NCBI RefSeq assembly: GCF_963921235.1
Contig: NC_086108.1
Span: 93,312,001-93,376,000, forward strand
Length of the DNA stretch: 64,000 nucleotides
Direction of reading: 5' to 3'
DNA from: Mobula hypostoma
Taxonomy: Eukaryota
The translations under genes were made by a program, and so were the position numbers. The notes beneath the pieces were generated by a model. That model ran no database searches. It was given only the letters and a program-made list of their open reading frames with translations, and was not told the DNA's origin. Below, piece by piece: positions 1 through 64,000 of the stretch. Every line of letters starts with the position of its first letter. The stretch's first letter is position 1.

Positions 1-339
1 AGTCACTGATTTAGCCGAGAGAAGTCTGTAAGGCACAGCACCAACTAATGCAATTTCTCAACGTTAATTTATGCTGCAGTTAGACGAGTAGTTGATGAGG
101 CTGAACTTGAAATATCGAGAGCAATATTTGTCACCCTGTCACAGGAAAGACATTGTTAAGGAGAGAGGGTGCAGAAGAGATTTAGAAGGATGCTGCCTGG
201 ACTGGAGGGCTGGTAAGTTGTGAGTATATTATGTTGATGCTGGAAGCATGGTGATATTTGCAGGCTGCCCCCAACCATCAATTTGACACAAACAGCATAT
301 TTCACTGAATGTTTTGATGTTTTGCTGTGCAGACAATGA

Positions 340-913
340 ACAAGAATCCTCATCACAGCCTGTTCTGGAAACGCCAATGCTCTTGAATGGAAAATCCTAC
401 AAAAAGTAGTGGATATGGCCCAGTCTATCATGGGTAAAGCCCTCCCCACCACTGTGCACATCGATGTGAAACACTATTGCAGGAAAGCAGATCCATCAGC
501 AGGGACCCCTACCACCCTGGCCCTGCTCTCTTCTCGCTGCTGCCATCAGGAAGAACATACAGGAGTCTCAGGACTCACATCATCAGGTTCAGGTACAGTT
601 ATTACCCCTCAACCATCAGGTTCCCGAACCAAAGGGGATAACTTCACTCAACTTCACTTGCCCCATCATTGAAATGTTACCACACCAATAGACTCACTTT
701 CAAAGACTCTTCACCTCTTGTTCTCAATATCTACGCTTATTTATTTATTGTTAATATTTCCTTTTGTATTTGCACGCTGGCTGAATGTCCAAGTTGCTGC
801 GAACTTTCATTGATTCTGTTATGGTTAGTATTTTATGGACTTATTCAGTGTGTGCACAAGAAAACAAATCTGAGGGTTGTATATGGTGGAATACATGTAC
901 TTTGAACTTTGAA
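340..913 (+). mobile_element. Rex1/Babar-like LINE 3' fragment
   Basis: Degraded C-terminal ORF (LQKVVDMAQSIMGKALP) and 3' UTR ending in (CTTTGAA) repeats. Similar to other copies in the window. Confidence 0.65.
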
Positions 914-2144
914 AGACAGCTTATAACATGACTTACCAACACACCCATTCAAAGTACTTTATTGAAATTTTTAAAAAGCAGGTTGCTGGTGACAGTTTTA
1001 GCACAACACTTCTTTCCATGAGAATCAGAGAGCTTGTGTGAGATACAATAGAATATTTGTAACTATTGGACTCCAGTAGTTCCCTGTTTGACAACATTAG
1101 GCAGTATTTCCAATGTGGGAAATGTTTACAAAACAGCAAACTCAGACCCCTTTGCATTCAAACAAGCTGCCCATTAAACAGTCAGTGAGGCCTCCCCATT
1201 CTCCAGCACTGTGGAGTTAGTGGCAGCCAACTTTACGTCATTGTTTCATGGTCCACCGTTCTCATTATCACAAACCTTTCTGGCAAGTGTGCATGTGCTA
1301 AGCCAGCCGGCTGAATGCCAAGCCTAAGTTCCAAACTGCTGGCTGATTAGACAGCTTTGGCAGAAAGCAAGCTACAAACCAAGGCTCCTGAAAGGAATGT
1401 AGATCTGTTAACAGCAGATAAGTAAATGTCGATAGGGGACGGACTGTCAATGTTACTCATACAGCAGGTCCAGGGATCAGCAGCTCATGAAAGTGATTGG
1501 CAGGAAAGTGATCAGGAAAATATGCAGGTTGCTAGGGCAGAGAATGGGAAATTGTGTAAATGGGGCTGCTGCTTTACAAGTGCTGACAGACCCTACATAA
1601 ACCATGCATGGCTCTGGCTGGTACAGCACTCACACCCTATTTCTAAAGCGTATGACCAACTATTGCCTGTCTCACAATTATTCCACTTGGACTATTTTGC
1701 TATTGAGACTGATAAGAGGGAGAGTGTTTATGGTCACATGGAGTGTTAACAGAATTATCACTGTAGAAAATATACTTTCTCTGACTTTACTGTTTGTAAT
1801 GGAGCAATACAGAGGGACCACCAAGTTAACCCTTAAAATGCCAGAAACAACTGAACACAAACACAGCATATGCTGCATATTCATAAAATACTTGCTAATG
1901 AGGTAACTGGTGAATCATTATAACAGAATGGAACGGCATTTGGAATATTGTAAGGAAGTGCATGACCATAGTGTAGGGAACTCAAAGTTCAAAGTATATT
2001 TACCATATTTTTTACAGAAAAAATGTTATTAATAAAGTATTTTGTTGTATTTCTTGTTTTGTTAACCACCAGTAAGTTGTTGCTCGCCCTCAGTAATGCC
2101 ATCTTAAACCGGAACACTAAGCTAGAAGGAAAAAAGATGTAGAC

Positions 2145-4107
2145 CAGTGTTCCCAAACTTTTTTAGACCAACACCCCCCCCCCCCCAAAGCACTATTATA
2201 CTTGCCAAAGCCCTGCTAACGCACCTTCATACTGGTCAATGCCCCTCTTAGGCACAATATACTTTCCCATGCCCTGTAGTGAATAAACATGTCTACCATA
2301 TACTAACATGAGAAAAATGATTCTGCTTTAAATTTTTATTTATCTTTAAACCTGGCTCACACAGTACCCGTGCACTGTACAACAGCTTCGATATCAATGT
2401 GATCTTTGAGCTTAATGGGTTTTAGCAAGAGTTGAAATATCTGGTTAAAGTTGTGACAGCAAAAGCCTTAAGTCCCTATGCATAACAATGTCCAAGCAGT
2501 TTCTGTTTTTTTGTGAGTACATGTCTCAGTGCATTCAAGCCTCTTTCAACAGTGTAGGAGAATGGAAATGCAATAAAGAGCAGTTTGGCTCCTCTCCGAT
2601 GATCGGGAAACTTAGTATGACAGTGTAGCCACATACCACAAAAGACAACATTTTTGAAAAGCATTTTTGTTTCTTCATCATTCTGAATTTTTATAATTTC
2701 TTCATGCAAGCTCTCTTTCTGTTCTTCCACCTTGCAAAGAAATGGGTTAATTGCCCATTCTGGAATTTCCAGATGATTCAAGACCTTGAATCGATTCTGA
2801 AAATCCTTCTTCAGTGACTGCAGGTGTAAACAGTACTCTTGCAAATCACGTCTGTGAAAAACAGTGCCATACTTTCCATGCACGGAAACTATGAGAACAT
2901 TCTGCTCCCTATATTTTGCTTATATACAGTATTTCCAATTTTCCAATAAAAGTGGACATTGCACTTTTTGCTTGGATTAAATTGAAATTCTAGCCCTGCA
3001 GTTTCATATTTAAAATGTTCATTTTGTCATACAGATCAACCAGGTATGCCACATCTCCATGTAGAAGTTCAATCTTGTTTCCCGAGCTCTTGTCCACTTT
3101 GAGCAAAAACTCAACCACTGTGTCAAAAAGATCAAAGAAACATTTTTAGCAGCAGCCTTTTGACAGCCAATGCACTTAGTGTGAAGAAGCAAGCGTTCAA
3201 GCTCCTCATCGATATCTTGTCATAACTGGAGAAAAATTCTGCTAGTAAATGGATAAGCTTTGATTTCGTTGATTGCAGATATTACAAGTGTCATGCTTAA
3301 GCCAAGTCATTAGCAGAGGTTCTTGGTTGTGAGAAGTTGAAGATGAATTACACAATGGACTGCAAACAGACTTGGAATTTCATTTTTCATAGATGCCATT
3401 AAACTGGCACGGCGACCTGTCATATATGGTGCTCCATTTGTTGCACAGGAGATTATGTTCCTATTTGGAGTACAGGTACTTTTATCCTCAGGATACAGTT
3501 TGAGCTCATTGTAGATTGATTCTCCATTGATATTTGTTCTTAACTTTTTACGAAAGAGAATCTCTTCATAAACTTTCCAGTTTTGATAAACCGTACATAT
3601 GCCATTAGCAAAGTCTCATTCCATCTATTTCGCCATTCGGTTTGGGCCAGCGCTGCATCATTGCGTGACCTGTTTTCCGTAGATCTGTAGAGAAAATTGA
3701 GAGGGCGTACTTGACTTACCAACTGTTAAATTGAATGAACTCGTTCCATGCTGCAAGTCAAGGGGAACTGTTGGGCACCTTGGTTGCTAATTTATGTATC
3801 CCCAATAACGTATGTTTGCTTGGTAAGGTTGGATGAGATTGCCGAGTTTCAGGCACATTGTGACATCCTGTGCTCGCCACCTGGAGATTTATAGATCTTC
3901 CTGCGTTCCAGTTCCTCATCCTTTTGTTTAGAAGTGTCTACTCTACTAATGGTCGATCAGGTCTCATGCCTCAAACTAGGGTGCTGCTTACTGCACCTCC
4001 CCCCAAGAATCTTGAACGCCCCCGACGATTCCTATTTCCCCTAAAGCCTCCTTAAGACACATAACTGTCCCCTTGGGAGGCAGCACTATCCCCACTGGGA
4101 ATCACTG
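2145..4107 (-). mobile_element. hAT (Charlie/Buster-like) DNA transposon, degraded
   Basis: TIRs CAGTGTTCCCA (2145) and TGGGAATCACTG (ends 4107). Minus-strand transposase remnants CATNGAPYMTG, VHCVIH and hATC-like AFPFSYTVERG (ORF 2476-2883), with stops and frameshifts. Confidence 0.8.
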
Positions 4108-4119
4108 ACTATTTAATTT

Positions 4120-5315
4120 AGAATAATTTCTAAACAGGGAGCAAATTCAGAAATCAGAGATGCAAGTAGACTTGGGAGTCCTCATGCAGGATTCCCTAAA
4201 AGTAAACTTGTAGGTTAAGTCAGTGGTAAAGAAGGCAAATGTAACATTAGCATTCATTTCAAGAGGACTAGAATATTAAAAGGAAGGATGTAAAGCTGAG
4301 GCTTTATAAGGCATTGATCAGACTGCACTTGAAGTATTGTGAGCAGTTCTGGGCCCCTTATCAAAAGATAGTGGACACCTACATGCTCTCTCCTCACTGC
4401 TGCCATCAGAAGGAGGTACAGGAGTCTTAGATCCCACACAACCTGGTTCAGTATATTGTTACCGCTCAATCATCAGGCTCCTGACCCAAACTGGATAACT
4501 TCAGTCACTCCAACACTGGAAAGACTCTGTAACCTATGGGCTCATTTTTAAGAATTCTACTACTCATGTTGTCGATATTATTTATTTATTTGTTTGTTTG
4601 TTTCTTTGTTTATTTATTATTTTGCTTTTGTTTTTGTATTTGTGCAATTTGTTGTCTTTTGCACATTGGCTGTTTGTAGGTCTTTGTGTGTAGTTTTTCA
4701 TTGATACTACTGTGTTTCTTTGTATTTACTATCAATGACTGCAAGACAAGGAATCTCAGGGTAGTATAATGTGACATACATGTACTTTGATAATAAATTT
4801 ACTTTGACTTTTGAACTTACCTAAGAAAGGATGTGCTGGTATTGGAGAGATTTCAGAGGAGGTTCATGAGAATGATCCTGGGAATGAAAGGGTTAACATT
4901 TGAGGCGTGTTTGGGCCTGTACTTGCTGGTGTTGAGAAGAATGAAGGGGGCTCTCATTGAAACTTGTTAAATATTGAAAGGTCTAGACAGAGTAGACTTA
5001 GTTATTTCCTATAGTGGGAAGTCGAGGACCAGACGGCAAAATCTCAGAATAGAAGGACATCCCTTTAGAACAGAGATGAGGAGGAATTTCTTTCACCAGA
5101 GGGTGGTGAATCTAAGGAATTCATTGCCACAGTCAACTGTGGAGACCCAGTCATTGGGTATATTTAAAGCAGAGGTTGAGAGTTTCTTGATTAGTAGTGG
5201 TATTAAAGGTTATGGGGAGAAAACAGGAGAATGGAGTTGAGGGGAATAATAAACCATTAAATAAAATATTAAATGGTGGAGCAGTCTCAATTGGTGAAAT
5301 GGCCAAAAGCTGCCC
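4120..5315 (+). mobile_element. CR1 LINE 3' fragment interrupted by a Rex1-like 3' fragment (~4370-4815)
   Basis: CR1 C-terminal motifs (FRTEMRRNFFHQRVVN). The CR1 frame breaks at ccccttatc and resumes at cttacctaagaaagg. Confidence 0.75.
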
Positions 5316-5858
5316 CTCAGTCGTATGCTTCACAAGACCATTAACAGTTAACCAAATTAACAGTGGGTCTATATTCCTTGTACATGAGTACCATCCCTAT
5401 TAAAATAAGGCAGAACTTCACAGTCACCTATTTCTCTCCACACCTATTTAAATAATTATCTGATTCCAAATTCTCCCAGTGAAGTGGTGAGATATAAACT
5501 TATGTCAATGGCACATTAACCCATGCCTCTGAATTACCGACCCAATCATATGGCCCTATGTTACCAGAAATAAGGCTTTCCTAACAATTCACCCTTAGGT
5601 TTCAGCATTTTATGAACAAGATTAAATGGGAGCTAAATAATCAAGCTGTTTAATTTCATGCTGTTTGTGACCAATTGGATTCTTGCAGTAAGTGTTATAA
5701 GATTGACTTATAGGTTGCAAAAGTAAATGTATTATCAGAGTGCATGCATGTCACCACATACAACCGTGAGATTCATTTTCCTGCAGGCATACTCAGCAAA
5801 TCTATAGAATATTAACTATAACAGGATCAATGAAAGATCAACTAGAATGCAGAAGACA

Positions 5859-8086
5859 ACATAGAAACATAGAAACATCGAAAACCTACAGCTCAGTACA
5901 GGCCCTTCGGCCCACAGTGCTGTGCTGAACGTGTACTTAGAAATTACCCAGGATTACCCATAGCCCTTTATTTTTCTAAGCTCCATGTAAGAGACCCCAG
6001 GAGTCTCTTAAAAGACCCTATCATATCCGCCTCCACCACTGTTGACAGCAGCCCATTCCACGCACTCACCACTCTCTGCGTAAAAAAACTTACCCCTGAC
6101 ATCTCCTCTGTACCTGCTTCCAAGCACCTTAAATCTGTGCCCTCTCATGTTAGCCTGGGAAAAAGCCTCTGACTATCCACACGATCAATGCCTTTCATCA
6201 TCTTATATACCTCTATCGGGTCACCTCTCATCCTTCGTCACTCCAAGGAGAAAAGGCCACGTTCACTGAACCTATTCTCATAAGGCATGCTCCCCAATCC
6301 AGGCAACATCCTTGTAAATCTCCTCTGCACCCTTTCTGGTGACTAGAACTGAGCACAGTACTCCAAGTGTCCAGGGTCCTATATAGCTGTAACATTACTT
6401 CTCAGCTCTTGAACTCAATCCCACGGTTGATGAAGGCCAATACACCGTATGCCTTCTTAACCACAGACTTAACCTGCATGCAGCTTTGAGTGTCCTATGG
6501 ATTCAGATGCCAAAATCCCTCAGATCCTCCACACTGCCAAGAGTTTTACTATTAATACTATATTCTGCCATCATATTTGACCAACCAAAATGAACCACCT
6601 CACAGTTACCTGGGTTGAACTCCATCTGCCACTTCTTAGCCCAGTTTTGCATCCTATCAATGTCCCACTGTAACCTCCGACAGCCCTCCACACTATCCAC
6701 AACACCCCCAACCTTTGTGTCATCAGCAAATTTACTAACCCATCCCTCCACTTCCTCATCCAGGTCATCTATAAAAATCACGAAGAGTAGGGGTCCCAGA
6801 ACAGATCCCTGAGGCACACCACTGGTTACCGAACTCCATGCAGAATATGACCCATCTACAACCACTCTTTGCCTTCTGTGGGCAAGCCAATTCTGGATCC
6901 ACAAAGCAAAGTACCCTTGGATCCCATGCCTCCTTACTTTCTCAATAAGCCTTGCATGGGGTACTTCATCCAATGCCTTGCTGAAATCCATATACACTGC
7001 TCTGACTTCATCAATTTGTTTAGTCACCTCCTCAAAAAATCTAATCAGGCTTGTGAGGCATGACCTGCCTTTGACAAAGCCATGCTGACTATTCCTAATC
7101 ATATTATGCCTCTCCAAATGTTCATAAATCCTGTCTCTCAGGATCTTCTCCATTAACTTACCAACCATTGAAGTAAGACTCACTGGTCTATAATTTTCTG
7201 GGCTATCTCTACTACCTTTCTTGAATAAGGGAACAACATCTGCAACCCTCCGATCCTCCAGAACCTCTCCCATCCCCATTGGTGATGCAAAGATCATTGC
7301 CAGAGGCTCAGCAATCTCCTCCCTCACCTCCCACAGTAGACTGCGGTTCATCTCATCCGGTCCCAGAGACTTGTCCAACTTGATGCTTTCCAATAGCTCC
7401 AGCACATCCTCTTTCTTAATGTCTATTTGCTCAAGCTTTCCAATCCGCTGTAAGTCATCCCTACAATCACGAAGATCCTTTTCCATAGTGAATACTTAAG
7501 CAAAGTATTCATTAAGTACCTCTGCTATCTCCTCTGTTTCCATACACATTTTTCCACTGTCACACTTGATTGGTCCTATTCTCTCATGTCTTCTCCTCTT
7601 ACTCTTCATATACTTGTAGAATGCCTTGGGGTTTTCCTTAATCCTGTTCGCCAAGGCGTTCTCATGGCCCCTTCTGGCTCTCCTAATTTCATTCTTAAAG
7701 TCCTGCCTGCTAGCCTTATAATCTTCTAGATCTCTATCATTATCTCATTTTTGAACCTTTTATAAGCTTTTCTTTTCTTCTTGACCAGATTTTCAACAGC
7801 CTTTGTACACCATGGTTCCTGTACCCTAACATCCTTTCCCTGTCTCATTGGAACGTACCTATGCAGAACGCCAGGCAAATATCCCCTGAACATTTACCAC
7901 ATTTCTGCCAAATATTTCCAAAAACATCTGTTCCCAATTTATGCTTCCAAATTCCTACCTGATAGCTTTATATTTTGCCTTACTCCAATTAAACGCTTTC
8001 CTAACTTATCTGTTTCTACCCCTCTCCAATGCTATGGTTAAGGAGATAGAATTGTGATCATTATCTCCAAAATGCTCTCCCACTAC
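5859..8086 (-). mobile_element. CR1 LINE, 5'-truncated (RT domain)
   Basis: ORF 6503-7486 with [21 protein letters not shown] and FADD. (CATAGAAA)n tail at 5859-5885. Nested in a Rex1-like element. Confidence 0.92.
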
Positions 8087-8851
8087 AAGCCTGTGCAAAT
8101 GCAAATACAAATAAATAGCAATAAATAATGAGAATATGAAATAACAAGATAAAGAACCCTTAAGGTGATATCATTGGAACATCTCAATAGATGGGCAAGT
8201 GAGTGCAGTTATCCGCTTTTGTTCCAGAGCCTGATGGTTGAGGGGTAGTCACTGTTCTTGAACCTAGTGAAGTGAGTCTTGAGGCTCTTGTCCTTTCTGT
8301 CCGATGGCAGCAATGAGAAAAGAGCATGGCCTGGGTGGTGAGCATATCTGATGATGGATGCTGCTTTCCAATGATAGCATCTCATGTAGATGTGCTCAAT
8401 GGTTTGGAAGGCTTTATCCATGATGTACTGGGCTGAATCAACTACCTTTTGTAGGATTTTCCGTACAAAGACATTGGTGCTTCCATACCAGGCAGCCAGT
8501 CAATACACTCTCCACTACACATCTATAGAAATTTGTCAAAGTCTGCCAAATCTCTACAGGCTCCTAAGGAGGTAGTGACGTTACTGTGCTTTCTTTGCAA
8601 TTGTATTTATGTGCTGGGCCCAGGATGGGTCCTCTGTAATAGTAACACCCAGGAATTTAAAGTTGCTGACCCTCTCCACCTCTGATCCTATGATGAGAAT
8701 TGGCTCATTGACCTCTGGTTTCCCTCTCCTGAAGTCTACAATCAGTTCCCTGGTCTTGCTGACAGTGAGTGCAGAAGTTGTTGTAATGATATCTCTCAGC
8801 CACGTTTTCAACTTCCCTCCTGTATGCTGATTGATCACCGCCTTTTATTCA
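8087..8851 (-). mobile_element. Rex1-like LINE fragment (continues at ~5700-5858 and ~10401-10590)
   Basis: SKTRELIVDFRR..VERVSNFKFLG (ORF 8581-8838) and KFADDTTVVG (ORF 10400-10597). Confidence 0.8.
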
Positions 8852-10400
8852 CCTGAGGGAATTGGCAGAGGTTATAGCAGACGCGTTGGTAATCACCTAT
8901 CAAAATTCTCTAAACTCTGGGCAGGTCCCAGTGGATTGGAAGACAGCAAATGTCACGCCACTTTTTAAAAAAGGATGTAGGCAAAAGAAGGGCAACTATA
9001 GGCCAGTTAGCTTAACATCTGTAGTCGAGAAAATGCTTGAAACTGTCATTAAGGAAGAAATAGCGAAACATTTAAAAAGGAGTGGTTCCATTAGACAGAC
9101 GCAGCATGGATTCAGAAAGGGCAGGTCCTGTTTGACAAACTTACTGGAGTTCTTTGAGGACATAATGAGTGCAGTGGATAGAGGGGAACAGGTAGATGTC
9201 GTATACTTGGATTTCCAGAAGGCATTCGATAAGGTGCCGCACAAGAGACCTATAAATAAGATACAGATGCATGGAGTTGGAGGTAGTGTAGTGGGATGGA
9301 TAGTGGATTGGTTAACCAATAGAAGACAGAGAGTTGGTATAAATGAGTGTTTCTCCGGTTGGCAGTCGGTGGTGAGTGGGGTGCCGCAGGAGTCGGTGCT
9401 GGGCCTGCAGCTGTTTACCATTTGCAATGATGATTTGGAAGAGGGGACTGAGTGTAGTGTAGCAAAATTTGCTGATGACACTAAACTGAGTGGGAAAGCA
9501 AATTGTACAGAGGAGGTGGAGAGTCTGCAGAGGGATAAAGATAGGTTAAGTGAGTGTGCCAAGGTCTGGCAGATGGAATACAACATTGATAAATGCGAGA
9601 TCATCCACTTTGGAACAAATAATAGAAGAGCAGATTATTATTATTTAAATGGTGAAAGATTGCAGCATGCTGTTGTGCAGAGGGACTTGGGAGTGCTTGT
9701 GCATGAATTGCAAAAAGTTGGCTTGCAGGTACAACAGGTTATTAAGAAGGCAAACGGAATGTTGGCTTTCATTGTTAGAGGGATTGAATTCAAGAGCAGG
9801 GAGGTCACGCTGCAACTATACAGGGTACTGGTGAGGCCGCACCTGGAGTACTGTGAGCAGCTCTGGTCTCCATACTTGAGGAAGGATATACTGGCTTTGG
9901 AGGCAGTGCAGAGGAGGTTTACCAGGTTGATTCCAGAGATGAAGGGGTTAACCTATGAGGAGAGATTGAGTCGCCTGGGACAATACTCTCTGGAATTCAG
10001 AAGAATTAGAGGGGATCTTATAGAAACATACAAAATTTTGAAAGGGATAGATAAGATAGAAGTAGGAAAGTCGTTTCCATTGGTAGGTGAGACTAGAACT
10101 AGGGGACTTTGCCTCAAGATTCAGGGGAGAAGATTTAGGACAGAGATGAAGAGAAACTGTTTTTCCCAGAGAGTGGTGAATTCTCTGCCCAGGGAAGTAG
10201 TTGAGGCTTCTTCACTAAATATATTTAAGATACAGTTAGATAGATTTTCACATAGTAGGGGAATTAAGGGTTATGGGGAAAAGGCAGGAAGATGGAGCTG
10301 ACTTTACCCACAGATCAGCCATGATCTTATTAAATGGCAGGGCAGGCTCGATGGGCCAGATGGCCGACTCCTGCTCCTATTTCTTATGTTCTTATGTTCT
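8852..10400 (+). mobile_element. Young 5'-truncated CR1 LINE with an open 479-codon RT/C-terminal frame
   Basis: NYRPVSLTS, YLDFQKAFDKV, KFADDTK and RPHLEYC. (TTCTTATG)n tail at 10380-10400. Confidence 0.95.
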
Positions 10401-11589
10401 TATTTTATATGGCCCACAACAGTGGTGTCATCAGCAAACTTGAACATAGCACTGGAGCTGTGCTTAGCCATACAGTCATAGGTGTCAAATGAAGGAGCAA
10501 AGCACATAGCCCTGAGGTACATCGGTGCTGATGGAGATTGTGGAGGAGATGTTTCTGCCAATCCAAATTGACTAGCATCTGGAAGTAACTTACACAATGA
10601 TTACGGTTCTCTGAACACTCAACGTTCCACTCAATGTCACTTCTATCCTAGAAGGAGTGAGTTTTTAGACTACAGAGGTCAACCTCAGACTTTGTGTTCT
10701 ATGGGACCTTCACACATGAAGAGTAAGTACTGGAAATTCTTATATTCCCTAACTAATGTTTATGAACCTTGCATTTTCAAAATGAGCGTTTAATACTGAC
10801 CAATTATAGGCAAAAGACCAATAGCCACCACTACTATTTCAGAAGATTATCATTATCCTTTATTATCACCAATAATTTTAAAGTGATGCTTTGAATACCA
10901 ACACTGTTTGGGAATGGGATTAAAGTAGTTATTTCCTTGGCATTTGGCATTGACTAAATGGGCTGAATGGTGTCAGTTTCTATGGTTTTGTAAGTGGAAG
11001 ATTAAGCAGGTGAATCCTGTTAAAGGCTGATAATATCCAACCCATTTTTGTATTCCAGTCACGTGATCATCTCCTCTTCCACTGTTCACCATCCTGTGCC
11101 ACATTGTCCCCTTCTGCATAGGGGAAGGGTGGTGCAAAAAGCAAACTGATCAAGATGTTAGCCATCAGCCAAAGCTTATCCTTGGTCATCGACCTTTTTG
11201 GTCCTTCAGTGGCACATTTTGAGCCACAATACCCTTTGTGACTGGAATCACAGATATTAGACACACTACCATTAGCTTTGTCTTACCGGCTTAGCAAGGC
11301 CTCCGTGAGAACAACTAGCTCCATTAGGGACTCTGAGATGTCCCAGACCAAACCGGAGAGCACATTGTGCTTATATATCCAGAGCCTTAATCTAACACTG
11401 GGTTTTGCCATTTCTCTTTCACTAGGATGGCTTTTTCTTGGCTTGGAATATTGGCAAATGCTAAAGGATTAAATAGTGAAAACATATCATTCCTATCTTC
11501 CTAAATTAAGATGTGGAAATTAGGAACCAATTAAGCCATTTGATATATACCATGAAAATTAAACGTGTATCATTTTTGAAGAGTAAATT

Positions 11590-11838
11590 TTATTTGATGC
11601 AAAATTTACGCCTAGGTAATACGGTTTGGAAAACTACCGTGTCATACGGTTGCCTGTATGATATAAGCAATTGCTCTGGAATGATCTGGATCAGTGTGAA
11701 TCCACCCAAGGCACTAATCTCAGCATTGTAGAACTGCAGCCAGCTTTCCGGAATGTCCTTCTTGTGTGCTGTGGACTTGTCAACGATACTCCCACTTCCG
11801 CTAACGATGTATGCCGGCCCGTCATCCTCGCGAATAAA
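11590..11838 (-). CDS. ACP5: ACP5-like coding exon 6 (terminal): FIREDDGPAYIVSGSGS...LGGFT...FQTVLPRRKFCIK*
   Basis: Branch point CTAAC followed by tttgccctgcag| acceptor. 249 nt to TAA. Resembles the TRAP C-terminus (YxxSGxG, LGGF, TxLPRR). Confidence 0.95.
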   Translation of the reverse strand, partial: FIREDDGPAYIVSGSGSIVDKSTAHKKDIPESWLQFYNAEISALGGFTLIQIIPEQLLISYRQPYDTVVFQTVLPRRKFCIK

Positions 11839-13637
11839 CTGCAGGGCAAAGCGGAATGTGTTAGTGCGGTGCATTTCATATTTCAGTAACACTTGAGTAA
11901 TATTGTATGATTAAGCATTCTTTATTTGTTTAAATAATTCATTATGGTTATATGTACGAAGTGTGTGAACTGCATATGTCATCACATCACCGCTTCATAC
12001 ATTTATGTTTTGCTGAATGTAAAACTGAAATTAACATACACTCATTCTGAACTCTTCTGATTTCATTTCAATTAGTTTTATGTTTTGGAGTTACAAAACT
12101 TAACACTGGTGACAAGATATTTTTAAAACAAACCTAAGATAACTATCTACCTGTTGACGAGCAGTGAAATGTTTGAGTTTTAAAAAATGCAGCACTGGAT
12201 GTGTCTCTTCGGAAGGGAGAGCGAGCGAGGTGGTCAAGTCTTATAAAAAGGCAGAAAATGGATAATTCATAGGTTCATAAACAGTGAATACTGAGTGATA
12301 ATAATCATAATTTTCTAATAAAGTAGGAATGGCTGACCACATCTGAAAGATTGACATGTTCAAATGCACAAGAGACAACTGGATTTCACATACTAAGCAA
12401 ATTAAGCAGTAATTAAACCAAATGAGATAGCTAATGAGAAATAAGTACCAGCTTTGCTGAGTGCATTGAGTTTAAAAGCATACGGTTTCCTTAAAAGTTT
12501 GACTGTTCCGACCAAACCGGATGAAATGAACTTTGCTGATATCTTGAAAATAATACAGAAACATTTAGAACTGAAACCATTGTTGACTGCAGAATGCTTT
12601 AGCGTTCATAAGTGGAATCAAAAGGAAGGGGAGTCCATTTTAGCATACATGGCTGAATTGAAGAAGTTGTCTCAGCATTTTCTGTTCAGTGATGGGCTTA
12701 ATGATACACTGAGAGATCATTTAGATAGTGGAATCTAACAAGAAAGCATTCAAAAACAGCTCCTAGCTGATGCACAGCTCACATTTAAAAGAGTATTTGA
12801 AATTGCAGTATCAATGGAAACAGCAGACAGAGATGCAATGGAGTTGCAGTCAGGAATGAAAGTGAATGTGAACAAAACTGAAGCATCTCGATGGAGGCCT
12901 GTCTGGCCAAATAAATTGTGCTACCATTGTGGTACAGGCTCCCATACACCAGACTAAAGCATGTTCAAAGGCAAAAGATACAGAAAATGCAACAAAGTAG
13001 GACACATACAAAGAGCATGTCAGGCAAACAAGAATAAATGGACTGCACAGGGAAGAGAAAAAGATAAAAAGTCAAGTTGCAGTTTGAAAGAGACTACCAA
13101 TCTGCATGCTTTTGCTGAAAAGTCTGATAATGATGAGAGTGATACAGGATTGAGTAGTCTTGAGATTTACAATGTGAAAACTAACATACAAGAAATGTGG
13201 CTTACACCAGAAATGAATGGCAAATTAATTAAAATGAAATTTTAAAAAGCTCAGCTCTTTCAGTCATTCCACAAAATGAGTTTGAATGCCATTTCAAGGA
13301 TACTGAACTGAAGTCTACAGATATCCAATTAAGAATTTATATTGGAGAAAAGGTAACTCCTGTGGGAATGACAGTTGTAACAGGGAAATACAACATTCAG
13401 TGAGTAGCTGGTGAGCTCGATCACATGGAGATTGAAGAAATTATTTCCAAAGTTGAGTGGAACCCATGGGCAATGCCATTGGTCCCAGAAGCCAAGAAGA
13501 ATGGGTCTGCCAGGATCTTTGGTGATTTTAAAGTCACCGTCAACCTAGTGCTGAAAGTAGATCAATACCCTCTGTTCAGGATAGAGGATATCTTTGTAAA
13601 CCTTTCTGGAGGAAAACTCTTCAGCCAGGTGAACTTA

Positions 13638-15045
13638 CAGTGCCTATAAAAAGTATTCACCTCCCTTGGAAATTTTCACGTTTTATTGTCTTACAATATT
13701 GATTAACACAGTGATTCAATTTGGCTTTTTTGACACTGATAAACAGAAGAAGACTTTTGTGTCAAAGTGAAAACAGATCTCTAGAAAGTGATCCAAATTA
13801 ACTACAAATATAAAACACAAAATAATTGATTGCATAAGTATCCACCCCCTTTAATATGACACATTAAATCATCACAGGTGTAGCCAATTGATCTTAAAAG
13901 TCACGTAGTTAGTTAAATGGAGATCTGCTTTTGGAGATCTGTGTGCAGACAAGGTGTTTCAATTGACTGTAGTAAAAATACACCTGTATCTGGAAGGTCC
14001 AACTGCTGGTGAGTCAGTATCCTGGCAAAAACTACACCGTGAAGACAAAAGAACACTCCAAGCAACTTCACAAAAAGATTATTGAAAAGCATAATCAGCA
14101 GATGGATATAAGAAACTTTCCAAGTCACTGAATATCCTTGCAGTACAGTTAAGTCAATCATCAAGAAATGAAAAGAATAAGAATCAGCCATAAGTCTGCC
14201 TAGAGCTGGCCATCCTCAAAAAACTGAGTGACTATGCAAGAAGGGGATTAGTGGGGGAGGCCACCAAGAGACCTGTGACAACTCTGGAGGAATTACAAGC
14301 TTCAGTAGCTGAGATGGGAGAGACTGCACATACAACAACTGGCACTTCATCAGTTGCAGCTTTACGAGAGAGTGGCAAAGAGAAAGCCACTGTTGAAAAA
14401 ACTCACATGAAATCTCAGCTAGAGTTTGCTAGAAGGCATGTGGGAGACTCTGAAGTCAGCTGGAAGAAGGTTCTATGGTCTGATGAAACCAAAATTGAAC
14501 TTTTTGGCCATCAGACTAAACACTGCACATCATCAAGAACACGCCATCCCTACCGTGAAGCATGTTAGTGACTGCATCATGCTGTGGGGATGCTTCACTG
14601 CAGCAGGCCCTGGATGGTTTGTGAAGGTAGAGGGTAAAATGAATGCAGCAAAATACCAGGAAATCCTGGAGGAAAACCTGATTCAGTCTGCAGGAGAACT
14701 GCAACTTGGAAAAAGATTTGTTTTCCAGCAAGACAATGACCCCAAGCATAAAGCCAAAGCTACACAGGAATAGCTTAAAAACAACAAAGTTAATGTCTTG
14801 GAGTGGCCAAGTCAGAGTCCAAACCTCAATCCAAATGAGAATTTGTGTCTGGACTTGAAAAGGGCTATTCACTCATGATCCCCATTCAATCTGAAAGAGC
14901 TTGAGCAGTTTTGTAAAGAATGGGAGAAAAATTGCAGTGTCCAGATGTGCAAAGCTGGTAGGAATCTATCCACACGCACTCAAGCCTGTAATTGCTTCCA
15001 AAGGTGCATCTAATAAATACTGACTTGAAGGGGCTAAGTACTTAT
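13638..15045 (+). mobile_element. Tc1/mariner transposon (degraded, right TIR truncated) inside the Gypsy RT
   Basis: TA|CAGTGCCTATAAAAAGTATTC terminus. Motifs WSDETK, FQQDNDPKH and WPSQSPNLNP, with stops. Confidence 0.9.
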
Positions 15046-15185
15046 TGTCACACAAAGATTACACAAGTGTTTTGAGAAAGTTCAGTCTGTGGTGGATGCC
15101 CCAAAGCCAGAGAATGTGCCACAGTCAGAATCAGAGTCAGGTTTATTATCACCGGCAGGTGACGTGAAATTTGTTAACTCAGCAA

Positions 15186-15660
15186 ATTAACACCTGGCGG
15201 AGAATCTCACCTGATCCCTCGACACCAGCTCCATAGCAAAGAAGGCCCAGCAGCATCTTTACTTACTACGAAGGCTGAGGAAAATCCATCTCCCACCCCC
15301 ACCCTCATCCTCACCACATTCTACAGAGGTTGTATTGAGAGCATCCTGAGCAGCTGCATCACTGCCTGGTTCAGAAATTCCACCATCTCGGATTACAAGA
15401 CCCTGCAGCTGATACTGAGGTCAGCTGAGAAGATCATCAGGGTCTCTCTTCCCGCCATTACAGACAATTACACCACACTCTGCATCCGTAAAGCAAACAG
15501 CATTATGAAGGACCCCACGCACCCCTCATACAAACTCTTCTCCCTCCTGCCATCTGGCAAAAGACAGTGAAGTATTCGGGCTCTCACGACCAGACTATGT
15601 AACAGTTTCTTCTCCCAAGTCATCAGACTCCTCAATAACCAGAGCCTGGACTGACAGCAA
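15186..15660 (+). mobile_element. Rex1-like LINE 3' coding fragment
   Basis: AKKAQQHLYLLRRLRK..FYRGCIESILSSCITAWF..LLPSGKR motifs. Confidence 0.75.
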
Positions 15661-15725
15661 CTTACTGCCACTGGACTGAGCAGGGAGAAAATCACTTTTC
15701 TCAAACTCCATGTGTCTTGGGTCAG

Positions 15726-16428
15726 TGTGACTTGGGTCCCACCAAAAGCTCACACATTATGATCTGTGTGAATACTGTGTAAATACTGCCACCATGCAAT
15801 TAGCCAATGGCGAGAAATAACAGATCGTACACTGCAGACAATTATAAAGGAAGTATATTTACAAATTTCAGCTTTATCAATCAGTTAGTAGGAAAAAGAA
15901 AAGAAAAAAATTTTTAAAAAGGGCCTATTACAGTTAACCCAGTCCAAATGTGAACATAAGTTGGAGGTCATCTTGAAGTTGTCTTTAACTCAAGTGCTAG
16001 ACCCATGGTCTTCATGAAAGCACACACCATTTTACGAATGTTGCTCAAAATCCGTCTCAAACAAATGAACCGCGCCCCCCTCGCACCCTACAAGAGTATC
16101 GGTCCTTCCTCCTTGTTACACAAAGCACCTTGTGCAACAGGGATGGCATATTCAGTGATCTTCCCTCCTGTCTTCTCCCAGCTCCCGCCAAAAAGACCTC
16201 GATCCACACCAGCGTCCATCTCCAAAACCTCTCCACCCAGTGTTCTCTTCAGCCTTTTCTTATTCCACCATCCTGATTGGCTGACACAACACTCCTAAGT
16301 TAAACAACATAGCGCATTATCTTTAGCGCAAACCCAAACATGCTAAAAAGCAGAACAGACCGCTCTTACAGAACTACTAAAGTGAAATACCTACAGCCTA
16401 GCAGTAAAATCTTAGCCAGGGTGTTACA
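15726..16428 (-). mobile_element. Probable solo LTR (~700 bp)
   Basis: Bounded by TGTGAC...GTTACA (TG..CA with short inverted termini). No coding signal and no TSD seen. Confidence 0.4.
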
Positions 16429-16888
16429 TATATAAGTGAAGATGAATTCTACACTGAGTAGGAGTTTCTAGCTAAGCAAGGAGGAGTGTTGTGTAGTTAA
16501 TATTTCAGTAATATTGTAAATATATTGTATGACTAAGCAGTCTTTGTTTGTTGTAATAATTCATTATGGTTATATGTAGGAAGTGCGCGAATGGCATACG
16601 TCATCATATTGCCCAGTCATACACGCGCATCTCGCTAGAAGTAAAAATGAAACTAATATGCATCTGTGCCAGCTTCCCTTGTTTTTATTTCGATTAGATT
16701 TATGTTTTGGAATTAGATCCCCACCTTGTCTGGGAGCACCAGCTCTTCGCAACACTCAAGGGCTTCCTATAGACTCGCCTGTAAACAGCAAGCTGTTAAG
16801 GAGGTGAGTGGTATTGAATTTATTGAGTCAGCGTATAAAGAAATCTTACTGTGATTACGTAGGGAAAGCTAACATTGCAGATGCTATG

Positions 16889-17345
16889 AATCTGAAATAA
16901 AAGTTTAAAAACGCTGGAACGCTCACCTAGTCAGTCATCATCAGAGGAAAAAGAAGCAGAGTTAGTGTTTCAGGTCTGAGACCCCTCATCAGAAGTGGGA
17001 AGGAGAGAAGACAATTTAGTTTTCAGCAGCTGAGAAGACGGGTAGGACAAAACGGAATATCTTTGACAGGCAAAGGAATATCATTGATAGGCTGAGACGA
17101 AATGAGTTAACGTAGCAGTTACAACAGTTAGACACAGATGATACAGTCGTAGAGAATGGGAACTGGGCCTTCAGTCCATGCTAGTCTAACTGATCAGTGC
17201 TGACCAAGATTCTCATCTAAGCTCGTCCCATTATGCATTTTTACCCATGTATTCTGTTGCTAACAGCAATGATATGCCCAGTAAACCAGAATGAAATACT
17301 AGTCAGTGGAGCATTTGCCTTCTATCTGCAACTTCTTGTTGCCTA
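16889..17345 (+). repeat. Local direct repeat, copy 1 (~455 bp)
   Basis: Nearly identical to 19700-20157, including composite junctions. Confidence 0.9.
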
Positions 17346-17989
17346 ACATTTTAACTCACCATCAGACTTTCAGCTGAATCTGTCTAAATTGTTACAATAA
17401 GGGCCCAATGCATGCTTGAGGAACTATGCCTCGTTTTCTGTGTGGGCACATTGCAGGTTGTCGTACTCACCACCACAGTACCCAATTCTCTCACTTGAGC
17501 TATCTCACTCTTTCTTTTCTGTCTGTACTGGAACCAGCCATTTCTGTCACTCATCACATTGGCTCAGTTTGGCAATTCCTCAGCACTAACCTCGTGTTTC
17601 CTGGCAAACCATAATGATATACAGCCACTTTTCAAAGAACCCCACTATTTGGAGTTGGGAAATAATGTGGTGTGGCAAAAGGCCAGTTTGTCGGAAACAC
17701 GAATTTCATCACATCCATGATCGAACAAAGGATGAGTAAAACCAGTTGCTGAATCTTTATAATTCCTTCCATAAAACTCTCAATCTCCGTATAATTCTTT
17801 ATTTTGCCTCTTAAAACCTACCTCTTCACTGTTTGGTTGCTTGTCTCAAGGTGTCTTTCTGTGACCTATTCATGTTTCAGTTTATTTTTTAATTATTTTA
17901 GTTTTTGAGCTTGATCTAAACAGAAAACAGCACATTCTTCAACACAAACGAATGGAATTTGCTCCAGGGCAGCCTTCCCCTGTAACATA

Positions 17990-18546
17990 CACTCAGTGGC
18001 CACTCTATTAGGTACCTCTTGTACATAATAAAGTGGCCACGGAGTGATGTTCATTGTCTTCTGCTGCTGTAGCCCATCCACTTCAAGGTTCGACATGTTG
18101 TACATTCAGAGATGCTCTTCTGCACACCACTGTTGTAAGACTTGGTTAATGAGTTACTGCTGCATTCCTGTCTGTTAGAACGAGCCTGGACATTCTCCTC
18201 TGAACTTCTCATTAACAAGCCACTTTCACCCACAGAATTGCCACTGATTGGATGTTGTTGTTTATCGCACCTTTCTCTGGTAAACTCTAGCGACTGTTGC
18301 GTAAGAAAATCCCGGGAGATCAGCAGTTTTTGAGATACTCGAACCATCCTGTCTGGCAAGCAACAATCATTCCACAGTCAAAGTCACTTAGATCAAATTT
18401 CTTCCCCATTCTGGTGTTTGGTCTCCACAACCACTGAACCTCTAGGCCATATCTGCACTCTTTTATGCAGCCACATGGATGGCTGGTTAGATGTTTGCCT
18501 TAACAAGTAGGTGTACAGGTGTAGCTAATAAAGTGGCCACTGAGTA
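17990..18546 (-). mobile_element. Non-autonomous Tc1-derived element
   Basis: TIRs CACTCAGTGGCCACT(C/T)TATTA flanked by TA. Truncated HTH-transposase remnant. Same family as 49021-49554 and 61777-62253. Confidence 0.8.
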
Positions 18547-18854
18547 TATATCAGAGGAAGGACGTCTCTTTGAGGTATGCCTATCCTGAAGAAGTTTAAA
18601 TTTTCTCTTCAACAGGGGGTCAGTGAACCCTCTCACAATACTCTCCCTCTGTGATCCCTGCTGCTCTCTGGCTCCTCGACCATGTTCTGTTGCACGGGGC
18701 GACTGAGGAGAACCCAAGTGCAGGACACTGGCACGTTGACTGAGTTGGGCATACTGGCGTAGACGTGAATGTAGAACAGCAAACCGGAGGAATCTTGACA
18801 AGGAGACGGGATCTACAGGGACTATCTTGAAACTAGAGCAGAACTTAGAACTAA

Positions 18855-19100
18855 ACTTCTTCACACAGAGAGTGGTGAATCTGTGGAATTCTCTACCACA
18901 GCAAACTGTTGAGGCCAGTTCATTAGCTATGTTTAAAAGGAAGTTAGATATGGCCCTTGTGGCTACAGGGGTCAGGGGGTATGGAGGGAAGGCTGGGTTC
19001 TGAGTTGGATGATCAGCCATGATCATAATAAATGGCGGTGCAGGCTCGAAGGGCTGAATGGCCTACTCCTGCACCTATTTTCTATGTTTCTATGTTTCTA
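18855..19100 (+). mobile_element. CR1 3'-end fragment
   Basis: FFTQRVVNLWNSLP-coding sequence, CR1 3' UTR and (TTTCTATG)n tail. Confidence 0.85.
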
Positions 19101-19438
19101 AACCAGGTGTACCGTAATTAAGTAAACTAGCAGCAATTGGAAATCTAATGGCTGTAATTAGGGCATAACCAGGGAGAAAAGAGCGTTAAAGGGGAACAAC
19201 CAAACGGAACCATGACATGTTCTCCACCAGACTCATTACCTTGTCTCCTTCCCCTACCTCACCTTCTTATTCTGGCTTCTGCCCCTTTTCTTTCCAGTCC
19301 TGGTGAAGGGTCTTGGCCCGAAACATTGATAGTTTATTCCCCTCCATAGGTACTGAGTTCCTCCAGAATTTTGCTTTGCTGAGATCAGATGGGATCAGAT
19401 ACTTTAAAACAGGTACTCATAAGTTCAATGTTTCCTAC

Positions 19439-19586
19439 CTGCAGGCTGTGGTCATGGCCGCTGATGTAGGCTGTCACGTTGTATGTTTTTAGAAGTGGCC
19501 TCAGCTGATCCATGAGACAAGGAGTTGGACCGTGATGCCCAATGGACCATACAGGGTAGTGACCAGCAACTATCAGGTAGTCTGCC
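19439..19586 (-). CDS. ACP5: ACP5-like coding exon 5: [49 protein letters not shown]
   Basis: Acceptor ttacttcag|, donor CAG|gtagga, 148 nt. VAGHYP and GHDH metal-ligand motifs. Confidence 0.97.
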
Positions 19587-19699
19587 CTGAAGTAACAGCA
19601 CAGTGGATTTAACACCTGTAAATTCCATTATTTATCAAAGAGGTTTGAGCTATCATCATCATTATCACCATTATGTGCCATATTGTATGACATGTTATA

Positions 19700-20157
19700 A
19701 ATCTGAAATAAAAGTTCGAAAATGCTGGAACGCTCACCTAGTCAGTCATCATCAGAGTAAAGAGAAGCAGAGTTAGTGTTTCAGGTCTGAGACCCCTCAT
19801 CAGAAGTGGGAAAGAGAGAGAACAATTTAGTTTTCAGCAGCTGAGAAGACGGGTAGGACAAAACGGAATATCTTTGACAGGTAAAGGAATATTATTGATA
19901 GGCTGAGACGAAGTGAGTTAATGTAGCAGTTACAATAGTTAGACACAGATGATACAGTCGTAGAGAATGAGAAGGGGCCCTTTGCTCCATGCTGGTCCAA
20001 ATGGTCGATGCTGACCAAGATTCTCATCTAAGCTAGTCCCATTATGCATTTTTATCTGTGTATTCTGTTGCTAACAGTAATGACACGCCCAGCAGTCCAG
20101 ACGGAAATAATAGTCTGTGGGGCATCTGCATTCTATCCACAACTTCCTGTTGCCTGA
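19700..20157 (+). repeat. Local direct repeat, copy 2
   Basis: Long exact blocks shared with 16889-17345, e.g. GAAGCAGAGTTAGTGTTTCAGGTCTGAGACCCCTCATCAGAAGTGGGAA. Confidence 0.9.
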
Positions 20158-20997
20158 TATAGCTTTAACCATGATTATTCTGGGTGAATTTTTGGACAGA
20201 AGTGGTGTCCCATTGCCTTCTTCTAGGCAGCGTCTTCACAAGACGGGTGACCCGAGCCATCATCAGTACACTTCAGAGATTGCATGGAGTCAGTGGTCAC
20301 ATAACCAGGACTCGCGATATGCACCGGCTGCTCACACGAACATTCACCACCTGCTCCCATGGCTTCAAGTGACCCTGATCGGGGGGATAAGCAGGTGCTA
20401 CACCTTACCCAAGGGTGATCTGTCGGAGCACCTTACACCAGATGTATCTCCACCCGCCACCTGATTTAAGGTATGAATTTACAAAATAAACCATTGTGGT
20501 TTTTTAAAATTATTGGACGGATGCACAGTGTTCAATAATATTGCAAGTACTGAGATTTTTATAACTGCTGTTTACAGTCTTTTAATCACTGTTTGCATTC
20601 ATTTAATATATCTCAAGGAAAGTGATCACAGCTTTATCAAGAGACACTTATACAAAACCTTGTAGGAAAGCATTGGAACAAGCAACCAGATGGTAAAGAG
20701 TATGGTTTAAAAAGCCAAAACAGGATGCGAAAGATTGAGAAACACACATTAAATACACACACATCACACAAACAAGGTCTGTGGAAATGCAGCAGGTCAG
20801 GTAGTATCTAAGGAGGGGAACAAACAGTTGATGTTTCAGGCCGAGACCCTTCGTCAAGAGAGATTGAGAGTTTTACAGAAGGAATTCAAGAAAAAAGACA
20901 GCTGGAACTGCTTAATCTTCAATTATGAGTTTGATGATACTAGTGGTCAATGATCAACTTCATTTCAAAGTCAATTAATTATTGTGCCATCCCCCTT

Positions 20998-21280
20998 GGT
21001 GGCACGATAGCGTGGTGGGTAGCACCACACCTTGCAGTGCCAGGGACCGGGGTTCAATCCCCACCTCTGTCTGTAAGGAGGTTGTGCTGTACGTTCTCCC
21101 TGTGACCGCTTGGGTTTCCTCCGGGTGCTCCAGTTTCCTCCCATAGTCCGAAGATGTACCAGTTGGTAGGTTGGTTGGTCATTGTAAATTATCCCATGAT
21201 TAGCCTGGGATTATGGGTGGCATGGCTCAAAGGGCCAGAGAACCTATTCCACACTGTATCTCAATAAATTTAATAAAAAA
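20998..21280 (+). mobile_element. tRNA-derived SINE
   Basis: A-box-like TAGCGTGGTGG, B-box GGTTCAATCC, central GGGTTTCCTCCGGGTGCTCC and A-rich tail. A related copy lies at ~45251-45552. Confidence 0.75.
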
Positions 21281-21294
21281 TTTAAAATGCCTTT

Positions 21295-24200
21295 TGTTTT
21301 GCAAAGGAGAAGCCAGGACGGTGTGCTGTGTCCCAGCTACCGGGGTCCGGGATGTCTCAGAGCGGCTGCAGGAGATTCTAGAGGAGGAGAGTGATCAGCC
21401 AGAGGTCATGGTGCACGTTGGCACCAGTGACATAGGTAGAAAGGGGGAAGAGGTCCTGCGCAGTGATTATAGGGAGTTTGGGAAAAAACGGAAGAGTAGG
21501 GCATCCAAGGTAGTCATTTGCAGACTTCCAGTGCCATGTGCTAGTCAGGGCGGGAATAGGATGATGGTGATGACGATGCAGATGAATAAGTGGCTGAAGA
21601 AGTGGTGCGGGGGCAATGTTTCAGATTTCCAGGTCATTGGACTCTCTTCTAGGGAAGGTATGACCTGTATAGAAAGGGTGGGTTACACCTGAACCTAATG
21701 GAGACCAAAGTCTTTGCAGGCGGGTTTTCTAGAGCTGTTGCAGAGGGTTTTTACTAAGGATGATGTGAATCAGGGCTGAGGATGGGGCAGTCGGTATACT
21801 AGTCGATGCAGTGTGTAATAAGACTGAGGAAGGACGGGCAGATGACGGGGTAAAATTGCAGTCAGTGGGATGAGGTGAAGTGTAACGTGGGGGCAAAAAC
21901 AAAAAGAGTGATGAATACAGGGATGAAGGTGTTATATTTAAGTGCACGCAGTATATGGAATAAGGTAGATGATCTTGTAGCAGCTATGATATTGTGGGCA
22001 TCACTGAGTCATGGCTGAAAGGAGATCATAGTTGGGAGCTTAACAGCTAAGGAAGCACATTGTATTGAAAGGACAGGCAGGAAGACGGGGGGTGGTGGGT
22101 TGACTCTGTTAGTAAAAAATTAAATCAAAACCTTAGAAAAAGGTAGCATAGGATCAGAAGATGGAGAATTGTTTTGGGTAAAAACACCCTGTTGAGAGTT
22201 ATAGACAGGCACCCAGACTATAGCCAGGATGTGGGATAAATTTCAAAAGGAAATAGAAAACATGTAAAAAGACTAATGTTATGATAGTCATGGGGGATTT
22301 CAATATGCAGATAGATTTTGGAAAATCAGGTTGGATCCCAAGAGGGAATTTTTTAGAATGCCTATGAGATGGGATTTTAGAGCAGCTTGTGGTTGATCCC
22401 TGTGTGGCACGTGGCCAAGTGGTTTAAGTGTCGGTCTAGTGATCTGAAGGTCACTAATTCGAGCCTCAGCTGAGGCAGCATGTTGTGTCCTTGAGCAAGG
22501 TACTTAACCACACATTGCTCTGCGACAACACTGGTGCCAAACTGTATGGATCCTAGTGCCCTTCCCTTGGACAACATTGATAGCATGGAGAGGGGAGACT
22601 TGCAGCATGGGCAACTGCCGGTCTTCCATACAACCTTGCCCAGTCAACATCGAAAATCGATGGACAGCTGAAGAAGAAGTGGTTGAGCCCACTAGGAGAT
22701 CAGCAGTTTTGGATTGGGTGTTGTGTAATGAGCCAGATTTGATTGGGAGATTAAGGTAAAGGAACACGTGGGGGTCAGTGATCATAATATGATAGAATTC
22801 ACCCTGTAGATTGAGAGGGCAAAGCTAAGGTCAGATGTATCAGAATTACAGTGGAGTAAAGGGAATTACTGAGGCATGAGAGAGAAACTGGCAAAGTTGA
22901 TTGGAAGGGGACACTAGCAGGGATGATGATAGAACAGCAATGGCTGGAGTTTCTGGTGGGGGGGGCAGATTTGGAAGGTGTAGGATAGATACATCCCAAA
23001 GATGAATAAGTATTCTAAAGGGAGGATGAGGCAACCATGGATAACAAGGGAAATCAAAGATAGCATAAAATCACAAAATCATCACAATATAACAAAAATT
23101 ATTGGGAAGTTAGAGCATTGGTAAGCTTTAAAAAAACCAACAGATGGCACCTAAAAAAACATAAGGAGTGAAAAGATGAAATATGAAGGTAAGATAGCCA
23201 AAAATATCAAAAAGGGCGTGGAAAGTTTTTTCAGATATATAAAGAGTAAAAGAGAGGCAAGAGAGTGGAAAGTGAAGCTAGAGATGCATATAGTAATGGG
23301 GACAAAGAAATGGCAGACAAATTTAAAAAGCATTTTGCGTCAGTCTTCACTGTGGAAGACATTAGCAGAATGCCAGAAATTTGAGAGTGTCAGGGGGTAG
23401 AACCAAGTGTAGTTGGCATTACTAATGAAAAGGTGCTCGGTAAGCTGAAAGGTAAGTGAGTGACTTAGATCTGACGGACTACACCCCAGGGTTCTGAAAG
23501 AAGTAGCCGAAGAGATTGTGGAGGTATTAGTAATGATCTTTCAAAAATCACTAGACTCTGGAATGGTTGCAGAGGAGTGGAAATTTGGAAAAGTCGCTCC
23601 ACTCTTTAAGAAGGGAGGGGAGCAGAAGAAAGGAAAGTACAAAGTTCAAAGTTAAGTTACATTTATTATCAAAGAATGTATGCGGAACACAACCCTGAGA
23701 TTCGTCTTCCCACAGACAACCATGAAACAACGAGACGCCATTTAGCATGACTTCAGTGGTTGGGAAGAACTTGGAGTCCATTATTAAGTATGAGGTTTTG
23801 AGGTACTTGGAGGCACATGATAAAATAGACCAAAATCAGCATAGTTTCTTTAAGGGGAAATCTTGCCTGACAAATCTGTTGGAATTCTTTGAGGAAATAA
23901 CAGACTGGATAGAGGAAGGAGAATCAATGGATGTTGCTTACTTGGATTTTCAGAAGGCCTTTGACAAGTTGCTTAATATGAGGCTGATTAACATGACAGA
24001 AGTCCATGTTATTACAGGAAATATACTAGCATGGAGAGAAGACTGGGTTATCGGTAGGAGGCAAGGAGTAGAATTACAGAAGCCTGTTCTGGTTGGCTGC
24101 CAGGGACAAGTGGTGATCCATAGAGGTCAGCATTAGGTCTGCTTCATTTCACGTTAAATGTCAATGATTTGGATGACAGAATTGATGGTTTTGTGGCCAA

Positions 24201-25110
24201 GTTTGCAGATGGCAAAAAGATAGGTAGAGGAGCAGATAGTGTTGAGGAAGCAGGGAGTCTGCAGGAGGACTTGGACGGATTGGGAGAATGGGCAAAGAAG
24301 TGTTAAATAGAATATACCGCAAGGAAGTCTATGGTCATGCTCTTTGGTAGGAGGAATAAGGGCGTAGACTATTTTCTAAACGCAGAGAAATTTCAAAAAT
24401 CAGAGTTGCAAAAGGACTTGGGATTTCCTAAAGATTAACCTGTAGGTTGAGCCGGTGGTAAGGAAGACAAAAACAATGTTAGCATTTATTTTGAGAGGCT
24501 AGAATATAAGCAAGGATATGATGCTGAGGCTTTATAAGGCATTAGTTAGATAGCACTTTTAATATTGTTAAGTAGTTTTAGCTGTTTATCTAAGAAAAGA
24601 TGTGCTGAATTTGGAGAGGATCCAGAGGAGGTTCACAAAAATTATTCCAGGAATAAGAAGGCCAATGTATGAGGAGCATTTAATGGTTCTGGGATTGTAC
24701 TCCTGGAGTTTAGAAGAATGGTGGGTGGGATCTTATTGAAACCTGTCGAATATTGAAAGGACTAGATAGAGTGGACATGGAGAGTATGTTTCCTATCATG
24801 GATAAATCTAGGGCCAGAGGGCACAGACTCAGAATAGAGGGATATCCATTCAGAACAGAGATGAGAAAGAATTTGTTTAGCCGAAGGATGGTAAATCTGT
24901 GGAATTCATTGCCATAGACTGCTGTGGAGGCCAAGTCATTGGGCATATTTAAAGCAGAGCTTGATAGGTTCTTGGTTAGTCGGGACATCAAAGGTTATGG
25001 GGAAAAGGCAGGAGAATGATACTGAGAGGGTTCATAAGTCAGCCACGATGGAGTGGCAGAGGTGACTTGAGAGGCTGAGTGGTCTAACTTGGCTCCTATG
25101 TCTTATGGTC
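21295..25110 (+). mobile_element. Long degraded CR1 LINE (ORF1 esterase, APE, RT)
   Basis: VMVHVGTSDIG (SGNH-like ORF1), MGDFN endonuclease, YLDFQKAFDK RT, and a 3' UTR ending TCTTATGGTC. Many stops. Confidence 0.88.
22401..22678 (+). mobile_element. tRNA/CORE-type SINE with (GAA)n tail and TSD, inside the CR1
   Basis: tRNA-like head TGGCCAAGTGG...TTCGAGCC, core-like TGTCCTTGAGCAAGGTACTTAACC and GAAGAAGAA tail. TSD GTGGTTGATCCC (22389-22400) / GTGGTTGAGCCC (22679-22690). Confidence 0.8.
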
Positions 25111-26861
25111 ATTCCACATGATATCCCAATGGTATCACTGGAAAGTTTTTATCGGTATACAGTAGTCCTTTAGGGAAATACAGGGTCTGAGTAAGAAATC
25201 ACCTTGTGTTCCAGCTGAAGAACTTGTACAAGATAACTTGAATAGTCTCTTCCTGTACTGTTTCTTCATGAAATCATTTTTTGTATCACACCTAGTTAGA
25301 GCTCAAAAAGCAATGGCAAACTACGGTCTGCGAACCTAAGAACCCAAAGCCTCCAAAGAGGGCAACTGACATTCAGCAATTCCAGCAGGGGTACGTCACC
25401 AACTTGCTCCAGGACTCAGATTTACTTAGTGACACTTGTCAATGATTTCTGGCCATGAGCTCCACTTTGAATCCATCTATGCTCCCCTGTCTTTCTTGGA
25501 TTCTTAAGTATTATGCTGCAATGTAACTTCTCTAAACCATGCCACATCAGGCTAGCATAGGATGGCAATTAAAATGAATGCAGTTTCACCCTTCCTTTAC
25601 CCCACCTGTCCTGCCCCCCACCTTCTTATTCTGGCTTCTTCCCCTTTCCTTTCCTGTCTTGATGAAAGGTTTCAACCCAAAATGTTGACTGTTTATTCCC
25701 CTTGAAAAGATGCTGACTTGCTATGTTCCACCAGCACTTCATGTGTGTTACCTTTCACTTTAATGGGGATTCTCAGCTGGCAGATGAGAGCTATAGTATA
25801 ATTACAGTACAGAAGGAGCTCGTTCGGCCCTTTGTATCCATTCTGGCTCCCCGTAAAGCAGTGCCAATGCCCTTCTATATCCATGAAGCTCTGAAAGATC
25901 CTCTTCCTCACGTACCTTACTATGACTCACCATCTTCTGATGTTCTCATGGGCAGTGCATTACCGGTCATTTAGAAGCAAAGTATTTCAAAGTAAATTGA
26001 TTTAATTTAATTAACTTACTTATTTTTATTTAGAGATACAGCAGTGTAGCAGGCCCTTTGAATCCAATGAGCCTACACTGCTCAATTCCACCCATGTGAC
26101 TGATTAACCTACTAATCCACACGTTATGTGGAATGTGGGAGGAAACCAGAGCACCCGGAGGAAACCCACGTGATCACAAGGGGTACACATAAACTCCTTA
26201 CAGAAAACTGCGGGAATTGAACACAGATCACTGACATTGTGATCTGTCAGTCTATTTAGTTTAGACTCATGTCATCTATTTCAGATAAAAGTGTTAAAAT
26301 TAATTATAGGCTTTGACAAAAGCCAAAGCTTTATGTTTAGCTTTGCCTCCTGTCTCAGAGTGCCAGGCAGACAGTTCCTGTTATGAAGGAGCAAGACAAT
26401 GTCACCTGACGCCAAGCTGGCACTGAGGCCTTGCTGCCAATCCCAGTTGAAGAGTCATAGAGGACCAGCGAGATAACGCCCCCCCCCCGTCAACAGCCAG
26501 ACTTGCAGAGTGCATGTGGGCAAGGGCCATGGACATGAAACTAGGCAAAAGACTAAAGCCATAGAGATCTAGCCCAGTCCAGATAATGGTCCTCCAAGTA
26601 TGCCTTGGAAAGTATGTGGATCAGCTCCTGCACCTGATGTCCGAACTTCCACATGGGCACTTGAATCCTCGTACATCATGTGCTACCTATATGGTGTTTC
26701 CCTTTACTTTCTCAAACTATTGAAACCAGAATTGTGAAGTATGAATACTAATTACACACTATCTAGACTTTAATTGATTTCTTTTGGCGGGTGGGGTGGG
26801 GGGGCGCGGTTTGTTCTGTTCTGTAAAACACCACTCTGGACATGATTTTTCTGAAAGTTAC

Positions 26862-27053
26862 CTGGAACTCGCCAGCTTTTTCTGGATCCACTGAAGTTGC
26901 TTTTGGGCTAAATGAGGATTTTCCGGTCCTATTGGCTGGTTCCTTTCATATGTGTTTCCACAGATCACAACGGTGTCAATCATCAGAATGGTGACAGAAA
27001 CATTGGTATTAGGAATCCTGAAAGTCAACTCATAGTAGAGATCCGGAAAATTC
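26862..27053 (-). CDS. ACP5: ACP5-like coding exon 4: NFPDLYYELTFRIPNTNVSVTILMIDTVVICGNTYERNQPIGPENPHLAQKQLQWIQKKLASS(R)
   Basis: Acceptor ttgttatag|, donor AG|gtaact, 192 nt (phase 2-2). TRAP-like WNFP..YY and IDTVxxCGN segments. Confidence 0.96.
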
Positions 27054-29124
27054 CTATAACAAAGGGTATAAACCATTTAATTCCATGTTGAGCAAAAAGT
27101 TTTGGCTTTTACAACTGAACTCTTGCAAATCCCAGCTCTGGGTTCTTGAGAACAAAACTGCACTGGCTATTTCATGCTGAATGCATTCTAATATCCAGAG
27201 TTTTCCCACAGATGCTGTCAACTTTAGAGGCTGTAAATCATATCAGAACCATCTTTAATTGGATACACAGTGATGCAAGTTATGCTGAGGCCCAGCACAC
27301 TGTGTTCCTCCCATGTCCAATGGCCTGGTGGACAATCTTGTTGGCAGCAAACAACCCTTTCCATGTTCACTGGCTTGGAGCCAGATATCTGAACTTTGGG
27401 CAGTGAGGGTCATCCTCCCTGCAGGTCTTACAAAAAGTTTGCTTTCAAAGTTTGTTGAAAGTTGAGGGTTGTTTTCTACCATTTTTGGAGTGCTTTCTCT
27501 GGCTGAGCATTTGACTCCTGTGATCTGTTTCAAAGCCAGAAACTAGAGTGGGTCGCCATGACCTGTTTCCTGCGTTCAGAGGAGCAGTGATCAGATCTGC
27601 TTGTTAGTAGGGCAATTGGCTGCTCTAAGTTATCCCCGGTGCAGGTGGGTGGCTGGGGAACCAGGGCAGCTGATGGACCTCTGGGAGAGAATAGGTTGAT
27701 AGATTGCAGGGAAATAAGACCATAAGACATAGGAGCAGATGATTTATTTTCCCTCTCAATTCCATTCTCAGTGGGAGAATGGGATTTCTCCAAAAGCTAG
27801 CCTAGACTTGACAGGTGAGTGGTCTCCTTCTATAGTATCCTTCTCTGATTATTGTCACCTTGTTGTTGTGGACAGGCATGTGAGTTCCTGGGATCCCGAG
27901 AGCAATGCTATACAGTTTTAGCTCTTGGTAGGGTCATGCATGGCAGTAATGTTAAGGAGGAGGTTCCAGACAAGGAGTGATCCAACCAAGTCCTCAATGG
28001 TGGAGCTGGTGGAAATTGATGGCACATCACAAGGGCAGTGAAGGCTGCAGCCGTGAAAGGTCCCCACTCACCTTGCATTCCACACCACGGGACCCTGACC
28101 CCGATCTGTCATGGTCCCTGTGGTAACTGCCTCCCTCTGTTTAACAAAGTCAGACACAGGCATACTCCATTAAGGAAATCCACCCTAACATCCTGGATTA
28201 AGCTCTGTGGTAATCAGCAAATGGCAAACGGGGCAGGATTGTGAGGTCTGGAAGATGTGGATCCTGGATCGGCCTCTACAGCCACCTGAAGACCCACCGA
28301 AGAGCAACCCCTCAGGAGAACATCATGGAGAGCCGAGTGATCACATCACTACTACTCTGTATAATCAGGAACTATGACAAATAACATGCAGCAAATGCCC
28401 TGTGGGTGAATCTCACTTCTCCATTCAGCCTAGACCACTGATTCCCAATACCCTTCGGCAGGGTACAGCACAGATCACAGCAAGGCTTGAAATCATCCAG
28501 TTAAAAAATCCACAAAACAAGGGAAAATGAACAAAAACTAAACTTGGCATGATGGATGGGGCTGTTGACAGTGTTCCAGAGTTATCCAGGACAACTATAG
28601 AAGTAGTGGCTGTGCTGGTAAGACCATAAGACACAGGAGCAGAATTAGACCATTCAGCCCATCAAGTCTTCTCCGCCATGATGTTAAGCATGTTAATGAT
28701 TCAAGATTCAAGGTTGTTTATTATCATTCTTCAGTACACAAGGGTAAAGAAGAATGAAATGATTGTTACTCTGGATTGATGCAGCGTAAAAATACACAAT
28801 AAGCATAAAGAACTTTTCTTTTAAAAAAAGAACACAATAAATATAAATATAAAAGCAATTCTATAAACCAGTGTGTACAAATAAATATTATAAGCATAGA
28901 TTGATTCTAAGTAGATAACGTGACGCTGGATGACGTGTATGTAGGAGTGGTAGGATTGGGTATTGGGTGGAGGTGTTGATCAGCCTGACAGCTTGGGAAA
29001 AGTAACTGCTTCCGAGTCTGGTGTCCCTGGTGCAGATGCTGTGTGGCCTCTTTCCTGATGGGAGCGGTACCAGCAGTCCATAGCAGGGTGGGTGGGATCC
29101 TTCATGGTTTTGTTGGCCTTTTCT

Positions 29125-29810
29125 CAGAATCAGAATCAGAATCCTTTATTAGCGCCAAGTATGTGGACGTATACAGGGAATTTGATGCCGGTTTCCCTGA
29201 GCTCTCGCTGTACAGAATCAAAAAGCAAACAAAACAATAGTGCAAATAATCGTGAACTATATACAATGAGGTATACTTGTGTATGTACAGGTGGACTTGG
29301 TTTATAATAGACTAAAATTCAAGTGTTCATAAGACTGATGGCATATGGAAAGAAACAGTTCTTGTACCTATTTGTCCTGGCATACAGTGATCTAAAGCGC
29401 CTACCAGAAGGAAGGAGTTGGAACAGGTGATGTCCAGGGTGTGATGGGTATGCAATGATGTTGCTTGCTCACTTCCTGACTCTAGATGCATATAAGTCCT
29501 GGATCGAGGGCAGCTTCACACCAATAATCCTTTCCACAGCCCTGACAGTTCTTTGGAGTCTATTCTTGTCTTGTTTGGTAGCTGATCCAAACCAGACAGT
29601 GATGGACGAACAGAGAACAGACTGGATTATTCCTGAATAGAATTGAATCAGCAGCTCCTGAGGCAGGTTGTACTTCCTGAGTTGACGTAGGAAGTACAAC
29701 CTCTGCTGAGCCTTTTTGATAAGAATGTCCGCGTTGGGTGTCCACTTCAGGTCCTGGGAGATTGTGACACCCAGAAACCTGAAGGTCTCCACAGCAGACA
29801 CAATACTGTT
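29125..29810 (-). mobile_element. Rex1-like LINE 3' portion
   Basis: ORF 29469-29864 VETFRFLG..KKAQQRLYFLRQLRK..SSITVWFG. (CAGAAT)n tail at 29125-29143. Confidence 0.85.
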
Positions 29811-31044
29811 GCATATAGTGAGCACCTTTCTGTATACCTGTCCTATGAAAAGATACCTATTCACGGAGTGCGAATCATTATTGGGCTATTTCATCGAACC
29901 CACCACCCGCAGCAGGTTCACCGGCTGCCACAGTGGTGTATGTAAAGGAATGGGGAGAGCCACCCTGATTTCTTTTCATCCCCCATGATCCCTCCTCCTG
30001 AGGGTTGCTCCACACAACTGAAAAGCTCTGGTTTGGACCTGAACAGCGCGCATGCCCAGCTGCGATGGGTCAGGATTTCCGCAGCAATGACCCCTGTCTC
30101 GTTTGGTCACTCTCTGCTCTGAGGCTGTCTGCAGAGGAACTCACTCTCCAGGGCAGCTTGTGCTACAATATATTAGAAGGACTATCTACTACACAATGTT
30201 TGCCACGGGCCACAGATCAGCAAACACAGAAGGTGTATTGAGGGGCTCTGTTGTGTAATTATTCCCTCCCAGCCTCATCCCACCCCACAAAGGAAAGACG
30301 AATCAGTTTCTAATAAGTTGCTCATGAAATTCACATGAGATCATTGTCTGGCCGTTTTCCTCTCCCCCCTCACTCTCAATTTGCTCTTCTCTGTCTAGGC
30401 TCTGTTCTCCATCTTCCTCCTACTCACTCCATACAACTTATGGGGTCACTGGGACAGGCGGCGAGCTTGTGAGCTGCTGATGGGATCTTGGGGAGAACCA
30501 ACAGGAAAGGGAAATTCAAGCAACATACATCAAAGTTGCTGGTGAACGCAGCAGGCAGGGAAATAATATTTTAAATGAATTTTAAATATATTAAAGGCTT
30601 CCAAGGCAGCTAAGGTGACATGAAGTTCATCCAAGTAGCTGACTCATGTAAGAACCGCAGGGGGTTTGCAAAGCTGAACAGCAGATGCAAACCTGTAACC
30701 ACAACACAACTGAGGAAAGAATCCAACCTATAAATGGTCCTTCTCCTGAGATTTTATTTGGCAGCTAAGGGTGGACTTGGCCTGTGAGCACATCATAAAG
30801 GCTAGTTACCATAAAGTAAACTAATGCTGCCATCTCTCCAAAATATCATTCGTAAGCTGAGGGATTTCTTGTTTTCTTTTGGTGTAGAGATATAACTAGG
30901 AGTTTGTATAACTACCATTTCTTTCTACACTTATGACTGTGTGGCTAGGCACAACTCAAACGCCATTTATAAATTCACTGATGACATCCCTGATGTTGGC
31001 AGAACCTCAGACTGTGATGAAAAAGTGTGCGGGAGTGAGATATA

Positions 31045-34000
31045 TTAAGAACTTAAGAAATAGGAGCAGGAGTAGGCCGTCTGGCCCATCGAGCCTGCTC
31101 GCCATTCGGTAAGATCATGGCTGATCTGGCCATGGGCTTACTTCCACCTACCTGCCTTTCCCCATAACCTCTAATTCCCCTACTATGCAAAAATCTATCC
31201 AACCTTGTTTTAAATATATTTACTGAGGTAGCCTGCACTGCGTCATTGGGTAGAGAATTCCACAGATTAACCACTCTCTGATTAAGCAGTTCCTCGTCAT
31301 CTCCATCCTAAATCTACTCCCCCAAATTTTGAGGCTATGTCCTCTAGTTCTAGTCTCACCTACCAGTGGAAACAACTTTCCTGCCTCTATCTTATCTATT
31401 CCTTTCATAATTGTATATGCTTCTATAAGATTTCCTTTCATTCTTCTGAATTCCAGCCAGTAAAGTCCCAGGCAATTCAATCTCTCCTCACAGTCTAACC
31501 CCCTCATCTCTGGAATCAACCTGGTGAACCTTCTCTGCACTGCCTCCAAACCCAGTATATCCTTCCTCAAGTAGCAGAACTGCACACAGTACTCCAGGTA
31601 CGGCCTCACCAGTACCCTGTATAATTGCAGCAAAACCTCCCTGCTCTTAAATTCAATCCCTCTAGCAATGAAGGCCAACATTCCATGTACCTTCTTGATA
31701 GCCTGCTGCACCTGAAAACCAACCTTTTGTACTTCATTCACAAGCACTCCCAAGTCCCTCAGCACAGCAACATGCTGCAATTTTTTCCCATTTATATAAT
31801 AATCTGAGCTTCCATTTTTCCTTCCAAAGTGGATGACCTCACACTTACCAACATTGTACTCCATTTGCCTGACCCTTGCCCACTCACTTAACCTATCTAT
31901 ATCTCTCTGCAGAATCTCTGTATCTTCTGTACAATTTGCTTTTCCACTCAATCTCATATCATCAGCAAACTTAGATACACTACACTTGGTCCCCTCTTCA
32001 AGATCATCGATGCATATTGTGAACAGTTGTGGGCCCAGCACCAGCCTCTACGACACACCACTCACTACTGATGGCCAACCAGAGTAACACCCATGTATCC
32101 CAAAAATCTGCTTTCTATTATTTAACCGATCCTCTATCCATGTTAATACATCACCCCCAACTCAATGCATCCTTAGCTTATGGATAAGCCTTTTATGCAG
32201 CACATTATCGAATGCCAATATCAATTCCCCCTTCTCGTCCTCCAAGGAACCTACATTCACTTTAGCCACTCTTTTCCACTTTATATAATTATAAAAACTC
32301 TTACTGTTCATTTTTTTATTTTGTGAAAATTTGTTTTCATAATCTAGCTTCCCTTTCTTTATTGCTCGCTTAGTGGTTCTTTGTTGCTTTTTAAAGTTTT
32401 CCTAATCTTCCAGTTTCCCACTACTCTTGGTGACTTTGTAAGACCAAGCTTTTAGTTTTGATGCCTTCTTTTATTTCCTTAATTATCCAAGGCTGGCTCT
32501 CCTCACCCTTACTGTCCTTGTTTTTAATATACTTTTGTTGAGCACCGTTAAAAATCTCTTTGAAAGTCTCCCACTGTTCCTCAACTGTCCCATGATATAG
32601 CCTGTGTTGCCAGTCTACACTAGCCAAATCCTCCCTCATCCCATTGTAATCTCCATTGTTTAGGTATAATTCACTGGTTTTAGATCGAATTATTGCACCC
32701 TCCATTTATATGAGAAATTCAGTCATACTGACAGCACTCTTTCCAAGAGGATTCCTAGCTACAAGATCACTAATTTCACCTGTCTCATTGCATAGGACCA
32801 GATCTAAGATAGCACGTTCCCTTGTAGGTTCAGTAACATGCTGTTCAAGAAGGCCATCATGGATCCGCTCTATGAAGTCTTCCTCAAGACTGCCTTGACC
32901 AACTTGATTCACCGAATCTATGTGCAAGTTAAAGTCCCCCATGATAACTGCTGTTCCATTCCTACATACCTCAGATATTTCTCGGTTTATTGCCTCTGCC
33001 ACTGTAATGTTATTATTCGGTGGCCGATAAACAACTCCCACCAGTGTTTTTTTCCCTTTACTATTCCTAACATCTACCCAGATAGATTCAACATTCTGCT
33101 CCTTAGATCTTCTATCATCTCTCTCCATCACCCTGATCTCATGTTCAATTAAGAATGCTACCCCACCTCCCTTACTTTCATGCCTATCCTTTCATATTAC
33201 CTGATAACCTTGGCAATTTAATTCCCAGTCCTCCACCCTGCAATCACGTCTCTGTAACGGCCGCTAAATCATATCCCCTTGTACTAATTTTTGCCACAAG
33301 TTCACTGACCTCATTTCGAATGCTACGGGCATTCAAATAAAGTGCCCTTATATTCAATGTGCTTTTAAAATCTTGTAATCTTTTACTCTTTTGCACTTGA
33401 CTTTTCTTCACTCCACTCTCACTTTTCTCTTTTTTATCTTTTGCCTTTTCTTTATCCTTATCCACATTTTGCTTTTTTTACTTTACTTCTCCAAACTGTT
33501 AACCGCTCCCCCCATTTAGCTTAAAGCTAGGATCCAGGTCCCATCACTGTTCAGGTGGAGCCCGTCCCATTGGTACAGCTTCCTCCTTCCCCCATGTGGG
33601 TGCCAATTTCCCATGAATTCAAACCCACTTCTCCCACACCAATCGTGAGCCACACATTTAACTCTCTAGTCTTCCTGACCCTATGCCAATTTGCATGTGG
33701 CTCAGGTAGTAATCCAGAGTTTACCACCTTTTTTGTTCTGCTTTTTCATTTAGTCCCCAGCTGCTCAGATTCCCACTTTCCTCATTCTATCTATGGCACT
33801 GGTACCCACATGGACCATGACAACTGGATCTTTCCCCTCCCACTGCAAACTGCTCCACAGGTCAGATAAGATGTCCTGAACCCGAGCACTAGGCAGGCAA
33901 CACAGCCTTCGGGATGCCTTATCCTCACGACACAGAACTCTCTCTATTCCTCTGACTATACTGTCCCAAATTACCACTACATTTCTCCTCTCTCCCCCCT

Positions 34001-34690
34001 CTTGAATGGCTCCCTGAACTACAGTGCCACAGTGAGGTTGCTCATCCTTCCTACAGCCCCCACTGTCATCCACACAGGAAGTAAGAATCTCAGACCTGTT
34101 GGACAAGCTCAAGGGCTGAGGCTCCTCTAGCTCTGTCTCTTGGATCCCACTACCCACCTCATTCGCAGTCACACCCTTTTGTTCCTGACCACATACTGAA
34201 TTTGAGACAGCTAACCTATTGGGTGTGACTACCTCCTGAAACAGAGAATCCAGGTAACTCTCTCCCTTCCTGATGTGCCACAGTGTTTGAAGCTCAGATT
34301 CCAGGTCATCAACTTTGAGCCTGAGTTCCTCGAGCAGCCAACACTTTCTGCAGATGTGGTCACCAGGAACAACAATGGGGTCCATCAGCTCCCACATCAT
34401 GTAGCTACAGCACTTCACCTGCTCCTGCATCATCCCTTAGCTGTAATTTAGTGACTTTTTACCTGCTACTCACCTGTCCCTCCTCACCGAAGCCTCTTGA
34501 GCCAAAGCCTGAAGTTCCCACTCCTACACTGGTCCGCTCACACAATGGCCGCTCCGCTTTGACCCTGCTTTACCTCCATTTGTTCCTGCTAATGAATCGC
34601 AAATTGACTGGTCCGCCGCCAGTGCGCCGAGCCCCACGAAATGCTACTTTTTAAATTTCTTCTCCCCAAACTGTGCGAAGCTCACTCTCT
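31045..34690 (-). mobile_element. Near full-length CR1 LINE with internal deletion, nested in a Rex1-like element (~30915-31044 and ~34720-35340)
   Basis: ORF1 33765-34433 (CxxC-type finger, coiled coil, esterase VHVGT). APE fragments (LYLNARSI, YRPP, MGDFN). RT ORF 31220-32041 (FADD). 3' tail at ~31045-31060. Confidence 0.92.
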
Positions 34691-35684
34691 CTTCGAATCG
34701 ATTGATCCACTGCATCTTGGTGGGTTGAGTGGTGGCTCAACAAGAGCCTCGTGCTCCGTGTCAGTAAAACAAAGGAACTGATGATGGACTTCAGGAGCGG
34801 GAGGTCAGGAGAACACACATCAGTCCTCATTAAGGGGTCAGCAGTGGAATGGGTTCATAGCTTCAAGTTCCTGGGCATCTCAGAGGATCTATCCTGGGCC
34901 CAACGTATTCATGCAGTCTTGAAGAAGACATACTAGTTCCTGGGCAAACTTCATTAGGAGTTTGAAGAGATTTGGTATGCCACCAAAGACTCTATCAAAT
35001 TTCCACAGGTGTACCAAGGAGAGCATTCTGACTGTATGAAGGCTCAGTGCACAGGATCGGACGAGGCTGCAGAGGGTTTTAGACTAAAGTAGTTCTATCA
35101 TGGGCACAGGCCTCCCCACCACTGAGAACATCTTCAATAGAGGGGGGCTTCAAGAAGGTGGCATCCATCATTAAGGACACTCACAGTCCGGGATATGCCA
35201 TCCGCTCATTGCCACCATCAAGGAGGAGGTACAGGAGCTTGACGCACACTCAGTGTTTGAGAAGCAGCTTCTTGCAATTAGATATCTGAATGATCCATGA
35301 AAACTACATCGCTATCCTCTTTTGTACTGATATTTTTATGTTTTATGCCTGAAAAATCAACTGTTTACTCCCCCGCCCCCATAGATGAAGCCTGGCCTGT
35401 TGAGGTTCTCCAGCATTTTGTGTGTGTTACTCCAGTTCTCATGTCACCTGGGCATGTACAGATCCTCCACAAAGTTGTGCCTTCACACCTGATATGAAGG
35501 CACATCCCTGCAAATATACCCAGCTTGGCAGGATTCTTTGCATTTCAGTCCCTTATCTCATGAACTTTGTTAACTTTGTATAAACAGTGCAATGCAATAC
35601 ATGTTAATATAGAAAACAAACTGTGAATTACAGTAAGTATATGCATCTCTATATATGGATATTGATATGGAAATGGAAATGGAA

Positions 35685-36490
35685 GTGGATGAAGCAGTGC
35701 CAGAGGACCAGAGGCCATGGCAGGACAAGCAACTGCACGGGATGTCCCAACGCCAGATATCAGAGGTGGCTGACATAAGGAAGTCCTACCAATGGCTGGA
35801 AATGACAGGGCTGAGGGACAGCACTGCTGCACTGCTCGTGGCTGCACGTGAACAGGTGCTGAGCACAAGAGCAACAGGAGCAGGAGTCCATCACACCAGG
35901 CAAGACCAAGATGCAGACTGTGCAAGGAATCCACAGAAACCACCCAGCACATAGTGGCAGGAAGCAAGATCCAGGCAGGGACAGGATACACTGAACAACA
36001 CAACCAAGTTGCAGAAATTGTGTACAGGAATATCTGTGCTGGTTATGGGTTGGACACTCCCAAGTCCAAATGGGAAACACATAAGGTAGTGCAGAATGAC
36101 AGGACTTGCAAATACAGACTGATAAACAGGTACTGGCCAACCAACCAGTCATAGTCATACTGGACAAGGAACAGAAGAAAGCAATAGTAATAGATGTGGC
36201 AATCCCGAATGACAGTAACATCAGGAGGAAAGAATATGAGAAGCTGGAGAAATACCAGGGCTTGAAAGAGCAGATAGAAAAGATGTGGAAGGTTAAAGCC
36301 AGAGTAATCCTGATGGTGATAGGAGCACTTGGAACTGTGACACCTGGACTGGGAGAGTGGCTCCAACAAATCCCAGGAACAACATCTGAGATCTCGTTCC
36401 AGAAGAGCACATTACTAGGATCAGGAAGGATACTACACTGAACCCTCAAGCTCCCAGGCCTCTGGTAGAGGACATGAGATCGAGGGAAAA
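35685..36490 (+). mobile_element. R4/Dong/Rex6-clade non-LTR retrotransposon 3' fragment with RLE endonuclease
   Basis: WQDKQLHG, degenerate CCHC finger CRLCKESTETTQHIVAGS, (R>Q)HNQVA, QP(D>V)IVILDK..IDVAIP..EKLEKY and IGALG. Frameshifted. Confidence 0.85.
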
Positions 36491-36543
36491 ATACACATAC
36501 ATACCACTGAGAAAAAATATATTTTAAATAGTTAAATTAAATA

Positions 36544-37853
36544 AACATAGAAAACCTACAGCACAATACAGGCCCTTCGGCCCATAATGCTGTGCCAAAC
36601 ATGTACTTACTTTAGAAATTACCTAGGGTTACCCAGAGCCCTCTATTTTTCTAAGCTCCAGGTACCTATCCAGGAGCCTCTTAAAAGACCCTATTGTAGC
36701 TGCCTCCACCACAGTCGCCGGCAGCCCATTCTATGCACTCACCACTCTCTGCGTAAAAAAACTTACCCCTGACATCTCCTCTGTACCTACTTCCAAGCAC
36801 CTTAAAACTGTGCCCTCTCACGCTAGCCTCTGACTATCCACACAATCAATGCCTCTCATCATCTTAAACACCTCTATCAGGTCACCTCTCATCCCCCATT
36901 GCTCCGAGGAGTAAAGCCCAAGTTCACTCAACCTATTCTCATAAGGCATGCTCCCCAATCCAGGCAATATCCTTGTAAATCTCCTCTGCACCCTTTCTAT
37001 AGTTTCCACATCCTTCCTGTAGTGAGATGACCAGAACTAAGCACAGTACTCCAAGTGGGGTCTGACCAGGGTCCTATATAGCTGTAACATTACCTCTCGG
37101 CTCTTGAACTCAATCCCATGATTGATGAAGGCCAATGCACCGTATGCCTTCTTAACCACAGAGTCAACCTGTACAGCAGCTTTGAGTGTCCTATGGACTC
37201 GGACCCCAAGATCCTTCTGATCCTCCACACTGCCATTAATACTATATTCTGCCATCATATTTGACCTACCAAAATCAACCACCTCACACTTATCTAGGTT
37301 GAACTCCATCTGCCACTTCTCAGCCCAGTTTTGCATCCCATCAATGTCCCACTGTAACCTCTGACAGCCCTCCACACTATCCACAACACCCCCAACCTTT
37401 GTCATCAGCAAATTTACTAACCCATCCCTCCACTTCCTCATGCAGGTCATTTATAAAAATCACGAAGAGAAGGGGTCCCAGAACAGATCCCTGAGGCACA
37501 CCACTGGTCACCGACCTCCATGCAGAATATGACCCATCTACAACAGCTCTTTGTCTTCTGTGCGCAAGCCAATTCTGGATCCACAAAGCAATGTCCCCTT
37601 GGATCCCATGTCTCCTTACTTTCTCAATAAGCCTTGCATTGGGTACATTATCAAATGCCTTGCTGAAATCCATATGCAGTACATCTACTGCTGTACCTTC
37701 ATCACATCCTCAAAAAATTCAATCAGGCTCCTAAGGCACAACCTGCCTTTGACAAAGCCATGCTGACTATTCCTAATCATATTATGCCTCTCCAAATGTT
37801 CATAAATCCTGCCTCTCAGGATCTTCTCCATTAACTTACCAACCACTGAAGTA
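36544..37853 (-). mobile_element. CR1 LINE 3' part, same subfamily as 5859-8086
   Basis: [16 protein letters not shown] and RPHLEYCA. The 3' UTR is almost identical to 5870-6150. Confidence 0.92.
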
Positions 37854-38722
37854 AGAGTGCAAATAAATAGTCAAAAAAATGGAAATAAAAAGGAGTGAGT
37901 TAGTGTGCATGGTTCAATGTCCATTCAGAAATTGGATGACAGAGGGAAAGAAGCTTTTGAATCATTGAGTGTGAGCCTTCAGGCTTCTGTACCTCCTTCC
38001 TGATGGTAACAATGAGAAGAGGGCATGTTCTGGTGGTGGGGTCCTTAATGAGGGACGTCACCTTTCTGAGGCACCACTTCTCAAAGAGGCTTTAGATACT
38101 ATAGAGGCTGTTGCCCATGATGGACCTGACTTGCAACTTGCTGTAACTCACTTCAATCCTATATAGTGGCCGCCCATGCCAAACGTTGATGCAGCCAGTT
38201 AGAATGGTCTCCATGGTACATCTGTAGAAATTTGCAAGCGTTTTAGGTGACAAACCAAATCTCCTCAAAGCCCCGAGTGAAATATAATTGCTGCCTTGCT
38301 TCTTTACTGCTGTATTGATTTGTTGGGGCAGGTTAGGTCCTCAGAGATATCGACACCCAGGAACTTGAAATTGCTCACTCTCTCCACTTCTGATCCCTCA
38401 ATGAGGACTGGTGTGTGTTCCTTCACCTTACCCTTTCTGAAGACCACGATCATCTTTGGTCTTGCTAACGTTGAGTGCCAGGTTGTTGCTGCAACACCAC
38501 TCAACTAGCTGGCATATCCCACTCCTGTACACCCTCTCATCACCATCTGAGATTCTTCCAACAATGGTCGTATCATCAGTAAATTTACAGATGGCATTTG
38601 AGCTATGCCTAGCCACACTGTCATGGGTGTAGAGAGAGTAGAGCGGTGGGCTAAGCACACACCCCTGAGGTGTGCCAATGTTGATTGTCAGCGAGGTGGA
38701 GGTGTTATTTCCAATTTCCATA
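37854..38722 (-). mobile_element. Rex1-like LINE fragment
   Basis: GTPQGCVLSPPLYSLYTHD..KFTDDTTIVG (ORF 38428-38721). Confidence 0.85.
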
Positions 38723-39222
38723 AAAATGACAACAAGACGTTGTCGAGCAATGAAACCAATTTGCCATGATTGTGGGAAAATATAACAGCGGAGAATCTAA
38801 AAGTTTTTATTTTATTTTTATTATCTTGCCAAAATTTCTGTTCAAGTAAGGCTACTGTCTGTCACAAAATATTATATATTAACTACATGATATCCCTTTA
38901 AAGTGGAATAACCAGTAACCAACTTCAATGCATAAGACTAATTTTTTTAACTCAATAGTTATTCACGGCGGAAGAAGACTGAGGCTGAAATTATCATTAA
39001 GTTTCTACATCTGTTTATTTCATAAAGCAAACTTTTCCAAACAATGCAGCTTCTTTAGATGCCTCAGTGTTGTACGTATCGTTTCCGTGGAGTAGATTAA
39101 TGGTTGACTGTTTCCATTTTTAAGTTGCTGAGAAAGTTAACCCCAAGAAAATGTGGAAAGCAATTAATACTACCTTATTATCTCATTATAACTATTAACA
39201 ACCTGATATTCAAATTACTTAC

Positions 39223-39350
39223 CATCTCTTAGAAATTCCTGAATAAGCAATCTGTGCTGACACATTACCCAAATGATCATGGTTCCCTGCCAGAATGTAC
39301 CATGGTATCTCGACAAGGGAGGGAGCTTTAAAAATGTTCTCAAATGTTTC
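39223..39350 (-). CDS. ACP5: ACP5-like coding exon 3: [42 protein letters not shown](W)
   Basis: Acceptor tctgaatag|, donor TG|gtaagt, 128 nt. GNHD metal motif and GNVS glycosylation sequon. Confidence 0.97.
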
Positions 39351-39847
39351 CTATTCAGACAAGTGAAAAATTACATCAGCTACTTAGTGTCTTAGTAATG
39401 GAGAAAGGGATTTAACTTATGAGAGAGCGATTTTAAGAGAAATGCATGAACAGTTAATTAATAAGGAAACAAAAGCGTAAGTAGTTTACTGAGACAGATC
39501 TGAATAAAAACTGTAATTAAAACATGCCATTTTTTTCCAAACAGGTGAATTTCCTCATATTTTCTCCACCTTAACTTTCCCTCGGTTACTTTTCATATTC
39601 ATGTTAATTCAGAATTCTAGCTGCAAAAATTCTAAAATTTAACCATATAACAGTTATAACAGTTATAATTCTATTACAATAAGTGACCAAGTTATACTTC
39701 TACTGCCTATGCTGATTTTAGTTTCTACCTGGATTGTTTTACAATAGTATATGACTTCAAAAGAAAGGATGTTCATTTAGCTAGAAAGTTGCAATGTCAC
39801 TTTCAGCACACTACTAAGATCCAGAATAAATTTACCATTTTGTATTG

Positions 39848-39849
<2 letters not shown>

Positions 39850-39880
<31 letters not shown>
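39850..39880. repeat. (CA)15 microsatellite in ACP5-like intron 2
   Basis: Directly visible. Confidence 0.98.
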
Positions 39881-39882
<2 letters not shown>

Positions 39883-40139
39883 CACAAAATTTTATACTTT
39901 TTGTAGGTGAATTTTATAAGCAAATGTGTTCTTTAAATTCACTACAATTCTTAAGGGATACAAATTAATTTTACTACCCTCATGTTTATCAGGATCCAAT
40001 TATGAAAAGTACTAGGTTCTTATTTACTATTATGTATCCATTCACAGAGATTAAAACAACACATTCAATTTACAATCAGTTACTGAGTTTACTCACGCTC
40101 AGTTTAAAACATAGAAGTATTGACAATATTTGATCGAAA

Positions 40140-41270
40140 GTCCATGAAGAGGAAATACTAGTAGAAGGAGCAAGTCTCATGTGAGATATAAGACTCGATA
40201 CATAGCACAGAAGTTAAACTTGAGTTTAACCTGTTAAACCTGAATGATACTGTTTTTTCTACCTGGAAACAGAGAGGTATCTGTAGTGTAGGTGATCTAT
40301 ATATTAAAGGAAACTTCGCCTCATTTGCGCAGTTACAAGCAGTTTACAATATCCTTGCATCTAGTTTTTTTAGATCTTTACAAATTCGAGATTATGTTAG
40401 GAAATATATACCTAACTTCAAAGTTTTAGACAAACATGAGCCCCTGGAGGCAATAAATAAATTTGATCCTGTTACTTGTAGTGTGGTATGCTATTGTTAT
40501 CAGATCCTACATAACGGAGCTCAGGTGAATACTGCAGGTCTTAAATAGGCATGGGTGAATTGGGTATAGACTGACAGAGGAGGTCTGGGATGAGTGTTTA
40601 AAGAGTATACATGATTGTTCGGTCAATGACAGACACAGACTTATACAGTTTAAAACAATACATAGACTTCATTATTCCAAAGAAAAGTTGCACAGTATAG
40701 ATGTAAATCTGTGAACAGTAACTTGTCACATTCATTCTGGTCATGTTGTAAGCTTTATGCATACTGGAAAAGTATTTTTCACTGTTTCTCTGAGGCTTTT
40801 GGGAAGCGGTGGGAACCAGACCCGCTCATAGCCATCATTGGAGCAACAAGGTCCCTATCTTCAGCCAATATGTATGAAAAAGCTGCTGTATTGTTTGGCA
40901 TGGTGATTGCTAAGAAGTTAATCCTGCAAATGTGGAAAATGGACTCTGACCCTACGTACGATCTGTGGCTGAGAGAACTGGCAAATACTTTACATTTGGA
41001 GACTGAGACTATGTAATGAGGACGGAGGGAACATCTTTGAAAGAATATGGGGCCCTGTATTGACTTTCTTATGGGGTGAGGACTGAGGTTTTTTGGTGCA
41101 GTGCACCTCTGCTGTGTACGTTTACTTCTGCCTTTATAGTTTTCTCCAGTGTGCTGCTCAATATTTAATTTGATTTTGTTAAGGTCGTGGTTTTTGTAGA
41201 TGTGCTGCTGTTTTTTGTTTTTGTCTTTTTGTTTGTAATTTTAAAGAAAGAATATTTTTTTAAAAACTTG
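40140..41270 (+). mobile_element. L1-clade LINE ORF2 3' fragment
   Basis: WKQRGI..GDLY, FFRSLQIRDYV, RHRLIQFKTIHRLH, HSFWSC and AKKLILQMWK, followed by a T-rich 3' UTR. Confidence 0.75.
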
Positions 41271-41571
41271 AGACACCTATACTTCTCATGATCAATAATG
41301 TGTGGAAAATTATTTGGAGTTTTATTTCTTTTCAATGGAGAATAGAACCAGGTGTCTCGTCTAAGTAACTTCAAGACAGTGTATGTGGCCTCTGTGACTT
41401 TCCAAGCTCAATATGAGGAGCATAGAGATGTAGACACCAAGTTAGCATACAAACGTTTGTACTTTGGGAATATAGCATTACTGAATATCATCAGCCTAAA
41501 CACATTTTATGAGAGTATTCAAAAATTTCACTTCCTCTTAAATATGACTATAACGAATTAACAATATTCAC

Positions 41572-41765
41572 CTTAAATCTGTGGTCATTTACACTTGTCA
41601 CACCGTGGAAGTAGAAGTTATCTCCGACATTAAGCACAAAATCTACTCCAAATTTTTGGGCAATTCTCCCCATCTCTTGTGCTGTGGCTCTCTGGATGTC
41701 AGTCACATATGGTGGATGAGGGAGGCCTCCCCCATCTCCAAAGGCAATAAATTGGATGGCATTAT
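41572..41765 (-). CDS. ACP5: ACP5-like coding exon 2: NAIQFIAFGDGGGLPHPPYVTDIQRATAQEMGRIAQKFGVDFVLNVGDNFYFHGVTSVNDHRFK
   Basis: Not in the ORF track; read manually. Acceptor ttttaattataag|, donor AAG|gtgaat, 194 nt. Carries PAP motifs GDxG and GDNFY. Confidence 0.95.
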
Positions 41766-42598
41766 CTTATAATTAAAAGAAGACAAAATATAAATCCAGG
41801 TATAACTGCTTAGTCAACGTTCAAAGTATGCATACATTATATGACCTTGAGATTCGTCTCCTTACAGACAGCCATAAAAATAAGAAACCTAAAAGAATCC
41901 ATTAAAAAAAGATCATCAAACACCCAACATGCAGAGAGAAAAAAAAACAAATAATGCAAACAATAAAAGAAAGCAAATGGCATTCAGAACAGAAGTGAGT
42001 TGATAGAAACAGGGCCCGAAGCCTGCCTCAGCCTTAGCCTCAGTTCAGTGCAGAGCCGAGTAAACGTCATAATTTTACTGACAGTTATTACCACTTTGCC
42101 ACTCAATCCGATTCAATTAATTATAAGGAGTTCACATTTGAATACTGAAACTATCAGGCTCTTGAACAAAAGAGGACAACTACATTTATCTATAGAGATA
42201 ACCAATGATCTCACTTTAAGGACTCTATCTTGTTATTTCATGCTCTCGTTGTTTAGTGTTATTTACTTATATTTACATTTCAACAATTTGTTGTCTTCTA
42301 TGCTCTTATTCTTTCAGTGTTCCTCTTTGCAGTTACTATTCTATAGATTTGCTGAGTATGCCCACAGGAAAATGGATCTCAAGGTTGTATGTGGTGACAT
42401 ATATGTACTCTGATAATAAATTTTACTTTGATTTTTTTCTACTTCATTAAATATGGACCATCTAAATGAAATATATTTTAGACATTAGATGCCGCTAGAA
42501 GACAGTAGGCAGGAATTTGCTACTCTTTGTCACTCACCAGCAATGCTTGCTGGAAAGACGTTACAACAGCAGATGAGAACAACCTTGCCTCCTTTATC

Positions 42599-43125
42599 CA
42601 CAAAATGCTGGAGGAACTCAGCAGGTCAGGCAGCATCTATGGAAAAGAGTATAGTGGACGTTTCATCCGGACTACTTTTCCAATATTTTTATTAGTTTCT
42701 ACATAGAAGAATACAGAGTACAAGAAAGTAAATATAAAAGGTCAAAAAAGATTTTTTAAAAACACTACCAATTACATTATATCTATCCATAATAACAATC
42801 TCATTACCCAGTATTCATGTAAGTTAATCAATAGTTATATTGAAATATACTAATTTATTACAAAAAAAAGAATCTAACCCCTACCAAGACCGAAGCTGTT
42901 TATTAAGGAGAAAAATGTAAAATACCTTCTCATATAATAAAAAATAATACAAGCCAACATCTGAATTTAAACAATGCATTGAAGGTTTTGAAATCCGGAC
43001 TACTGAAGGGTCTCGGCCCGAAACATCAACTGTTTACTCTTTTCCATAGATGCTGCCTGACCTGCTGAGTTCCTCCAGCATTTTGTGTGTGTTGCTCAGG
43101 ATTTCCAGCATCTGCAGATTTTCTT
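42599..43125. mobile_element. Penelope-like terminal fragments in inverted arrangement
   Basis: Perfect 53-bp inverted repeat, 42599-42651 vs 43035-43087. The same unit recurs at ~19300, 20770, 25660, 30520, 35370, 49590, 50410, 56620 and 62990. Confidence 0.7.
42677..42992 (-). mobile_element. 5'-truncated L1-like insertion with 12-bp TSD
   Basis: ATCCGGACTACT at 42665-42676 and 42993-43004. The minus-strand insert ends AATAAAAATATTGGAAAA. Confidence 0.7.
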
Positions 43126-43627
43126 TTGAGCCTTGTTTGCTTCCTTTACCACAGACTCACTGTAATGGCACTCATTGGAATACAATTTCAACATATTATT
43201 TCCTTTCCAGAGGGGGTTATTTTCCAGCATATAATGTGAAAATGCAACTGCAACAAGACATGGAGGGTCAAATAGAAACTACAGCAGCAGAGACTAGCAC
43301 TGGAAGTAGATGGCAAGTAGTTTACAATAACTATTGAAAAAGGCAAAAAAAAATGCAACGAAGAGACAAACACAAATAAAAGTAAGGTTGTACCAGGACT
43401 AACTTACTCAATCTTTATTTAGCCTCATATAGTAATTTGTATCGAAAAGAAATAGTGAAAGGAAGGAGGAGGTTGGATTATTTGTGATCCAAAATAGACA
43501 AAATTGCTTTGGGTAAAGAGATCATGCAGAATTATTGGATACATATCTGAATGGAATACAAGGAAATGGAATTAGTACCAGTTAGAGTCAAAGGAAAGGA
43601 AAGGGGAAGGAGAGGAAGAATGCAAAA

Positions 43628-44430
43628 TCTAAGAAAGGATGTGTTGACATTGGAGAGAATTCAGAGGAGGTTCAAGAGAATAATCCTGAGAATGAAAGGG
43701 TTAATATATGAGAAGCATTTGATAGCCCTGGGCCTGTGCTTGCTGGAGTTTATGAGAAGGGGATCTCATTGAAACCAACCAAATATTGAAAGGCCTAGAT
43801 AGAATGGTTGTTTCCAATAGTGGGAGAACACAAGGTCGTCCCTTTAGAACAGAGATGAGAAAAAATTTCTTTAACCAGAGGGTAGTGAATCTGTGGACTT
43901 CATTGCCACAAATAGCTGTGCAGAACAGGTCATTGGGTATATTTAAAGCAGAGGTTGGTTGGTTCTTGATTAGTAAGGGTGTCAAAGATAAGGGGAAGGA
44001 GGCAGGAGAATGGGGTTGAGAAGGATAAATGAATCAGCCATGATAGAATGGTAGAACAGACGCAATGGGTTGAATGGTGAAAGGCCTTGATAAAGTGGAT
44101 GTGGAGAGGATGTTTCCTGTGTTGGGAGAGTCGAAGATCAGAGGACACAGCCTCAGAATAGAGGGGTGTCTTTTTAGAACGGAGACGAGGAGGAATTTCT
44201 TTTGCTAGAGAGTGGTGAATCTGTGGAATTCTTTGCCACAGACAGGTGTGGAGGCCAAGTCTTTATGTGTATTTAAGGCAAAGGTTGATAGATTCTTGAT
44301 CGGTCAGGGCTTGAAGGGGTATGGGGAGAAGGCAGGTGATTGGGGCTGAGAAGGAAAATGGATTAGCCATGATGAAACAGCAGAGCAGACTCGATGAGCC
44401 AAATGGCCTATATCTTATGGTCTTATGGTC
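43628..44430 (+). mobile_element. Two tandem CR1 3'-end fragments
   Basis: LRKDVLTLERIQRRF..FRTEMRKNFF..3' UTR (to ~44075), then a second KGLDKVDVERMF..3' UTR with a (TCTTATGG)n tail. Confidence 0.85.
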
Positions 44431-46765
44431 AAATAACCCAATCCTATCTCTAATGATCTTATGGTTAAAGGGAAGGCAAGATGGGCATAGGAGAAATTAA
44501 ATGCTAAAAGGATGATAGAACAGCAGTGTAGAGTGTAGAGAATTAAATGATTCATTGGGTAGATATACCAGGGTCAATATTTACAACCACTCATAAAAAA
44601 AAAGCTATAATTAAGATTCAAAATTGCTGAATTTGGTACTGAGACTGAAAGGTTGTGAAGTACAGAATGGGAAGATGAAACTTCCATTTACTTTTAATCA
44701 AATAATGTAAGAGGCTGTAATCAGAGTAGCAAGGGGGCAGAAGCTAAGACTTGTGCCTGCAGTCTAAACCTTTGATCTCCTCAGTGTTGTGGAGACTGTA
44801 CCATGAGTTGCAAATAAAAATATTCTAATTAAATATTGTACAAGTAAGTCACTTTTTTACTGAAGGGAAACGTTGTGGATGTTACGGAGAGGAGGGAAGG
44901 GACCAAGTGTTGTAACCCCTGACCCGGAGGGGATGAATCAGTTTGTACCAAAGAGAATGTAGAATGCTGCATAGGTGGTAGGTTTACAAACAATGGTGAA
45001 CATAATGGAGGATAAACTATTGGATATTGAAACTTGTGGGTTTTCGGATTAGAAGATGGTAAGCAGGAGAAAGAAGTGGAGTGGGCACAGTCAATGGCTC
45101 TGTCAGTCGTGTGGAGCGAAATCTAAATTAAGAAGACATATAGCAAGTATTGGTTTAGAAGATGTCAACTTCAAAAATGGAGCAATGGGGATGTGAGAAC
45201 TAAGTGTGGGACTAGATCTTGCAAGAAATAGGTTGGAAGTCAGTGGGAAGTTGGGCTTCATGGTAGCGTAGGAGTTAGTGAGACACTCTTGGAGCTTGGG
45301 GCATCCCGGAGTTCAATTCCAGTGCCGTTCTGTAAGGAGGCTCGGTGTACCATCCCAGTGGAATGGGAGGGTTTTCCCCAGGTGCTCCAGTTTCGTCCCA
45401 CAGTCCAAACACAGTGTACCAGGTAGGTTAGTTGTTCATTGTAAATTGTCCCATGATTATGTTAGAGTTAATTGGGATTGTGGGGTTGCTGGGGTAGCAT
45501 TGCTTGAAGGGCCAAAAGGGCCTACTCCACACTATCGCTAAATAAAATAAATCAATTTTATTTTCAATACTTGTACATTTTACCAGATGTATCGGTTGGT
45601 GGGGGTGGAGTCATTGGCAAAGGCAGCATCTATTGTCCATCAGTAATTGCTATTGATAGTAAAGGTTGTGAGCTACCCTCTTGAACTGCCTTGGTTCCTC
45701 CAGTGAAGAATCTCCCACAATGATGTTGGGGATGGCAGTTCCAGAATTCAGACTTGGCAACAATTAAATATCCATGATCTAGTTCTGTGGTATGGAACTT
45801 TGAGAGAAACCTATGACTGACGATGTTCCTTTACATCTGAAAAACTTGCCCACCCTGGTGGTAGAAATCATGGGTTTGGGAGCTTCTACTGGAGTAACCC
45901 AAGCAGTTTGCATAGGGCACAAGCAACAATCATAGTGCAATTGTTAATCCTCATCCACACCTGGATGTAGCAGAAATGTGATCAGACCCACTGGTTATGG
46001 GAGAATTTCATTCTGCTACTACATCCTGTTTCTGCCATCTAACAGATGTTAGTCCCATGGTGCTGTTGCAGAAGAAGGCAATGGCAAATCACCTCTGTAG
46101 AAAACCTTGCCCAGAATGATTATGGTCATGACTGTGATCATTCACATCATGCGACACAGCACATGATGATGATGATGGTGACGTTGCTGTTGTAAACAGG
46201 TTGGTATCTCAGTTTTTAGGTACAGGCTGCTACTGGTTGCAGTCACTCTTCAGCAATCCAGAATTTGGTTTGTTCCTAATGGTAAAGGGAGGGACATTTT
46301 CTGATATTTCCTTACAATATTGGAAGCTAGAGGCATTGAGGAAGCAGCAGAAACATACCAAGCTGCCATTTATAACTTCATGGCCAGATGCATGGCAGCT
46401 GTACACTTTGTACATTAAGGAAGTATTAAAGGAAACAAACTAAGAATACAGAATATAGTATCACGTTTACAGAGAAAGTGCTGTGAAAGTACACAAATAA
46501 AGTGCAGAAACGATGGTGAGATAAACTGAGAGACTAAGAATCCATCTTTATTGTCTAAGGGGATCATTCATGACAAGTTGTCCTTGAGTATGGTGGTATG
46601 TCCTCCCAAGCTTGTGTACCTTCTGCCTGACAGAAGGGAGGGGAGGAAAAGAGAAAATGACCAGGCTGGAAGGGGTTCTTGATTATGTTAGTCACTTTCC
46701 CAAGGCTGTAGGTATGCTAACGCAAGGGAGGTTGGTTTTCATGATAGATTAGGCTGCGCTCACAA

Positions 46766-48280
46766 CCTATGTTCCCTCTAAGCTGTGCTTGTGTGCGTGC
46801 GCACACATGCTTTTCAACCAGCGCAGAAAGGAAATTAATGTGCGCACAAAAGGCTAGTTACCTAAAATAATGTAGTAATTAATAATTACTACATTAGTAA
46901 TTATTGGTCCTGGACTTATTTCATAATTTACTGGCATAATTTACATATTACTATTTAACTATTTATTACTATTTTTCTATTACTATTTATTATTTCCATG
47001 ACTATTACTATTTCTATTACTATTTATTATTTATGGTGCAACTATAACGAAAACCAATTTCCCCCAGGATCAATAAAGTATGACTATGACTATGACTATT
47101 ATACTTATTGAAAATAATCTTTTAGCTAAATTCTTCTGTTAACTAGTTAGTCGGTTTTTCAAATACCACAATGCACGTCATCACTAATTTACGTCACCTC
47201 ACCTTTCCTTTTCCAGTTTGTACAGCTGCATCACGGCGGCAGCCATCTTTGGCGGATAGTGTTCATATCGTAAAGTTTACAAAGATCTGTTTCAAATCCT
47301 GTAGATAGTTTGCTAAGTTTTTATTGAAAAAGATCAGTCAAATGATCCTATGGCTAAATGCTGTCACAAGAAATTGATAAACATCACATACAAAGTAGCT
47401 TTACAGGTTTTAAGTGACGTCTTTGATGAACTGGCTGCACTGTGCAAGATTCTGCAAAAGAGTGGCCTGACACCGATTGGTTCACTTCACTTTGCGCAAG
47501 GCAAAATTAACAAGATAAGAAAGCAGTATCTGGAGACAATGTTTCATGGAGTGACAAAGTTAAAGTTTTGCTAAGCCAACAACGTGAAGAAAACGTCACA
47601 GTAGATATGAGTTTGCTGTTGACTTTTATAAATAGTCTTTGTGTTCATTTAGAAGAAAGGTTTCCTGAAGATAAGGTACAAGAATGGTCAGCTTTTGATT
47701 TCTCCGCAATTGCAGGTTGTGACTTCACATTTGGCGATGAACAAATTAATGCCTTATGTCTAAAATATCATGATTTTCTAGCTGGACATTCTGTAATAGT
47801 TTAATAATTTCAAATTTTCCGTGCAAGAAAAAATTAAATCCAAACTGATTTCAAACTTTGCTCAAATGGTAGCATTTGTGCAACAAAATGAACAGTTTTG
47901 CGACCTTGCACAGTTGATGGACATTAGGGGAACCTTTCTTGTGTCTAGTGTGGACTGTGAGCGAGGTTTTGGCCTAATGAATCAAATCAAAAACAAGCTG
48001 AGAAACCATTTAGGTGAATGTCATTTGGATATGTTAATGAGAATCAAAAACTATCAAATGGATGGGAGTTCTATTAGTCTAGATAGAGTTTACAAAGAAT
48101 GGGTAAATGCCAAAGACAGGAGAGAGAAAAAAATAACTGAGTGACTTAAATATGTATGTTATTTTGTTGTTACTCTGTGCAGTTTTATGTCAAATATTTT
48201 GTAAACCTACATAAACTGCGCCATGGTGCATTCTTTAGTACATACTTTAGTCACAGGGAAACATGAGAGCACTAGAGGGC
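46766..48280 (+). mobile_element. hAT transposon remnant (hATC dimerisation region), internally deleted
   Basis: Left end ATGTTCCCTCTAAG. ORFs with LEERFP and SSVDCERGFGLMNQIKNKLRNHL..LDMLMRI. Contains a nested LINE tail ending (ATGACT)n at ~46905-47100. Confidence 0.75.
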
Positions 48281-49020
48281 AGGATTGAACCTGAATTGCT
48301 GGTGCCATGGCTGCTGCAGTAGGAAAGGAAAGGTACGCCGTATCCGATTTCCCTCTACACCTGTCTGACATAGTGGAGAAACTACGTTTTTTCTCCCCCA
48401 AAGAGATCACCAGCTCATAACCCAGCACGGATGGAAAGCATGCAGGGGAGCCAGCTGGATTTGAACTCAGGACCTTTCGTCCCGGAGTGCTGATGCCACT
48501 ACGCCACCAGCTGGGTCGCTGCTGCAGTACTTCATGGAAACCCTCTTCTAAGCTGCCAGATCTGTTGTGGGTCTATCCCATTCAGCACTTTTATAGTGCC
48601 ACACACAAACATTACAGAAACAAGGCATACATCTGATTTTAAATAAACTTCAGCAAAATACAGCTTGGATGTTACTCATTCTACTTTTAATATAAGTCAC
48701 AGTCATTTTTTTATGTCTTGCACTATACTGTTGTCACAAAACAACAAATTTCAGAGCATGTCAGTGATAATGAACCTGATTTTGATGGTTCACATGCGTA
48801 ATAACACTGAAAAGAATTTTCACATTTCATTGCAACTGTTAGAGCTGGGGTTCACAACTTGGTGTCCACAGATCCCTCGGTTAATGGTTGGAAACCCCTG
48901 ACTTAGAGGTAGTTTGCTGAAAGGTAACTTTCATACCTTGTGCGATTTCACCTGAACTAAGTGTTTCTAAATGTTTCAATTAGAAATTTCTGCTTTACAG
49001 AAAATGTAAGTGAACGTACG

Positions 49021-49554
49021 CCCTCTGTGACCACTTTATTAAGTACACTTATACAGCTGCTTGTTAATGTAAGCATCTAATCAGCCAATCATGTGGCAGC
49101 AACTCAATACAAAAATATCATGCAGACATGGTCAAGAGGTTCAGACCAAATATCAGAATGGGGAAGAAATGTGATCTAAGTGACTAAGTTGAATGACTGC
49201 CGGTGCCAGATGGGGTACTTTGGGTATCTCAGAAACTGCTGATCTCCTGGGAGATATCAGGCACAATAGTCTCAAGAGTTTACAGAGAATGGTGCGAAAA
49301 ACAAAAAACATCCAGTGAGTGGCAGTTCTGTGGCCATAAGTGCTTTGTCAATGGGCGAGTTCAGAGGAGAATGGCCAGGCTGGTCCAAGCTGACAGGAAG
49401 GTGACAGTAACTCAGATAACCACAGGCTACAACAGCGGTGTGCAGAAAAGCATCTCTGAACCCACAACATATCGAACCTTGAAGTGGAAGGGCTACAGCA
49501 GGAGAGGACCACACCAGGTTCCACTCCTGTACCTAATGAAGTGTCCCCTGAGTG
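49021..49554 (+). mobile_element. Non-autonomous Tc1-derived element
   Basis: Same TIR and body as 17990-18546. Ends CTGAGTG|TA. Confidence 0.75.
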
Positions 49555-50718
49555 TATGTCATTAATAATAAACCTGATTCCTGCTGGTTCACACAAAATG
49601 CTGGAGGAAATCAGATCAAGCAACATCTATGGAAAGGAATAGAGTCGACATTTCAAGTTCAAATTTAATTGTCATTCAACCATACACATGCCTACAGCCA
49701 AACAAAGCAATGTTCCTCCTGGGCCAAGGTGGAAAAGACTGTACAAACAGTCACAGCACATAGAGTACATATAATTACAATAGCAGAAAGACATAGTTAC
49801 AAAGAAGGAAGAATATTGATAATAATTTAGCCCCGGTCCCTGAGTGCTGTGATCTGTAGACTGATGTTGCAAGGATTTTGTCCTGGAGACATGTTTCAGC
49901 AAGAACAAGTCCAAAGCATTCCTTCCCTTGTGCACGTGTATGAATGCAATCCAGTTTGTTCTCGCAATCCACTGAACAAACTCTGGAGGGCAGCACTCAA
50001 CCCAGTGTGCAATCGAGCGGCACAAAGCCAGCCGTGGCGTTTACTTACCTGGAGGCTGCAGCAGGCGACCCCAAGGTATGAGGGCCTGGTCTGCACCACA
50101 ACCAAGGCCACACAGCTCCCGCACCGTCAGTCTCTCCAATGAACCAGCAAAGTGGACTTGCAATATTCTACATTCTGATCAAGACCCTTCATCAGGACTG
50201 GAAAGGAAGGGGTAAGAAAGTGGGGGTGGGGAAGGATTACAAGCTAGAAGGTGGTATGTGAAGCCCAGTATGGTGGAAGTTGAGTGGAGGGGGGAGGGGG
50301 ATGAAGAGAGAAACGGTGGGGGGGGGTGATAGGTAGAAAAGGTAAAAGGCTAAAAAAGATGCCCCTTTCCTTCTTATTCTGACTTCTTCCTCCTTTCTCT
50401 CCAGCCCTGATGAAGGGTCTTAGCCTGAAGGGTTGACTCTTTATTCCTTTCCCATCGATGCTGAGTTCCTCTAGCATTTTGTGTGTGTTACTCTGGATTT
50501 CCAGCATCTGCAGAATCTCTTGTTTCTCTAATGGTTCACATTGAGAGGAACTTGCACTTTTTGCTGCACCTTTTAAGCAAATAACTTAAAGAGATATTTT
50601 ACTGAGAGTTGCCTTCCATACCTTGTGCCATCTCATCTGAACAAAGCATTTCTAAGTGTCTGCTTTACAGAAGATACAAGTTAACATACAGACGATATGT
50701 AAACTAAGCACCGCTTAC

Positions 50719-50791
50719 CTTTTTGTAGATAGGATTGTGCATATTGGAAATAAAGGATAGCCATGCAAAGTAGTTGTTGAAACCGGCCCAT
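50719..50791 (-). CDS. ACP5: ACP5-like coding exon 1 (signal peptide) MGRFQQLLCMAILYFQYAQSYLQK(D)
   Basis: ATG in strong Kozak context (atcATGG). Basic/hydrophobic/small-residue signal-peptide pattern. Donor AAG|gtaagc. The 73-nt phase-1 end matches the phase-1 acceptor of exon 2, giving a 327-aa protein, close to mammalian TRAP length. An in-frame upstream ATG lies at 50830. Confidence 0.75.
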
Positions 50792-51048
50792 GATCAAACA
50801 ATAGGAAACATATGACTGGGCAACACACATGCAGCGTAGTCTGATTTTTACATGTGCTTGAGTCTTTTCTTCAAAGTAAAAAATTTACACAAAAACTTTA
50901 AAAGAAAACATTAGTTCTTCTGTGTTCATGAAGCCAACAAGCTGTAGTAGCAGCAAAAGACTGACTTTAGCAGCCAGTCTGTTTGTTAAAGACAGTTAGG
51001 ACCGGATTTCCAGAAATACACTTTTGAAATATGTTCTTCCTTTTTATA
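50792..51048 (-). promoter_or_regulatory. Candidate ACP5-like core promoter/5' UTR: TATAAAAA box and two CATGTG E-boxes
   Basis: Minus-strand TATAAAAAGG at 51048-51039. CATGTG/CACATG at 50851-50856 and 50826-50831. Lies in the only non-repetitive block upstream of exon 1. Confidence 0.35.
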
Positions 51049-51689
51049 AAGGAAATCATTACCAAAGTGTTAAATTTAATATCGCATCTAAGATTTTTTA
51101 CTACATTGTAAAGTAACTTTGTTTTGGCTCATAGAGTAATTGCATCATAATTCAGTGTTGCAATGGTTTCAAGAACAAAGGCAACAGAATGTTGATTTAC
51201 AGTATCACGGATTGTTGGGTGTTCTAATCTACTCTTTAGTACCTTTCATATTTCTTTACTTTTTGTTAGACAAGGATATTTTCAAGATAAATTACCAATT
51301 CTAAATCCGATTCATATTTGGCCCAATGAGATATGGGGAAATTCTGAAATCAATTGGAAGGCTTTTTTTTAATGTTGAAAATTCAAATACTTTTTATGTT
51401 CTTGTCTCCATATAGTGATGGCAACGTACAGGTGATCGCTGCTGGTAAAACCAAATACTGTTGTATCACTTCTAATAAAGATGACGGAGAACAAATCTGA
51501 GTTCTATCAGCTCACATTCTTTAAAAAGATCATCTGCCAGGTATCTCATAGAAGATATATGGCTTCAGTCAAAGTTCAAAGTACATTTATTATCTAAGTA
51601 TGTATACATTATACAACCTTGAGATTCATCTCCTTATGGACAACTACAAAACATAGAAACCCAAGAAAGAAAATGCGGTTTGGAGCACT

Positions 51690-54600
51690 GACCAGCACCC
51701 AATCACAGACTGGAAGCCTGAGAAGATGTAGTTCACACAGGTTTGCCAATTGACTAGAAGAGGGCAGTTGACTCACAGCAATTTGGAGCTTTGAGCAGCA
51801 GCCAATCAGAGTTTGGGATTGATTGTCAAGATGGAATTAAAGTAAGGCAGGGGCAGTTGGTGTGGCCATTGTCAGAATAGCCATGGTTGAAGGGGACAGA
51901 GTTAGAGTTGGGATTTTGAGGCTTCAGTAAGGAGAAGCTTGAGGCTTGAATGAGAGACGGCAAAAAAGTTGTAGGTAGAGTTTTTTCTCCCCCTGCTGCA
52001 TTTTATGCTTTTTTTCCTTCTTTATATTTGCTCAGCTAGAACAATAGAGATGCCAGGCAAGATAGTGGAATGCTCCTCTTGCTGGATGTGGGAAGGCAGG
52101 GAGACCTCCAGAAGGCTGTGGAGGCTGAGTCTCTGGATGCTTTCAAAAAAGAGATGGATAGAGCTCTTAATGATAGCGGAATCAAAGGTTATGGGGATAA
52201 GGCAGGAACTGGATACTGATTGTGGATGATCAGCCATGATCACAGTGAATGTTGGTGCTGGCTCAAAGGGCCGAATGGCCTACTCTTGCACCTATTGTCT
52301 ATTGTCTACACCTGCAAGAAGTGCATCCAGCCACAGCTTCTAACACTCCGTGTTAAAGAGTTAGAGCTGGAACTAGATGAACTCCAAATCATTCAGGAGG
52401 CTGAGGGGGTGATAGGTAGGACATATAGAGAAATAGTTACACACAAGGCACAGGACACAGGAAACTGGGCGACTGTCAGGAAAAGGAAAGGGGTTAGACA
52501 GCCAGAGTACCTCTGTGGCCATCCCCCTCAACTACAGGCATGCCACTTTGGATACTGTTGAGGGGGAATGACCTAGCAGAGGAAAGTTACAGTGGTTGGG
52601 TCTCTGGCATTATCTGGATCCATGAAGGGAAGTGGGGGGGAGAAGGGACAAACTGTGGTAATAGGGGATTCATTAGTTAGGGGATCAGAAACGAGGTTCT
52701 GTGGATGAGAACAAAATTCCAAAATGGTATGTTGTCTCCTGAGTGCCAAGATCCAGAACGTTTTGGATCGAGTCTCAGCATTCTTAAGTGGGACAGTAAA
52801 TTGACAGAAGACGTTGTCCTTGGAAGTACCAATGATGTAGGTAGAAAAAGTGATGAGGTTCTACAGAGTGAGTTCAGGAAGTTAGGTGCTAAAAGGACAG
52901 AACCTACAGGATTGTGATCTCAGGATTGCTACCAGTGCCATGTACTAGTGAGGCCAGAACTAGGAAGATTATACAGTTTAATACGTGACTAAGAAGTTGG
53001 TGGAGGAGGGAGGGCGTAAGATTTTTCAATCATTGGGCTCTCTTCCAGAAAAGATGTGACCTTTACAGAAGGGACAGTTTGTACTTGAACTGGAGGGGAA
53101 CTAATATCCTTGCAGGAAGGTTTGCTGGAGCTGCACGGTGTGGTTTAAACTAGAATCAAAGGGGGATGGGAACCAGAGTGCCAGAATGGATAGTGGAGAG
53201 GTCGTGGAAGCAGATGTTGGTCTGACCTCAAAGTCAGGAACCAAAAGGTTGAGCATGGTGTGACTATTGTCTTAAGTTGTGTATATTTCAATACCACAAG
53301 TATCATAGGAAAGGCAGGTAAGCTCAGGGTATGGATCAACACCTGGAATTATGATTTTGTAGTTATTAGTGAGACTTGTTTGCAGGAGGGATAGGACTGG
53401 TAGCTCAATATTCTGACTTCCGTTGTTTTAGACGTGACAGAGCAGTAATGATTGAAGGAGGAGGGGTGGCACTACTATTCAGGGAAAACGTCATGGCAGT
53501 GCTCAGTGAGGACAGACCGGAGAACTCGTCTGGTGGGGTGTTAGGGGTGGAACTGAGAAATAAGAAAGGAATGACCATGTTAATGGGGCTATATTACTGA
53601 TCACTCAACAGTCCAAAGGATTTAGAGGAACAAATTTGTTTAGGAGATCACAGACTGTTGCAAGAAACATAAGTTTATTATAGTAGGAGATTTTAACTTT
53701 CCACATACTGACTGGGATTCCCATACTGTAAAAGGACTAGGTGGGATAGGGTATGCCAAATGTGTTCAGGAAAGTTTCCTTAATTGGTTCATAAAAGTCC
53801 CATTGAGAGAGTGTGCGATACTGAATCTGCTATTAGGCAATGAGACAGGGCAGGTGACAGAAGTTTGTGTAGGGGAACACTTTGTGTCTAGTGACCACAG
53901 TGCCATTAGTTTCAAAGTAAATATGCAAAAAGATAGGCCTGATCTGTGGTTTGAGATTCTAAATTGGAAAAAGGCCAATTTTGATGGTATCTGAAAGGAT
54001 CTGGCAGTGTGGACTGGGACAGACTGTTTTCTGGCAAAGGAGTACTTGATAAAGTGGAGACCTTCAAAAGTTAAATTTTTGAGAGTACAAAGCTTGTATG
54101 TGACTGTCAGAATAAAACATAGAGATCAAAGTATAGGGGACCTTTGTTTTCAAGAGATATTTAAGTCCTGGTTAAGGAAAAAAGAGTTACTTAGCGGGTA
54201 TAGGCAGGTAGGAACAAATGATGTACTTATGGAGTATAAGAAATGCTAGAGAACACTTAAGAAAGAAATCAAGAAGGCATGAGGTTGCCCTAGCAGACCA
54301 GGTGAAGGAGAATCCTAAGGAATTTTACAGATATATTAAGAGCAAAAGTATTGCAAGGAACAAAATTGGTCTTCTGGAAAATCAGGTTGGTAACCTATAC
54401 ATGGTATAAATGGGGTGCTTATAGATTATAAGAAATGCAAGAGTACACTTAAGAAAGAATTCAGGAAGGCTAAAAGAAGGTATATTGTTGCCCTAGTAGA
54501 CAAATTGAAGGAGAATCCAAAGGGATTCTACATACATGCTAAGAGCAAAAGCATTACAAGGGACAAAATTGATCCTCTGGAAGATCAGAATGGTAATCCA

Positions 54601-56250
54601 TGTGTGGAGCCAAAAGAGACGGGGGAGATCTTAAGTAATTTTTTTACACCTGTATTTATTCAGGAGACAGATACAGATTCCACAGAAGTGAGACAAAATG
54701 GAGTTAACTTCATGGACCCTATACAGATTACAGAAAAGGAGGTGTTTGCTACCCTGGGGCAAAGTAAGGTGGCTAAATCCCCAGGACCTGACAAGATGTT
54801 CCCTTGGACTCCGCAGGAGGCAAATGTAGAAATTGCCAGGGCCCTGAGATAATTAGATCATCCTTAGTGACAGGCGAAATACCAGAGGGTTGGAGGATAG
54901 CCAACATCATTCCCCCATTCAAGAAAGGCTCTAAGAATAAACAAGGAAATTATAGGCCTGTGAGCCTGACATCAGTACCGTAATGGGAAAGCTGTTGGAA
55001 GGTATTCTGAGGGACAGGACATATTTGGATAAACGTGGACTGATTAAGGATTGTCAGCATGACTTTGTGCGTGGTAGGTCATGTCTAAACAATCTTGGAG
55101 TTTTTCAAGGAAGTTGCCAGGAAAGGGAATTAAGGCAGGTGAGTGAACGTTGTCTACATGGACTTTAGCAAGGCATTTGACAAGGTTCCACATGGGAGGT
55201 TGGTCAAGAAGGTTCAGTGGCTCAGCATTCAAGATGAGGCAGTAGATTGGATTAGACATTTGCTTTGTGGGAAAAGCTGGAGAGTGATAGTAGATGCTTG
55301 TCTCTCTGACTGGAGACCTGTGACTAGTGGTGTGCTGCAGGGATCAGTGCTGGGTCTGTTGTTGTTCGTCATCTATAGTCACAATGATAATGTGGATAAC
55401 TGGATGAGCAAATTTGAGGATGACATCGAGATTAAGGGTGTAATGGGCTGAAAAATGGCAGATGAAATTTAATGCAGACAAGAGCAAGGTGTTGCACTTT
55501 GGTAAGACCAACCAGGGGAGATCTTACACAGCGAACAGTAGGGCACGGAGGAGTATGGTAGAACATAGGGATGGGGGAATACAGGTCCATAAGTTGTTGC
55601 AAATGGCATCACGGGTAGATAGGGTCATTAAGAAAGCTTTTGACACATTGACCTTTTTAAATGAAAGTATTGAGTACAGGAGATGGGATGTTACGTTGAA
55701 GTTGTATAAGACATTGGTGAAGCCTAATTTGGAGTATTGTGTGCAGTTTTGGTCTCTCACTTACAGGAAAGATGTAAATAAAGTTGAAAGAGTACGGAAA
55801 AAAAATTACAAGGATGTTGCCAGGTCTACAAGGAAAGATTGAATAGGTTAGGACTTTATTCCTTGGAACGTAGATGATTTAAGGGAGATTTGATAGAGGT
55901 ATACAAAATTATGAGGGGTACAGATAGGGTAAATGTCAGTGGGCTTTTTCCACTGAGGTTGGGTGGGACTACAACCAGAGGTCATGGGTTAAGAGTGAAA
56001 GGTGAAAAGTTTAAGGGGAACCTTCTTCACACAGAGGGTCATGAGAGTGCGGAAAGAGTTGCCAGCACAAGTGGTGCATGCAAGCTCGATTTCAACATTT
56101 AAGAGAAGTTTGGATAGGTGAATGAACGGTAGGACAAGGGACTGTGGTCCCAGTGCAGGTTGATGGGAGTAGGCAGTTTAAATGTTTCGGCACAGAGTGA
56201 ATGGGCTGAAGGGCATGTTTCTGTGCTGTACTTCTCTCTATAATTCTATA
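51690..56250 (+). mobile_element. Full-length-like degraded CR1 between ABCD3 and the ACP5-like gene
   Basis: ORF1 CSSCWMW..TCKKC, interrupted by a CR1 3' fragment at ~52110-52305 with a (TATTGTC)n tail. Esterase [27 protein letters not shown], and 3' UTR. Confidence 0.88.
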
Positions 56251-56459
56251 ACCTATAAAAAGACCATCAAGCACCCAATGTGCTGAGAGAGAAAAAAACA
56301 AATCATGCAAACAATAAAAGTAAGCAAATAGCATTCAGAGCAAAAGTGAGTCCACAGACACAAAGTCTGGAGCAGGTCATAGCCTCAGCCTGTTTAGCAC
56401 ACAGCTGAGTAAACATTGCAGAGCAATGAGCACAAACCACACTCAATACACCACATAAC

Positions 56460-57965
56460 ATGTCATAGTCATAGTATTTATATGACATGAAAACACAGAC
56501 CTTTTGGCTGACCAAGATGCCAAATCCAGGTTAGTCCCCCTTGCCAGTGTTTGGCCCATAACTTTTTAACTCTTTCCAATCAATGTACCTGTCCAACAGT
56601 CTTTTAAAAGTAAACAACAGGAATTCTGCAGATGCTGGAAATTCAAGCAACACACATCAAAGTTGCTGGTGAACGCAGCAGGCCAGGCAGCATCTGTAGG
56701 AAGAGGTGCAGTCGACGTTTCAGGCTGAGACCCTTCGTCAGGACTAACTGAAGGAAGTAAGTGAGTAAGGGATTTGAAAGTTGGAGGGGGAGGGGGAGAT
56801 CCAAAATGATAGGAGAAGACAGGAGGGGGAGGGATAGAGCCAAGAGCTGGACAGGTGATAGGCAAAGGGGAATACGACAGGATCATGGGACAGGAGGTCC
56901 CATGATCCTTATAAAAGTCCTTATTATACCTGCTTTAGTCACTTCCTCTGGCAGTTCATAGTAGATACCACCCGTTCCATAAAAAAGTTGCCCCTCAAGT
57001 TCCTCTTAAATCTTTCCCCTCTTACCGTAACCCTATGCCCTCTAGTTGATTCCCCAGCCCTGGGGAAAAGACTGAGTGCATTCAGCCTAACTGCACCCCT
57101 CATGATTTTATATACCTCTATTGATCACTTCTCATTAAGTGATCTATACTCCAAGGAATAAAGTCATAGCCTGTCTAACCTCTCCCTATTACTCAATGCC
57201 CCAAGTCCTGACAACATCCTTATAAATCTTTTCTAACCAGTGTAATAAAGTATTTTCTACAGCCAGAGCTGCCACAAACTCTTATCTAGCCTCCCAAAGT
57301 GTTCTTTTAAGACATCCAACACCTCCTATACTCCATCTCCAAGACCATCCATTTACTTTTCCTAGCTCCAAAGTCCTTTCTCCACAGTAAAAACAGCGGA
57401 GAAATATTCACATAGGATCCTGACTCATTTCCTGTGCCTCCCCAGAAAGGTATCTCCTTAAGGGACCCTATTTTCTCTCTCCAGTTACTCTTTTTTCCTT
57501 AATATACTTATAAAATGGATTTTCCTTAATCTTTGCCAAAGTTATCTGGTCCCATTCATGCCCTCCTTATTTTCTTCAAGTACATTCCTGCATCCCTTAT
57601 ACTCATCTAGCTGCTTGTAACTGACATTTCTTCTTTCCTGGTAAGGGCTTAATGTCCCTCATCATCCAGGGTTTCCTCCTCCTGCCAGCCTTGTCCTTCA
57701 CTCTAACAGGAACCTGAAGACCTTGATCGCACGCTATCTAAGCCTGTAAAAGCCTCCCATTTGCCTTGCCCCTTTGACTGCAAACAACCTACCTAATCAA
57801 CCTTTGCAAGTTCCTGCCTCATATTGTCAAAGTTCACCTTGCTCCAATTTAGAACATGAACCTGTAGACCAGTTCTGCCCCTTTCCATCACTACTTTAAA
57901 ACTAATAGAACTATGGTCACTGGTCCCAAAGTGCTCCCCTATTGTCACCTCAGTCATTTTCCCAG
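56460..57965 (-). mobile_element. Old CR1 fragment with a Penelope-like insert (~56611-56900)
   Basis: Reverse CR1 3' UTR/tail (CATAGT)n and APE-region remnant (EHFGTSDHSSISFK on the minus strand). Confidence 0.65.
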
Positions 57966-57969
57966 TAAG

Positions 57970-58433
57970 TGACTGAGTAGTTCAGTGATCAAAAAATCAA
58001 AATATTTACTCATACAACATTAACACACAGAACTTAACATTCACTGTCTTTATTTTTTCTGTAAAACATTAGGAAATGAATTGTAGATATCAAATTATTG
58101 CATAACAAGAACATGCCATTATGTAGTGCATTCCTAGGTTACTTCATTTGTACTGTACATTAAACATTACAAGTTATTTTTATTACAGTATTAATTCAAA
58201 CATTTCCTAGATGAACATTACTGGGTCATTACTGGATCTCATTATTAATATTTCCAAATATACAGCTCTCGACAAGACTACAAATTAATCAATAGTTCAA
58301 TTTTATTACAGTATTTTAAAACTGAGAATTAATTACAAACTGAAATATTTAGTGCAGGATAAAATGCATATTGTACAGACTTCTTTTGCAAGTCATCCAC
58401 TTCCTCTGTCAGAAACAGATCGACAGATGGATT
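57970..58433 (-). other. ABCD3: ABCD3 AU-rich 3' UTR with candidate AATAAA signals
   Basis: AT-rich unique sequence after the stop codon. Minus-strand AATAAA at 58302-58307, 58179-58184 and 58049-58054. The 3' end is approximate. Confidence 0.55.
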
Positions 58434-58511
58434 TTAAGAACCAAATTCTACTGTGTCAGCAGTAATTGGCTTAAATTCATAATTCCCTCTGCCATCCATG
58501 TGCAGATAATA
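58434..58511 (-). CDS. ABCD3: ABCD3 last coding exon YYLHMDGRGNYEFKPITADTVEFGS*
   Basis: Acceptor ttttgttctcag|, 78 nt to TAA. Characteristic ABCD3 C-terminus DTVEFGS. Confidence 0.97.
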   Translation of the reverse strand, partial: YYLHMDGRGNYEFKPITADTVEFGS

Positions 58512-59371
58512 CTGAGAACAAAAGAAAAACAATGTTATAAATCATAAGAAAACCAAGAACAGGTTAGGAGAAATTAATATGAACAATCATGAAATTAGTA
58601 CTAATAACAATTGGGAAAATGAGGGTGCATTTTGAACTACTGAGCCAGTAAATGGTTAAATCATCCAAATCAAATTTTAATTGTATTTTGAGATTAAAGA
58701 TAATTTATTGAGGTATTAAGAAATTTAAAGAGTTACTTTCTTCATACAAAATGTACTGCAGGTTGTATTGTTTCCTTCAGCAATGTTTAAAACGCATGCA
58801 TGTTCACAAATACGTACAAATAACCATTATATTATGCACCATTTCATAATGCAGCTCATTTTAGCAGGATTAGGTACCTAATTACTGCAACAGCTTGCAG
58901 GAAGAGTAGTTTAAATTTAAGTTGCTTAAGATTGATAAGAATCTAACAATTCTATTCTGGAGTTTTAGCAGTGGCTTTTCTGACAGTGTTGAACCTGAAC
59001 AATATTACAAGTTTAAGTGAAATGGACTAACAGGCCTATTTTAAGTTTACAACTCCACGGACACAAATTCAAATTAGACAATACTAAATAATTTGATCTT
59101 CACGGGCCATGGTCAAATGAAACTATAGTACCTACAGTCAAAGCAATGAGGATATCACCAGTTTGGGTGTAGAAGTTTAACATACGAATACTCAACCCAA
59201 GAATTCCAGTGGAATAAAACTAATTTTGTTAAATTAACCTGTTCTTGTGCTTTCAGTTCTGTTTTGTTTAGCTTACTCTGCTAAAATAGACACTACTATT
59301 ACATCCAACAGAGAACACATTACCCATCCTGTCTGCTGGTTGCTCTCTCAGAGACAGTTTCCCACACGATA

Positions 59372-60779
59372 CAGTGCCTTGCAGAAGTATTCCGTCCCCA
59401 ACCCTTTGTTCACATAAATGACTATTACAGCCAGGGACTTGATCAATTTAACTGGAATTTTTATTTGTGAATTACATGCATTTTTTTCATAATTACAACC
59501 AAAGATAGGGGAAAATTGTAAAGCATGAAAAACTAAAAATTCAAGAAATGAAATGTTAGCAGTTCAAAAGCATTCATCCCCCTTTGTTACAGTTGAACCA
59601 CCTCTCGCAGCTATTACAGCCAGTAGTCTTTTTGAATATGTCTCTAGTAATTTTGCACAAAGTGATAAAGCAGGATTTGCCCATTCCTCCATGCAAAATA
59701 GCTCCAAGCTGTGCCAGGTTAATTGAAGAGCAGAGTAATTTATGAGGTCTTGCTAGAGATATTCGATCAGGTTAAAGTCAAGACTCTGACTGCGCCACTC
59801 AAGGACGTCAATTTTCCTCATTTGAAGCCACCCCATAGCATGATGCTACCTCCACCATACCTTACAGTATGGATGGTGTTACCTGGCAGATGCACGGTAT
59901 TAGATTTACGCCACTCACACGACTTAATACTGAGGCCAAAAAGTTCCACTTTACTTTCTTCCGACTACAAGACTTTCTTCCACATGTTTACAGTATCTTC
60001 TAAACTGTGCTTTGCAAAGTCTTTATGGGCAAGGATATGCTTTTTTTTTGCCAGAGCTTCATCTTTGCCACTCTTCCATAAAGACCCTTTTGTGCAAGGC
60101 CTTAGAGATTGTGGAGCCATGAACTTCATCTCCAGTTGCAGCTGATGACTTCTGCAGCTTGCTCAGTGACTGTTGGCATCACAGTAGCCTCTCTCGTAAG
60201 TGCCATTTTTCTCTGGCGACTAAGTTTAGAGAGGTGGTCTGACCTAGACACTGTGACTGTAGTTCAATTTTTTTTCCATTTTTTCACGATGCACTGAGCT
60301 CCAAGGTAAGTTCATGCCTTTGAGATAGTCTTGTACCCTTCCCCAGATTTGTGTTTCTCTATTATCATTTCCCTGACTTGTTTTGTATGCTCTTTTGCCT
60401 TCATTTTGGTTTGGTCTGCAGAAAACCTACCATACTGTTGGATCTTACAGACCGAGGGGTATTTATTCTTATAAATTCATTGAAAACGGGAGTGATCCTC
60501 CAATTTTCTACATCAACAAATTGGGTGAGTTGGAAGGGTAATAAGGTAATGCGCCTGAGCAAAGTTAGTGTAGTAACTACAAAGGGGATGAATACTTTTT
60601 TAGCCTCACAATTGGGTTTTTAAGTTTTAGTAAATTGTTGAGAAGTTTTGGAATTCTTCTTTTGATTTGACATGATGCACAAAGTTTTGTAGCTTAGCTC
60701 AAAAATCCTACAATATATTTTAAATTTACAAAATGAGAAAGAAAATAGTTGTGGTAGCTGAATACTTTTTCAAGCACTG
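59372..60779 (-). mobile_element. Tc1 transposon with both TIRs, in the last intron of ABCD3
   Basis: TA|CAGTGCCTTGCAGAAGTATTC ... GAATACTTTTTCAAGCACTG|TA. Degraded minus-strand transposase ([10 protein letters not shown] motif). Confidence 0.88.
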
Positions 60780-60912
60780 TAACTGTTTAAGATTACGCTC
60801 GAGGATAAAGTGCAAACTTGCTAATAACTTCTGGTTTTTTTTTAGAAGAATTCACTATTTATTTCATGGATTTTCTTCTGCATTTCCAGTCTGTTGACAT
60901 TTCATTACTAAC

Positions 60913-60969
60913 CTCATGATGAGTCCAGAGAGACTTTCTGTGTGACACAGTGAACAAAGTGATGCCAAC
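60913..60969 (-). CDS. ABCD3: ABCD3 penultimate exon VGITLFTVSHRKSLWTHHE
   Basis: Acceptor ttcccaaaag|, donor GAG|gttagt, 57 nt. H-loop (VSHR). Confidence 0.96.
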
Positions 60970-61525
60970 CTTTTGGGAAAAAAATCATTATGGATGACAA
61001 TCTTCACAAAGGACAAAATATTAATTGTCAATAGGCACAAAGATTGTATTATAGACTCTTTTATATCTTTTACATAAGTCTAAATAGTACAAAATGATGT
61101 ATATAAAATACTACAAAGTTTATGCATTAAAATTCATTACGGGAACACAAAGCAATCAGATCAAACATACTTAGCCACAGAAGAACTGTAACTCTTAGCT
61201 TTACATTCCTCACTCTCACAAAGTACATTCATGTTCTCCATTGCACTATCGTTAAGGTATATTTGACGTTTGAAAAAGTAATTTCGACATGAAGAACAAT
61301 AGAGGAAGAGAGAGGATGTATTTTAAACTAGTTTTAAGATTTCCGTTAGCAATAAGTAAACATCATATAAACATGTCAATTAAAGAATAACACACGATTC
61401 AAATGTTAGTTTCAATTTCTTTTATAATTCAAGAGGACTTGAAGTATTAAGAATTATAATGTAAATACATTGTTGCTGAAATACATATTTTATGTAATGT
61501 TTCCTTCTTCAGCATCATGGCTTAC

Positions 61526-61630
61526 CTTTCTGCAGTGGCTGTAGATATAGCCTTCAACATCAACACTAACTGCGCTGGTACATTCATCTAAAATAGCAAA
61601 CTGTGGTTTGTGGTAGAATAATCGAGCCAT
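61526..61630 (-). CDS. ABCD3: ABCD3 (PMP70) internal exon [35 protein letters not shown]
   Basis: Acceptor taatatag|, donor AAG|gtaagc, 105 nt. Walker B/D-loop [10 protein letters not shown]. Matches the vertebrate ABCD3 sequence as I recall it. Confidence 0.97.
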
Positions 61631-61776
61631 CTATATTAAAATAAGTGAAATTAAATCATGTTAACAGGTGCCCACTGAGGTCACTTTTTGCTCAGTCAGA
61701 TAGTCCCTTCAATCATATTAGCCATGCGACTTCCAGATTTCATAATAAATAGTAAATATTAGTTGGGCGAACAACA

Positions 61777-62253
61777 CACTCAGTGTCCAATTTATTTGGT
61801 ACACCCCTGTACACCTGCTTGTTAATATCTAATCAGCCAATCATGTGGCAGCAACTTAATGCAAAAAAGTTGTTATTCAGACCAAACATGAGAATGGGGA
61901 AGAAACGTGATCTAAGTCACTTTGACCATGGAATGATTGTTAGTGCTGGATGGGGTGATTTCAGTATCTCAGAAATTGCTGATCTCCTGGGATTTTAGAG
62001 AATGGTACTCAAAACACAATGCAGCCAGTGAACGGCAGTTCTGTGGGCACAAACATTTTGTTAAGGAGAAAGTCCAGACTGGTTCAAGTTGACAGGAAGG
62101 CAACATGAACTCAAAGAACCATGCATTACAACAATGGCATGCATAAGAATATCTCTGAACACACAGGTCGAACTTTGAGGTCGATGGGCTACAGCAGCAG
62201 AAGACTATGAACATATACTCTGTGGCCACTTTATCATAATGCAGCCACTGAGT
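61777..62253 (+). mobile_element. Non-autonomous Tc1-derived element
   Basis: Same family TIR CACTCAGTG.CCA and body. Confidence 0.75.
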
Positions 62254-62454
62254 AAATCCCTATAACTGGAGAAGAGAAATATGCATTGATTTATACTGGC
62301 ATCAAAATCAGCACATCACAGGCTGAATGGCCTGTACAATGCTGTACTGTTCTATGTTCAGGTAGTGGTTGCAACACAAGCCTTAGGATAAATTATTAGT
62401 GGTAAATGCATTGAACAGTGAAACTTCACTAAAACAATGAAAATAAATCCTAAA

Positions 62455-63090
62455 TCAGGTGCTCCTGATGCAGCCTCCCCTACGTTGCTGAGACCTGACA
62501 CAGATTGGGCGACTGCTCTGTCCAGCACCTTCACTCCTTTTGCAAAAAGCAGGATGTTCCGGTGGCTAACCATTTAGTTTCAATCCCCATTCCCATTCTG
62601 ACATGTCAGTCCATGGCCTCCTCTACTGCCATGATGAGGCCATTCTTCAGGTTGGAGGAACAATACCTCATATTCCATCTGTGTAGCCTCCAGCCAGATG
62701 GCATGAATATCGATTTCTACAACTTCTGGTAATTTTTCCACCTCCTTCCCACTTCTTCAATTCTCCATTTTTGCTCCCCTCTTACCTCTTCCCTTCTCCT
62801 CACCTGCTTATTACCTCCCTCTGATGTCCCTCGCCCTTTCCTTTCTCTAGTCCACCCTCTCCCATCAGATTCCTTCACCTTTTTCACCTACCACCTTCCA
62901 GTTTGCACTTCCTTGCCCTCCCACCACCTTCTTATTTTGGCTTCTTCCTCTTTCTTTTCAGTGCTGAAGGGTCCCGGCCCAAATCTGGACTGTTTATTCA
63001 ATTCCATAGATGTTGCCTGTCCTGCTGAGTTCCTCCAGCATTTTGTGTGTATTGCTCTGGATTTCCAGCATCTACAGAATCTCTTGTGTC
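62455..63090 (+). mobile_element. Penelope-like element 3' fragment (GIY-YIG region)
   Basis: YVAET*HRLGDCSVQHL..PVANH..RLEEQYLIF..LQPDGMNIDF, followed by a pyrimidine-rich UTR and the recurrent terminal unit. Confidence 0.7.
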
Positions 63091-63537
63091 CTGAATTGCA
63101 TCATTTAGTTCACTGTTTACAATTTAGAAAAATTTGAATGCACAGTCTAAGAAAGTCTGACACACGATAATAAGACATGTTCATGAACTCATCTAAAGAT
63201 TAGGTTTATTTGTCAGGCGAGCATCATAACATACAGTGAAATTCCTCCAGCATTTTGGGTGTGTTGCTTTAGATTTCCAGCATCTGCAAACTTTCTGGTT
63301 TTAATTATATAGTGAAATTCGTTATTTGCATCAAATCAAATCAGCAAGGATTGTGGTAGGCAGCCGCAAGTATTATCACATTTTTGGCACAAAAAAACTC
63401 ATAGAAACTCAAAGGGTCACCGGGAGAGCATACAGGCTGCGGCAGGAATTGAATCCTGATCCATAATCACAGGTGCTATAAACTGATGCACTAACCTCTA
63501 TGCTACTGTCCAAGTCAACAGAAGAACATTAAGTAAG

Positions 63538-64000
63538 CTGGACAAAAAAGACACGTACGTTCGAATACCATTCATAGATTTCAGCTCAGCATTCAACACA
63601 ATCATTCCTCAGAAATTGATTGGAAAACTGAGCCTACTGGGCCTGAACACCTCCCTCTGCAACTGGATCCTAGACTTCCTGACTGGGAGACCTCAGTCAG
63701 TCCGGACTGGAAGCAGCATCTCCAACACCATCACACTGAGCATGGGGGCCCCCCAGGCCTGTGTGCTCAGTCCACTGCTGTTCACTCTGCTGACCCACAA
63801 CTGTGCTGCAATACACAACTCGAACCACATCATCAAATCCGCCGATGACATGACCGTGGTGGGTCTCATCAGCAAGAACGATGAGTCAGCATACAGAAAG
63901 GAGATGCAGCGGCTAATGGACTGGTGTAGAGCCAACAACCTGTCTCTGAATGTGAACAAAACAAAGGAGATAGTTGTTGACTTCAGGAGGACACGGAACG
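63538..64000 (+). mobile_element. Rex1-like LINE RT fragment, open to the window end
   Basis: [34 protein letters not shown] and [15 protein letters not shown]. Confidence 0.9.

What the first reader, a model, noticed from the sequence alone, without database searches (positions are those of the whole stretch)
11590..61630. Intact ACP5/TRAP-family gene directly downstream of ABCD3: candidate ohnologue absent from mammals
Seen: six GT-AG exons (73+194+128+192+148+249 = 984 nt) join in phase into a 327-aa secreted purple acid phosphatase. All seven metal ligands are present (D in GDxG; D and Y in GDNFY; N in GNHD; H in VAGH; H and H in GHDH), as are the two disulfide Cys (ICGN, PCL). It lies tandem to ABCD3, about 7.6 kb after its stop. 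Established: human ABCD3 (1p21) is followed by F3, SLC44A3 and CNN3 with no ACP5, while human ACP5 (19p13.2) lies near CNN1 and SLC44A2; these regions belong to a known paralogon. Inference: this is the 1p-side whole-genome-duplication paralogue of ACP5, kept in this lineage and lost in mammals. That is notable for an osteoclast-marker enzyme family in an animal that probably lacks true bone. It may correspond to the teleost acp5b-type gene rather than being wholly new.
Basis: partly seen in the sequence, partly recalled or inferred. Interest (0 to 1): 0.8.

Follow-up and report, generated by a model that had tools for sequence, protein, structure and literature searches.

The report
Fish acp5b: ancient short-loop TRAP twin
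This is the already annotated acp5b phosphatase gene of a devil ray, likely a genome-duplication twin of the mammalian bone-resorption marker TRAP that land vertebrates likely lost, and its self-inhibiting loop is two residues shorter, so it is predicted to need less activation by proteases.

Summary
Six GT-AG exons on the minus strand give a 327-aa purple acid phosphatase with all seven metal ligands, 7.6 kb after the ABCD3 stop; junctions 1-2 and 2-3 are spliced in 4 of 4 runs laid. The gene is not new: RefSeq's Mobula hypostoma 'type 5b' protein is encoded by this window letter for letter (360/360, via an alternative seventh exon), and that species also has acp5a on another sequence. Trees reject a teleost-specific or shark-specific origin, and a published table places gar acp5b beside cnn3 (alpha1) and acp5a near cnn1 (beta1), pointing to the jawed-vertebrate 2R duplication. 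No tetrapod acp5b was seen; lungfish keeps one, so the loss is likely tetrapod-wide rather than mammalian. The bone argument is weak, since the family predates bone. New here: all 105 acp5b proteins examined have a repression loop two residues shorter than 119 of 121 ACP5/acp5a and lamprey proteins, and 102 lack its first aspartate. Weaker self-inhibition is predicted but untested.

The parts
50719..50830 (-). acp5b coding exon 1; ATG at 50791 (327-aa form) or 50830 (13 aa longer, used by RefSeq models); hydrophobic N-terminus, predicted signal peptide
   Evidence: spliced to exon 2 in 4 of 4 runs, contig reaches 50978
41572..41765 (-). exon 2 (194 nt): ligands D35, D73, Y76
39223..39350 (-). 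exon 3 (128 nt): N112, H113
26862..27053 (-). exon 4 (192 nt): C163 and the repression loop, two residues shorter than in ACP5/acp5a
19439..19586 (-). exon 5 (148 nt): H205, H214, C219, H240, H242
11590..11838 (-). exon 6 (249 nt) with stop codon; internal donor after 11610 used by the RefSeq 360-aa model; polyA-type hexamers at 10864 and 10794
3605..3684 (-). alternative seventh exon of RefSeq model XP_062919532.1 (26 other C-terminal residues); not tested with reads
58434..61630 (-). last three coding exons of ABCD3 (61630-61526, 60969-60913, 58511-58434), upstream neighbour on the same strand; its 3' contigs stop at 58038-58044 near a hexamer at 58054
   Evidence: the name ABCD3 rests on recalled C-terminal motifs (Pfam gave no hit on the 35-aa exon)

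Best explanation
The window encodes an intact, spliced acp5b purple acid phosphatase that likely arose as the twin of ACP5/acp5a in the second, jawed-vertebrate genome duplication, was likely lost in tetrapods, and is predicted to be less self-inhibited because its repression loop is two residues shorter. How it works: a predicted signal peptide sends it to the secretory/lysosomal route (inferred); seven conserved ligands would hold the two-metal centre that hydrolyses phosphomonoesters at acid pH (ligands shown; chemistry from family knowledge and from the assayed tilapia orthologue). Origin: the alpha1 copy beside ABCD3/CNN3 became acp5b and the beta1 copy beside CNN1/ELOF1 became ACP5/acp5a (inferred from tree plus synteny). 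After duplication the b stem evolved faster and shortened the loop that keeps mammalian TRAP latent until a cysteine protease cuts it (shortening shown; effect inferred). Likely role: a general phosphatase of liver, gut and macrophages rather than a dedicated osteoclast enzyme (inferred from tilapia and hagfish expression). Odds by step: intact expressed acp5b 0.98; duplication older than crown jawed vertebrates 0.95; genome-duplication origin 0.9; 2R rather than 1R 0.7; tetrapod-wide loss 0.8; weaker self-inhibition 0.4.
For: Identity: RefSeq XP_062919532.1 equals a 7-exon reading of the window, 360/360. Fold: AlphaFold model of the 98% identical M. birostris protein, pLDDT 88.7, matches pig and human PAP at 1.3-1.4 A. 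Tree: a|b split 100/100 among 49 jawed-vertebrate rows; b clade 99/98 with outgroups and 99/97 with the loop columns removed. AU tests reject teleost a+b (p 3e-7), chondrichthyan a+b (p 1e-7) and the window protein inside the a group (p 4e-6). Both copies in one species on different sequences: M. hypostoma 118.1 vs 31.4 Mb, M. birostris 117.8 vs 31.3, Leucoraja 61.9 vs 12.3, catshark 244.3 vs 26.0, lungfish two different sequences. Synteny, supplement file 6 of PMC10972751: gar acp5b LG10:14.275 Mb, 57 kb from cnn3a (alpha1); gar acp5a LG6:17.27 Mb, 0.6 Mb from cnn1b and elof1 (beta1); bamboo shark family members on chr11 and chr34, 0.5 Mb and 73 kb from calponins; chicken and Xenopus one member each, beside ELOF1 and a calponin; lamprey and hagfish one each. 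Loop: Cys-to-Pro segment of 10 residues in 105 of 105 b proteins, 12 in 119 of 121 a/lamprey proteins; the first Asp is kept in 112 of 120 twelve-residue loops but 3 of 105 b loops. The mammalian loop restricts activity, about 100 vs 1000 U/mg before and after cleavage (PMC7098635, PMC7081696).
Against: Lamprey falls inside the a group in the best rooted tree (88/83, unstarred), which would suggest a 1R split; lamprey-outside is merely not rejected (p 0.315), and a-group monophyly is unresolved in rooted trees. Lungfish b groups with sharks rather than ray-finned fish; the species-tree placement is borderline (p 0.051). The published table labels this family CLGB and 'nd', so it does not itself call the pair ohnologues; alpha1/beta1 is borrowed from neighbours. 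ABCD3 adjacency was shown only in this window. Tetrapod absence rests on 120 of 477 and 120 of 1011 listed hits plus two tetrapod genomes in one truncated table. For the loop: counted from the Cys, the second position is still Asp or Glu in 86 of 105 b proteins, Glu in this one, so an inhibitory carboxylate may remain; the tilapia b enzyme from E. coli had pH optimum 5.0 and kcat 0.27 per s, resembling the latent rather than the cleaved mammalian form (an uncontrolled comparison). Zebrafish acp5b signal was reported at intermuscular bones.
Confidence: 0.72

Rival explanations
1. The pair split at the first (1R) duplication, before lampreys diverged; lamprey kept only the a-type copy.
For: Lamprey sits within the a group in the best rooted tree, 88/83, and at 95 in the FastTree run.
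Against: Lamprey-outside is not rejected (p 0.315); the grouping dissolves without the loop columns; neighbours are labelled alpha1 and beta1, the same 1R copy; shared ancestral states and a fast b stem can pull lamprey to a.
Confidence: 0.15
2. A single-gene duplication and translocation in stem jawed vertebrates put a copy next to ABCD3, unrelated to genome doubling.
For: The family is assigned to CLGB by invertebrate position while the vertebrate copies lie on CLGL/M segments, so the gene has moved at least once.
Against: Both copies lie within 0.06-0.6 Mb of paralogous calponin genes in gar and shark; lamprey ACP5 is also on a chromosome with a calponin, so the move came earlier.
Confidence: 0.07
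3. acp5a and acp5b are teleost-duplication twins and the ray gene is a mislabelled ACP5 orthologue or a shark-specific duplicate.
For: The a/b suffix convention usually marks teleost duplicates (own knowledge).
Against: Rejected by AU tests; gar, bowfin, lungfish and chondrichthyans have both types; Conger has two a-type proteins plus a b-type.
Confidence: 0.01
4. The ancestry is as described, but the shorter loop is neutral or still inhibitory: acp5b is latent and protease-activated like TRAP.
For: Acidic residue kept at the second loop position in 86 of 105; both cysteines kept; tilapia enzyme pH optimum 5.0 and low kcat.
Against: That position is Asp in 120 of 120 twelve-residue loops but free to vary in sharks, rays and lungfish (Q, H, N, K, A); the loop holds 2 of only 4 columns that separate the clades at 85%.
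Confidence: 0.45

Closest known systems
[quoted passage not shown]
   Same: The same gene: 360/360 for the M. hypostoma model, 321/327 to M. birostris, one clade with zebrafish acp5b.
   Different: The 327-aa reading ends at the exon-6 stop, as in the M. birostris, Hemitrygon and Hypanus proteins; the M. hypostoma model uses a seventh exon.
Mammalian ACP5/TRAP/uteroferrin (PDB 1WAR, 2BQ8, 1UTE, 1QHW)
   Same: Fold, seven ligands, both cysteines, 50-52% identity.
   Different: Paralogue, not orthologue; loop two residues shorter with Tyr after Thr in place of the first Asp; GDGG for GDWG. The mammalian isoform names 5a/5b mean uncut/cut products of one gene and are unrelated to the fish gene names.
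Tilapia TRAP5b (PMC10138680; passages and Discussion read)
   Same: Orthologue, 56% identical; tartrate-resistant pNPP phosphatase, highest in liver, induced by bacteria.
   Different: The paper notes two branches but has 0 hits for 'duplicat', 'synten' or 'cleav', and 'loop' only in its reference list.
Chondrichthyan acp5a (e.g. XP_062892015.1, M. hypostoma)
   Same: Same family, same species.
   Different: About 50% identical for the catshark and M. birostris a-types, on a small 31-Mb sequence, full-length loop with both Asp.

Membership tests
Small (animal-type) purple acid phosphatase / TRAP | Seven metal ligands in five motifs, including the Tyr that gives the purple colour | tested here: met
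   D35, D73, Y76, N112, H205, H240, H242
Small (animal-type) purple acid phosphatase / TRAP | About 35-kDa single metallophosphoesterase domain with the PAP fold | tested here: met
   PF00149 above cut-off; rmsd 1.3-1.4 A to mammalian PAPs; both run on the 98% identical M. birostris protein
Small (animal-type) purple acid phosphatase / TRAP | Cleavable signal peptide | tested here: inconclusive
   Hydrophobic N-terminal stretch, peak hydropathy 2.6 against 1.9-2.9 in seven relatives; no signal-peptide predictor available
Small (animal-type) purple acid phosphatase / TRAP | Tartrate-resistant acid phosphatase activity, di-iron centre | not testable with these tools
   Activity reported for the tilapia orthologue
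ACP5/acp5a orthologue group | Groups with mammalian ACP5 and acp5a | tested here: not met
   p-AU 4e-6
ACP5/acp5a orthologue group | Full-length repression loop with two Asp | tested here: not met
   10 residues against 12, Cys to Pro
acp5b orthologue group | One clade with zebrafish, gar and other annotated acp5b | tested here: met
   99/98; 99/97 without loop columns
2R ohnologue pair | Duplication before the shark/bony-fish split | tested here: met
2R ohnologue pair | Duplication after the cyclostome split | tested here: inconclusive
2R ohnologue pair | Both copies in paralogous segments labelled alpha and beta of one 1R copy | tested here: met
   Via neighbours in gar; the family's own label in that table is 'nd'; shark members are unnamed there, so their a/b identity is inferred from position
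2R ohnologue pair | CNN1/ELOF1 beside acp5a and F3 beyond acp5b in this genome | not testable with these tools
   No genome held

The most novel reading that the evidence does not exclude
acp5b is a naturally de-repressed TRAP: soon after the jawed-vertebrate genome duplication one copy deleted the two loop aspartates and became active without cathepsin cleavage, a gene-encoded counterpart of the cleaved mammalian 5b form, kept from sharks to lungfish and teleosts and lost when tetrapods came to rely on one protease-switched enzyme.
Probability: 0.35. Interest if true: 0.6.

Novelty: already known. Interest (0 to 1): 0.33.

Why it matters
Zebrafish and other fish are used as bone models and acp5b has been used there as an osteoclast marker (PMC9135397). 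If acp5b is a paralogue as old as jawed vertebrates rather than a teleost co-orthologue of ACP5, only acp5a models human TRAP deficiency, and histochemical TRAP stain in fish and sharks may report two different enzymes. The two-residue loop difference is a natural experiment on how TRAP latency works and is easy to assay. The gene itself is annotated, so the value lies in these two readings, which my searches did not find stated.

Tried and rejected
Whole-genome search: no genome held; the second copy was shown through RefSeq proteins instead. F3 left of the gene: ORF listing of 1-11600 and Pfam on 8 hand-picked ORFs of the 93 listed found two reverse-transcriptase relics and no tissue-factor hit; short exons would be missed, so this says nothing on F3. 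My first exon-2 coordinates were off by one and were corrected. No run was on record as RNA; contig depths were not used to rank genes. No contig bridging ABCD3 and acp5b was among the rows listed (most rows not shown). Literature: 'acp5b' 20 papers, none on its origin by title or abstract start; 0 papers, 40 of 125 listed, all with 0 mentions of acp5, 25 of 625 listed, none on this. Supplements of PMC13450315 (1 file), PMC8302630 (6 files) had no ACP5; PMC9135397's gave no positions. The ohnologue database behind PMC13450315 and subscription journals could not be searched and may already list the pair. PMC13319145 passages gave nothing on loop aspartates. Earlier scan findings: none. No complex prediction was run, since no binding is claimed.
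Full report
Observation. A six-frame motif scan found the purple acid phosphatase motifs on the minus strand. The seven ligands are D35, D73, Y76, N112, H205, H240 and H242; C163 and C219 are present. The last three ABCD3 exons lie upstream on the same strand, the stop 7,643 bases before the ATG (the name ABCD3 rests on recalled motifs). Contigs of 4 of 4 runs laid, from 2 studies, skip introns 1 and 2 exactly, and one contig matches exons 1-3 without a difference and runs to 50978. The runs are RNA only by the tool's guess, but the intron-free joints speak for transcripts. Junctions 4-5 and 5-6 were outside the stretch laid.

Identity. Exon 6 as query returned 7 proteins, all chondrichthyan and all named 'type 5b'. 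The RefSeq M. hypostoma protein XP_062919532.1 is reproduced letter for letter by exons 1-5, exon 6 cut at 11610 and a seventh exon at 3684-3605. So this locus is already annotated as acp5b. A model of the M. birostris protein (98% identical) matches pig, human and rat PAP.

Age of the duplication. Of the 120 best of 477 hits, 99 are b-type and 21 a-type by best BLAST match. The b-types are from chondrichthyans, lungfish, gar, bowfin and teleosts; 10 unnamed ones nest among teleosts. A sturgeon b-type fragment came (named). A tree of 49 rows (48 chosen by hand from those 120, plus the window protein) splits a from b at 100/100, with sharks, lungfish and ray-finned fish on both sides. With 35 rows including two lampreys and six invertebrates, b is one clade at 99/98 with a long stem, and stays so without the loop columns. 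A teleost origin and a chondrichthyan origin are rejected, as is placing the window protein with the a group. Against a clean picture: a is not resolved as a clade in rooted trees, lamprey falls inside it with unstarred support, the outgroups are long, lamprey-outside has p 0.315, and lungfish b sits with sharks (species-tree placement p 0.051).

Synteny. Supplementary file 6 of PMC10972751 (rows read; file cut when stored) lists 8 members of the family: one each in lamprey, hagfish, Xenopus and chicken, two each in gar and bamboo shark. Gar acp5b is 57 kb from cnn3a (alpha1); gar acp5a is 0.6 Mb from cnn1b and elof1 (beta1). The shark members are 0.5 Mb from an alpha1 calponin on chr11 and 73 kb from a calponin on chr34. 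Chicken ACP5, ELOF1 and CNN1 lie within 5 kb on one scaffold, while chicken chr8 carries CNN3, SLC44A3 and ABCA4 and no listed family member. In that paper alpha and beta are the two progenitors of the jawed-vertebrate allotetraploidy and the digit is the 1R copy (passages), so alpha1/beta1 neighbours imply a 2R pair. The table itself leaves the family unclassified (CLGB, 'nd'). SLC44A3 and slc44a2 fall in different families and linkage groups.

Loss. No tetrapod protein was b-type among the 120 listed or the 95 new ones; 357 and 891 further hits were not shown. Coelacanth and bichir b-types were not seen either. Lungfish keeps one, so a loss on the tetrapod stem is the simplest reading, but it is inferred.

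The loop. Against human and rat TRAP the only internal gap is two residues, placed on the Asp-Asp right after Cys-Gly-Asn-Ser. From that Cys to the next conserved Pro there are 10 residues in 105 of 105 b proteins and 12 in 119 of 121 a and lamprey proteins (one has 15, one could not be anchored; isoforms and close relatives are counted, so this is one inherited event). Lamprey has the long form with both Asp and a sea urchin has both Asp, so the short form is derived. In mammals this loop keeps TRAP latent until a cysteine protease such as cathepsin K removes it, about tenfold in activity with the pH optimum moving from about 5 to 6 (PMC7098635 and PMC7081696, passages); the loop peptide quoted there begins with the two Asp. 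That these aspartates contact the active site (Funhoff 2001; Strater 2005) is recalled; I saw only the titles in reference lists and the PDB title of 2BQ8, and searches found no text on it. The alignment is ambiguous: read from the Pro, both Asp are deleted; read from the Cys, the first became Tyr and the second position is still acidic in 86 of 105, Glu here. The tilapia enzyme made in E. coli as an MBP fusion had pH optimum 5.0 and kcat 0.27 per s, which does not support de-repression but lacks an acp5a control or cleavage test. I put weaker self-inhibition at about 0.4.

Biology. The bone argument is weak. Rays keep acp5a too; family members exist in lamprey, tunicate, echinoderms, molluscs and Nematostella; hagfish ACP5 peaks in intestine and tilapia acp5b in liver. 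One zebrafish study used acp5b as an osteoclast probe and saw signal at intermuscular bones together with sp7.

Verdict. A real, expressed, already annotated gene. The readings I did not find in print (searches, open-licence library only) are the pre-teleost origin of the acp5a/acp5b pair and the clade-wide shortened loop. Interest 0.33; 0.6 if de-repression is confirmed.

Noticed in passing
window 3684-3605 (-) and donor after 11610: The RefSeq M. hypostoma model ends in a seventh exon lying among broken frames (3615-2479) that look like a decayed DNA-transposon gene by eye (no Pfam support); it may be an exonised repeat or a modelling artefact. By length arithmetic one contig ends near 11614, close to this donor.
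   Followed up: partly
window 41742-41731 (-), first metal motif: GDGG replaces the usual GDWG in 11 of 105 b-group rows and lungfish has GDCG; the whale-shark-side species Stegostoma and Scyliorhinus keep Trp. It is next to a ligand and might alter the active site.
   Followed up: no
P0349, P0411, P0017 (Conger); P0091, P0098: Eels and relatives have two a-type proteins plus a b-type; the second a-type is likely the true teleost-duplication twin of acp5a.
   Followed up: partly
P0079 cluster: Zebrafish has a second acp5b-like protein (XP_073797034.1) on the same 46.2-Mb sequence as acp5b.
   Followed up: no
window 50830 and 50791 (-): Two in-frame ATGs 13 codons apart; the downstream one has the stronger context and aligns with the start of other chondrichthyan proteins.
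   Followed up: partly
window 8835-10301 (+), 6503-7495 (-): LINE-type reverse transcriptase relics downstream of the gene (PF00078); more such frames lie in the introns.
   Followed up: yes
P0161 (Acipenser ruthenus): The only sturgeon b-type seen is a 218-aa protein; no bichir or coelacanth b-type appeared, hinting at further independent losses or decay.
   Followed up: no
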